DNA from: Psammoneis japonica
Taxonomy: Eukaryota
Assembly (NCBI GenBank): GCA_008632985.1
Contig: QPGO01000056.1
Coordinates: 338,406 to 402,405 of the forward strand
Direction of reading: 5' to 3'
DNA length: 64,000 nt
In this document: one piece after another, positions 1-64,000 of the stretch
How positions within the stretch are numbered: position 1 is the stretch's first letter
Layout: every line of letters starts with the position of its first letter
Made by a program: the position numbers and the translations under genes
The notes under the pieces: model-generated
The model's input: the letters and a program-made list of their open reading frames with translations, nothing else
The model's database searches: none
Told to the model about the DNA's origin: nothing

Positions 1-715
1 AACAGTCTCTCCTTGCATGGCAGACGCATTTCTCGGATCTGATCGACTCGGAACTTGCATTCTCTGCAACCATGACTTGGTGTAGATTTTTTGATGATGC
101 AGTGTGCTTGAGAGCCCTTGATCCTTGGGTGCTTGGAACAGACCGTGTTGGAGCGAATCCTCTTGTCTGGCAGACGAAAAACAGCGTTCCATCTTGAGGC
201 ACTGCTCGGCTTGAGCTTCTTCCGCTCGGAAATCGATTCCAGCAGAACTGGTGCGATTCATTCCTGTTTGTAGAAGAATTTGCAAAGGCACATCAGTTAA
301 AATTTTCATTTTCCGTGCTTTTTACCTTCTGTGGTGTGCACACACAATGCACTGTGCTCGAAGAACGAGTGTGGGACGAAAGTAGAACAGTGTGCGAAAA
401 GTGGAAATTATGAGATTAAATTTTGCTCTGTGATTTTTGGTTTCTCCGAACGAGTTCTCAATGGCCTAAAGCTTCTGCACTGCTTCTACAGACAAAAGGC
501 CTTTCGGAGAATGTGTTCGTGACAACAGATTGTCCGGATGCGATTGCTGTTGACACGTAAGATGTCAACATCGTCAATCGATCGTATTTGCAATTCTCGA
601 CATCCGATCAACTCTGTGTGATCGTTCTGTCCTTTGTACGCATCCACGACTGTGGTGCGATTGACACACAAATAACATGCAATCATAAATGTGCACACAA
701 CAGTCGCACACTGCA
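1..715 (-). mobile_element. Ty3/Gypsy LTR retrotransposon, 5' part (5' LTR plus degraded gag start), truncated by the window edge
   Basis: The reverse complement of 348-715 aligns along its length to the LTR at 41567-41945. It is followed by the same post-LTR sequence (ttgtgtgtgcacaccacagaaggtaa vs ttgtgtatacacaccacagaaggtaa) and a disrupted gag-like reading (LLESISERKKLKP..QCLKMERCF vs PLESNSEPKSLKPSQCLKMEQRF). Confidence 0.9.
348..715 (-). repeat. 5' LTR (368 bp, TGCA...TGCA) of the Gypsy copy at the window start
   Basis: Homologous to the 379-bp LTRs at 41567 and 46363, with TG...CA ends. Confidence 0.9.
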
Positions 716-857
716 CACTTTTTCGACATCCGGGTCTTTTTTTGGGTGCTGAAACTTACGTTCAAAGCTGCACGCGCACTTGTGGTACAAGAGTTACGTA
801 CGTGCTGTCCATGCATTGGTTTTTCCACGGCGCTTTTTCCATGCGGCACATGGCATG

Positions 858-3800
858 GGGGATTCCCATCTGTGAAGTGATAATTTGGTGTGAAGTGATC
901 ACGCAGAATTGCACGTGTTTTTTCTAGTGCTGAAATTCTGATCAGAACGCCACCAACTTGTGTTGTGATTCATCAATGGATGCAATCATTTGCACACAAA
1001 TCGCCACAGTAAAGTTTGCCGTCGAGTTCCAGATGAGAGAAAAATCTTTCCCTCCATCTCATCTCTCATCTCTCCTCCACTCAACTTCTCGCCGAGAAAA
1101 AAAAAAACGCAAAAACCGTCATCCCGACTCGTCGACCATGGCGCTCTAGTTCCGAGCCTGTCGTCCATGCTGTTGAGCTGTTGACACACCATTCGATTCG
1201 CAAGAGTCGACACAACAAGAGACTGTGCGCAGCATGTGCGCAATGCATTGTCGCACTGTTTTTTTCTGTCATTGTCGACGTACATCCCAGCAGTGATTTT
1301 GCATGAGGTTTGAATTTTACAATGATCCGTGTGCAACAATCAGCTCGACATAAATTTCAAAAACACCCACAACATAAAGCAGACTTGTCTTACAACAGCA
1401 ATCTGTGTTTGCCACCATGTGCATTCATCCTCAGTGTGTTGACACTGTCACTGCTCCTTCACCGGCGGATGCATTCAAACCTTTGGAAAAAGCCAAGGCG
1501 AAAGGTAGAGCAAAGGGAACGAAATGCCCACGTGTGGAGAAGTCTTTGAAGTTTCACATTCTTGTGGACTTCTGTGCAAACGGCAATGGAGTTTCTTCAA
1601 GCCATTGCTGCAAGAATGTCCACCCCGAGCACAGCACCCGTTGCAACACCCTGAATCGGGCATGGGGACAAAGTGGACTTCGTCGTCTTCATCAAGAAAG
1701 TGCTTCAGTGGAGAAAGCACAAGAAGCCATTTGCAACTGTTTTGGAGCGAAAGACAAGAAGGCAAAGGAGGCAATCACTGCCTTGCACAAGGGGAATGGA
1801 ATTCTCACTGACGACGAAGAGCAGCATGTTGTTGAAGTTTGCTGCTGGTTGGGTCAGATGGGATGCGGAGTGTCAAAGGACACCATTCTTGATGTTGTGA
1901 ATGACTTGGCCAATGAGTGCATTGATGAGCGTGAAAAACCATCTGTGTCTGATTGTTTTGTGTGCTCCATGCTCCAACGCCATCCAAAGCTGGCAAAACT
2001 AGCTTCAGCTTCAAGTTTGGACCCAATTCGTGCTGAGCAGGGGACGAAAGAGGTTCGGGACGCACATTTTGCAAAGTTGCAGTCTTTTGTGAAGCATCTC
2101 CATGCTGCAGGTAAAATTGATGTTGATTGCATTGAGAAGCTTGAGGCTTTTAGAAAATGCAACATGGATGAAGTTGCAATGGATGCTGCGAAACGCCGCA
2201 AGAAAGTGCCAGTCTTCAAGGAGGTCATGAAGAAGTTGCGCATTTTTCAGAGGACTCCCGAGGGCGACGGCAAGATGAGCCATCATCTCACCATGTGCAT
2301 CACTTCTGGAGCAGATGGCAAGTAAAGGGGTGCTGCTTTGTTTGTTGTCACTGCCTTGCTCTGGACAATTGTTGAGTGCACTTGCCTTGTGCCCGTCGCC
2401 TCCGCAGGCGTCAACGCAATTCCGTGCCAAGAAATTGAAGGTGCCCCGCCGCCGTTCCTTGTGCATGCCTCCAAATCCAAGAAGAAGACCAATGATTCCA
2501 ACCGCACCAACACTCCAGAAGACGAGACTGCTGTTGGTGAAATGCATCTTGATGGCCTCGCCCCAGCAAATCCAAACCCCAACGCCAAGTTCAGCGACAA
2601 CCTGCACGGCTTTGATGTCCGGACAACCACAAACGGAAGCATGGAAAAAGATGCAATGCTCGACTTGCCATTCATCACTGCAAGAACCTTCCCAAGGGTC
2701 AAGGAAAAACAAGTTACGCGACAGACGAGGAACGAATGAGGAACGCCACGACACTGCTGCTCGACGGACACGCCTCGCGTTGGTGCTGCACCGCTCTCAA
2801 GCATTTCTGGGATCACAATGTCTGTTGTTTTTTTCTGCCATCTCACACATCCATCTGGATGCAACCAAACGATTGAGGTGTCAACAAACGCCTGCGTGCC
2901 AAGATCGAGGAAGAGGCAAAGAGGGTTGGGTGCAAGAGCGGTCTTGCAAAAGGAGTGCGGTTGACAAACCGAGTTTTTCTCGCTGCTTGGAAGGCTTGCC
3001 TTGAAGCCGAGAAGGCTGAGCTCTTGTCCAAAGGAAGCAATGTCTGCACAAGCGCCTGGAAGGAAACCGGACTCGAGCCAATCAACCCCGATTGCGTGGC
3101 GTGGACGGAAGTGCCAGAGACAATGGGGGCCGCACACGACCTCGCCCTGGAATCGCAAAGAGAAAAGGAGGAACAAGCACAAGAGCAACAAAAACAAGAG
3201 TGGGAAATTGAGCCTCTCCCACCTGACAAACAAAACGCCATTGTTGAGAGATCGAGAAATGTTCTCTGCGAGGGCCACAACGACGACGACGATGACCCAC
3301 TGCTTCACGACTTGGATGTCGCAATGCCAGTGGCAAAATCAATGTTGGCAAAATGGAGAGAGGACACAGAGTGCAAGAGTGAGAAACCAGAGCCAACAAG
3401 CGAACAAGAAGAACTGGCCATGGAACTTGTGCAATGTCACTCACCTGATGCGGCGTCACTGCCTTGTGCGGCGGAAAAGACGAAAGAGGAGCGCGCGCGA
3501 GATTGGACTGCAACGGTGCTGCGTTCGGTGCGACCTTTCATTGATGACATTGAAGTGCAATTTTTTGATCCCACTGGTGCAACCTTTGATGGAGTTGTTG
3601 CGCTCCAAACCAATCCGAATTGGAAGCTGGTGCTGGAAGATGGGGCTGAGCGCATCGTGACCGAGAGCGATTTGTTGGATGCTTCTAAGTGCCGCGTCGA
3701 CCCCAAAAAATTTCTGAAAGATCCTGCTGCAACCAGAAGAGAGCATCTCCACAAAAGGCAACAGAGACAGAGAGAGCAGACAGCATCAATCGAGGCTGCA

Positions 3801-4934
3801 AAATGGAAAGCTTCGGAACAGCGCGACGAAATGTTTGAAGTCTGGTGTCAACAACAACAAGGGAAAACAATTGGTGAGAGCTTTTCTTTTCAGGATTTTT
3901 TGCAATTGAAAGAGATGATTGAGAAACCACATGTCGCCATGATTGATGGCTTCGAAGTGGAGGTGAACAGCAGTGGTGCAAACGCCATCAGTGTCGCAAC
4001 GCGTGCAACGATGTCGAACGTGCTTGCCGGTTTCAAGCGAAAGGATGCGGTTGCCGGCGCAGCGGGTGCTTCCGAACAACCGCCCAAAAAGAAGAGACGT
4101 GGAGCCGTTGTCAAGACAGCACGAGGTGAGAATGCAATTGTTGCCATGCGCCGCACCAAGACAAGGATGATCGAGGTGGGCGAGGCAGAGCAAACGAAAC
4201 TGAAGGCTGACATCGCCAAGCAATCGAAAGCGCTCGATGAGTTTGATGCACTTCGCTCCAGTGCGCCTCAGTGCGGTGAGTGCGAGACGTTGAAGGGAGA
4301 TGAGCTGAAGATCTTGGTTCGGCTGGTTTGTCCAAACGCCGGTTTGTCAGGGAAGAGCATTGAAGTAAAGAAGAAGGAGCTTAAAGAGCGGAACGTTACA
4401 AAAGAACATCTCGACTCTATTTGCGTTCAGAAAAGGCGCGATCTCGATGACCTCAAATCAAAGCTTCAGAACTCTTCGGCTGACAGTGATTCTGACGACG
4501 AAGACCAAGAAGAATTGCTTTAAATGTATAATCGTCTACATCATCTAGACACTTTGTGTGAATTTTCATGAACGGTTGTGATGAGAACCAAATTTCGTTA
4601 ACTTTTTGTGAGGAGAAATGTGTCAAGTGATTTTTGATAAACGACCTCGCAACGAAAGAATGTTGCACTTATGGAAGAGACGTCCGTTACGTAACGGCTA
4701 TTTTCTTATCGTAACGGTTGATTGTGCGGTGCCAGCTGTCTGCTCAACCCACTTGTACCAAGCCACGTAGAAAAATCGCGTAGCGGAAATCCAGTGGATG
4801 ATAATTCTGTAGAAAGCTACGATGCCTGGTATGATAAAAGGAGAGTTGGGTCGAGTGATCATCAATCTATTTTATACCAGAGGCTACGTGATTCTACGCC
4901 TGACGTCATAATCACTTCAGAGATGGGAATCCCC
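858..4934 (+). mobile_element. pogo/Fot1-like (Tc1-mariner superfamily) DNA transposon, about 4.08 kb
   Basis: 24-bp TIRs GGGGATTCCCATCT(G/C)TGAAGTGAT at 858-881 and 4911-4934 (23/24 match). Right flank is TA (4935-4936), left flank TG (856-857). Contains DDE_1-type motifs. The element is absent from the paralogous segment at 19140-20640. Confidence 0.9.
1405..4523 (+). pseudogene. DDE_1 (pogo-like) transposase with long C-terminal extension, hypermutated and frameshifted
   Basis: Motifs KCNMDE (canonical YNxDE), CITSGADG, PPFLVH, TTNGSM, LLLDGHASR and LPSHTSIWMQPND lie in different frames, with an in-frame TGA near 2874. Probable intron 2318-2407. No Tyr in the 306-aa or 522-aa ORFs. Confidence 0.85.
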
Positions 4935-5437
4935 TATGTGTGTCGCGTATCGTGTCGCGTGGTGAAAATCTTGCCACACGGGCGCCGTGAGACAACGGTG
5001 CGGTCTTTTTCGTGGTTTTCCCTTGTGCGATCGCGTGTGTTTCATCCTTGTGCGAGGCGGCGGTGCGGTCCGACAAGTGCCTGCTCCATTATCATAGAGC
5101 AGTGGGAAACTGAGTGCCGTTTTTTTTTTCTCTTGTGCCTCTCCATCCATTGGATGAGAGTCAAGGAGAAGAAGACAACATTGCACCAATCATTCAAGAC
5201 GTCACCAACGACAAGTCTGACAGGGTATCGATCCATTGGACGACATTGTCACCGAAACGGAGGGCAAGACGAAATCGGCAAGTTTTCTTGTGAACCTTGT
5301 CGCAATTGTCGCGGAGCTCGACAAATTCTACAGCATTCTCCCGTTTTGTCGGGGATCCGACTTGCATTTGCATTATTGTTTCCATTCAGCAAAAAGAGCG
5401 GTTCTCGTCTCCTTGAGACGTGTAATTTGCAGAGACA

Positions 5438-6657
5438 ATGGTAAAGCCACGAAAGTTCATCTATCCTCATTACTATAACAATGAACAACGAGATATAACA
5501 AAGAATCTTTTGGAATGGGGCATTGATGAAAAATCGGGCAACGACCGAGGTTTCGGGGCATTGTACCGACGAGTCATTCAACAAGTCCAAGAAGGAAATA
5601 ACGAGAGGATGACTCATGATGCTCAGATCCTTCCACCCGAACCGGAAGAGGCGATCATGATTGTACTGCGCAGCAGCATTCAAGAAAACAAGCTCTACCG
5701 CATGCTCATTGACGAAATAATCACCGAAGGCGGTGAGAGCTTTGCGCCGTACGTGGTGTCGCCGTCAAAATATGCCCACGAAAAAGATGTGGTTTATATA
5801 AAGCCACGTTCCATGTATGAAAGCCTATCGAAGCAGGATCTTGATCCGTTGGAACGATTTCGCATGGAAAAATGCACAAAGCAAGAGTACTTTTCGTCGT
5901 GGGCGAGTGATCCAAATGACCCCCAAGTACAGGGCCTTGTCTTTGAGGCGCTGGTTGCCTCGTATGCGTTTCACAATGTGGCATGCTTTCATTGCTTTGG
6001 GCGAAACTGCCTCAATGGGATGGCGGCCCACGAGTTTCGTGGGCAGATATGGTTTGCACCCATTGCGACAGTGTCTATGAGATCAAGTCCAAACACGATA
6101 TGCAGTCGATTGAAAGGACGAATGAACGCGTTCTCTATGGCGGAGACTACAAGAACTTTCACAGCTTGTGCAGCGAACCAAGGAAGGATGGTTGGAAACG
6201 GTTCATTGTTGTAGTTAGCCGCACAACATCTTCGGCGCGTCCTACCGGTCTAAGAGGAGGTGATGAGGAGGATTGGTGCTGAATTGTTCACATTGCGGAG
6301 ATCGACAAGCTTGTGCCTCAGCTAAAGCCTTCGTGTTTTGTGGACAATAAGAAGATGAGACCAAGTTCGCTGGTTGTAACAAAAAAATCGACAGTGTTTT
6401 GGTTCCGCCTCCCATATGTCAAGATTGATCAAAAAAAGATCCTTCATGAACTCTTGGAAGAAGAGATGCCCGGCATTACTACAACCCAAAGGAATGCGTC
6501 TGAAGAAGATGGTGAAACAGATTCAAGTACGCATCAAGACCAACCAAAACCATTGGACTTGGAAGCCCTCAAAGAAAGTCTGCAAAATGATGTCAGCGAC
6601 TGCTGGGAGGATCTTCTTGATGACGAGGACGACGAGGACGGGTCGTCAGAGCCTTAG
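5438..6657 (+). pseudogene. DpnI/DRP-like Zn-binding PD-(D/E)XK nuclease-domain protein, copy A (1-bp frameshift near 6012, TGA at 6280-6282)
   Basis: Joining ORFs 5438.., 5983.. and 6313.. gives FEALVA..CFHC..LQWDGG..SWADMVCTHCDSVYEIKSK..GGDY, resembling the DpnI catalytic domain pattern (CxxC..ADxxCxxCxxxxExKSK..DGAY). The paralog at 19140-19850 has the missing base (CTACAA vs CTCAA). Confidence 0.6.
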
Positions 6658-6853
6658 ATAGCCGTTGACACCAAGAAATCCTACTAGTAGAGAGCATCCT
6701 CCATCATCCTCCATCATTCAATTCGTGCACAGATTCGTGTGTTGTCGTTATTCTCGACTGCATCTTAAGACACTAAGGCGATACGCAAGACTGCCTTGCG
6801 GCAAAGATCAGATTTGAGACAGTAACTTTTAAAACTGGAGAAGAATCTATTTC

Positions 6854-7683
6854 ATGTCCAAGTTCGAGTTACAGCATGCCGCGTTGGAACAGACGGGAAT
6901 TTCCTACGAAGAGTCGCTCGAGGCCGGAATGCTCGAGCCAAGTCTTTATGAATGCATTTGTAAAGAGGAAGGGTTTCGGAAACTATCACAGGTTTTCTAT
7001 GATTTAGTGTTTGAGGACGGGCAACAGTGGTTCTCCGCATTTTTTCTCTAGCAGCACAAAGTCGGAAGCCGTCGACAATCAAGTAAGTCGGTTGTAAAGT
7101 TGAAGCGATGATGGGTTCGTTCCAGCGGATGTTTGTGCTGATTTTACTCTTTTTCTCTGTTTTATGAAGTGCCGATTTCTCTAGAGTCCAAACATTTGGC
7201 GGTCCTGATTTGTACAGGTTAGTCCAAAACTTGGTTTCGTAAAATCTTCTGTGCTTCTTACCTACCGTACGAGGTGAGACTAAACACTTCGTTCATTCTA
7301 TCCCATTTTCTACAACATTTATTTATGACAGAGAGGAAAAGGGAAAATAGACTCGGCTTGCAGGAAGACATGCTACCTACGACATTGGCACGAATGTGCT
7401 GCGCATCATTGGGTAAACTTATGATGAATGCCATGGAAAGCCATGGAGAACTGCAAAAGGACAAGACAGCGGTTGACTCCCTGATAAATCATTTTACCTA
7501 CACAGCACATTACATTGTAGCCGCGAATGAATACATGAGGCCAGGCCAGGTATGTAGTGCTCGTGTCCACGTACTGTGCTGAAGTTCTTGCTTTTGAGTG
7601 GTGAACTCATGTGATCGTTCCCACTCGAATTTATGTTGCGGCTAAGTGGCGGCTCTCAAATAGATCCTGGAAGAATATGGTGA
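6854..7683 (+). pseudogene. Group II truncated (2/2) haemoglobin, GLB3-like, multi-exon, apparently disrupted
   Basis: Exonic pieces FRKLSQVFYDLVFED..WF, SSTKSEAVDNQ, VQTFGGPDLY, RLAGRH and FTYTAHYIVAANE match the plant-GLB3/trHbO pattern. GT donors near 7083, 7218 and 7550. Apparent frameshift near 7045 and an in-frame TAG near 7348. Confidence 0.7.
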
Positions 7684-8019
7684 TCACAACAACTTACCCA
7701 GAAGAGCCTAGTAGGAGTAGTAGCTACTATTGGCTGCCAATGACGTCAAGAATATTTTTGCAATTAAACATGAGCTTCCTGTTTTCTCGGTGCACGACAC
7801 AGATTCCTTCATACTTTGGCTCGTGAACTTGTCAGTCCTGCTCTAAAGGATATGTCACAGTATTAGGACAACTATTACCGGTAGGTCTAGAGGTAGCGCA
7901 AGTCGTGTTGTGAGTGTTGTCGGCGTTTGCGCGTCAGACCTCGCCAAGGACCACAACACGCAGACACCGAAGTTCGATTCTGTTCGAATCTGTTCGGACT
8001 TTGTACGAATCCTGGGCCA

Positions 8020-8266
8020 TCCACTCAAACCCGGCTGCATTCTGCTAGTTTCAACTTTAGATAAGAGGGAGTTACCTCCCGAGGCCAGGGCAGGTGGATC
8101 TCCGTATTCTGTGCCCGAGTCGGAAATTCGTAGGCTTCACGAAGCGTTAGAATGGGTTGAGTCCATCACCCCTGTTTCCGATATTGAAGCTGACGAGAAG
8201 CTGGGAATTGGACCCAGCGTTCGCGAGGTTGCCTTTGTGATCAAAACAAAGAACAGCGTTCCGTGA
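8020..8266 (+). pseudogene. C-terminal fragment of a thiopurine S-methyltransferase-like protein
   Basis: LKPGCILLVSTLD..GGSPYSVPESEIRRL resembles the TPMT C-terminal LKPGG..LL.TL..GPPFSV..EV.RL motif. No N-terminal SAM-binding part is visible. Confidence 0.5.
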
Positions 8267-8331
8267 AATGTCAAGACGATTCTTAGCAATTTGAGATTAA
8301 AGAGATTTTTTATCACCGCTATTCCCATCAT

Positions 8332-9231
8332 CTATTCGTCGCAAAATTCAGGAAAGTTTAGCAGCTTTTGCACTTGATCTGAGAACGCACGGCATGTTGC
8401 AACACTAGAAACAGGACTGTGAATCGTCATGGACATTGAAAGCATTGGCTTCTTGGCGTGATGACCACGTGGGGACCGTCCATTTGTTTGTTCTCGAGAA
8501 AGGCTTACCCCGCCAACCACAAGAACGACATCTACGAGATCGTGGTGGGTGGTAGACATTGAAACATTCATGTCCACATCACATGGGTCTGAATCAGGGG
8601 CTGCTAGAATCACTAGGCAATTTCCCATTCTTTCCTCTGAAATCATTTGCTCCTTTTCAGCCGCAGTTATATCTTTTGCAATATCTTCAATGGTTTTGGA
8701 CGAAGCATTTCGAATTGTTACAAGCGAATCTGTAGCGGCCGTAGTGTCGGATGCACTCGCCGTCGAATGTCTTGCCGAAAGGACTGACACATCCACATTT
8801 CGTGGTTTGCTATGCTGAAACAGTCCATCGATTCCCAATAAAGGTTGGTAGACATGCTTACAGGACAGATCCTCGACCTGAGACATTGCCTGAGCCATGG
8901 CCTTGACTACAATAGGTACAACAGACACCTCAGGGGTGTCTGCGTTGGTGGCTTCTCCTTCGTGCTCTTTTTTGTTGTTGGCGATATATCGCAAAACTCC
9001 CTTGAGGTCTATTGAAAATCGAAATGTCACGTCCTTCACACTGCTACCTGTGAAGGTGTCCTTGGTGTACGGACGCCCTGCATGGGCCAAAACAACCGTT
9101 CGAAGTGAAACCCATGCGCTAACAAGAAACAAGCTCTCTTTGAACGGAATGCTTAAAAGACAAGCTAGTGTCCATATAACCAGTGGACTCAACAACCAAC
9201 TTGTCACCCAAAACAGCGGTGGCTCTCCGTC

Positions 9232-9262
<31 letters not shown>

Positions 9263-10674
9263 ACTTCCTGTGGCTTGGGAAGTCCAGCCACATCCACAAC
9301 TCTCGATTCCCCGCTTTTTTGCTGATTCAAAAAACTATCTCGCCTCTGACTGGTACTTGCCAATGGTTCAATGACACCCTTGATGACACCCGTGTTTGAC
9401 AGTTCCCCAGAAAGACGAGTTGCTGGGGCCGGCTCTGTTTGATTGAGGTACGTGTCGACAATTGATGGCATCGTGGCTTGCTGGTGTAACACTGTATTGG
9501 ACAAGGATGGAGGAAGGTTTCCGCACAAGTCGTAGCTCAGAACTCGAGTGACACGACACTTTGGAATGTTGTCTCTCTCCTTGATTTCTTCCAACAAGTA
9601 AAGTGAAACCAACAAGTTGGCTCGAACCTTATCAGGGTCGACAGGTTTCAACCGATCTGTCTCTGCATCTGACCACGAAAAGCCCATGATACAAATGGCT
9701 TTGTTGCCTGGAGATTCAAAATCCCCACCGGTTTCGGCTATCACAGTCGATGATTTCTTTTGGAGAACCCGCCAGTGTACTGCTGTCACAAGGTCTCGTG
9801 CTGCCGTTGGCCATACAGGACGAAAAGAATAATAATCGAGAAACGTATGCGAGTTGTAGCACTTCAGTCTCTCATTCTGCACTATATTCGCTTCAAAATC
9901 CTGTCGCCTTGAAGCATCTACCAATAGGTTCAATATCTGTTTGGGGTGATGATGTATGAGCGCCGTGCATTTAATCATGACTCTTCCGCTCGATGCATCC
10001 AATTTGCGTTCGTGAGCTGTCACGCCGTTCCGGTTCTGAAAAATCAATTTCCAACCATGTTCTTTCTTGTTTTCGCCCATCATGGGTAGGTTTTTCTGTA
10101 CAAGATTTTGAATATGAGAAGCAAGCTGCTCTGGAACGTGCACAAGCGTATCCTTTCCATCATCGATGTCCTCCCACGACTCAGTCGAACGTTCTTCGTT
10201 AACATTTGCAGCTGATGGATCGTCTGTCACAGAGGGAGCAGAGGCGACTGACTGAGAGGTACCATCATCTTGATCCTCCACTCTGCATACCCGGCTCAGC
10301 CTCTCGACCCAGTCGCTTCGCTCCTCTCGTGTTGTGGCAGCTAAGAAGCACGGCGGTCCCTCGGAGGTCGTCGGAGGAGTGATGGAAAAGGCATACAGAT
10401 TCTCCGAAGGACGACTTAGCAAATCGTCGATTTCCACATGGCAGGATCTCAAGTAAATCGTTCCCCTGGGCACCACATCATATTGCACGACGCCATCCTC
10501 TGTTCTAGTTCCATCGTCCACATAATACGTCAGTAATCCAGAAGCAGGTTGAAGCACGAACCACCGAGGACGCCAACGACTCTTGAACACATCACGACGT
10601 TTCCAGAGGACACCTTGAAACAGCGATGCCGATGAAGATGACCTTACGGGTGAGGTTCCTCGTATTTGGTCCAT
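8332..10674 (-). CDS. PH domain + START lipid-binding domain + TM hairpin + 2-oxoacid-dehydrogenase acyltransferase-like C-terminal domain protein (780 aa)
   Basis: Uninterrupted ORF. PH signature QGVLWKR..WRPRWFVL..LTYY..EERSDWVERL, START signature VWPTAARDLV..YDLCGNLP, hydrophobic segment at about aa 487-530. Normal TpA content. Confidence 0.9.
9233..9262. repeat. (GAC)10 microsatellite encoding poly-Ser on the minus strand
   Basis: Directly visible in the sequence. Confidence 0.95.
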
Positions 10675-11749
10675 TGTCGATATACAGTAGCTCTCTGGCT
10701 GATGCCTTATGGTTTACAGTACGTGAAAGGTGAAAGCGGCCGATATGTTTCGTCGTTGCGATTTCGCGATAAGTCATTATTGTGGAATGATGTTTTTATT
10801 GAACAGTACTATGTACTCATCGACAACGAGAACAGCGCGCCCAGCATTCGGACAACCGAGCAAATGAATCGCATCTTCAATCTCGCATCCATCATCGCAA
10901 CACACGATGAACACAGGATGAACAACGATGTTACGGCAGGTTGCCTTCTCCACGTCTAAACATGTCAGTGGGGCACGATGGAGTCCTGTGGCAAAAATGC
11001 CAAGTCTTTCCCTGGCGACTGTTCAACGTTGTGCGAAGGAACACGATCATGAATGTTTGGATGCCAGAGCTCTGTTTTCTGCAGTTGTCAGTGTCCGATC
11101 ATGCTTTGCCATTCAAGTTCTTACATGTGACAATGCAGCACCAGTTGAGATGGACTTGGATGTTGTCTCTCAGGAGAACAATCTGTTGTGGCTGTTCTGT
11201 GTCTCATCAGAAATGGCCAGCCAGTGGCTGTGTGGAGCATCCAACGCCTCTCATTTGCAAATCTGCTGTTTGTCTCACATTGAATGCATTGTGTGGCTCA
11301 TCATCTGTGTTTCATGGAGAAGAAGTGTTGGGTCATCAGTTGAAGTTGGTGAAAATGGGCACTGGCAAGAAACTGAGTCTCCACCACAGCACCGGAGAAA
11401 TCAACGAGAAAGAGCAACTGGGTGATTTGGCAGCCAAGCTGTTGGCAAACAAGGCACTTTTTGATGTCAGCTGCACACCCTCAACTTATATGTGGACATC
11501 CACATTCTTTCTTGTGCTGGTGTCACCCTTCTCAGGCAGCGTCTTGTTGGCTCAAACAAGCCAATTTTGTCCACATTTGTCAATGGCACAGCCTTGTCGC
11601 AGCATGATGAGAGCAAAATGTTCATCAGTGGAAAACAACAAGTGTTGCAGCCTCATGGTCTGTGTGCTGGTTGTCATTTCTCATAATTTTCCATTGTCGC
11701 AGAAAATTTTCTGCACAGGCTCCAGTGCAAATTCTGCATGGATTCGTCG

Positions 11750-12480
11750 CAAACACTGCTGACAACCTGCCCACCACATCTCTGAACTGCTTTTGTCCTT
11801 TCCAATTGGTCTTGATGCTGCTTCTTAATTTGCTGTTCAATCAAGTGCTTTGCTCTTTGGAATGTAAAAATTCTGCTTTTGTTGTGGCCCTTTCTGGCAA
11901 GAACATGAGTTGTCCTTCAGCGTCATTTTGCTGCCATTTGTTTGCCACTCCCACCCGCTTTTCTGCACAAGATCTGGCATTGTTTCTGCATGATGCCACT
12001 GACAATGCACACGCAACTTCTCTGGATTGCTTTCATCCTTGCCAATTGGTTTTCAAAGCTGCTTCTCCTTTTCTCTGCTGTTCAATCAAGCCCTTCACTC
12101 TTTGGTGGGGTCAAAGCACTGCTTCTGTTGTGGCCCTTTCCAGCAAGAACACAAGTCATCCTTTGGTGCCATTTGATTGTCATTTGTTTGCTGCTTCCAT
12201 TGGCTTTTCTGTGCAAGATCTGGTGTTGTTTCTTTGTGACACCACTGACAATCTGTGCATCACATTTCCGGACCACTTGTGTCCATGCCAACTGGTCTCA
12301 AATGCCACTCATTCTCTTTGTTGTTCAATCAAGTCCTTCACTCTTTGGAGTGGGTGTGCTGCCTCTGTTGTGGCCCTTGCAAGTCTGAACATGAGTTGTC
12401 TTTGCTTGCCATTTGATTGTCATCTTTTTGACACATCCATTGGCATTTGCACACAAGACCCAGCATTGTTTCTGCCACAT
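11750..12480. repeat. Three diverged tandem units of about 240-245 bp
   Basis: ctgacaa..ccaa(t/c)tggt..gttcaatcaag..tgttgtggccctt..catttgtttg recurs from about 11759, 11999 and 12246. Confidence 0.8.
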
Positions 12481-15083
12481 GTGTGATGAACATTTTCTCC
12501 GATGACCTGCTCGCTCCTGGTTCAACATGCCCAAGTCCTGTGCTGCATTTCTTTTGCTTGCCAGCTGTCCCAGCTCATTGTTTTGAGTGGCAAACTTCTT
12601 GTTGCTGCAGTTCTTGGTGCAAGAATGAGTGGCCTCAAAGTGCCAGTTTGTGTGGGTTTCAGCAGCATGTTTCTGAGTGTTTCGTGTGCTCTCTTATGAA
12701 CCTGTCTGAATGCAATTGTCCTTTGCCATTGTGGTGTGCCTTCTGTGGCTGTCTCCAACAAGCATGCGACAAATTCTTTGTGCAAGTTATTCCTTTTCAG
12801 TTGTTTTGGTCATTGTCACCTTCTGGTGGTGCCCGTTCTGGCCAATCCAGTGCAAGCTCCTGCTGCTTGTCAAAAGACAATCGCACAGCACACAAACTGC
12901 TTGAAGCTTGTCTTTTCTCTTCCGGATGCAATTGCGGACTTGCTTGGCATTTGCATCTGTGGCTGTGTTTTGTCTCTTGGCTTTGAGCCACTCTTGCATG
13001 ATGCAATCGATCACCAACTTGCCGCAGCAGATGACGACAAACCAGACAGATGTTTGGAGCTGAACAAAGCCATTCTGGAGGAGCTGGTTGCTGCACTTGC
13101 CATTCCATGCATCGTTCCAGCAAAATCAGCACAGGACTCTCTGTGAGTTGGTTCACCACATGTTGCAAGAGCATTTCACTTGACACTGCTGCTCATGCTG
13201 CAAAACTTCTGTGCTGTCCTTTCTTCTTCCAGTTGGCCTCATTCTTGGCATTGCAAGTGACATGCTTTCCGAGACAGAGCTTGCCGTGCTGGAGCATGCA
13301 GCAAGGCTCAGTGTGCTCATCCCCTTTTCATGACCCTCCTTCTTTTTTATCTTGAAGCAGGCTCCCCACACTGCTGTCCAGCAGTGTGTGGAATCTGCTG
13401 CAATTGCAGGTCATGGAATCTCACATGGCAAGTGCCCACAACATTGCACTTTCCTTCTGGTTGTTGGATCTCATGGCCACTCACTTGTCTCCTTGTTGCT
13501 CATCTTGTCCTGCACATTGCATGCTTGCAGTTTGTGCCCATGCTCAAGTCATTGTTGAACACTGCTGCTGAGACATGTGCACGTGCACAAGCTGCAAAAC
13601 ACATGCTTTGCCAGCTCAAATTCAGCAGCAGCTTCCATGGATTTGAAAGATCCAAATTGATTTTGGGAACAGCCATGTGTGGGCATGACTGCTTTGCTGT
13701 CATTGCATCTCACACAGAACACACCATGCTTCCTTGTCTTGGTGATGAAGGCAACAACCATGTGTCTGGCATGAGTGCCAATGACACCAGCATGCCCAGA
13801 AAGCAAAGACACGTGGGTTGCCGCTTTCCCGTTTCTGCCAGCCTGCATGAAAAGATGCAAGAAGCACCACTCAGAGCTTCTTCTTGTCAATGGGCAAGTT
13901 CTGCCAGACATCACATGAATGTTTCCATCAATTGCATCTCCTGCATCCCAATGCAGTGCTTCTGTTGTCAATCCAACCTCAATTTCCAGAGGTTTAGCAA
14001 GTGCCTCCTTGGTGTCAGTGTGCTCAAACAAGCCAGTTTTTTCTTGAGTTTTGAAAAGGTAAATTGCATTTTTGCCACCAGGTGAGTTTGTAAATCCCGC
14101 GGCACTTGGCAGGTCCTTGCCTCCACCACTTCCCCATGTTTGCATCACCCACCCAACATTGTGTTCATGCGCTGGTGCTGCTGGATTGTTGCTGCCTTGC
14201 AGTGTGGAGTTTTCAGCCAGCGTTGCTGGCACCCAAGCAGGGGGAAGCACTGTTGGCCCATTTGTGTTTTGCACACTCTCACAACAGCATGGGCACAATG
14301 CCCGCATGCTTTTCCATTGCTTGTGCACCATTCTGTGGCATTGCTGCTGGCTTTGGTTCCTTCTTGCACCAGCTGCGTGCCTTTTGCATTGGTGCACACT
14401 CACCCTCTTCAGCTTGTTTTGTTTCTGGCCAGGTTGCAAGCCATTGGATTTGTCCACTGTCATGCTTCTGAACACATGGTTGGCACAATGGCACATTCTT
14501 GCTCAAGCAAGTTGCCAATGTCCACAAATCTGTTGCCTGACAGTTTCTTGTTGCTGCCATGGCTTTCTTTGTCATCTGGTTCATCAATGTCGTCCTTCAC
14601 ACAGTTCTCACCTAACTCAACTGCAGCTGCATTGAGATGCAAAAGGTGGCAGGTGGGCTCCCAGCCAGCTTCCATGGCAGAGCAAAGCTGCGTTCTCTTT
14701 GCACCCAGTGCTTTTGCCACTTGTCTGAGGGCTTTTCAGCTCTCATGACCCTTCTGCCACTCTGATGTCAGCTTGGAGTGTTCTGAGTTCATGACTCTGT
14801 TTTTTGATTGAAGACAGGAATCTTCTTGGTGGTGTGTAAAATGCAAGCATTGGCAGATCATGATGTCAGTGTGCAAGGTGCAAGAGCTCCAATTCCATGC
14901 CTTTTTTGTGTGTGACTGCTTGAAATGCTCGTGGCAAAATCCACACTGCATTGGCACACAACATCAAAAGACACACCATGGCACCACTGAAAAAAGCCTC
15001 CAAAGACAGATGAGGAGGCAAGGATTTGGAAGAACAATGTCGCAAAAAGTTTCTTCAAACCCACTGAGAAGCATGGTCATCCC

Positions 15084-17004
15084 ATGAAGAGAGCCATGGC
15101 CACAAGTGATGTTGTAAGGTGCAGTGCAACAAACACTGTAAAAGGCCCAAACAAGCCCACCAAACCTGCAGCAGTGCTGTCAAGTCCTCCCAAGAAGAAG
15201 CAAAAGAGAATCTCTCAAATCAACTGGTCAAATGAGCCAAATTTGTCTCATGTGAAATTGAAGAGTGGGGTGCTAAATCTGGCAAAGATCTGGCTCCAAT
15301 GGCAAGAAGCATGACTTGAACATGTGTTTGCTGTCAAGTTGACACCCCCCACAATGCTCTGAAGAAATGCACAACCAATGACACTGAGAAGGAGAGGCAT
15401 CATGTTGTTGGCTGAAGCATTGACAGAGCATCCCCAATCACTTCAGAAGGGAAATAAATCATTGGAGAGTTGCTTGCCAGAGCTGACCACAGCAATGAAG
15501 GAAAAAACTTTGGAGGAAGACATTGACATGGCTCTGAAACTGAATTCCATCAAGCCACATGACAAGGTGCCACATTGAAGCAGAACTCGGTGAATGCTCA
15601 AGCAACAATGAGCAAGCACACTGCCATTTCTGTTGAACAAAAGTGTCATCATTGACACATGACAGCTGAGGAAGCAATCAACTTCCTCAAAATTCACAAC
15701 ACAGGTCACTGCAGTGCAACAGGCAAAAGTTTTGGTGGGCTTGTTCTTCACTCATTTCTTGTTGGACCAGATGAGCCAAACTTCACAAGCAGCAGCAATG
15801 GCGCAAAAGTGCTGGGGGGCACTCAACAATGAGAAACATGAAAAGCTGATGGGTGGCTGTTGCTGTGGTGTCACTGCCATTCAGTTTGGGAGCATGAGCA
15901 GCTCAGGTCCAACAGCTGTTCTGAGGAAGTGTGAGTGTTGATGATTTCCAACATTGTTGAAGGCTGTTGCAGCTTTGACGTTGTTCATCAGAGCCCACAG
16001 TGGTGGGTTGTTGAGGTGTTTGCTGGATTTGGACCTTGCTGTTCATTGCATGAAGCTGTGATGTGCAAGTGCAGGAACAAGGTTCCACCCATCAAGATGG
16101 AGGGTCATGAATTGCTTGAGCTTGCCCCTTTTCTAGACCTGCCATTCTCACAGCATGCCACTGACCAGTGTGGTGTGGCTCATCTCATCGTGGTGTGTGC
16201 TGCGCAACAAGCTGAGGGAACCAGTTGCTGGGAAATGGATTGTTTGAAGATGCCAACTTGGATCTGTGGCAACATTTTTCATTTTCTGATTGGCACAAAA
16301 AGATCAAGCCCTTTTCAAAGGCTGGCAAGTTGTTCAAGTGTGAGGTGCCAATGGACAAGCATGCTCTGCTCCCAGCATTCTAGCACGGCATCAAACCTGC
16401 CAACAAGAAATCTGATGCAAATGCAGCCAAATGTTGTGCAACAGGTTTGTGCCAGAGTGTGTGAAAAAGTTGGCCAGTGCACACAAGTTGCTTGACAAGG
16501 ACCTCCAGAGCTTCTCTGAGTTTGCCCCAACCACCCTGAGCACCTTGAAATGGAGGCACCACAAGCACTGCAGATTGACGAAGCAAGGGCAGATCCAGCA
16601 GCTGTGCAGGAAGCCTCTGCCACTGCTGGGCATTGTGGACATCCAATTTGAACCACTTTTAAAAGAAAATTGATGGCTTGAGTGGCTTGGGCCTGTTGGA
16701 TCACATGGAAAGATCTTCCAGATGGGGCCCCAAACTCAACCCAGACAAACCCTTTTTGCCACCAGATCATCTTGGCTTGGAGATCATCAAGGATCAAAAG
16801 CTTCTCCTCAAACCAAATGTGTTTGACACATTTGCCAGGAACATCATGAAGGGTGCTGGCAGCTGGGGTGCAATGAAAAAGATGCCAGAACAAAAGCCCA
16901 GCTTCCTGGGGGGAGAAAGTTGGTCCACACTCGGGTTTTGCAAACAATGTGACCCAGAAATGCAAGCCAGCCTCAAAAATTCTCTGCCTCTGTTGCTCAT
17001 GTGA
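15084..17004 (+). mobile_element. Heavily decayed DDE (pogo-related) transposase relic
   Basis: PQWWVVEVFAGFG...KVPPIKMEG resembles the second-Asp region (xxFDGFGxH...KEEG) of pogo-related transposases. N-terminal basic stretch PPKKKQKR. No TIRs found. Confidence 0.4.
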
Positions 17005-17655
17005 GCAGGGACAATTTTACAAAGAAGAGGACCTGAGGCTGCAAAGCCAAAGCTCCATCAGAAAAGAGATGGGGTGTGCGACAAAGGCTGCCAGTCAAAA
17101 ATGAGGTTTGTGCCATCACACTCATTGTTTGTTCACGAAGGTCAGTGAAACAAGGAGAAACTGGCAGGAACATTCAAAAGCAAGAAGAGTTTGATGAGGT
17201 GCAGTGGCAAAACAGAGGAGGGCTGCGAGCAAGGCAGCAGCTCCATGGGCTGCAGGCCACTGACCTGCTTGGGGGGGTCCATTTGAGCATCAACGTGAAG
17301 AAGATCAGCGTGGTGTCAGATGTTCAGAGACCTCTGTTTGCAGTGGTGCAGTTGTTTGTTTGAAGCCGTTTGTTGAATGCTTGGCCACTGGCATTTCGTT
17401 GCGTGCTCTTCCAGTCCCGGTCTGTCTTTGTGGAGCTCTGTCCTCGTCCAATTTCAAATTATAAAGTGTGCACTGCAATGCCGAAATCGAAATCGTTCGA
17501 CAGACAGAAAAAAATGAAAAGGTACCCGGACGTGAAAGCCCGGGGGTTCAAACGACACGATGGCACAAAACGCTGTCGTGCTGTCGCTGCCACTGCATTC
17601 GATGGTCTTGAGAGGACTACAACAAGAGACTCTGCTGAACTAACGACAAATCATT

Positions 17656-18039
17656 ATGAATGCTCCAGAACGGTCAGCTTCCTTTCTCTTAGACGAGGAC
17701 AGCGGCGAAGTCAAAATTACCTACACTCCCGACACCAAGGTGAGCAACGCCGGCATGTTTACTCTCAACAAGGAAGACCACACTGTGGGCAATTTGCTTC
17801 GCATGCAGCTACTGCGAGATCCCAATGTCCGCTTTGCCGGCTACGTTCATCCACATCCCTTGGTGCATTACCTCGACATGAAGATTCAAACCACGTCGAG
17901 TACCGTCACGCCCGTCGAAGTGCTGTCGGCGGCGATTGAAGACTTGAGCAACGAAACCGATCATTTAATTACCCAAGTGTCGGATGCTGTGGATCAATGG
18001 AGAAAAGAGCATGATTCCGGAGTCATGGGGACATTTTGA
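17656..18039 (+). CDS. RPB11: DNA-directed RNA polymerase II subunit RPB11
   Basis: MNAPER..F..NKEDHTVGNLLRMQLLRDPNVRFAGYVHPHPL is the RPB11 signature. 127 aa, intact. Confidence 0.97.
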   Translation: MNAPERSASFLLDEDSGEVKITYTPDTKVSNAGMFTLNKEDHTVGNLLRMQLLRDPNVRFAGYVHPHPLVHYLDMKIQTTSSTVTPVEVLSAAIEDLSNETDHLITQVSDAVDQWRKEHDSGVMGTF

Positions 18040-19139
18040 GAAGGAGAAAGTGTTGTATGGTGGTTTTTTCGATTGAAGAATGGGAGAGGACGACGGCGAA
18101 TGCACGGTCTTGGGTGGGAGTTACTGCGTCGAGTTTTGCTGTTGCCACAGTTTCTCTGTGGGATATGTTTTAGATGGTGTTTCTCAGAGTTGACGGGTAG
18201 TTGTGAATAACGCATAACTGATTGTTTTCGAAGAAACGTTCCCCGTTTGTATTTGGAAGTTTCTTAGTCCGGGAATTTTGTCAACAGAAGTAGGCCTTTC
18301 TTCCAAACAAGTCGGGTGCGCAAAACTCTCTCGATCGATTGCTAACTGATGAATGTAAAAGGAAATCCTTTGTCTTTATCCACATTCAAGAGCTCTGGCT
18401 CACTCTCTCTTGAGCTACCGGTAGGCACAATAGCTTTGCTTCACCGCAGAGTGATGTACTGAAATACAGGTAAAAATATATCTATTGCATCTTTTCCGTT
18501 CCGAATTCTAGTATTGTTTTTGGTCATCTGGAGGGTGTATTCTTTCTCGAAACTAAAGCGTGGGTGCTAGTGATGACCGCCTGGCCGATACCCTGAAGAT
18601 GGATTCAATAAGGTTCAAAGCTCTTGAAGTCTGAGACGAATGGCGTGTACAGGGTATTGAGCTTGCCATTGCAGTTGACGAGGAGTCAGATGATGCTTTA
18701 TCCAACTTGAAGCGCGCTATTGCTCACTTTGCCGGCGACAGTGTTTTTGTAGGGCCCTATATCGTGTTTGGAAGCATGCGGATGAGGCACTCTTGGATTA
18801 CAGCATCAAGCTCGCGAAATCATTCTGGAAGATCCAACCTCCCCAGAGAAGCAATGCGGCTCGCCCAAGATTCAATTCTTGCCTACATGGAAGCGGGCTT
18901 TATTTTCAGGACATGACTTCATTTCATGCAATGAGGGATTGACTCACGTTTGGACATGAAATCGACTAGTGCAGATATGATTCATCAGAAGCAGCATGAG
19001 GAGGAAGAGGAGGGGGCGTGGGAGGAGGAGTCTTCCTCTTGTTAGAGTGAAGACAGCAGCCATGAACAGACAGCAGACGCACAGCTGGTGTGCTCGTACA
19101 ATTATAACCTGATAGTTTCTCGGCATGGTTTGGTCGCAA

Positions 19140-20640
19140 CTTCCTTGGTTCGCTGCACACAAGCTTTGAAAGTTCTTGCAGTCTCCGCCATTAAGAATGT
19201 GTTCATTTGTCCTTTCAATCAACTGCACATCGTGTTTGGACTTGACATCATAGACACTGTCGCAATGGGTGCAAACCATGTCTGCCCACGAAAAACTCGT
19301 GGGCCGCCATTTCATTGTAGGCAATTTCGCCCAAAGCAATGAAAGCATGGCACATTGTGAAACGCATGCGAGGCAACTCTGTACTTGGGGGTCATCATTT
19401 GGATCACTCACCCACGACGAAAAAGTGCTCTTGCCTTGTGCATTTCTCCATGCGAAATCGTCCCAACGGATCAGGATCCTGCCTCGACAGGCTTTCATAC
19501 ATGGAACGTGGCTTTCTATAAACCACGTCTTTATCGTGGGCAAATCTCGACGGTGACACGGCGCAAAGCTCTCGCCGGTGATCATTTCGTCAATGAGCAT
19601 GCGGTAGAGCTTGTTTTCTTGAATGCCACTGCGCAGTGCAATCCTGATCGCCTCTTTAGGGTGGAAGGATCTGAGCATCATGAGTCATCCTCTTCTCGGG
19701 ATTTCCTTTTTGGACTTGTTGAATGACTCGTCGCCCCGAAACCGCGGTCGTTACCCTCATCAATGCCCCGTTCCAAAAGCTTCCTTGTTGTTTCTCGTTG
19801 CTCATTGTAACAGCAATGAAGATAGATGAACTTTCGTGGCTTTACCATTGTCTCTGCAAATAACACGTCTCAAGGAGAAGAGAACCGCTCCTTTTGCTGA
19901 ATGGAAATAACAATGCAAGTCGGATCCCCGACGAAACGCGAGAATGCTATAGAATTGGTCGAGCTGCTCCGCAACGATTGCGACAAGGAGCACGAGAGAA
20001 ACGCCACATCGGCAACGTCGATTTGACCTCCGTTTCGGTGACACAATGTCGTCCAATGGATCGACACAAACCACGACACCCTGCCAGACTTGTCGTCGGT
20101 GACGTCTTGAATGATTTGTGCAATGATGTCTTCTTCTTCTCCTTGACTCTTGTCCAATGGAGAGACACATGCATGAGACCAAAAAACGGCAAGCAGTTTC
20201 CCATTGGTGCAATGGAGCAGATTCTTGATTGCCAGCGCCGCCTTGCGTGGTGAGGTGGGACGTAGCACGCGGAGTACTGTAGCTGCGTAGCGCAGGGGAA
20301 ACCACGAAAAAGACCCGCAGTTGTTCCACGGCGTCCCTTGGTCGCGCCCGTGGTTGGCGTGTGCCGTGTGCCGTTTGACAAGAATTTCACCACGACGTGG
20401 CCGCGATCGTGGTTGCACTACACGACTGCGCGTACAGTATCATACCGGTACGTTGCGTGCCGCGGTTATTTGTCGACGCGTCGTTTTGTGCCGCTGCGTG
20501 CGCCGCCGTGGAAAAACCAATGCGAACAATGCATGGACAGCACGTACGTAACTCTTATACCACAACTGCGCATGTAGCTTTGAACGTAAGCTTCAGTACG
20601 AAAGAAACCCCGGAAACCTAAAAGACCCGGATGTCCAAAA
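19140..20640 (-). pseudogene. Inverted paralog of 719-850 + 4935-6187: upstream region and truncated DpnI-like gene, copy B
   Basis: The reverse complement aligns to 719-832 and then to about 4955-6187 (MVKPRKFIY.., SWADMVCTHCDSVYDVKSK). Multiple frameshifts and stops. Confidence 0.9.
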
Positions 20641-21981
20641 GGAATGGACGTTCCTTGTTGTGGATTTGGACAAGAAATGGACACGACAATGAGGACATGT
20701 CGTTGGCAAAATGAAAAAGATACAAAACCGAGGCCTACACACGGACTCTAAACAATGCATCACATGGCAGTGACGGCGCCTCACAATAATGGGAGAGATT
20801 TTGGTGCCACACTCGTAAGCACCGCTCGGAATGAACGTTTGCCCAACAATGGAATTTTTCTTAGTTCAATGCTCCACGTTTGCGTCGTCTACAAGAACGC
20901 AAATGGGACAATCATCAAGACGCGGCAACAACGAGTTTACTCTCTCGATCCCGACAACCTTGTTTCCACTACTATGTTTCGTTCCTTGCTGGCTCGTTTG
21001 GTGCGCACGACACTGTTCGAATGCCAATCGAATGGATAACGAAACTGAATAGTGGACTGTTTCGACCCAAAGCGAATTCAACGCTTTGTACAAGCTGTAC
21101 GGTACAAGATGTGGAACGTCTGCGGCAGCAGGACACGCACATGTTCAAAGCGTTGTCCGCAACGTGGAAGCCTCGTCTACTATTGGGTGTACTCCAACCG
21201 CCACCTAGGGCTCTGAGTGAGAAACCAATGTGGAGTCAATTCCTAATGGCAAAAGATCTTTTACTAGAGGGTGGTATTCAACGACAATGATGCTCTACCA
21301 TTTTATGGATGACTACCGACAAGTAGTATTGCATGACTTGGCAAACTGTTCCACGTAAGCAGTGTCTTCCAATCAGGCCGGGCCTCAGCTACATGAAGAA
21401 CACAGTTGATTGCCCCTTGATGAAAGTATCACTTCAATATAATGTGAAAAGTCGAAATGGGGGTTGATGAGTACTAGGCCAGAGACTCTGGAAATGAAAA
21501 TGTGCAGACCAAAGGCGCCGTGTAGTCACCAACTCGATCGATATTGGGTAATGTCAAAAACCAAAAGACCAAGAATGGCGGGCTCTTGTGTGTGCTACCA
21601 ACAGGTCAAATATCCATCATGTTTTGAGTTTTTTTCTCTCTGGTAGAGGTCTCTCATGATGTGATTTGGGTAGATCCAGTGTGCAAGCGATATCTCGTAA
21701 TGGGAAGAATGCCGCAGATCAGCCAGCAAACTGTCAGACGCGCCCGACGACAGGGATTTATCAACAGCGGGCGAAGCAGCGCGGCAGTGAAACAACAGGG
21801 GGATCACCGCATGATGCACTTTACAAATAGGAAGAAAAGGCCACAAGACTAGATTGGATCAATTGTGCTGAGTACTACGGGTTTGGGAAACTGGACAAGT
21901 ATTTTTATATGCTGCTCTCAAGATTACGGTCATGGTTTTAGTATTTCATATTGTTAAGGAGTCTACACGACGGCTGTTTTC

Positions 21982-23505
21982 TTATCGAATCGCTCTTCCA
22001 AAGGCGATATCATCAAGGATACAAGGTTGCTTCTTAACAGTTGGATTCCCAAAGACGTTTCGGAAAAGCAATCTCTCATTGTTTGTGGCACAAACAATTT
22101 TTGATCCGTCGTCGCTCTGGACCATGTTTAGGATCCTGTAGGTCGAGGTTTCCAAGCCTTCTTTCCACTTCAGTTCCGGGTGTTTGTAGGACCACAGGGT
22201 GAGCTGGTTTACTCCCCAACTATGCGACGAAAGCAATTCTGGTCCATGTTTGGACCACACGAGGTCCGTCACTTGGGATTTTGTTTCCACCGAATGCTGC
22301 ACTTGTCCGTTATTGGTATTCCAGAGTTTGATGGTTCCATCCCTGGTACCGGACCCGCTGGCGAGCATGCGTGGTCGAAACGGACACCACGCCAAGGCCT
22401 TGACGGCTGCCTTGTGAACGTCAAGAGCGAGTCGAGGAGAAACGGAAGGAACGGGATCGTACTGGCTTGTCGTGCTGCTGGACATTTTCGCGTCCCACAA
22501 ACAAAGCCGATTATCGTTCCCGCCGCTGGCCAACGTATCTCCCGCGGCGTTCCATTTCAATCCACAAACCTCTTGTGAGTGCGATTCGTAGCGTGCGACA
22601 ATGTGGCGCCTTAGCCGGACGTCATGTTGTATAATAGAAGAGTCACGAGATCCAGAAGTCATGATGTTCTTGTTCCACGCGATGGAACCCACACGAGCAA
22701 AGTGACCAGACAATCTTCGGATCCTTCTGCCGGCTTGAACATCCCACAGGTCCGTATTTCCCGACTGCATAGAAATCGCAAGTACCCTATCATTCTGAAA
22801 GGGTGCCCACGATACACAAGAGACGATTCCGTCGGCTGGCGCCGCTTCCGGTACCTGGTTGACTGCTTTCGTATTGGTATTGTACAAATAGACAGTCCTT
22901 TTGAGAGCAACCGCTAAAGTATTGGAAGAGTTCCAACCCAGCGTATCCAAGTAAAAGTCGCTGGCCAAATCGGGAGCATCGAGAATCAGAAAGGGCGCCT
23001 TGGAAATGCGTCGTGCGGGCTGCTTGAAAGGAAGTGTACGGTTCCCGAGCAAATTGCTGTTATCCAACCGCTGGAGGACATGGAGCGTGTCGTGTGACGA
23101 TGGATCATGCAAATACGGCGATACCGTCCGTTTGTTCTCGCCAAAGAAAAGGATCCGTTTCGTGTCTCCGTCGTCCGATACTTCCTCCAGTGGAACGTCG
23201 AGCATGGCTGATTTCATTCGCCTTTTATATTCCAACTGAAGCTTGGCAGCTTCCCTAACCGTCCCGTTGTCATCAACGCTTTCATCTCGGCGAGGCTTCT
23301 TGGAGGCACGGATGCTTGAATTACCACTCTCGAGATTCATTCGTGCGCGATTGGGGATGAATCGATCGCCCGGCGTCGTCACAATACGTCGACGCTTGGC
23401 GCTGCTTCTCGGAGGGGTGATTGCAAACCGCGGAACCTTGGGCGTGCTCGGATAGCAGCGGGACGGGGTTATCGGTGGTTTACGAAGTGGCGTCATTGTA
23501 TTCAT
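21982..23505 (-). CDS. CDC20: APC/C co-activator CDC20/Fizzy family WD40 protein
   Basis: C-box DRFIPNR, ILDAPDL..DFY, WD40 repeats (H..EVCGLKW, LASGGNDN, AVKALAWCP) and a C-terminal IR tail. First ATG at 23505. Confidence 0.92.
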   Translation of the reverse strand: MNTMTPLRKPPITPSRCYPSTPKVPRFAITPPRSSAKRRRIVTTPGDRFIPNRARMNLESGNSSIRASKKPRRDESVDDNGTVREAAKLQLEYKRRMKSAMLDVPLEEVSDDGDTKRILFFGENKRTVSPYLHDPSSHDTLHVLQRLDNSNLLGNRTLPFKQPARRISKAPFLILDAPDLASDFYLDTLGWNSSNTLAVALKRTVYLYNTNTKAVNQVPEAAPADGIVSCVSWAPFQNDRVLAISMQSGNTDLWDVQAGRRIRRLSGHFARVGSIAWNKNIMTSGSRDSSIIQHDVRLRRHIVARYESHSQEVCGLKWNAAGDTLASGGNDNRLCLWDAKMSSSTTSQYDPVPSVSPRLALDVHKAAVKALAWCPFRPRMLASGSGTRDGTIKLWNTNNGQVQHSVETKSQVTDLVWSKHGPELLSSHSWGVNQLTLWSYKHPELKWKEGLETSTYRILNMVQSDDGSKIVCATNNERLLFRNVFGNPTVKKQPCILDDIAFGRAIR

Positions 23506-24888
23506 GGTGGTGCTTGCAATGTTTTCCTTCACTGTGAATTGTGGTTGTGACGGGAACGAGTGGAGAGCACTTTCATGTTTCGCTCCTTTGTTTCGTGACG
23601 GTTTGACGCACACGGTTTGCAAGATGTCTATATTCCTTTTACGGTCCGAATACTTTTATATAATCGCTAATAATACCCAACTTGAATGTTTCCTCAAACC
23701 TGTTAAATCGTTCGAGCTGGCCTACGTCAGTCGTGGATAAACAAAAGTTTTTAAATCTATGATAATTGATATTCAACGTTGAATAAGGTATTAAAACAGC
23801 ACGACTTTTATCGACGATCAATACTACTTGTACCGTATGTACTGTAGTACTGTAGAGAAAAAATGCTGAAGCGGAATTGTGGACACCGCGACGACAAACT
23901 TGGGGGTATCCAAGAAGCTTCACAACCGCAATCGTGTCTGCGACTGTATTTCTGAGAGCCGTGGTCTGGACGCACGCTGCGTTCTAAATGTTCACAGAGC
24001 GAACTCTTGTGCATGCAGCACCTGGGTTCCTGGGTTGGGTGTCAAACTTGAAGCAATCACGTCTTGACTCCATTTCAGGAGTCAGCAACAAGTTGATGGA
24101 GATTTGGAGACGAGCATGTCTGTGACGAGGCTCCCCTCTCGCGGAAGATTTCGACGATATCATGGTTCATGCTTGTGACTTGCACATGGATGGATTCAAG
24201 GATGAATTGAAAGACAATCATGCTTAGTGTTACTGCGTAATGAATACAGATCAATTAATGGCACACGACTTACGGCTTATGGTAGTAAACTGGATTCAAG
24301 ACCACGCGAAACTCGAGGCATGTTGTGCGTATTTCCAATGGCGGAAAAGGCAATTGACAAGGTTTCGGGCATTCTACTCGACAAATTATTCACATTGCAG
24401 GAGGAAAAACTTCCTACCAGTAGAACATTCCGATGGAAGCTGTCTGAAGGATCCTTGTGCAAAGTTCTGCTGACGAAAACGCTACATGGTGTCGGCTGGG
24501 CTGTTGCTGTGCTCGGGCGTGTTGCAAATAATGTGCATTCCTAGAGGGTCCCTACAACTAGCATCTCGACAGACTTTATATAAAACGTGTAGTCAATTAT
24601 TGCATACTCTGCTATAATGCAGTCTTAACATTCTTGACTGAACGTCTCATAATATTCAAAACCTTCGGCGTGCGATTCCAATTACGCAGTACGCGAGTTC
24701 ATCTGCAAGCTACCCTCTACTAGAATGGACAAAAGTGAATAGAGCAGACAATGCATGGGGTTGCGCAGTGGTTTTCATCTTTAGAGTTACGCAAATCGTT
24801 TCCCGTCATGGGTCACTATAGTTGAGTTTAGTCTCTGCATCGACCATACCGCGTGAACGACGACGAAGAAATAGATTTGCTCCACCTC

Positions 24889-25661
24889 CTACTGGGCCTC
24901 ACCCAACACTTCGTTCAGCTTGGTAAGGACATCTCTCATTTCGTTGTCCTCTGTCATGGCTCGTTCTAGGTCTTCCGGACCGCCTGCCATCATTAGTTTC
25001 ATTGCCTCTTGCATTTTCGTGCTCTGAAGCAATGTCATTACCTCTGGGTTTGACATTAGCTTCTTCATCATGTCTGGAGACATGCCACCGGGCAATGTTC
25101 CATCATTTGCCACCATGTTCTCTAAAACCTCGTCGTCGACTTTAAGCTTCTCTCCTTTTACATTTTCCTCGAGCTGCGGTTAAGAGAGCGGGAGAAGACC
25201 ACGAGGAACAGGCAAAAAACTCGTTCTTTAACGCACATTCTCAAAACGGAGGAAAACAGTCTTCATTCAACGAACATTCGTATCGAAGCATTGGCAAGCA
25301 ACCTTACCTTTTTCTTGTTGAATGTGTCCAGTATCACAGGATCCGCCCTGCCAGATGCCCTCGCCTCTTCAAGTTTCAGCACCAATGATTCCTTGTCAAA
25401 ACAATCCGAGTAGCCAATCCCTCGCATCTCGAGCTCTGATTTAATTTCTGAAACTCGCATTTTACCTGCCTCCACTTCTTCTTCTTCGTCCTTGTCCATA
25501 TCATCCAGCGAAGAGCTTCTCACAACAGGGGATTGTGAGCTCTTTACAAGGCCTCCGCGGTTTGAGAAAAACGTGCTGCCCATTGGATTTACAAGAAATG
25601 CACAATTGCCGCAAGCAACAGAAGTGGTTAAGATAATGCAGTGGAGAGCAATGTGACGCAT
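24889..25661 (-). CDS. Predicted plastid-targeted protein with SAP/LEM-like helical domain and C-terminal STI1 domain, two exons (intron 25174-25307)
   Basis: Signal peptide followed by CAF-L (ASAFAP-like). MRVSEIKSELEMRGI..DCFDKESLV and STI1-like MMKKLMSNPEVM motifs. The GT..AG intron joins the frames. Confidence 0.8.
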
Positions 25662-25798
25662 GCTTTTGATCAAGCAGATAGTGTCGTTGCGTCACAAGAA
25701 ATAGAAGGTGTTACGTTTGTCAGTTACAGCAGTTCCAAGTTCAAGCACTCGAAATTTGTTTGATGTGAGTACGGTATTTAGTTGTCATCGGTTGTCAT

Positions 25799-28786
25799 CA
25801 TGCTAGCAGCCACGCAAATCGTTTACTGACGCTCAAGTAAACAATTAATAGCACCCCACATAGTTCGAATTTTTACGTGCAGCCTTCGAGGTTGTTTTTG
25901 ACGCGAGAGCTCGCACTCAACAATAACACGGCCAAGTGCGGTGTGTCGCTTGTGTGCGACATCAGCTATGACAAAAGAGGAAAGTGGATACAAGTAACGA
26001 GATGCTAAATTAGGTCACACTGCATCAGTCCCTTTTGGGGACAATAAAATTTTCCCACCCATGAGTCTCCGACAGGTTGTTTTGGGGGCTGAGAAGAAGC
26101 TTGCCGCTGTGCTCTAAAGCGTACATCAGGAATGTGAATTGCTTGTCTCGCAATGGCTTTTTGTTCCGTTTGCACCATGAATCAAGGTAGTCCAATACTG
26201 GCTTGCTCCAGACAAATGTTGTTGACTGCTGGGTCCTTGGAAGGAGGGCATTTAGGTCATCATCGCTCATGTCTTTTCGATTGAAACCAAGCACGCAGTA
26301 TTGGCGCAAGTGTGTTTCCCACCGACCGTTCATACATGCCTCGCTGACTCTCTCGGCTTTCACAGATGGATAAGTGGAGTATATTCCTTTCTGCAATGAC
26401 AGCTTAGAGGCGTTCAATGTGTGAGAGCCATGCCTTCCTCCCAATGTGGCCTTGTCGGTCAAGCCATCAGATTTTCCCATTCGACGGTAGCACATGTTGA
26501 TGATGTCATAGTACGTATAAATGCCTTCCAGCTGTGCAACATTCCGTTGAACTTCTAAAAAAGCTTTTTCTGGAGACTGAAGGAGGCAGCTGTTGGGTCC
26601 TTGGAAGCTCAAATCCTTTTTCACATGCCCCAAGGCCGCATGAAGCAGACTGAAGAGGTGGAGGTTTTGCTTGAAGAATAGCATACACATCTTTCCCGCT
26701 TCCGAATGCATCTCTGACTTTGACATCTCTGTCTGCTCGAATGTTGCATGGCGGGCTCTCATGATAGAGCAAAGCTTGTCTGCAAGGGAAGTGGACGCAT
26801 CGTCTACGATTCCGAGGTTCCGTTGACCCTGGATGAGCGGTCGGATTCTGCTGCACCATTGAGCTGGGTCAGAAAGGGACGAGGGGGTGTCGTTCGGCTC
26901 CAAATTTGCTTGCCCAACTGCTGTTGTGATGATGTCAAAGGTAGCTGCTGTGTTGGCTACAATGGCATTTGGAGGAGTCACCCGAGACTTGAGCAATATT
27001 GCGCTTGAGCGCAAACTGTAAGCAAGAGATATCAACGAAGCATGCGGATTTTCATCGACGCAAGCTTTGACACGGCCAATGTGACTGGCGAAGCTTTTAG
27101 CCTTTTCTAAAAGAGCACCGATTTCGACCTTTTTATGGCGTCCAACATGACCAAACTCTCTGTGCATTGAAATGCAGAAACAAGTGTAAGGTACACCGGC
27201 CACAATGTTGGCAGCACTAACACATGTACAATAGTCTTACCTGATAATCTTCCCCTTCTTGTATGCTCTCAATATAGAATAAACCCCTTGTTTCGTCTTG
27301 CAAAATAATTTTCCTGTTGCAATTAGAGCGTCTATGCGACAAGCGAGTTCCATGCCTTGGTATTGTGAAAGATATTGCGCCATTTCCAGCTTGCCATATC
27401 CCAAAGCCTTGTTTGCTGGCGGTGGAGCTGTCACAACGCAATAATAGTTGCAGAGATCCTTGCACGTAAGTGCGCCTTTATGGTCTTTAGGTTTGACTTG
27501 GGCTTCACAGAGGCGCTTTGACAACAATAGGGCCTCCAACGTATCCTCGAGCTTTCGGCCGTGAAGACCATCCAACACAGATACCAACTCGTTCTGGCTA
27601 TAGAATTTGCCACGAGGGGCGGGTAGAGATATGCCTTTCAAGGGAGTGATGGTAACAGGCATGGTAACTGACAATGATCGTGACGAGATGCGTCTCGTTT
27701 TGGATGCCGTGCTTTTCGAAGAATCATCGGCACGCTTCCGTTTCGGCCTGGTTTCCGGACTATTCTCATCTTGCTCGTCGACATATTTCTGTAGTCGAGT
27801 AACTGAGCGCTTCTTGGACAACTTGGAAGATACTACTCTTGATGCTCGTCTCTCCAAGGCCCTATCTTCATAAGTCAGAGATGCGTGGGCTGCGCTTACT
27901 TGGGGAAAAACAGAGATCTTGTCTATGCTCCTCAACAACTCTGAATGCAACTTCTTTCCAAAAGAAGCTGCAGCATTAACCCGCTCCATGTTCTCAGTAC
28001 TCTCCCCAACAACTTGACCCAACACTTCAGCCATTGTAGGAATAATGGCAACTGCATCTAACAATCTTCTGGTTTCGACACCAACCGGATACTTCTGTGT
28101 CCGTTTCGTCGTCTTCTTCGCTTTCTGTAGAGTGTGCGGCGTCACCACTTCAGAAGTCGCTGCTACCTCCATAGCCTCATCCGCCATCTCTTTTCTTTTC
28201 CTACCAAAGATGCGTGATTGTAAAATATGAGCAGTTCGGCTGAGCCTTTATGATCGAACGACCGTTGACAGCGATATTCTTGACTCGGTTCAAATTTGAA
28301 TTATGCATGTATTTCTCTCCGTTGCCATATATGCTGCCACCATTTGAATTCGAAGTGTCAACATTGTTATCCTGTCATCATTATATTTGAATCACGTAAT
28401 ATCTGAATCTGTGACGATTACACGTCCAGTGGACAAAACCGTAATCGCTTCTGATGCTGATGCTACAAGTAACTGTCGTTACAGCAATAGCAGCCGACAG
28501 CCGACAGACTGAAGAGGCTTCATAACTCATCAGAAATTTTCCTCCTCCACAAACAACAATCAGCATATCACACAGTGACAGCATTAAGGAAGTGAATGTG
28601 CCAAGGCAAGCCGTGACAACAAGCCATTATGAGGCGCGAATGGTCGAAAGGAACATGGTGATGCGGCGGCTTATTGGTTGTTTTTCAACCGACCGAGCGA
28701 TCGAAAAACCAGCGGATGCTAGCGTCTGTCATGCGTTCACGCTAAACAATTTCTGTCAGTAAACGATTTGCGTGGCTGCTAGCATG
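25799..28786 (-). mobile_element. TIR-bounded element of about 3 kb, unassigned superfamily
   Basis: Perfect 32-bp inverted repeat CATGCTAGCAGCCACGCAAATCGTTTACTGAC at 25799-25830 and 28755-28786. The outer CATG may be a 4-bp TSD. Confidence 0.8.
26025..28187 (-). CDS. 693-aa hypothetical protein inside the TIR element, two exons (intron 27160-27240), possible GIY-YIG-like C-terminal domain
   Basis: The GTAAGA..CAG intron fuses ORFs 27237..28187 and 26025..27203 in frame (KIIR-EFGH). Motif GIYTYYD..YRRMGKS..RH..H..YALE..N. Confidence 0.75.
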
Positions 28787-28899
28787 TTGTACGGTAGGAA
28801 CCTGCTGTATGGGGATGGGGCGGGCCATGCTGGAGATGCTGGAGATAACGTACGGCGGGGTGACTGACCTCTGCTGGAGAAGCGACGTGAAAAAAGCAT

Positions 28900-31800
28900 G
28901 CAGGGTTTGAGATCACTTGCCGTTGTGGACGAAGTGTTTGGACACGACACACGACACGCCATGGCTCGACTGCCATGTTGGATGGCTTCTGAAGCTGTGG
29001 GCCAGCCATGTCTTCACAATCTTCTTGTTCCCAAAATGCGAGCCTTTGCTCTTGCCCCAAGCCAAGCCCCGGTCTCTTTTGTCGTTGCCCTGCCTCCGGC
29101 ACAGCTCCGGTGCCAACTTTGAGACCTTTGTTCTTCCAACTTTGTTGTGACCAGGCTCATGATTCATGCATCCATTGGGTGTTGGGATTTCACAGCTTGC
29201 CAACAGGTGCATGCTTGGTCTTGCTGATCCCCAACAAACTCGCGCCACATGGATGGACCCAGCTGCAGAGGAGACGCTTGCTTCAAGCTTGGCATGCGTG
29301 GCAGGTTCAACAAAAAAGGAGAAGCTTGGGTGGACATGCTGCGCACTTTCTGCCTTTGACCCAAAGACAAGCCATCTGAGCACAGGTTGATCAGCGTTTC
29401 TTGCTGCAGCACATTCCGCGCCAGCTTTGCGGTGCAAAGTGGACCCGCAGCACAAGTCACACACAGCTGCTGTGTGAGCACCATTTCCTGTTGATGCTTC
29501 TCAAGAACAGAGCAACACTCAGAGTCAATTGGTTTCTCACCAAGCTGCTGCTCCCAAATGCAGCAAAAAACCCTGCAGAGAAAAGCTGTCTTTCAAAAGG
29601 GCAAGCATGATGGGGAATGTGCACAGCCAAAGTTGCGATTCCAAGAGACAAGAAAGTTCTTGATGAAAAGCTTCTGTTGCAAGGATGGATCTGTGGGGTG
29701 AGGGCAGATGTCTGCAGGCTCTGACACTTGCTCACCATGTCATTTTAACTTGTGTCGAAATTCCCCCAAATGGCGCTCATGTGCTCTTCAAACCTTTGTC
29801 AGGGCTGCTGGACAGCTGCAAGAGCTGCACACTTGATGCTGCAAATGCCACTTGTCAGCCTGCACCCAGTTGTCAAGAGGACAAAACTGCTGACTTTCGC
29901 TGAAATCAGCCTTCTTGTGAGAGACAAGCTGCGACTTTCTGGGAAATGCTGACAGCAGGTGTTTGACCAGCTGTGGCCCCATTTGCAGTCACTTGGCCAA
30001 ACACCACACATGGTCACAACCACAGTTTGTGCACTGTGTTGTGTTTCACAAGCTGACAAAGTTTGGCCCATCACTGGAGTTTCATTTTTGGCAAATGCAT
30101 GCATTTGGTGCTGTGCACCCAGGCTTTTCCCAAAACAGTTGTGGGTCTGCAAACATGCACCCTGACCCTGCAGATCCATCCTTGAGGTTTGCATTTTAAT
30201 TGTGTGTGGTGTGTGTGGTGCATCAATGCTTGTGTGTGCTCATCTTCAGCCATGAGTGCCTTGGAATGCTTTGCGGGGGTCTTTTTAAAGATGTCTGAGT
30301 CACATCATTGCCAGCAGACCAAACACACTTGACAACGTTGCTCTCTCTTTCAACTGAAGCAAAAAATGCTGCCTTGCTTCTTCAGTGTGTCACATGCACC
30401 CAACCAACTGACCCCAGCTTTGCACCAAATCTTTTGCCCCCATGTGTTCTGCCAAGCTTCAATGGCAGCTTCACATTTTTGCTGTTTGTGCTGTTTGCTT
30501 GAGTGCTTTCCTTGTGCTCAAAAACGGCATGTCCCAGACAAACACATCAAGTCCCTGGAAATTGTTTTGCTTTGAATGCCAATGTGGGTGCTCCTTTCAA
30601 AAATGCAAATGAACAACAACCACTTCATGACATGTCATGTTTTTGTCTTTGGCACCTTTCTGTGCCACTTCTCTGGTGGCCCTTTAAAACTCAAGTTCAA
30701 ACTCTGGTCACTGTCCTGTTTGTCACGAGCTTTCAACAACAATTCATGATTTGCAGCTGTCTTGCAGCAACACACAACTCACTTGGAAGCTGCCACAAGT
30801 GTGGCCATTGCTGGACTCGTGAATTGTGACACTTCACAACACAGCATTCAAAACTTCTTGTCAGGTCCATTGCATCATGTGTCACAATTTCTGATGCAAG
30901 AGACAGGTGCTTGTTCAGCTCTTTCTTCCACAGCATGTCAATCTCATTGCCTTTCTTAAATGCTGAGCAGGCTTTGGCTGGAGTGTGCAGCTTGCATCCA
31001 CCAGCATCCTGCTCAAACTCATCACAATTCTGAAAGCTCTGTGTCACAGCCAGTTGTTGAGACTTGCATGCCTTTCCTCATTGTTGCAGTCAACTTTGTC
31101 CTTCACATGTTCTTCAAGTTCTCCTGGATTGTTGCAACCAAACTGTTTGTCAACTTTGTTCCTCAACTTCATGACTTTGCTCTTTTTGGCTGCAAGGCAA
31201 TTGTCTGCCCCCACATGAGCCCTGCTGTGGCATTGTGGCATGCCCATCAGAAGTGCAAACATGGATCTGCTTTGCTTCTCCCCTTGTGAGCTGTCCACAA
31301 GCTTGAGCACCCATGCCATCTCTCTCCAATGCTGAACAGCTCCTTGTTTTTCTCCACACAAGGTCCCCAACAATGAAAGCAACTGCACCTCTCTCTGATG
31401 CTGAACGCATGGCTTCTTGTTTTTTCTCACACATTGTCTCTAAAAATGAGAGCAATTGTCTCTCTCCAATGCCACGTGGTTCTTTGTTGTCTTTTTTCTC
31501 CCCAAACAAGGTCATTTTGTTCCTCAACTTCATGACTTCACTGTTCTCTGTTTGGCTGCAAGGCAATTGTCTGCCCCCACATGAGCCTCATTGCAGCATT
31601 GTGGTCTGCCCATCAGAAGCACACACATGAGTCTGCTTTGATCCTCTCTTTGTGTGCTCTCCGCAAACTTGAGTGTCTCTCTCTCTCTCTCTCTCTAGCA
31701 CTGAACTTGTTCTTCTCCATGCAAGGTCCCCAACAATGAGTGCAATCATCTCTTTCCAGTGCTGAACACACAGCTCTTCACTTTCTTCTCACACAAGGTC

Positions 31801-32800
31801 TCCAACAATGATGGCAATCATCTCTCCATGATGTTGATGGCTCCTTGTTTTGTGCCACAAAAGGCCCCCATCAGCAACAGCCAATGTGCTCCAAGGGCAA
31901 AATTTCTCAACCCATCACAGCACTTTTGCACACGGCTGCTCTCCGTTCTGAAAGGTTCTGCTCAGAATTGCTCCTGCACTGTTTGTGCCAAGCACAGCCT
32001 GCAATCTTCGAAAGACAGCGAGCACCAATGCAGCTTGTGATGTGATCTCTCATTCACCACTGCATGGCAGCCTTGTTGTTTTGTGGCAATGTTTGCTGTT
32101 GACTTGCTCGTGTCTTTGAGCATTCTTGGCCCTTGCAAAAAAACTCCACTTGGCTTTTTTCTTTGCTGCCCAAGCCAACAACACAATTTTTGATGTCTTT
32201 TGGCATTTTCTTTTTGTGGAGCTAGCTTGATCACAGCACAGCTGTCCATCTTGCAATTCTTTTCATGCACTGCACCCTTTCAGCATGTGGTTTGTCAGGG
32301 TTGCTGCCATCACCTTGTCACACTTCATCACTTTTGGCTCCTTTCTTGTTTGCTCAAATCTGCTGCCAATTGTCAGCCCCTCCAGTCTTTGCTTTGCATG
32401 GAATCTCTGGTGTGAGAAGTGAAAATTTCAGCTCTTGCATTGTCCATGGCTCCTGAGCTGCTGTGCTGGCTGAGTGGAGCCCGCACTCACTCTGAGGACT
32501 GCCACTTACACACACACACATGGGTTCACAACTGACTTCTCTGATTTTGGAAACTCCATCTGAGTGCTCAAACTTAAAAATTCATCTGGGTCATCTCCTG
32601 CCATGCTTGGCTCTCGTTTGAGTCCTTTTTTGTTGGCCAACTCACCCTTGCACCACTGAGGTGCCTTGCTTAATTTTCTTGGGTTCTGCCAACAATCTTT
32701 GTCAAGAAAGTCACCAGTGTGATGGTCTCTGTCTTACTCAGTCTTTTGCACCAAGCAGGAAGAAGGGTGGGTTGTTTCAGTTTCAACTCTGTCATTGTGC
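28900..32800. other. TpA/CpG-depleted block of decayed, internally repeated sequence
   Basis: Near absence of TA. Direct repeat about 31153-31300 vs 31515-31670, recurring aaggtc(c/t)ccaacaatga, and (TC)n at 31676-31696. Confidence 0.8.
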
Positions 32801-33841
32801 TACAACTGCGGCGCCCGGCAAATCGACATGGCGTAATGCTGTTGACAGTTCTGCCTTCTACAAGGATTGTCTTGCCTTGAGAACCATTCCGAATCATGGA
32901 CTCAACAGCATGGCAAAACACAAGAAGCTGGCATTCTTCTGGAACTTCAACGCGATGTCACGGAAGAGACGTTGGGTGCAATGCAACTTCTGAGTCTAAG
33001 GCATTTGCATCCATCTCAATTACACGACTTTTCTGGCGACATCGTGCATGGTGTCGTGAACAGCACTCTTGCTTCTTATCATCAATTCCCTCTACGAACC
33101 GAACCGGGTGTCGTCTATCAGCAGGTAAGTCGAGACCTTGTCTGTGCCGCGAACCTGGCAGACCTCAGTGAGTTGGTTGTGGCAGCCGTTGACAGGTACA
33201 GTGGGCTGAACAACATTGCAAGTACGCCGTAAAGAGCCTTCCAAACGCATTATAAGGAGGAGCCCCGCCTTGCTCGGACCGTACGCCGAATACACGGCGT
33301 GAACTAAAGAAAAGTCGGTTGCCCCAAACGCCGCCTTGTCGAGCACTCGGCGCAGCAAATCACCGCCTCGAACCAGGACAATGTGTTCTTGTTGATTCCC
33401 ACCAAATGCGGTCTCGGGAGTCTTTGCCTTTCACTCTAAGGAAATGCCGGGAAGCTCTTCTTCTTTCCCGTCCACAACTCTCTTGGCTTCCAAATGGCAG
33501 GAGGCACGAGTGTAATGTCCATGTCGGACCGAATCATTTCGATCCCGGAAAGACCCGTCAAGGTGGCAAACAAGAGCTGCATGTACTCCCACTTTTCCAA
33601 AAAGGTCTCTTTGCAAGTGAGCTTGACACCACTGTCAACGTGGTCTTGAATCAATCCTTGCAGCGGCGATCAGTGTTTTGTTTTTTATTTGAAGCACTGG
33701 CAATCTAACTGATGAAGCTTGGCTTGGCTTGCGGCTGAGTGTTGCAGGAGGGGATGCTCTGCGTCTTTTGCAATGCTGTTCACACGATGATCAAATGTCA
33801 TCTAAAACACGACGAGGATTATTATAAAACAAAAAACTAAA

Positions 33842-36567
33842 CTACTTCGACATCTTCTTTCTTGGCATCCGTTGAAATCGTGATGGTTCGGAGCCAACAT
33901 CTGAGCGGGGTCGCTTTCGCTCAAGGGTGGGTGTCCCCTTCACAGCTTTCCATTCCTTCAATGCCTCCTCGAGGATGTCTTCGCAAGCCTCTGAAATCTC
34001 TTGGACAGGGCATGGCTGGAGTGCAAAACCCAACTTTGCTTGGTGGCACGCTTTCGACTGGAAACGAGACATGTCCAAAGCACCGTTGAACTCTTCTGCG
34101 ATGGCGGCCATTGTTTTGTACGCTCCTGCTTCTTCAGCTAGTGGACAGCGCTCAGCAACAGATTTTGTGGAATCAATTTCATCTTTGGCAATCCACCATT
34201 CTTCAATCAATCCGACATTAGCGGGAACGCGAAATGGTGATTCGTCACTTTCTCCCCAGCGAACAAAAATTAAGTCCTTGCAGAACACAAAATAGTTCAT
34301 TCCACGGAAGAAGGTGTTGTACAGGTTTTGTGGGCCATTTTTGCCGTCCAACGCATAAACGAGCTTTCTCATGAAGTTCTCCATGAGTCGAATCGTGAAA
34401 TGCGTCTCTTCTACGTCGCCGGTTCCAAGCCGTGACCGAAATGCCTCTTGAAGTGTTCGACCCATTCGATACATTTCCTTCGCGTCACACTTCTTGTTAA
34501 GATGCCCGTAGGCATTCTTCCACAGCTTCTTGTTGGCAATAGAGTGTTGGCAGATCTCGTTGTAGTCAAGCATCCACAAAGGCAGAAATCCAAGACCTGC
34601 CATCATCCCAATGGACTCCTTCATAGCTAGTCCTGGGGGAAGCAGGTCCTTCGATTCTTTAAGAAGCGAATTAAACTTGGTGATAATTGTGTAACCAGTC
34701 TTTGCTGGTTTTTTCGGCTGTTCCCGCCACACCTTGAAACAAAATGCAAGTTTCCCCTTGCATCGTTCTTCCCAGTCCTTCATCTGCGGCAGTTGCATCG
34801 GATGCTCGTCTCCGTCCTTCGGGAATGTAGCGGGCGCTTCAATTTCTAAATTGTCATGAATTATTTTCATCATTATACAGAGCAAAAAGCCAGCTGAGAA
34901 ATGATCCTTGAGAGCGTCCGTCACTTCGACATTTTTTGAGGCTAGAAGAATTGTCGCCGCAGCCCCAAAGCAGTACGATTGGCGGGGAAACATCTCACAG
35001 GAAGTTTGAACTGAGACTGCCTGTAAAGACACGAGAACGGAAGAAATGCCATCATTGCGTGAGGACAATTTCTGCTCAAGACAATCTGACAACTGCTGAT
35101 TCTTACCTGTGGTAGTGACAAGTTAAACTTTATAACCAAGAGCAAGGTGAAATTCCAAAATGCTTGAAAGTGAGACGTTGGTTCCATGTTGCATTCAGCT
35201 GTCAATGCGCCCAATCCCTCAAATCCATCAAAAGGTTCAGACTTTTGCTCTACCATGGACGGGACCAAGCGTTTCTTCCAACTGTCCAAGACTTCGTACG
35301 TTTCCACTGCCTTCGTCACAATGGGGGTCATGGCTCCCAAACGCAGAAGAGAGTTGTCCACAGAAGCACGCGTATAGCCAATCAAACCGCATCGCTTCTG
35401 CCCCCCATCAGTAACGCGAGAAACAGACAACACTTCTGTAAGACCCTTTCTTGATGAATTCTTGTCGTCACTGTGGCAGGCGCATAGCTTCCGGAAAAAG
35501 TTGCGGAGGAGCCGGATGGCCTCGGTTTTACAGTTTTTCTTGCTCAGCTGCTGCGCAAATTCTTGGTGTCGTTCTGGGAATTCTTTGTCTGTCCAGATTT
35601 CCTGACACCATTTGGCGGCAACGAGATACACGATTTCTGTCATAAGTGCAAAAAATGGCTCTGCGGCTTCTGTGCCTTCCCTTGTGTTGGGTCGAGACAC
35701 ACCATCCGGACGATTTTTTCTCGTTGTATTTTGATTGGCAGCATAACCAAAGTCCGCAAAGTCGTCGTTTGCTTGCCGCACAGTCTTAGTTGTAGCATCC
35801 GTGTCTACGTCCTCCTCGACACTGGCCTTGTTGTAGTCATTGATCAAAAAATCCGCCTCGTCCCAGTCAATTGAATGGATAGGATGATCTGGTGCAAAAG
35901 AATTTTGAATCCAAAGGAAATAATTAGAATGATTACTTTGAATGTCATAAAGAGAGAACGTAACGCCAGATTTGTCGTTCTTAAGAGCTTGGGCCAGATC
36001 CTTCAGAGTGACTTGATAGTGCGGCAAGTCTGCTCGTCTTGCCACATACACTTGCAACGTGGCTTGGCATATTACGTGCATGCGCTCCACATGCTCCGCC
36101 CTTCGTTTTGGGGACAGTTCCCCCATGTTGTCAAGGACTTTGCCGCCGTTCTCCTTGCGGTAGGAGTTCTTAGTCTCTTCGAAAATGAAAACGACATTGT
36201 ACATTGATTCCTTGAGGAGATCTGGAGAATTCAATATGTCGTTGGCAAGATCCTTCTTTGACTCGCTGCATTTATAGTCGCCCGTCATCGTGCTTGTTCT
36301 GTCATCACCCACCCCTGTGAATGCAGGTGTTTTACGCAAATCCTTCTCGTGTTTCAGCTTTTTATGCGAGGCGGCAAGATTGGCTCTTAGCGCCGCCACT
36401 TCGGTAGCACGCTGTCCCGCGGTATGAACATTCATACGCTCTGCTCGGTTGGAGCTTCTTGCGTTGCCACCATGGATACGCTGATGCTGACGAGAAATAC
36501 GTTGGCTGTTGCCCCGGTCAGTAGATGACACAGGGCTTCTGCGAGAAGAACTGGGATAGTCAGGCAT
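33842..36567 (-). CDS. 879-aa hypothetical protein, two exons (intron 35021-35106)
   Basis: The GTAAGA..TTTACAG intron joins ORFs 34942..36567 and 33842..35092 in phase 0 (LPQ-AVS). No internal stops, Tyr retained. Confidence 0.8.
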
Positions 36568-36689
36568 AGAGACGGTGCCGTAGGGCTAGTTGCTTTCACC
36601 TTCGTTGCCGTCCAAGTAACCACGCTGTTGCTGTTGTGATTGTGCTTCAAAGCGAGTAAATCTAGCTGCCGGATAGGCTCAGCCACTCA

Positions 36690-39525
36690 CAGTCTTAGTA
36701 CATAACGCGAATACAACCAACGAGATGCTTCTAGGCCTGTTACAACTACAATTGCAACAAGAGTGAGACCGTTTCTGTGGTTGCGGAGTTTCCCTCCGAC
36801 ACCACGTCACGGTTCATTCCGTCCGTCCGTCCACCACCTCAACTACCATAGCACAGTGGACAATCCCTGATACTCCGGATTTCACCCGGTCCCCTCGAAA
36901 TGTTCCTGGCAGACTTGGCAGGGACAATTCGACCTGGTGCTGACCCAGTGTCTCCCTAAAAACAATCGCAATCTCTGAGCATGGTGCAAACCCTCACTGG
37001 GGATGAAATCACCAGTCACAATCTTCGAGCATGGTGTGAACCCTCGCCAGGGAAGAAAATCACCACTGCTCCACGCATCGCACTCAATGTGTGAACTTGT
37101 CTAACAGAAAATTCCGTCTGATGGATGACATGACCTTCATGAACAAATCACTCAGGTTTGTCTCTGTTCCTTCCTTTGTGATTCTAACAATCCCCGCAGC
37201 AACAGCTTCGCAGTTGCGGCGATGCGTGGTGGACTCAGGAACAGAGCAGTTTTTCTTGCAGACGGCCTCGTTGTCACAAAAGACAATGGCAGGCCCTTCG
37301 ATCGTCACACCGAACATTCAAAGCTTGTGTCGCAAACCCTCTACAATCTCAATGGGATTCTTGAGTGCAACAAACTCAGCTCCAAATGTTCCAGCCTCCA
37401 CAGTGTTCTGAAGCTTCGAGTGCCACGTTTGACAGGCACCCGATTGACAAACATCAGACACCTGCATGGCTGCCACGATTGGCAACATTGCCAGCATGGT
37501 TGGCATCCACAAAACAATGTGTTGACACTGTGTTGCCTCAAGCAGGTGGTGCATTGGTTGGGATGGCTTCGTCATGCTGATCGCACTTCACGAATCACGA
37601 TTCATCTGTCTCAGGATGAGCCGGGTCAAACGCAATTTGGCACTTTGGAACCTGTTTAAGATGCACAAAGACATGCAGTGCCTGTTCCAGATGACCAATG
37701 CAAGGCAGTGCAAGGTGAGCAGACATCAACGAAACTTCCAAATGCATGTCCACTCCACCGAGTTCTGCGGCCCAAACCAACACACCAGTCAACTCTTGGC
37801 AGCAGTGCAGTCCTTCAGCGTCTAATTCGCCAGTCATGTCCAGCTTGGGTTCACACCCACTGCTCAGTGGAGTTGTCACCTCACCAGGCAGACATTTCCC
37901 TTCCTTGCCAAGTCTGTCCTCAACATTCTGAACAGTGGCCTTGCCGTGCTTCTCTGCAGACATGGCCCAACAGGCAGTCCCATTGGCCAAAGTCACATTG
38001 GAAAGTGCAGCACCGAGATGACAATCTGGCTCAGCTACCTTGTCACCCTTGAGCTTGAACTTGGACCTGATGCCATCCATCATCTTCATGGGTTCATGAC
38101 CAATCAACAGCATGTCATCAACACAAACAAGAGTGCATTTGTGGCACTCGAATCCATCGGGTTTCACCGCAGGTCTCATCCACACATCAGGATTGGCCTT
38201 GCTCGGTTTGCACCCCAGATCATAAAGCGTCTCTGCTGGAAATGCTCTGAACACTGCTCCGGAACTCTTTAATCTGCACAGGGCCCTGACCACAATCATG
38301 GCAGTGAGGTGGGTGTTCTGGATGTCACGTGCAAAAACTTGCATGTCATTGAGTGCTGCAAGCGTGAGTGCAATTCTTGCTGAATCCCGAGAGACAACAG
38401 AAGAGCAGGTGATGTGTGTGGGGGGTGCAGCAGTGTGGCCTCCTGCCACCATGCAAGCAACTTGATCTTTGCAATGGAATGCTTGCAAGTTCTCATGACA
38501 TGAGGGACCCACCAAGCAAATGCTGCCTCCTTTGAGATCCTGCGTTGAATGGCAAACTTGGCAACTTGCACAGGGAAACTCTCTTCAGCATCCTTCAAGT
38601 TGATCCATGTCATGCTTCCATCCTTCCATTGGAACAAAAGTTCCCATCCTTTGGTGGACTTGTGCCTCTTCCCAATGCCCTGCTCAGTCTTGAAGAATGC
38701 AGATTCCAGAACATCACCATTTCTGCGGCAATCCACCATCTCATCAAACAGGACATGCCAATTCCCATCCTCATTGATCTGTGCAAACATGTTTGTGGCA
38801 ATGGAGTTAGCTGAGAGTGCAGTGGGATGCCCATCAGGGCACTCAACCTCATGCATCCTTGTGTCAAGGATGGGATTGTCGTTGGCTGTTCCCGCTGGAA
38901 TGCAGTTGACATCTCTCAACCACTTTGTGACAGAAGCAAACTCGAGGCCATCATCATCTCTTGGAAATGCAACTTCCACATTGAGATGTCCCCAGTCAGC
39001 CACCTCCAGCAAGGCTTCCTTGTCCTTCTTGTCATTGTCATTGTGAGCCACCTCCTTTGAGGATGTGATGCAATCGCACTTGTTGAGGAATTCATCATTG
39101 CACCCAAGGCAGTCCTTCCAGTCTTTGGGGCTGATCTTGCAATCCTCGCAGTCAGGGAAGTCTTGCTCCCTCAACTGTCACTTGACCTCCTCCTCAAAAC
39201 TGTCGAACTTTGCCTTGTTGTCTTGTGCAGCAGCTTCTAGATTGGTGACCTGTTGAACTGAAGTCCTCAAAATGACACCACCTGTCTGTGTCAAAATGCA
39301 GTGTGACATGAGACTCCCTGTTCTGTGAGATGCACTGAGCAACCTGCCAAGTTTCTTGTTGCCAAGACCCGCGTTCTCTCTGTGCCAGACCCAATCATAA
39401 AATCCAAAGTCAAGACACTCCCAAACATCCACGGTCTCCCTGACAATGTTCTCCAGTGGCACTTGAATGATTGCACAATCAACCCAGGTGCACCTGCAGG
39501 AGAAAAACGCACAAGCCTTCACCGG
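36690..39525 (-). mobile_element. Ty1/Copia (diatom CoDi-like) retrotransposon, decayed 3' part of pol (RT, RNaseH) with probable PPT and 3' LTR starting near 36884
   Basis: ITCSSVVSRDS, DIQNTHL, RALCRLKSSG, LVCVDD, QNTVEAGTFGAEFVA, NLSDLFMK, KGWELLFQWKDGS. Purine tract gaggggaccggg precedes TGAAATCC. The LTR's far end is not resolved. Confidence 0.85.
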
Positions 39526-41566
39526 CGATCAAGACCCTCCTTTTGTCCCCCCACAGCTCAAAACTCAATGTTGAGCTTGAGCATGCTGACAAGCTTAAAG
39601 AACGATGTAGAAGCAGCTGAGATTGCAAGCAAATTCAAAGATTTGGCATCCAATTTCCCAGAAAAAGGTGCTGAAGTCATGCACAAGATGGCAGAATGAG
39701 AGCTCAAACACGCAAAAGCCGAAAGAGTTGCTGCATTCATCAATGCGTGCATTGACCTCTTTGAGTGCATGTGTTCCATTGCATCACACATGGAAAAGGA
39801 GAAACCAGGCATTCATGCAGGCACCTGGGAGTGCTCTGCCTGCTAAAATGTGCCAAGAAGCACATTGCTGACACGCTCTGCTTGACACACCTGCGAGTCA
39901 AGCAGGATGTTGTTGCTGATGAGATCATCTTGCAAATGAACTTGGTGACAGAAGACAACCCCGCCATCAACCAAGATGACATGGCAGAAAATCAATGTCC
40001 CCTTGCAGATGGCGAGACCAAGATGATCTACAAACATGTGGCCACATGGCTCCAATGCAAAAACACCTTTGAGGAAGTCACGATGACATTGCAAAACAAA
40101 ATCAAACGCAAGAACGAACTTTCCCGAGTGAGTGCCCAAGTCACAGCTAGATGGAATGCATGGAACAAAAAAGCTGCAGCAGAAGCAACATCAGCTGCAC
40201 TGGAAGATGAGCCAGCAGCAAGCCCAGCCATTCTTGAACAGCTGGTGGTCAAACAAATTGAGCTCAAAGTGCCCGTCACAGCCAAACAAACAGCCAAAAC
40301 GCTTGAACAGCAACAGTCGCAAAAGAAACAAAAAAACTGCATGGGCGACCAGAAAGCCCCACCAACAAAAAACAATGCCACAACAAAGGCAAGAAAAGGG
40401 CCACCACAAAAAAAAACGGGAAACAAGCCCCAATCCAAAACCACCCAGAATCAAGGAAAAGGAAAAGGCAACTGAAGCTCACAGTGCAAAGGCGGGCAAC
40501 AAGGCTCCAGAAACAAGACGAGGCATGTGCAGTGAAACTGGCACACCTCGCTGCCAAGGAGTCAATCAAAAACGCCAACCGTCAAGCCAACAAGTTTTGC
40601 CAGAGGATCCATGGGTTCATGCCAAACCCAAATAAAACCCCATGGCAGAATGCAGTGGATGCACTCGGCAACACCCCTGCAGTGCAATGCTTCAGTCAGC
40701 TAAACAACCTCACCATCCACAACCTCTGCACTGCTCTCAAGCCACCTCCTGGACTCGTTGCACTGCTCGGACTTAGTCACAAGTTTTGCATTCAACAACC
40801 GAAGCCTCTGCCCCATGACAAGCCTGGAATTGAGTGACTCTGTCACTCGATTTATCTCCATCACTTTGCAAACAACACAAACAACCTTCTGGAACTGTGG
40901 ATGATGGACTTCACAAACCGCATCAACAAACTCTGCCAGCGAGCAGCAGCACAATGCCCAAGGTGCAATTTGTCCCCACACCAACACCGACTCCTCCACC
41001 ACCTGAAAGAGGACAACCGTTGCATTGTCTGCATGAGTGACAAAAACCTGGGACCAGTTGTTTGTTGAACATGCAACCCACATGAAACAAGCCCTCCAAG
41101 ACCACTCAATTGACCAGCACAGCCACCAATGGCTGTCAACACCAGAGAAAAACAAACTCCTTGTCAAGCTCTGCTGAGCAAACACATTTCAAATGCAGCT
41201 TCAATCTGCTCCACCGCATCTCGCAATTCCATGTCACAATTGAGGTCAAAAAATCTCCATGGAAAACAAGACCAATCATCAGTTGTGTTGGAAGCTTTGA
41301 CAAGATTTTCTTGAACTGGTTGGACAAGAAAATGAAAGAGCTCCTTGCTCTTTCCCACTCCTGCATCTGCAATTCTCACCAAGTGCTCAAGGATCTGCGA
41401 GCACTGGAAAACCTGCCCAAGGATGTGAAGCTCTTTGCTGTCAATGCCATCAACATGCACTCCAATGTTGATGCAAACCATGCATTGGAAGTTTTTCAAG
41501 AACTGGTTTTCAGCCTGTCCCAACAAAATGCCAGCAGACTTCCCTGTGCAGTTTTTTCTTTCAGCC

Positions 41567-41945
41567 TGCAACATGCGTTGTCATGTACGTATTATATATG
41601 TATATCTATATATTAAATAAAAGTGTGTTTCAATCGTACGTCAATCGTGGGTTCGTACGAAGTACAGATCAGTCACACAGAAGTGATTGGATGTCGAGAA
41701 TCGCAAATGCGATCGTACGATGATGTTGACATCTTATGTGTCAATGTCAATCGTATCCGGACAATCTGTCGTCACGATCATATTCTCCGAAAGGCCTTTT
41801 GTCTGTAGGAGCAGTACAAAAGGTTTAGGCCATTGAGAATCCGTTCGGAGAAACCCAAAATGATTGAGTAGAAATGATTCTCATAATTTTCACTTTTTGA
41901 ACTTCATTCTACTTTCGTTTACACTCGTTCTTCGAGCATAGTGCA
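41567..41945 (+). repeat. 5' LTR
   Basis: 371/379 identical to the 3' LTR by manual alignment, TG...CA ends. Confidence 0.97.
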
Positions 41946-41981
41946 TTGTGTATACACACCACAGAAGGTAATAAGTTCAAG

Positions 41982-43136
41982 ATGAAGCTTTCACCTCATG
42001 CAACCAACGCCAAAACTTCGTCAAGGCAGGAGAAAATCGTCCCTCAACCGCTGGAATCGAACTCCGAGCCGAAGAGCCTCAAACCGAGCCAGTGCCTCAA
42101 GATGGAGCAACGTTTTCATCCCGAGAAGAAGGATAGCCGTACCTACACCATCAATGTTGAGCACTACAAGAAACAAGGTGTCCCCAAGTTCATCGAATTT
42201 CTCAAGAGCTACGATCAACTTCCAGTGGGCCAGAATGTCAGGAAGCAATCTGATGAGTTTCGTCTCATGCGTGTGTTACTCCAAGGAGACGCCCTGCGTG
42301 CTTTCGAGAATGCGGCAGCGAACCTTGAAGACGAATCTGCGGAAGGAAGCTTCGAGAAATGCCTGCAACATCTCACGAGGCATGTGTTTCCCAAGAATGC
42401 CCTTTCGGTGCAGAAACGTCATTTGCGTCGTGATCTCAAGAAGCCGGAGTCCATGAAAGTACGCGAAATTGCTGCTTGGGTCCAGGAAGTCAACGAAGAC
42501 CTCAAGTTCTATCCTCCCTTTGGGAAGGAACAGAAGATCAAGGACGACGAGCTCAAGGACATCCTCTTCAACCTTGCACCTCGAAAGTGGCAGCGTCAGT
42601 CGACCGTCCAGGGTTTCGAAATTTTGAAACATGCCTGTGACGAGCTGGTTGAGTTCTTGGAGCGCCTAGAGGTCGCAGAAGACACATTTGATGGCATTCA
42701 TGCCAAGGCTGATGGCAGTGGCGGCACTGCATCAAAAGCCAAGAGTGGTTCCCAACGTGGTTCCAAAAATGGTCACCAACATGGTGCCGAAAAATCTCAG
42801 TCCGAGAAGTGGTGCATTTCATGCGAGAAATCCACTCATAACACGGACAAGTGCTGGTCGATCAAAAGACTTGCGAAAGAACGCTGTGGGAACTATGAAC
42901 CCGACCCGAAACGGCGCCGTTCAAATGGCAATCGCACGTGGTCTCGTCGCGACAACGACAACGCCACTCGCAAAGAAGAGTTGAATGCCATGGCGATCCA
43001 AGCAGTTCAAAAAATGCTCAAAGCGAGTTCTTCGAACAATGACAAAAAACACAAGAGCAAAGATTGTGATTCTGATGCCCTTGACGAGGAAAATTGTCAG
43101 TTTGAAAAAATGACGCGCAGTGATTCCGAGGAATGA
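41982..43136 (+). CDS. gag: Gag with CCHC zinc knuckle
   Basis: Open frame with CISCEKSTHNTDKC (C-x2-C-x4-H-x4-C). Confidence 0.88.
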   Translation: MKLSPHATNAKTSSRQEKIVPQPLESNSEPKSLKPSQCLKMEQRFHPEKKDSRTYTINVEHYKKQGVPKFIEFLKSYDQLPVGQNVRKQSDEFRLMRVLLQGDALRAFENAAANLEDESAEGSFEKCLQHLTRHVFPKNALSVQKRHLRRDLKKPESMKVREIAAWVQEVNEDLKFYPPFGKEQKIKDDELKDILFNLAPRKWQRQSTVQGFEILKHACDELVEFLERLEVAEDTFDGIHAKADGSGGTASKAKSGSQRGSKNGHQHGAEKSQSEKWCISCEKSTHNTDKCWSIKRLAKERCGNYEPDPKRRRSNGNRTWSRRDNDNATRKEELNAMAIQAVQKMLKASSSNNDKKHKSKDCDSDALDEENCQFEKMTRSDSEE

Positions 43137-46100
43137 CTTGCACCGCAAGAGGAGTCTTGCGCTCTGCTGGACATTAGGAAGCCCAGGAAAAGGGCCAAAG
43201 TAATTCACACTAGTCCAGTGGTCGTCGCCTGCATGAACACTTCATTGGGCAAGGCGAAAAATAAGCCTCTGCGCGTTCTCCTCGATGGCGGAACATTGTC
43301 AACCATAATTTTGCGCAAATTCACGCGGAAACTCAGAACAAAAGCATCCGCCACCAAACTCTGGGAAACCAAAGGAGGGCTCTTCACGACTGACAGTCGA
43401 TGTAAGATCCAATTCTCCTCACCCGAATTTGACAAACACAAGATGATTGAAACAACGGCATGTGTTGACAACTCCCCTTCTTCTTCGAGTCGTTATGACA
43501 TGATCATGGGATGCGACTTAATGTCAAGTCTTGGGATGGTGTTGGACTTCTCGAATGAAGAAATTAAGTGGGAAGATGCAACTGCTCCTGTGAAGAATGT
43601 TGATGCACTCTTCGATGCCGATGTTTTTAAGTTGATTGCCGATCACATTGAGGAATCTCATGCAGTGATTGGTCTCAATGACAGGGTCAATCGGATCCTT
43701 GACTCAGACTGTCATGCTGCAAACCTCAATAATGTGACCGCAGCAGCTGCTCATCTAACTCCTGAAGAGCAGAAGCAGCTGAACTTCCTCTTAAAAAGAT
43801 TTGAAAACCTTTTCGATGGTTCTCCAGGCAAATGGACCGGGAAACCGGTGGATTTAAAGTTGAAATCGGGCGTGAGTCCGCATCATGCCAAACCATTTCC
43901 CGTGCCACAAGCCTTGGAGGCGACTGCTCGTAAGGAGGTTGAAAGACTGTGCAAGTTGAAAGTCTCAAGAAAAACAAATTGTTCTGAATGGGCGGCTCCA
44001 ACCTTTGTTCAACCCAAGAAAAATGGCAGAGTTCGGTTCTCATCCGACTTTCGAGAGCCAAACAAGAGGTTAATTCGTACTCCGTTTCCTCTGCCCAACA
44101 TTCAGGACATGCTACAGAAGCTTGAAGGCTTCATGCATGCAACGTCCCTGGATTTAAACATGGGATGCTGTCACATCGAATTGACGCCGCGTGCACGTCG
44201 CTTGTGCACGATCGTCATGCCTTGGGGCAAATGTGAGTGCTGTAGACTCCCCATGGGAATTTGTGGAGCTCCAGATATTTTCCAAGAGCACATGAGTGAG
44301 CTCATGGCAGGTCTGGAGTTCGTCAGAACTTGTGTTGACGACACATTGTGTCTTGCAAAAAGTGATTTTCAAGACCACCTCAAGAAGCTTGAAACGGTGT
44401 TCTTACGCCTAGAACAAGCCGGATTGAAGGTCAACGCCGAGAAGTCCTTTTTCGCTAAAACCGAAGTAGACTATCTAGGCTTTCATGTCACCCGCAAGGG
44501 CATCAGCCCGATTCCAAAAAAAGCAGAAGCGATTTGCGCGATCGCAACTCCTAAAACTCGCAAGGAATTGCGACGCTTTATCGGTATGATCAACTATTAT
44601 CGAGACATGTGGCCTCGACGATCTCATGTTTTAGCTCCTTTAGCCAAACTCACTTCTACCCAAGTAAAGTGGCAATGGACCGAAACAGAACAAAAAGCCT
44701 TCGAAAATATGAAGCGCATCATCTCCAAAGATATACTATTATCATACCCGAATTTTAATATACCCTTTGAGATATATACCGATGCTAGTAAATCTCAATT
44801 GGGGGCGGTTATTACTCAGAAAAACCGACCAATTGCCTTCTACAGCCGCAAGCTGAATGGAGCGCAGACGCGTTATACTACAACGGAAAAAGAGCTATTG
44901 TCCATAGTGGAGACGTTAAAAGAGTTCCGAAATATACTGTTTGGCCAACAGATAAATATATATACGGATCACAAAAATCTCACACACAAAAATTTCACAA
45001 CGGACAGAGTCATGCGTTGGCGTCTAATAATAGAAGAATACAGTCCCGAAATAATATACCTTGAGGGCAAGGCAAATATTGTCGCAGACGCGATTAGCCG
45101 ACTTACTATGAAGAAAATAGAACCTATGGAAACCCTCAGCACAGAAGAGCTAGCTGAAAAGGTCCTACCAAAATCCTACGACAATGTCTTCCGTTAAATT
45201 ACAAAGTTCTTGATTATGAACAAAAACGGGATAAAGACATTCTCTCCCAATTGTCAAATAAGACGTTTCATACGAAGACTTTTCGTGGAGGCGAGCGAGA
45301 CCGGTTGCTCATATGTCATAAGGATAAAATTGTCGTCCCGAGGACGTTACAAAAGGCAGTGATAGATTGGTATCATACATACCTTCTTCACCCTGGCATA
45401 AATCGAACAGAAGAAACAATCTCACAACACCTATGGTGGTCCACCTTACGTGAAGACATACGAAAATACGTGTCGAGATGTGAGACGTGCCAAAAATTCA
45501 AAAAGAAACACAAGAAATATGGACATTTACCTCCTAAGTGCGCAGAATCCGTACCATGGGAACGACTATGTGTGGACCTTATTGGGCCATACAAAATACG
45601 TCGTAAGGGAAAGAAAAAACCCCTAGTCCTGAAATGTTTAACTATGATCGATCCAGCAACCGGATGGTTTGAAGTTGTGGAAATCCCAAATAAGGAGTCC
45701 ATAACTGTAGCTGGACTATTAGAACGAACATGGCTAAGTAGATATCCTTGGCCATCGTTAATTACATATGACCGTGGAAGTGAGTTCATCGGACACCAAT
45801 TTAGAGAAATGGTGCAAGATGATTATGGCATTAAAGTCAAGCCTATAACTACACGAAATCCACAAGCAAACGCAATTATTGAACGCGTACATCAAGTACT
45901 GGGGAACATGCTCCGTACATTTGATTTGCAACATACACCTCTAGATACTGAGGATCCTTTCGCTGGAATACTATCAGCAGTAGCATTTGCGGTACGTTCT
46001 ACGTATCATACCACTACGCAAGCTACACCAGGACAACTAGTCTTCAATAGAGACATGATATTTAACGTCCAACATGTCGCGGACTGGAAATTAATCCAGC

Positions 46101-46336
46101 AGCGAAAACAAGAAATCATAAATAAAAATAACGCTCGAGAGAATGCTCGACGTACTCCTTACACGTACAGAGTAGGAGAAAAGATACTACTCGAGAAAGA
46201 CTCGCAAAAATTAGAACAGCCCTATGTTGGACCGTATGTAATAACAACGGTACATACTAATGGCACAGTACAGATCAAACGCGGTAACGTTATTGACACT
46301 GTCAATATTCGTCGAATAATACCGTTTAACGACTGA
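43137..46336 (+). pseudogene. pol: Pol (protease, RT, RNaseH, integrase), RT inactivated, frameshift near 45190
   Basis: VLLDGG protease, LDLNMGCCH / RLPMG / CVDD RT, YTDAS..EKELL..YTDH RNaseH, HHCC plus D,D,E integrase (VDLIGP, YDRGSEF, IERVH). Confidence 0.93.
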
Positions 46337-46362
46337 CTCTAATGTGCAATTAGGGAGGCGAA

Positions 46363-46741
46363 TGCAATATGCGTTGTCATGTACGTATTATATATGTATA
46401 TCTATATATTAAATAAAAGTATATTTCAATCGTACGTCAATCGTGGGTTCGTACGAAGTACAGATCAGTCACACAGAAGTGATTGCATGTCGAGAATCGC
46501 AAATGCGATCGTACGATGATGTTGACATCTTATGTGTCAATATCAATCGTATCCGGACAATCTGTCGTCACGATCATATTCTCCGAAAGGCCTTTTGTCT
46601 GTAGGAGCAGTACAAAAGGTTTAGGCTATTGAGAATCCGTTCGGAGAAACCCAAAATGATTGAGCAGAAATAATTCTCATAATTTTCACTTTTTGAACTT
46701 CATTCTACTTTCGTTTACACTCGTTCTTCGAGCATAGTGCA
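46363..46741 (+). repeat. 3' LTR
   Basis: Matches the 5' LTR and follows the PPT. Confidence 0.97.
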
Positions 46742-49700
46742 TTCCCTCTCAATCGTCATGACACAGAACAAACATCCTCCAGTTTGATGACATGCATTGG
46801 CTGCAAACCTGCAGAACCACCATGGGCACTGGCACAGCATGCATGTGCACAACGCTGTGCAAGGCCCTTCATGAATGCCAAGTGCTGCAAACCTGCTTCG
46901 CCACCAACCTGCAACACTGTGGCTGGTTCATCAACAACATCTTGGGGACATGGACCAGAAACTCTGACTCAATGTGGACAGAATTCAAAACAGAAATGAA
47001 CAACTCTGGCCCCCTTGAATGGGAAACTTTGCTGCTCTCCAATGCAGCCATGTTCCAGGATTTAGAAATCCAAATAGGAGCCAATGGCAGGATCATCACT
47101 CGTGTGCATCAAAAGCCCGTGAATCTCTTTCTGTGCATGCCACCAACATCAGCTCATGCACCCGGAGTGCTGAAGAGTGTCACATGTGGAAATTTGCGAT
47201 GGTTCTGGCTGCAAAATTCAGATGCACATGACTTTGTAAAAGTTGCAAAAAACTTTGCAGACCATCTCGCTGACCAAGGACACGATTGGGACATGCTGCG
47301 TGAGCCATTTGTGGAAGCCGCCAACCATCTCAACAACCCCTGTCAGCACTCCCGCTCCAACAACACCGCAGACCCAAGCTCTGCCCTGTTCTTCCACAGT
47401 GAATTTCACCCCCGTGGGGCACCTCATGCCTCTGTTTGACGGGCCTGTGAAGACACATTGGATGGGTGCAATGGTTTCAAGCATTTTGTGCTTGCTTGCT
47501 TGTGACCTCAAAACTTGAGAGACGCTTCAATGCAAACTCAAATGCAAGAACCAGAGGGCAAGCGTGCATCCAACTACATCAAGCAACTGGAGCTGGAGCT
47601 CTGAGTTGGTGACTCCATCGTGATGACACACCTCCGGCAAAAAACTCTGGGCTGCCTTCCATTCCTGTGGTGCTTCGGCTTGTGCCCATTGGAGTTTTTT
47701 TTGGGGTTGCACCAAACCCAAACCCCATTTTTTACATGCAGTTGATCTGTTCTTTTCATTCTTTAGCAGGCATTCAAAACACACCATTGAGAACGCCAAT
47801 GCCCACTTTTTCTCCACTGGAGTTTTGGGCCAAAGACATGCGTGCTTCGTGCACATTGGCACTTTCAATGGTCGCATCTGAGCTGTGACAGCAACAACCA
47901 TTAAAAACAGCCGATGTTGATCTTTTTGGCTCATGAGAAAACATGTCAACCATGCTGATGAAGCAAAAGCAAAAGCTCACATCATTGAGCTTTGCAGGTT
48001 TGGCAAGACCAACCCAAAGTCTTGTCAGTGCCAAAGGCACTCTCTGCACATTCAAGAACCCCAGCAGCAAAATGAGAGCAGAGGCCGGAAAACCCAAGTG
48101 GTTCGTGCATGTTCAACAGAATCGGTGATCTCATCTTGCGGATTGCTTGAGGCCAGTGGGCAAAAAATGTGCTGCAGGGCCCGAACGGCACTCACTCGTG
48201 CAGCCTCCTGCTGCCCCCATGTTGTGTGTCTTGCACCTCCCACACCTCTCATTGGGCTCTTAAAATCTTTAGAGTTAAAATCATGAATGTGTTGTTGGTG
48301 TGGAATGGACAAGTGGCTTTTAAAACTGTGGTGTCAGACGCCGCTGATGAGGGTGGGATCAAGAGCATCGCTTTCTCGGAATGTGGTGCTTTGTGTTGTC
48401 CCACAATGAGAATGTTGGTGAGCAATTGCGTGCAACAGAGGTCAACTTCCTTGATGTTCCTGCTCAAATCTGCCCTCTGCCAGATGCACATTCACCAACC
48501 TGGCCCAAGTTCCAAAAATTGGATTCTCTCAAGTCTCTCGAGCAATGCTGGTGATTTTGGCCAAACACCCATTTGCACTTGTTTGTCACAGCCCTGCTTC
48601 CAGCTGCCACTTTCAAGGTTCAGAGGCAGGTGTCAAACTCAAAGCACTGTGGCACTCTGGCTGTCTTCTCTATGATGCAAAACAGTGTGCACATGTGTGT
48701 TGTGGGCTGGAACTTTTTTCAATTGCTGAGGTGGTGCAAACAGCCTTTGGAAGTTTGTTGGGCCTTGTTCTGGCAAATGAATCTTGAATCTTGCCTTGTG
48801 ACTGGCATCTCTGCAGCTGATGATTGGCCAGAAAATGTCAAAGAGCTGCATGTTCATCAATTGACCCAATGACAATGATGAGTTGACAGTTTGCTGCTGG
48901 GGGTGGGGGTGTTGCTGCACCAAGCATCTGGACTTTCCCACATGGCCAGAGTCTCAACTGAGTGCTGGCACCAGCAGAGGGTGACAGAATGCCAAAAGGC
49001 AACAAGGACAATGCCATGGCTGACTCCCCAAGCACCAGGGCTGTGATGATGTGAGCACTGGCGAAAGAGAATGAGAGGTCATCACCTGCACTCTGTCTGT
49101 TTGTCACACGATGGGTGGACTGGCACCCTCCCCTGATCTGCAATGTCGAAATGTAGAAAACAATGCAGGTCAACCAAAACAACAGGGGTCATGCATGAAA
49201 ATTGATTGGATGACAAAACAAAGTGTCCAGGCTCAACTCACAATTGCAAAGAAACCACACAAAGCAATGACATCTCCAAAAGACTCCAATGGCTGCAGGG
49301 TGCATGTGCTGATCCATTCAAAAAAATCAAAAGCAGCTTCAAACAAGTCTTGTGCAAAAGTTGAGTCTCAATCCAAAGACCAAAGAATGGCTCTGTCAAT
49401 CAACAAATGATTGAAGGCAAAGGGGCATTCTGGTGAGCCACAATGTTGCTGAATCTCATCCAGCAAAATGGGGCAGGATGGAAATTCACCATGGTGTGTG
49501 GTGTGGCAAAAATGAGGTGGAAGCAACCCGCTGGACAAAGCAGCACCTCGGTCACATTTTGCTTTGCCCCCAAAAAACACAATGGACAGAAAAAAATGCA
49601 TCACAAAAGTTTTTGGCATTTGGAAGAACATGTGCGCGCGGCATCTGAGGATGGCAGGATGTGCAAATCTTGGCCACCAAATGTGGCATCTTGAGAGAAT

Positions 49701-49977
49701 CTTGAATGCTCAACAGCCTTGCATGCTCCCACTGTGCTGCAGGGATCCCTCCCCTGTTCACAAAACACAGGGTCATTGTTGGCAACAGTTGACAGGTCCA
49801 GAACACCAGGAAAAATGCTGTTTGACACCACAGCGGTCCTGTCAGTGAACAAAAAGGTGTTGTGGCAGAAGGTGACAAGTTTTGGTGACCTTCTTTCAGG
49901 GGCATCCAACTTCTTCCATTGAACCTGTTGGCTTCCTCTTCACTGCATTTGACCCTTCCCTGATCAGAAAGTGCAAG

Positions 49978-50424
49978 TGCAACACACAGCTGCCAACGAG
50001 AGTCAATGCATCACGGCGACGTGTCACAGCCTTCAAATGTCACAAAGGGCGTGACAAAAATGACCTTTTGTCTGCATGCATGCTGCACCATGAATTCACA
50101 GCGGAGTGGTTCATCGCAACCATCAGGCAGGAGGCCAGGGGTTCGAAACCCTGAGTGGGAGTTGTCTGCAGCAACGTTGATCACTGTCGAACGCGTGAAA
50201 CTCTGTGCAGTTCTGTGTGTTCCTTCGCACGCACCCACGCTGTTCCGCCAAAACCGTGCAGTGTCAGCACACGTCAGTAAAGAGCCGCATGGATGCGTGA
50301 TGCATGGGGAGGAGTGCAATGTGCAGCCACCAATGAGAGCCAATGTGTCACAGCGACGTGTCACAGCCTTTAAATGTCACAAAGGGCATGACAAAAACAA
50401 CCTTTTGTCTGCACGCATGCTGCA
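49978..50424 (+). mobile_element. TRIM (miniature LTR element, 447 bp) with 110-bp LTRs
   Basis: LTRs at 49978-50087 and 50315-50424 (TG..CA), PPT ggggaggag at 50306-50314, 4-bp TSD CAAG on both sides. Confidence 0.9.
50092..50160 (+). ncRNA. tRNA-like module (A box, D-arm, B box/T-arm) inside the TRIM; not a complete tRNA
   Basis: CAGCGGAGTGGTT (A-box-like), GCGG/TCGC D-stem, CAGGGGTTCGAAACCCTG T-arm. The anticodon arm is short and unpaired. Confidence 0.6.
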
Positions 50425-53400
50425 CAAGGTCGCCATCAGCAGTGGAGGCCAACAGCAGGCCAACAGCAGGGTTCTTGAAGGGGCAAGATGGCAGGGCAGG
50501 AGGCAACGACATGCAGAGCAAGATCAACACCACTGGAGAAAACCACACACTGGCAATGTTGCTCTGCACTCTGCATCCCAGGAAAGCTCACCAGACAAAT
50601 GGGGTGCGACAACCTGAGGGGACTCAATGTTGAAAGAAGGTGGATGCTTGGCAGGTCCACAGTCTGCCAAGGTTGCCTGGGCTCTTTAAATCTTTCCCTG
50701 GCATGTTTTAAAGCATGTTGGAAGGTTTCTAAAGCCACACCAGGCCAGCTGCATTGTGGCGGTCTTGTGGCTCCTGGAGTTGTGAGCCTTTGCTTTTGCC
50801 AAACTGAGCTTGGTTTTTTGTCATTGTCCACCCTGTCTCCAATGGCTGGCGCCCCAGTGGCCCCAAATTTGGGACCTTTTCTCTGTCTTTCAACTCTCTT
50901 GTGACCCAGCTTTCAACTCATCCACCAGGGACTCACAGCTGAAAATGTTCAGACACACTGCTTCCCACTGATTTTTGACATTTTTCAGGGTGCACGCGTG
51001 CACACAGAATGGGTGTTGCTGGGTGCAGCAATGAGTCCTCAGGGTGTTGCTGGGTGCAGCAATGAGTCCTCAAGCAATGCTGAAAGGGCAAACTCTTCCA
51101 ATGTGGCATGTGAATGTTGTCCACTTTAGATCTGTGTAAAAAATGTTTTGGAGTGCAACAACAGATGGGCAAACATTGCCACACAAAATCATGACAATCA
51201 GGTTGGCTGCAGCACAGCAAACATTTTGTTTGACATTCCAGTCAACAAAGGTCATCATTTTTGGAAATCTCAGTTGATGCCATCACAGCAAGCATCACAT
51301 CAAGCTTTGTTCTGCCAGCAGCAGTGGCAGTGGCAGATTGTTGAGTTCAAAAGCTGTCTGTTTTGGTTGGCTTTTGCAAGATTTCAATGTGAAGCATTTG
51401 TCCTGTCATTTTGTGGTGTTCACCCTGTGCATGGCAACAAGCTCTTGCACAGATTTGTGCTGGAGCTTGTGTGCATCCTGACAAACTCATGAGCCCTTGT
51501 TGCCACCTGCACTCCTCACCAAAGCTTCGCTGCCTGCTGCTCTTGCTTTGGCAGCACTTCCCCTCTTGCAGCTTTGGCACGGGTCTCTCATGCACCAATG
51601 TGCACTCAGTTGCTCTCCTCCCTGCTGCACTTGTCCAATTCTTTAACTTGCAAGGCTTTGACAAATTGCCAATGCATGAGATTTGTGCAATGTGGGTCAT
51701 CAATGACCACAAGCTGTGAATTGGAGCAGCTTTGAACTTGTTTGTGCATTCCCTGGTCATCTGCCACATGTCAGCCCACTGCTTCTCCCCACACTTCCTC
51801 AGCTTTTTTTGTTCATGAGGATCAGGGTTGGGGTCAGTGCCAGGGCCAGGGCCGCATTGTCCCAAACTGTTTCTGAACAAGCTGGTCATCACTGCCCTCA
51901 TTGGGGCCAACCAGCTGATGAAAAGCTGAAAAATCTGGCTCAACAGTGGCTCCCTTGAGCTTGCAGACTTTCATGAGGATGCGCCCATTTCAGGCTTTCT
52001 GCAACATGTCACAAAATCTGGCTGCACTTGCTGAGGCTGGTGCCTGCCAGATGCCAGATGCAGCCATGGGCCGCAGCTGCTCCAGCACCTGGTTGCTCAA
52101 TTCAAGAACACAACAATGTGACAAGTTCATGGCTCAGCTCAGAAAATTGGTTGAGTGCTCCAGAGATCATTTTTTGTTGTTTGCAAAGCAATTGTGGGGC
52201 ACTTGGGCACTGCAGCCATGCAACAAAAGACATCTTTCATGACCCCAAGATTGCCTCATCTGTTGCTCATGTTGTTGCATGCAACAATGTTGGCATTGCA
52301 ACAATCTAAAATCACCAACAGCAGGGCACCCAAAACTTGTGGGAACACAAGTTCAATGGGTCACAGCAGCTCAGAGAGACTGCCCACTCTGGAAGAGCCA
52401 GTGCAGAGTGCCCACGCATTTTGCTTGCCATGGGTCAAAAACCAACACACTGAGGATCATCTGCCTTTGAGCTTCTGCTCATTTTGCCCTGTGCAGTGTC
52501 CAGGGGGGCGGGCACCAGCAGGTCATGCGCACCTGTCAGGGAAGGCAAAAACAGAAACCACAGATGGGTGTGAGCCACAAGGCTGGCAGTTGAGGTTGGG
52601 GCTCAATGCTCCAACATGGGAACCCTTGTTGCTGTCATCAACATGCCCAGACCTCTCCAATGACAGCAGCACACCATTTTTTTTGGCAATCTTGACAGCA
52701 GCCAATGCAGGCTGTGCATTGCAGCTGGCTTCTAAAGCTCCAAAACCTCCACCTCACTTGACAAAGTGGTCATGCAGTGGCCACGCTTGTGCCCTCTTTT
52801 CTCTTGCCCCACATCTCTCTCAAAAGGTCAGAAAAACCTTGCATGTGGCAGACAATGCAGTGCAAAGCAATGGCATGAGGGAGGCAGTTGAGTGAACAAA
52901 CACATGTTTCTCATGTCAAAAAAGAGCACTTTGCAACAAGTGGGTGGAGAGCTGTTGCCTGCCACCTGCCATTGCCAGCTGTTTTTTGATGGCTTGCATG
53001 CATGAGCTGGTTGCAGCAGTGCTGCACTGACTCCTCTTTTTGTCTCACCCTCACATGCCCTGTGCATCTTTGTGTGAAAATGCCAGCTGAAAAGTCAACG
53101 AAGTTGTGCAGCACTTTGCCACACAGACAAGTGCAAAAATGAAAAAGTGTTGAGCCTGCAAGTTTGAGCCCAGCCCCTTTCCAAACAAACCAAAATGAGC
53201 AAATGCCAAACATGGCACACCAGCAAATGAAAAACTTTTGAACAAACAAAAAGCAAAGACATGCTGCTCCCTGGGGATCTGCTGTGTTTTTCAAGCTGCT
53301 TGTTTGGTGCAGAATGGGTGTTGCAATGTGTGGCACAGAATTTGTGCTGCAATGTGCAGCAATGAGCTCCCAAGTGATGTTGGTGCCACAAACCCTGCCA

Positions 53401-54329
53401 TTGCAGCATGCAAATGCTGTCCATTTTGGACATCTGTGTCAAAACAAAAAAGTTTTGGCATGCAAAAAATTTTGCCATCAACACAGCACAAGAGTTTCTC
53501 AAAGATCACAACAACTGGCTCAGCTGCAGGATCAGAGGCCACAATGTGGTGGTTTCCACTTTCCTCTGCAAATTTTTTGACGTGCATTGTCAACATTGTC
53601 AACAAGCAAAATTTGAAAACTGCCGGCAACAGTGCTCAACAGATTGCAGTTGTTTTTTGTGTTTCATCTGATGTCTCATTGGCTTTTCTTGCACAAGCTT
53701 CAATCAAATGCGTGCAATGTTCAACTCAATTGGAGTTGACATCTGTGTTTTGTGATGCACAGTTTGGTTTCCTTTTGATGATCATCAACCTGAACTTGGT
53801 TTCCACTTTGGTCCTCCTCAACTCACGTGCATGTGTTTGCACGTGTGCAGTCTGCTTCATGCACACACATGACCCACCCTCCATTTAAATTCCTCTTCAT
53901 GCTTCGCAGATTTTTGCGGCCCCTTGGTGCACCGTGTTTTCAGTGTTTTTTCACATGCACAATTTTCTGCACACTTCACAATGGTGCACCCTCTCCCCAA
54001 AAATCAAAAAGCAAGAGCATGTGCTGTTGTGATTGACGTGGATTCTATGTTTGGTCACAAATCTGCAAATCGACAACCGGCCATGGTGGTGAAAGACTTC
54101 ACCCCATTGGCCGATGACAGCAGCTCAATGCATGGTGAAACCTGCTGTCCTTCTGGTTGGTCAAGACAGGTTTTGATTTGGGAACAGCTTGAGTTTTGTG
54201 ATCATGAGTGTGCTGTCATGAATCTGCTGCATCCAGAATGCTGAGCTGCTGGTGTGTTGTTGTGTGCATGGTTGTTGTGTGCATGCACGTCACAAACTTG
54301 CTTTTCTGCAGCATTGGGACAATCGCGCG

Positions 54330-54915
54330 TGTCAGAGTTTTGCATCCAGAATCATCACAAGTCACCACAAATGACACTCTTCAAACAAAAGGCATGCACA
54401 AAAAGAGGTTCATTGGTTTTTGATGCACTCGCTGACAGTGCATCTGTCTTCTCCAATTTCTGTGTCCAGATCAAGAAAGACTGCAGGTGGTGCTTGTTCC
54501 TGCAGCTCTCAGAATCACACGCATGAAAAGTTCTTTGCCACATGTGACACTCCTCAAAAAAGGCATGCACAAAAGAGCTTCATTGGTTTTTGATGCATTC
54601 ACTTGTGTCACGTCCATCTTCTCCAATTTTTGTCCAGATCCAGAAAGACTGCAGAGGCAGAGAGTGGGGGGGCAACCCATTGGAGGTTGCCTGAGTTGTT
54701 GAGCTCATTTTTAAAGGCTTCCCAAGTCTCTCTGCTGTTTCTGGTCCATGCTCTAAATGTGCCATTGATGAACCATTCACAGCACAGGTGTGGGGTGAAC
54801 TCAGTCATTGCCATGTGACTTTGTCGTTTGTGCTGCACCTTGCACAGTGTGGTGCACATGCAGGCAATGCTTGTTCCCACAGCCATTCCAGCAAGTGCAT
54901 TCTGTGGCACTCAAA
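54330..54915 (-). mobile_element. Second Penelope-like RT fragment with an internal duplication of about 170 bp
   Basis: MAVGTSIACMCTTLCK..WFING..WTRNS..W..FKNELNNSG.L.W aligns to ORF 46792..47439. About 54345-54486 is repeated at about 54508-54654. Confidence 0.8.
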
Positions 54916-55018
54916 ATGTTTTTTGCTTGCTCACATGCTTTCTTTCTGTGTTTTCTTTGAGTTGCAGGGGTGGAGCTGGGTGCTCAACGTCTTGCACCTT
55001 GCACCGGTGTCCACATTG

Positions 55019-55510
55019 CTCCAGAATCAGTGGCACCAGATGAACCGATGCACCGGCAAGTGTGTGCTGCCATTCATGCCAGCTCATCTGTGTTGTGCTC
55101 TCACAATGTGCTCTGTGCTTTTTGGCAACAAACAAGGTGGATCACAGCAACAGCACTTCTGCTGCAAACTCACCTGCTCCAGAATCAGCAGCAACAGATG
55201 CACTGGCAAGTCCATGTTGCCGTTCCTGTGGGTCATGTTGGTTCATCTGTGCCACACTCTCACAACATGTTCCACTCTTTTTGGCAATGAATGAGGTGGA
55301 ATGGAGCAGCGGCACTTCAAATCATGGAACAGCAGCTCCTGCTACAAACTCACCTGTTCCAGAATCAGTGGTGCTGGATGCACCGGCAAGTCCATGTTGC
55401 CATTCATGTTGGTGGTGTTGGTTCATCCACGCTGCACTCTCACAACACATTTTGCACTTTTTTGGCAATGAACAAGGAAGGTGGCTGCCAGCAGCGGCAC
55501 TTCAAGAAAG
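55019..55510. repeat. Three tandem units of about 160-180 bp
   Basis: tccagaatcag..gatgcac(c/t)ggcaagt..ctctcacaa..tttttggcaa recurs at about 55020, 55178 and 55358. Confidence 0.85.
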
Positions 55511-58500
55511 CAAGCTGCAACTGCTGCTGCAAACTCTGGGGTGTTGTCTCCATCAGCATCATTCAATTAAAATGCAAACAACAAAACGGAATGTTTGTGG
55601 TGCAGTGCAAATGATTTTAATTTACAGAATTCGCAGGGACAGAGGGTGGGCACTTTCATGGGGAAAACGTGTCCCTGTTTCACAGTGAAACATGTTTTCC
55701 TCATGGGGAGGGGGGGTCTGATCCCACAGCACAAAAATGTTCATCTGTCACAGTTGACATGTTGTTGCCAGCTGCACAACTGTCAAGGTTTGAAACAATG
55801 GAATTTTGCCTTAGATTTAAAAAAATGACTGTGAGAAAGGTGGTCTGGATCACCACAATGCGTGTGCTCTGATGCGCCAGCAACAAATGTTGTTGCTCAT
55901 TGTTGAGGCCAACCAGTTGCTGTTGTTGGAGCTCAGTTGATGCTGTTGCAATGAGCATCACACCACACCTTGTTCCTCAAGAGCAGATCTTCTGAATTCA
56001 AAACCCACCTGTCTTCCATTTGCCAAAACTTTGCACACCTTGGAAATCCAGCAAGTTGCTGGCATTTGTGAGATGTCAACATTGTCTTGCCAAAAGCCAG
56101 GCCTTCCTTCATGAAACCCAGCACAAAGTTTGTCTGTGATTGCACCATGCATGGCAGCAGGCTCTGATGCAGATTTGTGCCAGAGCTTGTGCATCCTGAC
56201 AGACTCACAAACCTTTCCTGCTCTCAGCACCTCACCACAGCCTTGCTGCGTGTCATTTGCCCCAAGCACTTTCTTTTTTCTGCAACTGTCATCAACATCA
56301 TGAGTGTTGTCATGAAGAAACACACACACAAAATGACCTTGAGCCACTTGTCTGTTGCAAAGCACCACCAAGAAACCCAGCTGATCTGAAGCCAGAAAGC
56401 AGAGGAGCAAGATTGAGCAACACACCCAAACAGCCATTGGAGCAACCCTGAGACAGATCTCTTCTTTTGGATTCCTTGTCTTTTAGATTCCTTGGGCCAA
56501 AAGCAGAAAGCATGCTGCAAGTGCATTGAAAAAAATGTGTGATGAGGGGGTGCCATTTTTGTTGTTGTTGGACATTCTGAAGAAAGGTGTTTGCTCTTTC
56601 TTGGACAAACCAGGGTGTGATTTGTCAGTGGTGCTGACCTGAGCAGCAGGCATTTGCCACACCAATGTTTCAATCTGTCTGGATGGAGAGTGCAGACCAC
56701 CAACAGAGGGGAACTTGTGGCCCACCCTCTTTTCCATTGTGTGGAAAGTGATGCTGGAAAGTGACATGGCAGACCTGACTTGGGCTGTGGCTGGCATGCC
56801 TTTCACAGACAAGTGCTTTGTCCAGCATCTGAAAATTCTTTCTTTCCAAATTTGTTTGCAAACACATCAAGTGTGTGAAGTGACAGGTTGACACATGGCA
56901 GATGATGACCAGGGAAGGTGTGAACAGATGCAAAGCTGCTCTGGTTCGCACAGCTTGTCATCCATGACTTGCGCCACACAGACTTCATGAGCTGGCAGTT
57001 TGCCAAAGCCTTGCAAGTCAAAAATTGGGTGAGTTTGACAGTGGGAGAGTGGCAAAGTGCGTGTGGACATGCAAGAGACTTGCATCAAAGTTTTCCTCCT
57101 CCTCCTTCTCTGAGCCATCTTCAGAGGCCCAAAGCTGCGCCTTTCCAACCAACAAACCCCACAGATCACCAGCACTTTGGGCAATGTCATGGGCCCCAAG
57201 TGACAACCTCCCTGAAATGCCATGGCCTGCATTGGGTCAGATGCAGAAAGAAAAAACATTCATCAGGTGGGGAAGATGCAACAGGGGGGCAACTCACCAT
57301 GCTGGTGACAAAGCTGCAGCATTTGTTGTTTCCATTTGCAGACTGCTTGACCAACCCAGTCAACTTGAAGCTGTTGAAAACTGTCCACAGCAAACAACCA
57401 TCCAGCTGCTGCTTCTTTCCCAACTGTTTCCTGACAAGCTGCCAAGCTGTTCATTGCCATTCTTGTTGGGGCAAATTTTCCAACAAAATGCTAAAAATTC
57501 TGACTCAAAGTGGCCGCTGCACTTGCAGACTTTGGTGTCACCAAGTGCGCACCACGATTTCCCATGAAACCCATTTCAGCTTTTCAAGAACATGTGGCAG
57601 ATGACAGCACAACAAATCTGGGGCCATGCTCATGGAGACTGGCATCTGCCAGACAGTTAAAAGCTGTTCTTCTGGCACCTGGTTGCTTCACTCAATGACA
57701 TGTGACAAGTTTCACCAGCCCAGCTCAGAAAATTGATTTGAAGATTTTTGTTCTTGTTCCACAATTGAAAATTGTGGGGCACTCAGATGGCACAATTCCA
57801 AGATTGTTCCAGCTGTCACTCATGTCATCACATGCAATGATTTTGGTGCAGCAACAATCTTGGGTGTCCAGCAGCAGCAGGAGAGTTGCTGACCACTGGG
57901 CTTGGACAAAAAAACTCATGGAAATGCTTTTCAAGGGTTGCAGTGGCTCAGTGGGGAGACAATCCACAATGGATCAAAAATGAATGTGCCAAGGATGTGT
58001 TTTACAGACAAGCTCAAAGCTTCCTTCCTTTCTCTTGTGAGTTTCACCTTCACCTCCAATGCTGTGCAAAAGTGGGCCTCTGTTCTGGATGTGCTGGGCA
58101 GTGGCCAGGGCACCAGCAAATCAGGAATGCCTGCTGGGGGGAGCAAAAAAGGGAGCCAAACAAGTGGCAGCTGCAAGGCAGTTGAAGTTGAAGCTCCGTG
58201 CTCCAATGTGAAGATTTGTGCTGCCATCAATGCCAGAAGACCACATGCACACACACACTGGATCTCTCAAAACAGCGCTGTTTTCTTGGCAACCTTGGTG
58301 GCAGTCAATGCTGGCTCCTGGCTGCATTGCAGCTGGCTTTTGAAGCTCTGAGACCTCTGCTCAATTGGCAAGGTTGTGTTTGAGCAGACAAAGACACTGC
58401 ACTTTCTTTTGTGTGTGCACCTGCCAACTGTGCTCTTGATCAAATGGTTGTTTGTGCCCTCCTTTTATCTCTCTTGCACTGTCTCCTCCCTCAGAGAGTG

Positions 58501-59169
58501 CAGGGTTGGAAGAACCTTGCACAGCAGATGTCACAATGTTGGGCGACAATGCAAAACAGGCAGCAAAAAAAAGCACATTTCTCATGTCAAAAGGAGCCCT
58601 CCGTGACAAGCAGGTGGAGCTGCTGCTGTGCCATCTGCCACTGTGTTGACTCATCCATGCCAGTGGTGTGGAGTGTGGATGAGCAGGTTGCAACTGCACT
58701 GGAGGCTTCTTTCTTGACAACCATCATCACACACCAAGCCCAAACCATGCCCTGTGCACTCTTGCATGAAAGTGCCAGTTGAAAAGTCAACAAAGTTGTG
58801 CTGCACTTTGCAGCACAGTGTGCCAGAGAAACAAGGGCAGTCAATTTGAGATTGAATCTTGTCAACCCCCCCACCCCTGTCACAACAACCCCCAAGAGAG
58901 TGTCAATGCTCAAGCACACAAACAAAAACTTTCATGTTTCCTGCGCATTTTTTTTGTGCTTCCTGCATGTTTTTTGGGTGCCGGTCTGAGACACATCTCT
59001 GCAGAGCTTTGCACCTCAGCCAGCCAAAAGTCTGCAAGGCACCAGCATCAACCAGTGGTCATTGTGTTAAAATTGATTGTCGGCCCCACCAAAAGCAAAG
59101 AAAAAAAGCAATGAAACATGAAATGTGCCCATGTGTTGCTTGTTGCATGTGCGTGCTGTGCTGCGGTGG

Positions 59170-61200
59170 TTGATCATCTGTGTGTCCTCCTGTCTGTGTG
59201 GTGGTTCCGTTGCCGCACGCTGCAACAGAGCAAGTCGTCCATCCGCACATGTGGAATGCGATGCAACACTCCGAGTGATGAAGCAACACATCTGATGAAC
59301 CTCCCGACTTTGACCACTCTTCCCATGTTCACTCCACTCAAATTGCCGCAAATGTCAATGATCTTCACACTGCCTGTGCCCGGGTCACTTCCTCCCTTCC
59401 TGTTGCATCTCTCACTCCCAAATGCATGGAGCTCATCAAACAGCTCTGTCCACCATGCAAACACCTGCCCCTGTCTGCTGCACCATCTGCCTGACACCAC
59501 CAATCCACCCCCACCCCCCTGCACTTCACCACCGATGACCTCCAAAAAGCACTGGCCAAATGTCAGCCAGGCAAAGCACCTGGAGCGCCTTTGCTGATTC
59601 TGCTGACCTTCTCAAGGCCTGTGCTCTCCACTGCTGCTCTACGTCAACATCCTCTTCACACTCCCACCGGCTTGCTTTCAAATGCCTGCTTGACCTCATC
59701 CTCACAGCAGATCTTCCCACTTCCATCAAACCTGCCTTCTCACCCAACTGTTTCCTTGCCCTGCACAAGGGCTCATCCAACCTTTCCAAACTTTGAACAG
59801 TCGGCATTGGCACAGCTCTGCAGAGAATCAACTGCACCCTTGTTGTGTGTCTCCTTGCTGCCACCTTCGCTGCCAACCTCCTCCTCTCTGGCCAATTTGG
59901 CATTGGTGCCAAAGGCAGCCTCAACTGCCTCATGGACACCACTTGCACCAATGTTGAATGCTTCTTTGAACCAGACTCCGCACCTGCAAAAGCTCTCCTC
60001 CTTCTCAACCTTTCTAATTGTTTCAACGAATGCTCTCGCGACACTTGCCACGACACCCTTGCAACCTCTGATGAATGCCGTGCCATCGTGCCCTTTTTTA
60101 ACCTGCTTCACCAAGACCCCAACACTTGCTGGTGTCAAGACCATCAACTGCAATGGGCCTCCTTTTCTCAACCTGAGGGATTCACCCAAGGCTGCCCCCT
60201 CAGCCCTGCTTTCTCCTGCCTCATTCTCACCCGTGCATTCACCCCCATCAACGATGAGTCACATCACCAGCTTTCTCCCCAATCCAAGTCTGCTGCTTCA
60301 TCACACATTGATGACACCCATGTCTTCCTCCCCTTTTCCCAGCTCCCCTGGTTTCTCAAATGGCTTTCCACCTGCGGCCCCCAATTTGGCATCAAGCTCA
60401 ACACTTCCAAAACAAAAATTCTCACATCTGCCACCGGCACTCCCCCCATCAACCGCCTCCCACCCACCAATGCCAAGGCTCTCTCCAAAGCCCTCACCTT
60501 CCTCAACCCCAACAACGACTCACACATCAAGCCCAAAATCACCACGGGCATCTGCTTCCTTGGCCAACCCATTGGCTCATTCGTCTTTGCCATGAACTTC
60601 CCACATGACAAAGCCACCTCTTTTTGCCACAGACCTTCATCAACTCACAACCCATCTCACCGACAAGCAAACACAAAGTGCCCTCTTCCGCAAATGTTCT
60701 GTCCCTTCCATTGCCCACCTCCTGTCAGCTGATGCATGCTGCAACCTCATGCACTCCAGTGACCTTCTGCCCCCTTTCCAATGGACATCTCCCTTCACCA
60801 ACAAGATCAGCGGCCACTCCCTGTGCTTCCCATCCCACCTCACCCAACACACCAACCCTTTCCCTTCTGCTGCCAAGCTCATTGCTGGCCTCCCCATTGC
60901 TTTGGGTGGCATTGGCCATCCCAACATCTCCGCTGTCGCCACCCCAGCTCTCACAACCTCCCTCACCAGATCCATCTGACACACCAAACATGGCATCCCA
61001 CTCACCGGTGGCAATGTTTTCCATCTCCCTTCAAGCCACTCTGCCACTCTTGGTTCATGGTCCAACCCATGTTCCACCCTTTCCCTCTGTTGCATTTTCT
61101 GCTGCTGTGCCCCCTGCCCTTCTCCGATTTGACTCTCCTCTTCCTTCACCTGACCAGAGACAACCAGCTTGTTCACAGCAGAGTCACAACTTGAGACAAA
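59170..61200 (+). mobile_element. Non-LTR retrotransposon (CRE/SLACS-like RT), decayed
   Basis: LALHK..KL*TVGIGTALQR, QFGIG, NLSNCFN, EGFTQGCPLSP, SHIDD, GIKLNTSKT. C-rich sense strand. Confidence 0.85.
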
Positions 61201-64000
61201 TTTGTTGCACTGGCATCATCACTTGCTTGCTTGCATGTTGCTGGTTTCTTGATTGACCTTGGCCTTGTCAATGGCCCACTCAGCCTCATGAGCAGAAGAG
61301 CAGTGGGCTTGTGCACATCTCAGAGTCTGGCCTGGGCTGAACATCTTGTTCTCCACAGCTTCAAAGCACCTTTCCCAGAGCAAGGCACAAGCCTTGATCA
61401 ACATGCTCTCATGGGTTTTGGTCTTGAGCTGCTCATTTTGCCTGTCATGTGCTGGTCTTCAAACTGGGCTTGTTGACATTCACGTCACATGGAGCAAGAG
61501 TCTTCAACCCTGCCTGCGCCAATGTCATTGCCATGCTCAAAGGCCTTTTTGATGTGATTGACAATGAACTCAGTGGCAACCTCACAGCCTGCATGCTGGC
61601 TGCCACCCAAGAGCACAGCTGGCAAACAGGGTCACTGCAGGTGCTCTTCTTGGTGTGCTTGACCTGCATCTCCTCTTCAAGGAACACCTTCCTTGGCTTC
61701 TGTTTGCTGTTTCTGCCTCTCCTTCTCATGATGGTTTGGCAAAGCAGGACAAATCTCTTTAGCTCCACAAGGCAAATCTCTTGTGCTTTTGGCCTGCTTT
61801 GCAGTGCTCAGAATTGTGCTGCTGGGTCCTTGCTCTGTTTTGGCTACAGAAATTGCCCCTTCTTCTTGTGGCCATTGTCAAGCCACTTTCAGTGATGAGG
61901 CCATTCCTGAGGGGAAAACAGGCAACATTGCAAATGCACGTGCTTCACAAGAGTTAAAAGGGAATTGTGTTGCTGCTTCCTTGAGCAGTTTGAGTTCATG
62001 TGTGGTTCTTGGACAAACACATCAGAGTGCAACGTGATGAGCATGTTCTAAAAAGTCTGTCTCTCAGTGCGTTTGAAGCACAAAATCTCACATTGAACAT
62101 TTCAGTGAAATTCGATGCCAACAATGACAGCAAAAGATGGCTCCTGAGGACTTCTAATTTGCAGACTGCAACACAACCAACACCTTGTGTCAACTCCTTT
62201 GTGCTGTCCACAAGTGATGACAAAAGAAGCTTGCCACCAACCAGCTGTGTGATTGCTCACTGCCCTCTTGTTTCCTTTTCTCTTCAGGAGAGAGTTTTTT
62301 TTTGGCCAGCTGTCTGGGTCAATGAAGTGGTGAGATGCCATGCTTGTCATCACTTTGATCTGGCCCACTGTGAAAGAAAGCAAGCTGTCCTTTTGCTCCA
62401 ATTCGCAGCAGACCCTCACATGCTCTCTGCCCAATGATGCCAGGAGACAGTTGACAAAGTGGTTGACAGATCCACAGATGAGATGTGCTTGCAGCAATTT
62501 GGGTTTGCAGACGAACCATGAGCAAAGTCAGAGGAGGATCTCCAGAGCTGACCTCTCAAAGATCATGCAGAAATGTGCAGAATTCAGCACTTGAAGTGAT
62601 CAGAAACCAAGCCCTTCACACATGTGACAAGTCATCGGAAAGACTCATTGCAAGCATGAGCATTGTGAAAAGACTTGGGGAATTCGGAGAAACATTCTGA
62701 AGAACTCTGAGGAACATGGAACATGGACAGGACACAAACATGGACAGACACACATGCCCGTGGCACTCTCTTGCACACAAGAACTCACAGTGGATCAATG
62801 GACCTCTTTTGCAGGCCATTTGTTTGACCAGAACATGATCCAGATTGTTGGGGGAGACACCATCTGACCACTTTTGCAAGCAAAGCAGTTTGGAAGTGGT
62901 GTCAAAAAAGTTGTTGGTCACTCTTGTGGAGTGCTTGGATTGTCTCCTGAGGCAATTGCAGACTCTAAGATGAGCTCAGTTGGTGCAGGAGAAAGAGCCA
63001 GTCACAGAGAAAGCACCACCTGAAGTCACAAAAACTGATGCAAAAGAAGGAGTGGGGTCAACTCCTGGAGCAGAGGACTCTCCGATGGCACGAGTCACAG
63101 TGCCGCAGGTCCTCTCAATTGCCCCAGCCGCATGTGTGTGCAAATCAGGAAGCCAGCGCATGTTGTCTGCTGCCAACTCCTGGCAATGGACTTTCACAGA
63201 TGACCCCAGAGCAACCATTGCCCGCTGGTCCTGTTGGTGTTGGCAGCTGTGATGTGCTGACACAAGCAAGCTCTTGCACAGTCTGGAGTCACCAGCAATC
63301 TCCTGTGTCCTGGTGTGCACTGCGGCATTTCACAGCCCCTTCTTTTTCCTTCAACCAGCAGTTGTTCGATGGGAAGCATTCCTTGCAAGGGCTGCAATGA
63401 ATGCCGCAGGAATGCTGACCAGTGCTCTTGACCAGCAACAAAGTGATTTGTCAGGGTGGCAGCACCGCCCAGCCCTTCTGTGCACTTGTCACCACCGCTG
63501 GGACCAGCAGCTGGGTTGAGTTGCACAATGCATGGGCATGACGGGACTTGCCCAAATGCAGGTTCCACTTGAGGAGACTCCAAATCTCAAGAAGAACGAA
63601 GACCCACTTTGGCAAGGCGGCAAGTTTGCTGCATTGTCAAGATTGCGTTGTCTTTGAGGTGGGGCTCATGACTGCACATTGTTTTGCCTTTTGTTGCAAA
63701 TGTCATCACTGCAGTGCAGCAAAACAATGGGGAGCCCTCTCCACTTGTCCAGCCTGGGGTTCGGGTTCAGCACCCGGCTGTTCTCTTTTGACTGGATGCT
63801 TCCACCGTGTGTGCTTGACCATCAGGAACAGCAGAGTCCCATCACTTGCTCACCATGTCGTGCAACACAGACAATGTCAAGTGGCACTTTTGCTTGACAA
63901 CCTTTGGCTCAGGGAGAGAAATGCATGTGGCAGCAATCCCGTCATGCCAAGTTCTTTCCTTGGTGGACCACCTGGTGGGATGCGGGGGATGCATCCAGGG

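What the first reader, a model, noticed from the sequence alone, without database searches (positions are those of the whole stretch)
1..64000. Repeat-targeted TpA->TpG/CpA hypermutation: an apparent reverse-RIP (A:T->G:C) genome-defence system
Seen: TA is nearly absent from the transposon blocks (about 1-4360, 10950-17450, 28900-32800, 36960-41566, 46742-64000) but normal in host genes. Conserved Tyr codons become TGY (Cys) or CAY (His) in five unrelated element classes. Gypsy: GYYH->GCCH (44166), YxDD->CVDD (44331). Copia: YVDD->CVDD (38114-38125), ALYG->ALCR, NAYL->NTHL. LINE: YIDD->HIDD (60304). pogo: YNMDE->CNMDE. Penelope: MYxN->MHSN. Leu->Pro/Ser (RELNK->REPNK) and Val->Ala changes fit the same rule. 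Established: fungal RIP and 5mC deamination are C->T and create rather than remove TpA; ADAR or APOBEC editing of retro-intermediates is strand-asymmetric and would not be inherited by DNA transposons. Inference: an enzyme or lesion acts on adenines in TpA on both strands of chromosomal repeat DNA. I do not know a described eukaryotic pathway that does this.
Basis: partly seen in the sequence, partly recalled or inferred. Interest (0 to 1): 0.96.

Follow-up and report, generated by a model that had tools for sequence, protein, structure and literature searches.

The report
TpA-erasing hypermutation of diatom transposons
In this diatom genome, transposon DNA has had almost every TA step rewritten to TG or CA by a DNA-level mutation process that spares neighbouring host genes; the same signature has so far been described only in a 2026 preprint on an unrelated alga.

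Summary
Six blocks (35.5 kb, 55% of the window) hold 110 TA dinucleotides, with TA observed/expected 0.04-0.07. The host-gene DNA between them has 0.29-0.63, and borders are sharp to within 250 bp or less.

The loss is polarised and happened in chromosomal DNA:
- 7 of 8 differences between the two LTRs of a young Gypsy element are TA versus TG/CA.
- 8 of 9 conserved Tyr codons in its 5' tract are now Cys/His; 0 of 15 downstream are.
- 16 of 20 conserved Tyr codons in a Copia element are Cys/His.
- A pogo-like DNA transposon is also stripped.
- Repeat copies inside the blocks differ by TG/CA double changes.

TA loss is separable from CpG decay and comes before it. Contigs built from a public read set reproduce a TA-free block, so a base-calling artefact is unlikely.

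New here: surviving TAs follow a per-strand trinucleotide rule (TAT≥TAC>TAG>TAA).

A 2026 bioRxiv preprint on Bigelowiella natans measured the same TpA-only A/T→G/C hypermutation in integrated viruses. I therefore read this as a new, far more extreme variant in a diatom, not an undescribed kind.

The enzyme is unknown. An adenine deaminase is the leading guess. Dependence on repeats is not shown.

The parts
6..269 (.). Short TA-depleted segment at the window edge (1 TA, o/e 0.06)
   Evidence: HMM segmentation
854..4938 (+). Pogo-like (DDE_1-type) DNA transposon. Candidate 31-nt terminal inverted repeats at 854-884 and 4908-4938; transposase homology spans 1444-4517.
   Evidence: inverted repeat, 90% complementary; 200 homologues, the long ones carry PF03184 DDE_1; tblastn span
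1402..4361 (.). Hypermutated tract inside the pogo-like element: TA o/e 0.04 with CpG kept (0.79). The element's arms are less affected: 854-1401 at 0.21, 4362-4520 at 0.34, 4521-4938 at 0.79.
10963..17459 (.). Old TA-free, CpG-poor block (TA 0.05, CG 0.17). The only anchor is a weak, sub-threshold Mutator-like hit at 13552-14502 (-). Contains tandem units at 11759-12448.
28861..32798 (.). Old TA-free, CpG-poor block (TA 0.05, CG 0.19). Reproduced by an independent 2,475-bp read-set contig covering 28744-31214.
32731..33741 (.). Shoulder next to the block. The window copy carries CA/TG where another copy or allele in the reads carries TA: 16 of 30 listed differences, none the other way within this stretch.
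36966..41584 (-). TA-depleted block holding a Copia pol remnant (37087-39468). Of 20 conserved Tyr codons, 16 are now Cys (7) or His (9).
41567..46743 (+). Young Gypsy LTR retrotransposon, with LTRs at 41567-41947 and 46363-46743 (373 of 381 positions identical). It is inserted into an older TA-free block. An empty-site allele is present in the reads.
41817..44470 (.). Hypermutated tract of the young Gypsy. TA o/e is 0.07-0.47 here against about 1.0 from 44567 on; CpG is kept. 8 of 9 conserved Tyr codons are Cys/His here and 0 of 15 downstream.
46738..63994 (.). 17-kb TA-free, CpG-poor relic block (TA 0.04, CG 0.20). The only Pfam anchor is RVT_1 at 59797-60729 (+), right at the threshold.

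Best explanation
What it is. A heritable, DNA-level hypermutation process in this pennate diatom converts TpA to TpG or CpA (A:T->G:C transitions) within transposon DNA. It acts after integration, on both strands, in kilobase tracts with sharp borders.

Properties seen here (shown):
- It works much faster than CpG-methylation decay and independently of it.
- It goes almost to completion, wiping out Tyr codons and leaving TA-free, TG/CA-rich relics.
- Each strand is hit independently, with a trinucleotide preference T-A-T >= T-A-C > T-A-G > T-A-A. Read on the other strand, this is A-T-A >= G-T-A > C-T-A > T-T-A.
- It is the same kind of process as the TpA-only hypermutation measured in Bigelowiella natans.

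Mechanism (inferred, not shown): the most likely chemistry is enzymatic deamination of adenine to hypoxanthine, which is read as G, by a deaminase recruited to silenced or foreign DNA. What directs it to transposons is unknown.

My odds: about 0.9 that the phenomenon is real and DNA-level; about 0.4 that adenine deamination is the chemistry.
For: Post-integration and TA-specific. The two LTRs of one Gypsy element differ at 8 of 381 positions, and 7 of those are TA versus TG/CA. That is 7 events per 66 TA site-copies, against 1 event per 630 other bases.

Polarity.
- Gypsy: of 24 Tyr columns conserved in at least 80% of 120 relatives, the window has 15 Y, 6 C, 2 H and 1 F. All 8 Cys/His fall within 43710-44331.
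- No relative has more than 3 Cys/His in 23 such columns.
- Copia: of 20 conserved Tyr, 7 are C, 9 H, 2 F, 1 A and 1 Y. Relatives have at most 1 in 28.
- No Tyr->Ser/Asn/Asp was seen, so the changes are transitions.

In situ, both strands.
- Repeat pairs inside the depleted blocks differ mainly by adjacent CA/TG double changes, for example 20 in one 450-bp pair. A host-like duplicate has 3.
- Both Tyr->Cys and Tyr->His occur on the same coding strand.
- TG and CA counts are near equal.

Not limited to retroelements. A pogo-like DDE_1 element has TA o/e 0.04.

Separate from CpG decay. CpG o/e is 0.79-0.9 in the two young tracts and 0.17-0.34 in the old blocks.

Controls.
- Host CDC20 keeps 4 of 5 conserved Tyr and has none changed to Cys/His.
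- A host-like duplicate shows an ordinary spectrum: of 100 differences, 35 are transversions and 16 are TA-type.
- For 33 metagenomic Gypsy relatives, PR-RT TA o/e has median 0.79 and minimum 0.55; the window has 0.26.

Reads.
- A 2,475-bp contig from public run X1 (depth 65.6) matches the TA-free block 28744-31214 apart from 4 substitutions and 4 indels.
- In 32731-33741, 16 of 30 listed differences are window CA/TG against TA in the reads, with none opposite in that stretch.

Context rule. The 109 surviving TAs fit an additive per-strand hazard model: by the base 3' of the target A, T 2.67, C 2.12, G 1.02, A 0.28. Chi-square is 4.5 with 6 df, against 216 with 9 df for uniform survival. Product tetranucleotides agree in direction in 5 of 6 asymmetric classes.

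Precedent. The B. natans mutation-accumulation lines gave 231 of 302 single-nucleotide mutations in two integrated viral regions. Of these, 230 of 231 were A->G or T->C, all on TpA.
Against: Limits of the data:
- No enzyme or lesion is seen. TA is palindromic, so an attack on A cannot be told from an attack on T.
- The genome is not held, so there is no genome-wide test, no family consensus and no deaminase search.
- The library type of X1 is not on record, and X1 comes from the same sample as the assembly, so the two-platform test was not done.
- Only 40 of 377 read differences were displayed. One displayed case goes the other way: window TA against read CA at 32507.

Weak points in my analyses:
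- The context model uses host DNA as a stand-in for the ancestral tetranucleotide make-up.
- Most depleted DNA has no recognisable transposon domain. Calling all of it transposon is an inference from a few anchors.

No sign elsewhere: relatives in metagenomes show no such tracts (1 of 3,563 windows). That sample is biased towards intact copies.

Against the ADAT guess: the natural ADAT2/3 substrates, as I recall them, have G, C or A after A34, whereas T is the best 3' neighbour here.
Confidence: 0.6

Rival explanations
1. Thymine, not adenine, is the target. A TET/JBP-type hydroxylase marks T in TpA within transposons (5hmU, perhaps oxidised further). The modified base occasionally pairs with G, giving T->C on either strand.
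For: The sequence signature is identical under this reading, because TA is palindromic. In dinoflagellates 5hmU is enriched on repeats and silences transposons, and older work reported a TA/TC preference in Crypthecodinium (passages of PMC11572971). Dinoflagellates, diatoms and chlorarachniophytes all belong to the SAR group.
Against: Base-resolution mapping in Breviolum found no sequence motif for 5hmU (passage of PMC11071213). As far as I recall, 5hmU itself is only weakly miscoding. No such modification is known to me in diatoms. Nothing in the window bears on it.
Confidence: 0.15
2. Error-prone repair synthesis in silenced chromatin, by a polymerase eta-like enzyme making A->G errors at WA motifs, wears TA away.
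For: As I recall, polymerase eta errors in antibody hypermutation favour A in a TA/AA context and occur in kilobase tracts downstream of promoters. That resembles the 5'-biased tracts of 2.7-3 kb seen in two elements.
Against: - AA is not depleted: its o/e is 1.32 in the blocks against 1.16 outside.
- The changes are almost only transitions: 24 Tyr->Cys/His against 3 Tyr->Phe and 0 Ser/Asn/Asp.
- CpGs are intact in the young tracts, so no C-deamination trigger is visible.
Confidence: 0.07
3. Sequencing or assembly artefact: modified DNA in transposons is mis-called as TG/CA.
For: Transposon DNA is probably heavily modified. The platforms behind the assembly and behind run X1 are not on record.
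Against: - k=31 contigs of run X1 hold 97% of the sampled words of 9000-18999.
- They reproduce a TA-free block with only 4 substitutions, at CpG/CpA sites. They are therefore not a copy of the assembly, and noisy long reads would not give such contigs.
- The same reads carry TA in another copy of 32731-33741.
- The two LTRs, the tract border inside one element and the strict trinucleotide rule are hard to produce by mis-calling.
Confidence: 0.03
4. Editing of RNA or cDNA intermediates before integration (ADAR- or APOBEC-like), inherited by new copies.
For: As I recall, ADAR prefers a 5' U. Part of the interior damage of the young Gypsy could have been inherited from a damaged master copy or a recombinant template.
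Against: - The two LTRs differ, so the change came after integration.
- Tandem units diverge by independent CA/TG choices.
- Both A->G and T->C occur on the sense strand.
- A DNA transposon is affected.
- ADARs are a metazoan family (stated in the Discussion of the preprint).
Confidence: 0.02
5. Intrinsic composition or selection: these elements were always TA-poor, for example through foreign origin or avoidance of a TA-cutting nuclease.
For: The gag regions of related Gypsy elements are somewhat TA-poor (median o/e 0.54).
Against: - The unmutated half of the same Gypsy has TA o/e about 1.0.
- Conserved catalytic Tyr residues are destroyed, which selection on the element would not allow.
- Unrelated element types share the state.
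Confidence: 0.01

Closest known systems
TpA-specific hypermutation of integrated viral DNA in Bigelowiella natans (Mettrop et al., bioRxiv 10.64898/2026.01.13.699255; I read the abstract, Results and Discussion)
   Same: - Only A->G and T->C, and only at TpA.
- Both strands are hit.
- It is confined to foreign or selfish DNA next to a normal genome.
- It produces TpA-poor, CpA+TpG-rich clusters that include RT and DDE domains.
- The enzyme is unknown.
   Different: - Host: a diatom (stramenopile) rather than a chlorarachniophyte (rhizarian).
- Targets: ordinary transposons of several classes rather than giant-virus and virophage insertions.
- Extent: near saturation here (TA o/e 0.04-0.07), against 0.45 reported for the viral region there.
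- Evidence: here it is inferred from sequence; there it was measured in mutation-accumulation lines.
- The trinucleotide rule and tract structure described here are not in the preprint's main text.
Repeat-induced point mutation (RIP) of Neurospora and other fungi
   Same: Both are dinucleotide-specific transition hypermutations of chromosomal transposon DNA, acting on both strands in tracts. They inactivate elements and leave a skewed dinucleotide signature.
   Different: The direction is opposite: RIP turns CpA into TpA and creates TA, whereas here TpA is destroyed and CpA/TpG created. Dependence on repeats, premeiotic timing and a C5-methyltransferase-like enzyme are not shown here.
AID/APOBEC and ADAR editing of retroelements and viruses
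   Same: Deamination-type transition clusters used against selfish nucleic acids. AID-type tracts begin near promoters, a pattern that two elements here resemble.
   Different: Those act on C (AID/APOBEC) or on RNA (ADAR). They are strand-asymmetric, and APOBEC/ADAR changes are made before integration. Here both strands of integrated DNA are hit, including a DNA transposon.
CpG decay by 5-methylcytosine deamination in methylated transposons
   Same: It also feeds TG/CA, and it is present in the older blocks of this window (CpG o/e 0.17-0.34; 11 of 29 conserved Copia Arg codons changed in the CpG way).
   Different: It is a different substrate and it is slower. The two young tracts have lost TA but kept CpG.

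Membership tests
Bigelowiella-type TpA hypermutation of foreign DNA | Mutations are A->G / T->C transitions at TpA only | tested here: met
   - 7 of 8 LTR differences are TA-type.
- 24 conserved Tyr codons changed to Cys/His, against 3 to Phe and none to Ser/Asn/Asp.
- 16 of 30 listed read differences are TA-type, all in one direction within 32731-33741.
Bigelowiella-type TpA hypermutation of foreign DNA | Both strands are affected (TpG and CpA products) | tested here: met
   TG and CA counts are near equal in every block. Tyr->Cys and Tyr->His occur on one coding strand.
Bigelowiella-type TpA hypermutation of foreign DNA | Confined to foreign or selfish DNA while the rest of the genome mutates normally | tested here: met
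   Sharp block borders. The CDC20 control and a host-like duplicate are ordinary.
Bigelowiella-type TpA hypermutation of foreign DNA | Directly measured rate about 1000-fold above background, and active only in some lines | not testable with these tools
   This needs mutation-accumulation or pedigree sequencing. The only available figure is an indirect lower bound from one LTR pair, about 33-fold per base.
Fungal RIP | C->T at CpA, creating TpA | tested here: not met
   The direction is the reverse.
Fungal RIP | Triggered by sequence duplication; the mutated tract equals the duplicated segment | tested here: inconclusive
   The Gypsy family has roughly 100-200 copies by read depth, yet the 3' half of this copy is untouched. 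Without the genome, partner copies cannot be mapped.
Fungal RIP | RID/DIM-2-type C5-methyltransferase and premeiotic timing | not testable with these tools
   No genome is held.
ADAR/APOBEC editing of retro-intermediates | Made before integration, one strand only, retroelements only | tested here: not met
   The LTRs differ, both strands are hit, and a DDE_1 DNA transposon is affected.
TadA/ADAT-family adenine deaminase as the agent | A deaminase gene of this family whose presence tracks the signature, and inosine in the target DNA | not testable with these tools
   No genome is held. The only hint is a fact I recall: ADAT/TadA deaminate A34, which always follows U33.

The most novel reading that the evidence does not exclude
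Diatoms and chlorarachniophytes share an old, regulated genome-defence enzyme that edits A:T to G:C in double-stranded chromosomal DNA at T-A-Y. It would be a natural counterpart of engineered adenine base editors. The enzyme is guided to transposons and viruses, and it works in tracts of about 3 kb that start near the element's promoter, much as antibody hypermutation starts near the transcription start. In both young elements here, the tract covers the 5' part and stops before the 3' end.
Probability: 0.25. Interest if true: 0.95.

Novelty: new variant of a known kind. Interest (0 to 1): 0.82.

Why it matters
- **A possible natural A:T->G:C editor.** I know of no identified natural enzyme system that makes A:T->G:C changes in chromosomal DNA at this scale; adenine base editors had to be evolved in the laboratory. 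A second, independent lineage with an extreme form of the signature makes the agent findable by comparative genomics. A transformable diatom relative would make it testable.
- **An unusual mutation bias.** This is a GC-raising process, the reverse of the usual bias, and a mirror image of RIP.
- **Practical consequences.** It destroys the protein signal of transposons: 183 ORFs of at least 90 aa from the blocks gave 1 Pfam hit above the gathering score. It also removes TAA/TAG stops, so TA-free relics yield long false ORFs on both strands and will mislead gene and repeat annotation.

Tried and rejected
- **Whole genome.** Not held, so there was no genome-wide profile, no family consensus and no search for deaminase, TET/JBP or 6mA genes.
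- **RNA runs.** No RNA holder was listed. Run X2 covers only a few stretches and X3 none.
- **Pfam on depleted blocks.** 183 ORFs gave only a sub-threshold Mutator hit, a sub-threshold PAC_bac hit and RVT_1 right at threshold.
- **Gypsy remnants.** tblastn with 120 Gypsy relatives found no other Gypsy pol remnant in the window.
- **Pogo-like element.** It has too few conserved Tyr columns (2) for a count.
- **Metagenome relatives.** Of 79 loci kept from 530 confirmed, 1 of 3,563 500-bp windows has TA o/e at or below 0.2. These are the best-scoring, hence intact, copies, so this says little.
- **Public predicted proteins.** Gypsy and Copia relatives show no Tyr->Cys/His excess, with the same bias.
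- **Target-site duplication.** I could not find a clear one for the young Gypsy.
- **Terminal repeats.** The inverted-repeat scan of 10700-17800 gave no convincing terminal repeats.
- **Literature.** Searches for a diatom report found none: diatom / transposable elements / TpA / hypermutation; diatom / repeat-induced point mutation / TpA; TpA-depleted terms; diatom / RIP-like; TpA dinucleotides / CpA / TpG / algae. Subscription journals are not covered.
- **Earlier scan notes.** Nothing relevant turned up.
- **Technical.** A first CDC20 alignment timed out and was rerun with a faster setting.

Full report
**Observation**

Per-kb dinucleotide statistics and a two-state HMM (I chose the emission values) split the window into two kinds of DNA.
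- Six TA-depleted blocks: 6-269, 1402-4361, 10963-17459, 28861-32798, 36966-41584 and 46738-63994. Together they are 35,535 bp with 110 TA (o/e 0.04-0.07).
- Five ordinary segments: 28,412 bp with 1,080 TA (o/e 0.29-0.63).

Borders fall within one 250-bp step. TG and CA are enriched about equally (o/e 1.83 and 1.72). GC is raised and AT lowered, as expected if TAC->TGC, GTA->GCA and ATA->ACA.

**Host**

The ordinary segments carry a PH+START protein gene and a CDC20 gene. The best relatives of CDC20 are pennate diatoms, at about 42% identity. The organism is therefore a diatom whose own proteins are not in the collection. No whole genome is held.

**The loss is a mutation with a direction, made in the chromosome**

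(a) *LTR pair.* A Gypsy element at 41567-46743 has LTRs identical at 373 of 381 positions. Seven of the eight differences are TA in one LTR and TG or CA in the other: six with the change in the 5' LTR and one in the 3' LTR. LTRs are identical at integration, so these changes arose afterwards. That is 7 events per 66 TA site-copies against 1 per 630 other bases.

(b) *Gypsy Tyr codons.* Against 120 Gypsy relatives there are 24 columns with Tyr in at least 80% of relatives.
- The window has 15 Y, 6 C, 2 H and 1 F.
- All eight Cys/His lie in 43710-44331, where only one Tyr (43494) survives. From 44472 on, none of 15 is Cys/His.
- They include GYYH->GCCH and the catalytic Y[IV]DD->CVDD (consensus).
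- No relative has more than 3 Cys/His in 23 columns.

(c) *Copia.* A Copia pol remnant at 37087-39468 (-), with relatives at E=5e-99 carrying PF07727, has 20 conserved Tyr columns.
- They now read 7 C, 9 H, 2 F, 1 A and 1 Y.
- Ala, Asp, Phe, Gly, His, Lys, Leu, Val and Trp are mostly kept.
- Its relatives have at most 1 Cys/His in 28 columns.

(d) *Repeat copies.* Copies that lie inside depleted blocks differ mainly by adjacent CA/TG double changes: 20 in one 450-bp pair, 11 in a 310-bp pair and 8 in a 203-bp pair. A host-like duplicate has 3. This is what independent resolution of one ancestral palindromic step in each copy would give. Ancestral CG could contribute as well.

(e) *Host controls.* These are ordinary.
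- CDC20 keeps 4 of 5 conserved Tyr, with none changed to Cys/His.
- The duplicate 5100-6186 / 19140-20206 differs at 100 sites: 35 transversions, 32 other transitions, 16 TA-type and 17 CpG-type.

**DNA transposon**

ORF 1378-2322 has 200 homologues in an exhaustive search. The long ones carry DDE_1, and homology runs from 1444 to 4517. 31-nt inverted repeats at 854-884 and 4908-4938 frame the element. Its interior has TA o/e 0.04. Together with the LTR result and the presence of both A->G and T->C on one coding strand, this rules out editing of RNA or cDNA intermediates as the cause.

**Separate from CpG decay, and earlier**

The old blocks have CpG o/e 0.17-0.34, and 11 of 29 conserved Copia Arg codons changed in the CpG way. 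The pogo-like tract keeps CpG at 0.79. The Gypsy tract keeps it near 0.9, yet TA is already at 0.04-0.4. TA loss is thus the faster process.

**Tract structure**

- *Young Gypsy.* TA o/e is 0.92 in the first 250 bp of the 5' LTR, 0.47-0.40 over the next 500 bp, and 0.07-0.40 from 42317 to 44566. From 44567 on it is about 1.0.
- *Gypsy relatives.* 33 metagenomic relatives (of 79 loci, those with near full-length matches) have PR-RT TA o/e with median 0.79 and minimum 0.55. The window has 0.26. For gag, 20 relatives have median 0.54 and minimum 0.38, against 0.16 in the window.
- *Pogo-like element.* The values are 0.21 (854-1401), 0.04 (1402-4361), 0.34 (4362-4520) and 0.79 (4521-4938).

In both elements the tract covers the 5' part and the coding region over 2.7-3 kb and stops before the 3' end. 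With two cases this is an observation, not a rule.

The Gypsy sits inside an older depleted block. An empty-site contig at depth 61 joins 41564 to 46744. The family's depth is 6,000-12,500 against about 65 for single-copy DNA. So it is a recent, probably heterozygous insertion of a family with roughly 100-200 copies. A repeat-triggered process should have hit the whole element, so repeat dependence is not shown.

**Sequence rule (new here)**

The 109 TAs that survive in the large blocks are far from random.
- The classes ATAT, GTAC and ATAC/GTAT have 1, 0 and 0 survivors.
- TTAA, CTAA/TTAG and CTAG have 29, 29 and 7.

I fitted a model in which each strand is hit independently, with a hazard set by the base 3' of the target A. 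The fitted hazards are T 2.67, C 2.12, G 1.02 and A 0.28. Chi-square is 4.5 on 6 df, against 216 on 9 df for uniform survival.

The products agree in direction in 5 of 6 asymmetric classes, for example GTAA giving GCAA rather than GTGA. Caveat: host DNA served as the ancestral baseline. The preprint's main text gives no flanking-base rule.

**Artefact check**

One public sample holds the sequence. Run X1 has 97% of the sampled 31-mers of 9000-18999.
- Laid on 28000-47999, a 2,475-bp X1 contig (depth 65.6) covers the TA-free block 28744-31214 with 4 substitutions and 4 indels. Three displayed substitutions there (29343, 29418, 30841) lie at CpG/CpA steps, so the contig is not a copy of the assembly.
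- In 32731-33741, beside a block, 16 of the 30 listed differences are window CA (12) or TG (4) against TA in another copy or allele. None goes the other way in that stretch, and 4 are CpG-type. One opposite case lies at 32507.
- Only 40 of 377 difference rows were shown. The library type is not on record, and the sample is probably the assembly's own. A true two-platform test therefore remains to be done.

**Literature**

A full-text search found bioRxiv 10.64898/2026.01.13.699255; I read the abstract, Results and Discussion. In Bigelowiella natans mutation-accumulation lines:
- 231 of 302 nuclear single-nucleotide mutations fell in two integrated viral regions.
- 230 of those were A->G or T->C, all on TpA, at about 6e-7 per site per generation.
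- Hypermutation was seen only in some lines.
- TpA-poor, CpA+TpG-rich clusters include RT and DDE domains.
- The authors suggest an ADAT2-like adenine deaminase.

The preprint does not mention diatoms. Four further searches found no diatom report. The finding is therefore not a new kind of process. It is a new and much more extreme case in another lineage, aimed at ordinary transposons.

**Mechanism**

Shown:
- a strict TpA target;
- transitions only;
- independent hits on both strands;
- action after integration;
- tracts with sharp borders;
- speed well above CpG decay.

Inferred: an enzyme acting on DNA. Adenine deamination (A->I, read as G) is my first choice at about 0.4.
- For it: TadA/ADAT enzymes act on A34 directly after the invariant U33 (recalled).
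- Against it: the best 3' neighbour here is T, which I do not recall among ADAT substrates.

A thymine-directed modification is the main rival.
- 5hmU marks and silences transposons in dinoflagellates, and an old TA/TC preference was reported (passage of PMC11572971).
- However, no motif was found in Breviolum (passage of PMC11071213).

Polymerase-eta-type repair errors fit poorly, because AA is not depleted and transversions are nearly absent.

What guides the process to transposons is open. It could be repetition, small RNA, chromatin or transcription.

**Verdict**

I rate it a new variant of a recently described kind, of high interest.

Noticed in passing
41564-46744: A read-set contig at depth 61 joins the two flanks of the young Gypsy, so an empty-site allele exists and the insertion is probably heterozygous. 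Family depth of 6,000-12,500 against about 65 suggests roughly 100-200 copies. I found no clear target-site duplication.
   Followed up: partly
45188: Other copies of the Gypsy family carry an extra T here (depth 528 of 1,240). This copy therefore has a 1-bp deletion that shifts the pol frame between ORFs 43137-45197 and 45158-46336.
   Followed up: no
5100-6186 and 19140-20206 (inverted): A 1.1-kb duplicate at 83% identity lies in ordinary-TA DNA. Its substitution spectrum is ordinary. The ORFs there have no Pfam family.
   Followed up: partly
all depleted blocks: With TAA and TAG gone, only TGA stops remain. The blocks yield 183 stop-to-stop ORFs of at least 90 aa on both strands, almost none with a Pfam match. 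This is a trap for gene predictors.
   Followed up: partly
11759-12448; 31155-31826; 55149-55536: Tandem or closely spaced direct repeats, offset by about 240, 361 and 180 bp, lie inside the depleted blocks at 70-77% identity. The copies differ largely by CA/TG swaps.
   Followed up: partly
28000-28661, 32669-34002: Run X2 (30 million letters of contigs) covers only a few stretches, at high depth. In 32731-33741 it carries only the TA-bearing version, and many of its contigs end in unlike sequence. It may be a transcript library in which only the undamaged copy is present. The record does not say.
   Followed up: no
188-670 (-): A diverged relic of the same Gypsy LTR family (80-83% identity to the young LTRs), with many TA->TG/CA differences. 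It lies next to the pogo-like element.
   Followed up: partly
21982-23655 (-): The CDC20 gene is unusually diverged. It matches the majority residue at only 148 of 208 columns conserved among 120 relatives, and its best identity is about 42%.
   Followed up: no

Follow-up and report, generated by a model that had tools for sequence, protein, structure and literature searches.

TpA-type differences between the sister LTRs of a young diatom retrotransposon, probably the earliest sign of a process that took nearly all TpA from older repeats nearby

Known TpA-directed and related processes

Full-text literature searches yielded a single report of hypermutation specific to TpA in foreign DNA, a preprint of 2026 that deals with one chlorarachniophyte, Bigelowiella natans (Mettrop et al., bioRxiv 10.64898/2026.01.13.699255). 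According to this preprint, two integrated viral regions acquired 231 mutations in B. natans mutation-accumulation lines, of which 230 were A>G or T>C, all of them on TpA, and the 95-Mb genome harbors 124 TpA-depleted clusters, with a Rho of 0.45 in the NCLDV region. Its Discussion also points out that ADAR acts preferentially on an A preceded by U. The stretch analysed here, a 64-kb window of the genome of the diatom Psammoneis japonica, resembles B. natans in that TpA>TpG and TpA>CpA changes appear on both strands, are limited to foreign or repeat-derived DNA and are accompanied by long-term TpA depletion with CpA+TpG enrichment, and in the enrichment of RT and DDE domains among depleted sequences. 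The two differ in host, which is here a diatom (Stramenopila) and not a chlorarachniophyte; in target, which here comprises transposons including an LTR pair, as against a giant-virus/virophage insert; and in extent, since depletion is here near-total, with an observed/expected ratio (o/e) of 0.05 across 54% of the window, versus the Rho of 0.45 in the NCLDV region. CpG loss occurs alongside in the diatom, unlike in B. natans, and the T-A-pyrimidine preference suggested here goes unmentioned in the abstract, Results and Discussion of the preprint. Moreover, de novo mutations were measured in B. natans, whereas the signature here is read from sequence alone.

Fungal RIP likewise acts at the DNA level, is directed at repeats, generates dinucleotide-specific transitions on both strands, ruins transposon frames and inflates divergence. 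However, its direction is the opposite, as RIP makes TpA from CpA whereas the process considered here would destroy TpA; GC is kept or raised here and lowered by RIP, TAA and TAG stops are removed here and created by RIP, and RIP belongs to filamentous fungi whereas the present host is no fungus. RIP is recognized by a TpA/ApT ratio above ~0.89 and a (CpA+TpG)/(ApC+GpT) ratio below ~1.03; the repeats of the window, at 0.02-0.1 and ~2, respectively, and with a polarity of TA>TG/CA, fall on the other side of both values. Decay of 5-methylcytosine at CpG, which also ends in TG or CA, has left its mark on the old repeats of the window, where CpG o/e is 0.26, and trails TA loss, for example in a tract of the element with TA o/e 0.25 and CpG o/e 0.88, but it is ruled out as the cause of the LTR differences as 0 of 22 CpG per LTR are changed. 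The editing of selfish elements by APOBEC3 and ADAR in animals is comparable in being a deaminase-type hypermutation with a neighbour-base preference, but it takes place ahead of integration, on a single strand of cDNA or RNA, whereas here integrated DNA is affected on both strands and sister LTRs diverge.

The Ty3/gypsy element and its sister LTRs

The LTRs of the element lie at 41567..41947 (5') and 46363..46743 (3'), both on the forward strand, and are 381 nt long including a shared terminal TT; the version ending in TG..CA is 379 nt long and closes at 46741, the end given in the earlier sequence-only reading. These LTR ends, a purine-rich tract (46352-46362) directly before the 3' LTR and the order RT - RNase H - integrase identify the element as Ty3/gypsy. 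The presumed gag frame (41979..43136, forward) has no Pfam match, ends in TGA and is in the same frame as the pol frame (43137..45197, forward), which encodes the protease region, RT (RVT_1) and RNase H. The integrase (45158..46336, forward), with an H2C2 zinc finger and an rve core, is in another frame, separated by one frameshift near 45170, and has no stops. More than 1000 relatives were found at E<=1e-40, the best with 64% identity, and the family exceeds 100 copies, with a summed contig depth of 6000-27600 versus ~60 for the single-copy flanks. No target-site duplication is present, the flanks ..CAGCC/TG and CATT/CCCTC sharing no matching 4-6 nt, and element-free read contigs join 41566 to 46823 rather than to 46744.

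The TA content of the element is uneven. A TA-poor tract (41975..44400), within which the presumed gag frame lies entirely, has 0-4 TA per 100 nt versus 4-14 on either side, with a TA o/e of 0.25 and a normal CpG o/e of 0.88. The 3' half is TA-rich (o/e 0.97), and the integrase, at o/e 0.96, ranks 56 of 64 among relatives, within their range, with its zinc-finger and DDE residues and its conserved Tyr and Cys intact. The element may be caught mid-process, as had been proposed from the sequence alone, but its sharp-edged interior at ~41975-44400 may have been inherited by recombination and not made in place.

Sister LTRs are identical at integration. A recount from both LTRs bears out the sequence-only reading, which had listed eight differences, seven of them of the TA type: the LTRs differ at 8 of 381 sites with no indels, and all seven transitions are TA versus TG/CA. 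The 5' LTR has CA where the 3' LTR has TA at 41572/46368 and 41831/46627 (5'/3' LTR; both C/T), and TG where the 3' LTR has TA at 41625/46421, 41627/46423, 41746/46542 and 41876/46672 (all G/A), while TA faces CA at 41869/46665 (T/C). The remaining difference, at 41690/46486 (G/C), is a transversion derived in the 3' LTR (46486 C), as the 5' LTR and a related LTR both have G. The TG/CA state is thus found at six of the seven sites in the 5' LTR, which has 27 TA left, and at one, 46665, in the 3' LTR, which has 32. As had also been read, A/G and T/C differences occur on one strand; restricted to one dinucleotide class and present on both strands, they fit double-stranded mutation and must postdate integration.

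A TA<->TG/CA transition is possible at 28.3% of LTR positions, which gives p = 1.5e-4 for seven out of seven. In a control of 29 terminal-repeat pairs from related metagenome elements, 63 of 465 substitutions (13.5%) were of the TA type, against which P(>=7 of 8) is 5.9e-6. The excess over background that had been claimed amounts to ~33-fold per nucleotide relative to the remaining LTR (7 per 132 nt of TA dinucleotides versus 1 per 630 nt elsewhere in the LTRs), and the predicted inflation of LTR dating to ~8-fold (8/381 versus 1/381). CpG dinucleotides are identical between the sisters (0 of 22 per LTR differ). The two LTRs are true sisters and no majority-polished mosaic, since both keep rare private letters at 41688 and at the matching pair 41770/46566, private LTR letters being common to ~15%, 3% and 0% of the family read-contig depth. 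Tests of sequence context on the seven sites, which have no power, returned a Fisher p of 0.57 and a likelihood ratio of ~3; the less-preferred strand is mutated at two of the three sites with differing apparent strand preference.

TpA in repeat DNA and the direction of change

TA-stripped zones occupy 34.8 kb of the 64-kb window (54%) and have o/e values of 0.05 for TA, 1.84 for TG, 1.72 for CA and 0.26 for CpG, with a six-frame Tyr content of 0.08%, whereas the gene zones (CDC20 and a PH-START gene) have TA at 0.52, CpG at 0.96 and Tyr at 1.94%. Two genes, at 32-47% identity, likewise point to a diatom host. As judged from composition, the depletion is confined to repeat DNA and host genes are spared, and no region of the 64-kb window has a TA excess. 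The flanks of the element are low-copy repeats by contig depth. The upstream flank (37001..41566) has 0-2 TA per 250 nt and low CpG and ends in a sharp edge at the LTR; the downstream flank with further repeats (46744..64000) has 48 TA in 17.3 kb and is also stripped of CpG. Zone edges are sharp at 250-nt resolution, and the element is, as proposed earlier, far less mutated than its flanks, where 0-2 TA per 250 nt persist up to both LTR edges. The identification of the interrupted flank as a Penelope element found no confirmation: eight ORFs scanned at Pfam E<=1 gave no RVT_1 or GIY-YIG match, the sole hint being a weak RVT_2 match (E 0.038, 37595-38584), although the absence of a match counts for little in DNA this heavily mutated. 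Among the contents of the stripped zones are also tandem repeats and a Mutator-like match too weak for the Pfam cut-off (E 3.7e-4). CpG loss lags TA loss, for example at positions 1001-4000 (TA 0.02-0.12, CpG 0.71-0.84), and the TA that survive in stripped DNA suggest a T-A-pyrimidine preference. Contigs from a public run, which may be the source sample, differ from the stripped flanks by 1-6 letters per 420-990 nt; the stripped flanks are not an assembly quirk.

The old repeats themselves carry information on direction. In 11 old repeat pairs from the stripped zones (2013 columns), CA opposite TG accounts for 46 of 110 adjacent double differences, the next commonest type for 7 of 110, and such a pairing requires that an ancestral TA changed separately in the two copies. 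The coding part of the element agrees. At 187 conserved columns of the PR-RT part, the element departs from 31 relatives at 30, of which 8 need several steps and 22 a single step; 14 of the 22 are TA losses (8 TA>TG and 6 TA>CA) versus two other transitions, and there is no TA gain or CpG-type change among the departures. Up to ~44400, 8 of 10 conserved Tyr are now Cys or His (Y2/C6/H2), including the Tyr of the Y-I-D-D box, while from 44472 on Tyr is kept at 6 of 6 columns of the pol frame and at 8 of 8 of the integrase; relatives retain 24-28 of the 28 Tyr columns where fully covered. Two conserved His of the RNase H-integrase part are now Tyr, a CA>TA change in the opposite direction. The 623 RNase H-integrase codons include 40 CAA/CAG/TGG and no stops, where ~4.9 new stops would be expected at the rate that TA gain requires (P = 0.007). 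Thus, loss and not gain of TA is strongly supported, on sequence comparison, in this genome and in the coding part of the element, and it agrees with the de novo mutations measured in B. natans.

Polarity based on family majority can mislead. Among the 40 of 1552 variable places listed in family read contigs, five coding sites have TA in the window and CA/TG in 84-93% of the depth of other copies; the proteins of relatives side with the window clearly at three (45312, 45624 and 45768) and weakly at two, and with the CA/TG majority at none of the five. A majority consensus would therefore polarize wrongly, since most copies of the family already carry the mutated letters. Family-wide, variable places count 375 A>G and 385 T>C versus 284 G>A and 283 C>T. 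The related LTR in the window (188..670, reverse strand, 80-83% identity), which belongs with ~160 nt of internal sequence to a second copy running off the window, has the TG/CA of the non-TA sister at four of the seven sites, resembling the 5' LTR at 41625, 41627 and 41831 and the 3' LTR at 41869/46665, but has 12 TA versus 27-32 in the LTRs of the element and is a biased outgroup. In another subfamily, the loose-end consensus reads C at site 41869 and G at 41876. Plain parsimony with these related LTRs would place six changes of the G>A/C>T type on the 3' LTR; we argue that they are poor guides as they are themselves TA-stripped, which is an argument and no measurement at those sites. Two sites have three states: 41746/46542, with TG in the 5' LTR, TA in the 3' LTR and CA in the related LTR, and 41831-2/46627-8, with CA, TA and a third state whose second base is G, found in 96% of the read-contig depth over the 3' LTR. 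TG/CA in the family consensus had been named earlier as what would speak against TA loss, and it is found at four of seven sites of the related LTR, yet the rule is unsafe where the majority is the mutated state. The earlier claim that TA was lost stands for the genome and for the coding part of the element, while at the seven LTR sites themselves loss is what we infer.

Origin of the LTR differences

We consider it probable that a process converting TpA to TpG or CpA in integrated repeats explains the LTR differences, the stripped repeats and the spared genes together, and that the LTR differences are the earliest sign of this TA-erasing process, which has left almost no TA in the older repeats nearby. 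A young Ty3/gypsy retrotransposon would have inserted into older repeat DNA of the diatom genome, where A>G changes on either strand of the palindromic TA would be directed at integrated repeated DNA and spare host genes. Having nearly reached completion in the old repeats, the process would so far have changed, out of 33 TA per LTR, ~6 in the 5' and one in the 3' LTR, yielding seven of the eight sister differences. The sequence demonstrates the signature, the polarity that it has in coding and old-repeat DNA, and that it is limited to repeats, while the responsible enzyme and its choice of target we infer. The simplest chemistry would be adenine deamination in a T-A context at the DNA level, the route that has been proposed for B. 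natans.

RIP-like or other cytosine deamination at CpA/TpG would make TG/CA ancestral, with six TA gained by the 3' LTR and one by the 5' LTR, and could draw on the TG/CA found at four to five sites in outgroup LTR copies, the TA-rich 3' half of the element and the two His replaced by Tyr. We regard it as improbable: the window lacks a TA-excess region and its extremes point the opposite way, stops are missing next to the 3' LTR where ~4.9 would be expected, the integrase TA o/e lies inside the range of the 64 relatives with Tyr, Cys, zinc-finger and DDE residues intact, and CA-versus-TG discordances and three-state sites require A>G at TA anyway. Methyl-cytosine decay is contradicted by the unchanged CpG of both LTRs, and RIP by a host that is a diatom and no fungus. 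Ectopic gene conversion, by which a more TA-stripped copy would have partly overwritten the 5' LTR and imported the differences, is likewise improbable. The family is abundant, other copies show the TG/CA states of the 5' LTR as well, and the interior at 41975-44400 resembles an imported block; but the six sites are spread across LTR positions 6-310, the 5' LTR has no derived non-TA difference, the sole transversion is derived in the 3' LTR, and the 5' LTR shares its private minority letters (41688, 41770) with the 3' LTR. As the 5' LTR otherwise matches its sister, any donor would have to be a near-identical sister copy.

An artefact, whether paralogous reads polished into one LTR or modified bases miscalled in heterochromatin, is highly unlikely even though high-copy repeats are error-prone and the public run is of unrecorded library type and may share its sample with the assembly. 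At positions where 85-100% of the family depth has another letter, both LTRs retain the minority one, which rules out majority polishing; the stripped flanks recur almost unchanged in k-mer contigs that reach 315 kb at a depth of ~60; a TA-normal young element with sharp edges sits within stripped DNA; and the changes amount to coherent Tyr>Cys/His replacements. A single template gives rise to both LTRs, and edits made to it cannot make them differ. Pre-integration editing, ADAR-like on RNA or APOBEC-like on cDNA, is accordingly the most remote of the alternatives, despite retroelements being classic targets and the stated ADAR preference for U before the edited A. Both strands are affected, the stripped zones span all old repeat DNA beyond one retroelement family, and the integrase end, which stays single-stranded longest in reverse transcription, is the least affected.

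TpA loss from integrated repeats, the explanation we prefer, may be extended, tentatively and with a good deal of doubt, to a diatom defence based on TpA-directed adenine deamination that strikes integrated retrotransposons in bounded tracts. A T-A-pyrimidine-preferring enzyme would have stripped the 2.4-kb gag-to-RT tract in place and only grazed the LTRs, with mutated copies amplified via intact ones; if true, this would be an ancient, SAR-wide defence and no peculiarity of chlorarachniophytes. The presence of this signature in a diatom genome, where it saturates over half of the 64-kb window, would show the process to be neither rare nor lineage-specific. The sister-LTR pair is the only evidence in this analysis for recent activity and would serve as an internal clock for TpA loss, and young copies of the >100-copy family offer a system in which to seek the enzyme and the targeting signal. 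In genomes of this kind, LTR-divergence ages would be inflated (~8-fold here), majority-rule repeat consensuses would rebuild the mutated instead of the ancestral state, long false open reading frames would arise as TAA and TAG disappear, and transposons with Tyr turned to Cys or His would escape profile searches. In the downstream repeats, a degenerate RT (59797-60732) has H-I-D-D as its catalytic box.

Sister-LTR differences of a Ty3/gypsy element

The LTR retrotransposon at 41567-46743 (5.2 kb) has two LTRs of 381 nt each (41567-41947 and 46363-46743), a purine-rich tract directly 5' of the 3' LTR, a presumed gag of 411 codons without a Pfam match, a pol frame with RVT_1 and RNase H that follows gag with one in-frame TGA between, and, in a frame different from that of pol, an integrase with a zinc finger and an rve core. 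This domain order is of the Ty3/gypsy type, and pol matches more than 1000 database proteins at E<=1e-40. The top identity is 64% and the protein search returned no copies of the same family, probably since short repeat contigs fall below its length filter. By contig depth the family amounts to about 100-150 copy equivalents, with a higher figure for the LTR; runs X2 and X3 yielded almost nothing, the 64-kb window contains a single further LTR copy, and metagenome, viral and prokaryote-genome collections gave no match to an exact 21-nt LTR motif. The flanks inspected (41562-41566 and 46742-46823) show no recognisable target-site duplication. Element-free contigs join 41566 to 46823, and about 80 nt 3' of the 3' LTR are missing or too diverged in these paralogous empty sites. 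The flanks are low-copy repeats by contig depth, and the Pfam scan and the flanking ORFs do not support the label of Penelope given to the interrupted DNA in the sequence-only reading.

That reading also held that the LTRs differ at eight sites, seven of them with TA opposite TG or CA, and this is borne out by a gapless alignment of the pair, in which a single G/C transversion is accompanied by seven transitions, all of this TA type, with the TG/CA state in the 5' LTR at six sites and in the 3' LTR at one. A transition between TA and TG/CA is possible at 28% of LTR positions, and seven out of seven is thus non-random (p = 1.5e-4). Among 29 terminal-repeat pairs from 80 related metagenome loci, some of which may be assembly overlaps and not true sisters, TA-type differences account for 63 of 465 substitutions, which gives a probability of 5.9e-6 for at least seven of eight. 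CpG decay is rejected as the cause, as the seven TA changes are accompanied by no change at the 22 CpG of each LTR. Letters of other copies were taken from run X1 contigs at the 40 of 1552 variable places listed, outside which the eight LTR sites lie. At 41688 and 41770/46566, among these listed places, both LTRs keep letters with which only 0-15% of the family depth (read-contig depth of other copies) agrees; the LTRs are therefore true sisters, and polishing toward the family majority has not made a mosaic of them. The LTR differences are best taken as the most recent visible trace of a TpA-erasing hypermutation process with which the genome's old repeats have become saturated.

TA-stripped repeats and the ancestral state

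Two kinds of DNA can be told apart in the window by dinucleotide counts in 1-kb steps. Gene DNA makes up about 23 kb and has observed/expected ratios (o/e) of 0.52 for TpA and 0.96 for CpG. Its host genes, which are long and uninterrupted, include a CDC20/Fizzy WD40 gene (21982-23655, minus strand) and a PH-START gene (8332-10713, minus strand). The best named relatives of the CDC20 gene come from Cylindrotheca, Nitzschia, Fistulifera and other diatoms, with identities of about 40-47%; the PH-START protein has no more than 58 relatives, of which those with names are from Seminavis and Pseudo-nitzschia. The most likely host is thus a diatom to which no sequenced species in the database is close, and it is not Bigelowiella natans. 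The stripped zones, in which TA is nearly gone, total about 34.8 kb (1001-4000, 11001-17000, 29001-33000, 37001-41566 and 46744-64000) and have o/e of 0.05 for TpA, 0.26 for CpG, 1.84 for TpG and 1.72 for CpA, a mirror image of the pattern of fungal RIP. They extend beyond one retroelement family to all old repeat DNA, including tandem repeats and a weak Mutator-like match (E 3.7e-4, under the Pfam cut-off), and reach both edges of the element, with 0-2 TA per 250-nt bin in the flanks versus 14-17 in the LTRs. In six-frame translation, Tyr codons make up 0.08% of stripped DNA versus 1.94% of gene zones, and stripped DNA has 0.18% TAA and 0.09% TAG versus 2.38% TGA. With TAA and TAG this scarce, stripped zones are rich in long ORFs without a Pfam match (for example, 2877-4523 and 59495-60595), which are likely false genes.

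Within 1001-4000, TA o/e is 0.02-0.12 while CpG still stands at 0.71-0.84, as against 0.05-0.3 in other stripped DNA; together with the seven TA and zero CpG changes of the LTR pair, these ratios indicate that TA loss seems to precede and outrun CpG decay. Not every repeat is an obvious target, as a 1.1-kb inverted repeat of 83% identity in a gene zone, which brackets the gene-bearing stretch (5100-6186 and 19140-20206), has TA-type differences at only 15 of 92 substitutions and a mildly low TA o/e of 0.35-0.5.

Three independent lines agree and show that TA is ancestral and TG/CA derived. In eleven old repeat pairs that fall entirely within stripped DNA (2013 aligned columns) there are 110 adjacent double differences, of which 46 are CA opposite TG, the next commonest type numbering 7. 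This pattern implies that TA was either the ancestor or an intermediate that then underwent A>G, and no cytosine-deamination model yields it. We also aligned pol of the element with 31 relatives (database proteins) and the integrase with 26, taking columns of at least 80% agreement as conserved. The element deviates at 30 of 187 conserved columns in its protease-RT part (43137-44500), 14 deviations being single steps of TA>TG (8) or TA>CA (6), with no TA gain and no CpG-type change among the 30. At ten conserved Tyr columns here it has Tyr at two, Cys at six and His at two, and the relatives' consensus motifs LDLNMGYYHIEL, WGKYEYQRLPMG and FVRAYIDD read LDLNMGCCHIEL, WGKCECCRLPMG and FVRTCVDD in the element; relatives, where fully covered, have Tyr at 24-28 of 28 Tyr columns. 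In a degenerate RT of the stripped flank (59797-60732) the same catalytic box is H-I-D-D.

Coding places 45312, 45624, 45759, 45768 and 45878, among the 40 of 1552 listed, have TA in the window versus CA or TG in 84-93% of the family depth, and at none of them do the relatives support the majority: their agreement with the window is clear at three (Ile, Leu, Tyr/Phe) and weak at two. It is thus the abundant copies that are mutated, and their majority consensus misleads on direction. In the integrase, most of the family depth shares the non-conservative TA-loss changes Ile>Thr, Leu>Pro and Tyr>Cys (45312-45878, run X1); mutated copies therefore appear to have gone on amplifying, presumably with intact ones mobilising them. 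At 45170-45180, where the window has two neighbouring TA, a loose-end consensus of other copies has CG at one and TG at the other; TA opposite CG is not accounted for by one A>G step.

The TA-poor tract and the direction at the LTR sites

Inside the element, TA per 100 nt is 0-4 from about 41975 to about 44400 and 4-14 thereafter, and the loss of conserved Tyr reaches about 80% within this tract and is nil beyond it. Stripping in place, with the mutation caught mid-process as the sequence-only reading had it, is possible, and inheritance or import of the tract is slightly the more probable. The edges of the tract are sharp, and the 5' edge (about 41975) falls at the start of gag, just past the LTR and leader, at an obligatory strand-transfer point of reverse transcription, which favours inheritance, as does the excess of non-TA fixed differences from the family majority (12 in the tract versus 4 in the 3' half, P = 0.09, among the 40 of 1552 places listed). 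One extra template switch between a stripped and an intact RNA would make the element just such a mosaic. At 43219-20, 43461-2 and 44535-6, also among the listed places, the window has TG versus CA in about 88-93% of the family depth, which shows separate stripping of the tract and of the majority lineage.

At the seven LTR sites, a related LTR (188-670, minus strand, 80-83% identical) has TG/CA at four and a loose-end consensus of another subfamily at two, and plain parsimony would read these outgroup states as TA gains in the 3' LTR. The sequence-only reading had proposed the family consensus as arbiter; the four TG/CA states of the related LTR go against TA loss, but the family majority is the mutated state and the test is unsafe. 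The related LTR is itself stripped, with 12 TA versus 27-32 in the LTRs of the element, and has TG/CA at 12 places where both of these have TA, with the reverse at one. Three states (TG, TA and CA) occur across the three sequences at 41746/46542, and at 41831-2/46627-8 the states CA and TA are joined by G at the second base in 96% of the 3'-LTR depth (among the 40 of 1552 places listed). TA gain is not seen beside the 3' LTR, where the 623 RNase H-integrase codons, with 40 CAA, CAG or TGG, contain no stop; at the rate that a gain model requires, about 4.9 new ones would be expected (P = 0.007). This part keeps all 14 conserved Tyr and intact zinc-finger and DDE residues, and the TA o/e of the integrase (0.96) is inside the span of 64 relatives (0.51-1.13). 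Two conserved His of this part are Tyr in the element, which we cannot explain beyond ordinary substitution. Context preference has no power as a polarity test on the seven sites. The main claim of the sequence-only reading, that TA was lost and not gained, is thus upheld by coding DNA and old repeats, while at the LTR sites themselves we infer the direction from mixed evidence; that TA was lost after integration appears probable.

Proposed mechanism and precedent

The TA dinucleotide is its own reverse complement. A single activity changing A to G after T, whichever strand it hits in duplex or briefly opened DNA, would yield both TG and CA. Such a two-strand activity fits the finding that stripped DNA has TG and CA in near-equal measure and that they split 8:6 in the RT part. 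Its target would be integrated DNA, as argued by the divergence of sister LTRs and the stripping of all old repeat DNA; on the same grounds, RNA or cDNA editing is excluded as the cause. The TA surviving in stripped DNA (n=119) are found mostly in TTAA (5.9-fold enriched relative to gene zones), CTAA (2.9-fold) and CTAG, and are almost missing from ATAC (0), ATAT (0.12-fold) and GTAC (0.10-fold), which suggests that T-A-pyrimidine is a good substrate and T-A-A a poor one; 11 of 16 polarised events agree with the T-A-pyrimidine preference.

For the chemistry, adenine deamination would be the obvious candidate, and a preprint puts forward this hypothesis for Bigelowiella natans (bioRxiv 10.64898/2026.01.13.699255). 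As given there, two integrated viral regions gained 231 new mutations, of which 230 are A>G/T>C at TpA, at a rate of about 6e-7 per site per generation, and 124 TpA-depleted clusters genome-wide are enriched in RT and DDE domains. In full-text searches covering few subscription journals, this preprint (2026) alone describes TpA-directed hypermutation, and no link to diatoms was found. B. natans is a chlorarachniophyte, and integrated viral regions are affected there, whereas here transposons of a different eukaryotic lineage are; a kind of process first described in 2026 is thus extended to another eukaryotic lineage and to transposons. None of the related metagenome loci is TA-stripped (o/e 0.56-1.18), but the search pattern demanded an intact Tyr-Tyr motif and excluded stripped relatives, and these loci are therefore no evidence for absence of the process elsewhere. 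One of them (L049, terminal repeats at 1-428 and 5371-5798) has TA opposite CA at 10 of the 37 substitutions between its terminal repeats, which may hint that another organism has the same process.

Follow-up and report, generated by a model that had tools for sequence, protein, structure and literature searches.

Features of the locus

The window (the whole stretch of 64,000 nucleotides that was analysed) carries an intact Ty3/gypsy LTR retrotransposon, an older and partly mutated copy of the same family, and five blocks, B1 to B5, that are poor in TpA. Two conserved genes in the window had only diatoms as named best matches, with no near-identical protein found, and we refer to the genome as diatom-like. 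Y and R stand for pyrimidine and purine, and o/e for the observed/expected ratio. The features were as follows.

1..690, minus strand: older copy of the gypsy family, 5' LTR and start of the element, partly hypermutated
1400..4360, no strand: block B1, TpA nearly absent (7 left), CpG kept (o/e ~0.7-0.84)
10960..17450, no strand: block B2, hypermutated, 22 surviving TpA
13552-14502, minus strand: Mutator-like transposase remnant in B2, weak (E=3.7e-4, under the Pfam cut-off)
28860..32500, no strand: block B3, hypermutated, 8 surviving TpA, 8/8 YTAR
36960..41560, no strand: block B4, hypermutated, 20 surviving TpA, on the opposite side of the intact gypsy element from B5
41567..46743, plus strand: intact Ty3/gypsy LTR retrotransposon with RT, RNase H and integrase, normal TpA content, between B4 and B5, used as unmutated reference
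41567..41947, plus strand: its 5' LTR, 381 bp
46363..46743, plus strand: its 3' LTR, 381 bp
46744..64000, no strand: block B5, hypermutated, probably TE-derived DNA, 48 TpA, CpG o/e ~0.05-0.4, CpA+TpG o/e 1.6-2.0, reaching the window end
49676..50683, no strand: high-copy repeat inside B5, with other copies in contigs of run X1
59797..60729, plus strand: degraded reverse-transcriptase remnant (RVT_1) inside B5 (E=6e-7, 29.8 bits vs a cut-off of 29.6)

TpA is converted to TpG and CpA in integrated elements

Across the blocks TpA o/e was 0.00-0.13 and CpA+TpG o/e 1.6-2.0, compared to 0.35-0.9 and ~1.0-1.3 in the genes; depletion was near saturation, at ~0.03 for TpA, with CpA/TpG raised to ~1.9. 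From position 47001 onward, 17 consecutive 1-kb intervals had a TpA o/e of at most 0.11 and a CpA+TpG o/e of at least 1.62, and three more multi-kb blocks had the same pattern. The interval 46744-64000 as a whole held 48 TpA in 17,257 bp (o/e 0.00-0.11 per kb). While ~92% of TA was gone from the blocks, the density of YR steps was the same in mutated (0.2408 per bp) and unmutated DNA (0.2414 per bp), and CA/TG made up 7200 of the 7703 YR steps in the blocks. The equal density indicates that TA and CG were converted to CA/TG, not deleted. Since B1 is poor in TpA with its CpG retained, TpA loss is separable from CpG decay, and faster; CpG decay in the blocks is a separate, slower process. Long ORFs ran in several overlapping frames of the blocks because TAA and TAG stops had been lost, and mutated blocks of this kind thus generate long false ORFs.

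Signs of a TE origin of the blocks were the RVT_1 remnant, the weak Mutator match, the partly mutated gypsy copy and the high-copy repeat, yet 88 of 92 block ORFs had no Pfam match at a threshold of E<=0.01. Copies of the high-copy repeat in run X1 keep TA where the window reads TG/CA (e.g. 50217, 50228, 50232, 50288, 50751). Aligned on 41948-52000, the run X1 contigs gave 1465 differences, 1273 of them transitions (A>G 367, T>C 352, C>T 265, G>A 289). Among 40 listed of 1475 run X1 variants, nine were TA vs TG/CA, six in TAY and three in TAR.

The two LTRs of the intact element differed at eight positions, by one transversion and seven transitions, all TA vs TG/CA. TA positions account for 17% of the LTR, and all 7/7 transitions fell there (p ~5e-6); counted over the pair, 7 changes occurred in 132 TA positions vs 1 in 630 others (p=2.8e-5), and the 22 CpG per LTR showed 0 changes. 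Divergence at TpA between the LTRs of one intact insertion indicates that the process acts on integrated DNA. The preliminary description had counted five of the seven LTR changes in TAY; the count was reproduced, but it is no enrichment, as 50 of the 66 LTR TA half-sites are TAY (binomial p=0.77). When the older gypsy copy was compared to the intact one, 13 of 27 TA were now TG/CA and 8 were kept, with CG kept at 18 of 26. Taken together, the TA-poor blocks are probably transposable-element relics, and they were rewritten by DNA-level hypermutation: in integrated copies, A:T became G:C at TpA steps of either strand, yielding TpG or CpA.

Bases 3' of the adenine decide which TpA survive

The preliminary description had read the surviving TpA as mostly YTAR and as pointing to a T-A-Y target preference. 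The residual sites that it quoted were all present, with TA at 48261/48270/48276; at 50371, 50687, 50709, 53886 and 54712 (TTTAAA); at 50730, 52307 and 52733 (TCTAAA); and at 55812/55818. Survivors in 46744-64000 were indeed predominantly YTAR (33 YTAR, 15 mixed, that is RTAR or YTAY, and 0 RTAY; n=48), as they were over the 31,990 bp of B2-B5, the four blocks depleted of both TpA and CpG (60, 37 and 1; n=98), compared to 179 YTAR, 553 mixed and 313 RTAY (n=1045) in 26,980 bp of unmutated DNA. The YTAR share thus rose from 179/1045 to 60/98 (Fisher p=5.5e-20; for the three classes chi2=114.6, p=1.3e-25).

Composition was corrected for with the purine/pyrimidine skeleton, which transitions cannot alter. 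On this skeleton, TA made up 3.4% of Y-YR-R, 0.9% of mixed and 0.05% of R-YR-Y steps in mutated DNA, compared to 12%, 16% and 20% in unmutated DNA, and the result held separately in B5 and in B2-B4. Individually, the YTAR share was 8/8 in B3, 12/20 in B4, 18/27 in B5a and 15/21 in B5b (each p<3e-5), with a weak excess in B2 (7/22, p=0.086); in B1 it was 3/7 (p=0.1). In a pair of equal composition, ATAT left 1 survivor vs 91 in the baseline and TTAA 27 vs 50 (p=5.6e-10). A survival gap of ~50-fold at the same composition argues for sequence recognition, not duplex stability.

If the blocks are taken to have started with the TA contexts of present unmutated DNA, an assumption common to all survival figures here, uniform survival over the NTAN classes, the outcome that the preliminary description had set against its own reading, was rejected (G=141.2, df 9, p=5.8e-26). 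A model with independent strands and only four parameters, for the base at +1, fitted all ten NTAN classes (G=6.69, df 6, p=0.35). Per-strand survival was 0.70 for TAA, 0.37 for TAG, 0.11 for TAC and 0.07 for TAT, and the preference was one of degree, amounting to a rate difference of roughly 3.5-fold. When all YR steps in these blocks served as the control, position effects were found at +1 (p=9e-27), +2 (p=2e-18) and +3 (p=2e-8), with no significant effect at +4. TAAA/TTTA stood on at least one side of 62 of the 98 survivors vs 158 of 1045 in the baseline, and TTTAAA was the most protected site. Because the context effect extends to +2 and +3, "YTAR" is shorthand for protection by a T-tract/A-tract.

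The chance of an A being mutated is therefore set by the bases 3' of it: it is highest before T or C, intermediate before G and lowest before A, and a second A at +2 adds protection. With this dependence on each strand, TpA persists mainly where both strands read T-A-A/G, that is in YTAR and chiefly in TTTAAA. A simple two-rate model expects 4.4 RTAY survivors compared to the 1 observed (Poisson p=0.07), a shortfall that hints at heterogeneity between blocks. Part of the surviving TA may also be new instead of old.

Strand and direction of the change

The share of CA among R-YR-R steps was 0.59-0.63 in each of the five blocks vs 0.54 in unmutated DNA. Block B1 still has its CpG, and there an RTAR loss of 0.148 was matched by an RCAR gain of 0.147, with RTGR gaining only 0.006. 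Since the lost RTAR reappears as RCAR, the mutated strand is the one that reads T-A-Y. CA/(CA+TG) was 0.47-0.57 per block, and this balance indicates that both strands were mutated about equally. The older gypsy copy gave the same picture by context, with 10 RTAY mutated and 1 kept, compared to 3 mutated and 7 kept in other contexts (p=0.0075); among its mixed-context changes, where polarised data are few, two of three went in the predicted direction and one of three did not. Survivor contexts, the RTAR-to-RCAR products of the five blocks and the comparison of older and intact gypsy copies all support the T-A-Y target preference suggested earlier.

Candidate agent and alternatives

The agent would be a sequence-specific enzyme that works on chromosomal DNA in regions that are silenced or look foreign. 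The most probable candidate is an adenine deaminase, which would turn A into inosine that is then read as G; such an enzyme has been proposed for the Bigelowiella natans signature. On balance we favour the whole explanation: transposable-element relics, TpA hypermutation under a 3'-neighbour rule, and an enzyme of chromosomal DNA that is most probably a putative adenine deaminase. A scan limited to 146 ORFs of the window (15, 92 and 39) found no deaminase domain.

A broader proposal is more tentative. The process may be an A-directed mirror image of RIP that serves genome defence both in a diatom-like stramenopile and in the rhizarian B. natans, and that is either old in SAR or evolved repeatedly. 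Its target, T-A-(T/C)-(not A) with TTTAAA immune, would be unlike that of ADAT2/3 or ADAR and may point to a lineage-specific deaminase. Iyer et al. 2011 (PMC3239186) predicted CDD/CDA-like deaminases with tudor arrays that are restricted to stramenopiles, and the enzyme could be one of these.

The target may instead be thymine, which we consider unlikely. An activity that modifies T at R-T-A, such as TET/JBP-type oxidation to 5-hydroxymethyluracil (5hmU), which mispairs with G, would give T-to-C. All our results are symmetric in this respect: A-to-G in T-A-Y on one strand formally equals T-to-C in R-T-A on the other, so that thymine-directed chemistry fits equally well and no feature of the sequence contradicts it directly. 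Dinoflagellate DNA carries 5hmU preferentially at TpA. Against it, we know of no such T modification in diatoms, and the sole published account of the signature argues for A deamination.

It is less probable that the YTAR bias marks where new TpA arise after saturation, for example by C-to-T at T-C-A or its complement T-G-A. CA/TG are so abundant in the blocks that back-mutation must give some TA, and the commonest survivors, TTAA and TTAG/CTAA, are the products expected of such changes. However, this leaves unexplained both the product asymmetry (RTAR to RCAR, not RTGR, in 5/5 blocks) and the older gypsy copy, where RTAY is mutated at 10/11 sites and other contexts at 3/10; moreover, CTAG, which cannot be made from T-C-A, survives ~45x better than RTAY (6 vs 41 in the baseline, compared to 1 vs 313).

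An origin in RNA or cDNA, by ADAR- or ADAT-like editing of retrotransposon transcripts fixed by reverse transcription and integration, is very unlikely and already largely refuted. The blocks do contain retroelement remnants, and A-to-I RNA editing typically has a U 5' of its target A, but LTRs that were identical at insertion now differ by seven TpA transitions, and CA and TG are balanced between strands. A purine at +1, disfavoured here, is what ADAR and fungal ADAT enzymes favour according to PMC9600606, and the preprint on B. natans describes single-copy integrated viral DNA that mutates in clonal growth (bioRxiv 10.64898/2026.01.13.699255). That there was no hypermutation, the blocks being foreign or selected DNA that was poor in TA and CG from the outset, is hardly credible: most block DNA has no recognisable homologue, as the 88 of 92 unmatched ORFs illustrate, but YR-step density is unchanged, copies of the same family differ by TA vs TG/CA, and the loss of TAA/TAG stops accounts for the overlapping long ORFs.

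Comparison with known systems

To our knowledge, hardly any natural enzyme is known that deaminates adenine in chromosomal DNA, and a tRNA enzyme had to be evolved in the laboratory to obtain adenine base editors. A near-saturated signature in a diatom-like genome widens the known range of this mutation, and suggests that ecologically dominant algae have a genome defence which annotation pipelines miss. The neighbour-base rule is a testable biochemical fingerprint: T-A-T and T-A-C should be converted by any candidate enzyme and T-A-G less readily, whereas T-A-A-A should be left unchanged.

RIP of ascomycete fungi is likewise a dinucleotide-specific transition hypermutation of repeated or foreign DNA, in sharp blocks beside intact genes. 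RIP converts CpA to TpA and enriches TpA, whereas the process in the window destroys TpA and enriches CpA/TpG, the opposite direction; fungal RIP itself was rejected as the process here, since the blocks are depleted of TpA (o/e ~0.03, with CpA/TpG at ~1.9). The intact gypsy element is highly repeated and almost unmutated, which indicates that repetition alone triggers no rapid saturation. APOBEC3 acts before integration, deaminating C in a single strand of the cDNA and leaving strand-asymmetric G-to-A. It resembles the present case as a context-dependent deaminase whose hypermutation inactivates retroelements, but in the window A:T pairs were mutated on both strands, after integration.

The native site of TadA is UACG. 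Among TadA-derived adenine base editors, the ABE8e A48E variant prefers YAC, according to a review (PMC13109818). The preliminary description had proposed a TadA/ADAT-like enzyme, and part of the likeness stands: T/U precedes the A and a pyrimidine (C) follows it, -1 being strictly T in the window, where CpA is untouched, and +1 C being highly mutable. Unlike in TadA, C at +1 is no more mutable than T (0.11 vs 0.07 per-strand survival), which makes the match to UACG/YAC only a loose one, and there is no +2 G preference, C, G and T all being more mutable than A. Fungal Tad2/Tad3 (ADAT2/3), which edits mRNA in the sexual stage, and metazoan ADAR share with the proposed agent A-to-I conversion and a -1 preference, with U favoured (strongly in fungi) or G avoided (ADAR). 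As PMC9600606 describes them, Fusarium mRNA editing by ADAT2/3, the sole studied eukaryotic case outside tRNA, prefers G or A at +1, where C reduces or abolishes it, and ADAR shows a slight G or A enrichment at +1. These enzymes act on RNA with the +1 purine favoured, whereas in the window both strands of integrated DNA are changed and the +1 purine is protective.

In the literature searched, the only account of a TpA-directed transposon-silencing mutator was one 2026 preprint on a chlorarachniophyte. In B. natans it describes A>G/T>C changes that arose de novo in integrated viral DNA and only at TpA, and it proposes an A-deaminase (Mettrop et al., bioRxiv 10.64898/2026.01.13.699255). Its de novo TpA mutations number 231 (Table S2). 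Judged from that account, the window and B. natans have in common that A:T becomes G:C only at TpA, giving TpG/CpA (bioRxiv 10.64898/2026.01.13.699255), and that integrated DNA is the substrate; the enrichment for transposon or viral remnants in B. natans probably has a counterpart in the window. They differ in lineage, B. natans being a rhizarian and the window diatom-like, and in depletion, the window being near saturation (TpA o/e ~0.03) compared to 0.45 in the NCLDV region described for B. natans. The main text of the preprint gives no neighbour-base rule, strand assignment or CpG co-decay (bioRxiv 10.64898/2026.01.13.699255). Through the neighbour-base rule it becomes simple to check whether the mechanism is common to both lineages.

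TpA-depleted blocks and their surroundings

The window is eukaryotic, with ~48% G+C and intron-poor genes. Five TpA-depleted blocks (B1–B5) lie in it, with an intact Ty3/gypsy element between B4 and B5.

Features of the window
8332–10713, – strand: PH-START protein
17644–18036, + strand: Rpb11-like subunit
21982–23655, – strand: CDC20
41567–46743, + strand: intact Ty3/gypsy element, 381-bp LTRs
1400–4360: B1, TpA nearly absent (7 remaining), CpG o/e 0.7–0.84
10960–17450: B2, TpA-depleted
28860–32500: B3, TpA-depleted
36960–41560: B4, TpA-depleted
46744–64000: B5, TpA-depleted, the interval of the preliminary description

The closest database proteins of CDC20 and the PH-START protein showed 48% and 39% identity, respectively, over the aligned domains, none being near-identical. 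The top-ranked named relatives of both were all diatoms (e.g. Cylindrotheca, Nitzschia, Fistulifera, Seminavis, Pseudo-nitzschia), with a bolidophyte, an oomycete and brown algae ranking lower. This places the window outside the reference genome of Bigelowiella natans (see below), and its source is probably a diatom or closely related to one.

In B2–B5, o/e was 0.00–0.13 for TpA, ~0.05–0.5 for CpG and 1.6–2.0 for CpA+TpG. The density of pyrimidine-purine (YR) steps was equal in mutated (0.2408/bp) and unmutated DNA (0.2414/bp), which indicates that TA and CG were converted to CA/TG by transitions, with no deletion. Transposon traces in the blocks were faint: an RVT_1 match at 59797–60729 (E = 6e-7) and a sub-threshold Mutator match, and 88 of 92 block ORFs were without a match in the Pfam search. 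Long ORFs without family matches are numerous in the TpA-depleted blocks (e.g. 2279–4520 and 59495–60729), where they overlap in different frames on both strands. These are an expected artefact, because TAA and TAG stops have been erased, and would mislead gene finders. Self-comparison of the window gave only 15 repeat pairs, almost none of which joined blocks, so ancestral states are not inferable within blocks. Otherwise unmutated DNA contains an inverted duplicate of ~1.1 kb (19140–20206 and 5100–6186, 82.8% identity), and Pfam gave no match in either copy.

Surviving TpA sites

The preliminary description held that TpA sites surviving in B5 are mostly YTAR (Y, pyrimidine; R, purine), implying a T-A-Y target. 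The sites it quoted were all present in the sequence and the bias was confirmed: the 48 TpA of 46744–64000 comprised 33 YTAR, 15 mixed (RTAR or YTAY) and no RTAY sites. Across B2–B5, 60 of 98 survivors were YTAR, 37 mixed and one RTAY, compared to 179, 553 and 313, respectively, of 1045 TpA in 26,980 bp of unmutated DNA made up of genes, spacers and the intact element (YTAR excess, Fisher p = 5.5e-20). The excess was clear in B3, B4 and both parts of B5 (B5a and B5b; each p < 3e-5), and weak in B2 (7/22, p = 0.086) and B1 (3/7, p = 0.1).

TpA by flanking bases: survivors in B2–B5; unmutated baseline
TTAA: 27; 50
CTAA/TTAG: 27; 88
CTAG: 6; 41
GTAA/TTAC: 14; 129
ATAA/TTAT: 11; 162
CTAC/GTAG: 9; 147
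ATAG/CTAT: 3; 115
ATAT: 1; 91
ATAC/GTAT: 0; 133
GTAC: 0; 89

Uniform survival over the NTAN classes was rejected (G = 141.2, df 9, p = 5.8e-26). Since transitions leave the purine/pyrimidine class of bases unaltered, composition was corrected for by counting TA as a share of YR steps in each flank class. This share was 3.4% for Y_R, 0.9% for mixed and 0.05% for R_Y flanks in mutated DNA, compared to 12%, 16% and 20% in unmutated DNA, with a similar pattern in B5 alone and B2–B4 alone.

Dependence on neighbouring bases

A model in which the two strands are hit independently and only the base 3' of the A counts fitted the ten tetramer classes (G = 6.69, df 6, p = 0.35), with per-strand survival of 0.70 for TAA, 0.37 for TAG, 0.11 for TAC and 0.07 for TAT. 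Read as two rates, T-A-Y mutated ~3.5 times faster than T-A-R. This reading predicted 4.4 RTAY survivors where one was observed (p = 0.07), and the blocks therefore probably differ in dose.

To guard against distortion of wider contexts by block composition, we set surviving TA sites against every YR step in their own blocks, with unmutated DNA as calibration. Context mattered at +1 (p = 9e-27), +2 (p = 2e-18) and +3 (p = 2e-8), with p = 0.22 at +4, and A protected at both +1 and +2. TAAA/TTTA on at least one side was found in 62 of 98 survivors (10 of them TTTAAA) and 158 of 1045 baseline sites. Survival of ATAT and TTAA differed ~50-fold despite their identical composition (p = 5.6e-10), which favours recognition of specific bases over an effect of duplex stability.

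The mutated strand

Survival alone cannot separate an effect of Y after the A from one of R two bases before; the products can. The CA share in R-YR-R steps was 0.59–0.63 in each of the five blocks, compared to 0.54 in unmutated DNA. B1 provides a product test that CpG cannot confound, CpG being intact there. In this block the missing RTAR (0.148 of steps) was matched by a gain of RCAR (+0.147), with RTGR rising by only 0.006. Lost RTAR thus reappears as RCAR and not RTGR, so that the mutated strand would be the one reading T-A-Y, provided that the blocks started with contexts like those of present unmutated DNA. Thymine-directed chemistry at R-T-A, in place of adenine deamination, would also be compatible with the sequence; we consider it unlikely.

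A small polarised comparison agreed with mutation of the T-A-Y strand. In an older, partly hypermutated copy of the gypsy family (1–690, – strand) compared with the intact element, 10 RTAY sites were mutated and one kept, as against 3 and 7 in other contexts (p = 0.0075); of three mixed-context changes, two went in the predicted direction and one did not. CA and TG were balanced in the blocks (0.47–0.57), indicating that both strands were mutated. Locally, CA/(CA+TG) reached 0.68 at 40001–41000 and 0.67 at 60001–61000, with strongly negative GC skew. The T-A-Y preference is thus supported by NTAN survival, R-YR-R products and the older gypsy copy, and extended by the effects at +2 and +3.

Timing and the gypsy family

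The two LTRs of one element are identical at insertion. Those of the intact element differed at 8 positions, 7 of them transitions, all 7 being TA versus TG/CA (p about 5e-6). Changes numbered 7 in 132 TA positions and 1 in 630 others (p = 2.8e-5), and none fell at the 22 CpG per LTR. This indicates that the target is DNA already integrated, and that TpA mutation is faster than CpG decay, as it also is in B1. The earlier count of five of seven LTR changes in TAY was right; we dropped it as an argument for TAY, since 50 of 66 LTR half-sites (76%) are TAY to begin with (p = 0.77).

CpG loss showed little flank dependence (survival 0.19–0.28 across flank classes). The co-depletion of CpG in 10960–17450, 28860–32500, 36960–41560 and 46744–64000 is consistent with methylated-cytosine decay in silenced repeats. 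B1 differs from these four blocks in having lost TpA and retained CpG, which suggests an early and rapid TpA hypermutation followed by CpG decay.

Within B5, summed contig word depth at 49676–50683 reached about 86,000, compared to about 60 in neighbouring near-unique pieces. This may be a SINE-like high-copy repeat; a motif near 50140 gave the impression of a tRNA-like T-arm, and ARAGORN found no tRNA gene.

The gypsy family of 41567–46743 had a summed word depth ~100x that of unique flanks, which is not a copy number, and the 5928 contigs matching it fell into every identity class (876/1434/2104/1514). This is a large family of young and decayed copies, and the copy in the window is nearly unmutated all the same. 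Visual inspection of its ends showed no matching target-site duplication. Its gag-side (42201–43300) has few TpA (11 in 1.1 kb) and normal CpG (68), which may be native composition or partial mutation. Contigs of one public run differed from 41948–52000 at 1465 positions; transitions accounted for 1273 of these (A>G 367, T>C 352, C>T 265, G>A 289). The best-supported 40 of 1475 variant rows, a support-selected set, held 9 TA versus TG/CA changes (6 TAY, 3 TAR), too few to weigh. When metagenome contigs were scanned with the RT/RNase H protein of the element, 33 pattern stretches matched, none of them confirmed as a relative.

Comparison with known systems

A TadA/ADAT-like agent had been proposed from the T-A-Y preference. 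The preference held, and the enzyme assignment is putative. The tRNA site of TadA agrees with the –1 T and the T-A-C mutability found here. A YAC preference reported for one base-editor variant (review PMC13109818) agrees likewise. Neither match is close, however, as +1 T is at least as mutable here as C and G is not preferred at +2. The only non-tRNA editing by eukaryotic ADAT2/3 described as studied favours +1 G or A and is lowered or lost with +1 C, and ADARs show slight enrichment for +1 G or A (PMC9600606), whereas a +1 purine is protective here. For stramenopiles, deaminase-fold proteins that are lineage-restricted and have no known role have been described (PMC3239186). The agent in the window may belong to another family than TadA, ADAT and ADAR.

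Among the titles and abstracts listed in literature searches, none reported TpA hypermutation in diatoms, and only one text described such a process: Mettrop et al. (bioRxiv 10.64898/2026.01.13.699255), on mutation-accumulation lines of Bigelowiella natans. In the two integrated viral regions examined there, 230 of 231 mutations were A>G or T>C, all 230 on TpA, and an ADAT2-like DNA adenine deaminase was proposed as the agent. The main text of that preprint never mentions trinucleotide, tetranucleotide, flank, context or CpG, whereas CpG is co-depleted in B2–B5. The window records a process of a kind described once before, very recently; the lineage here is a new one, and the target rule is newly defined.
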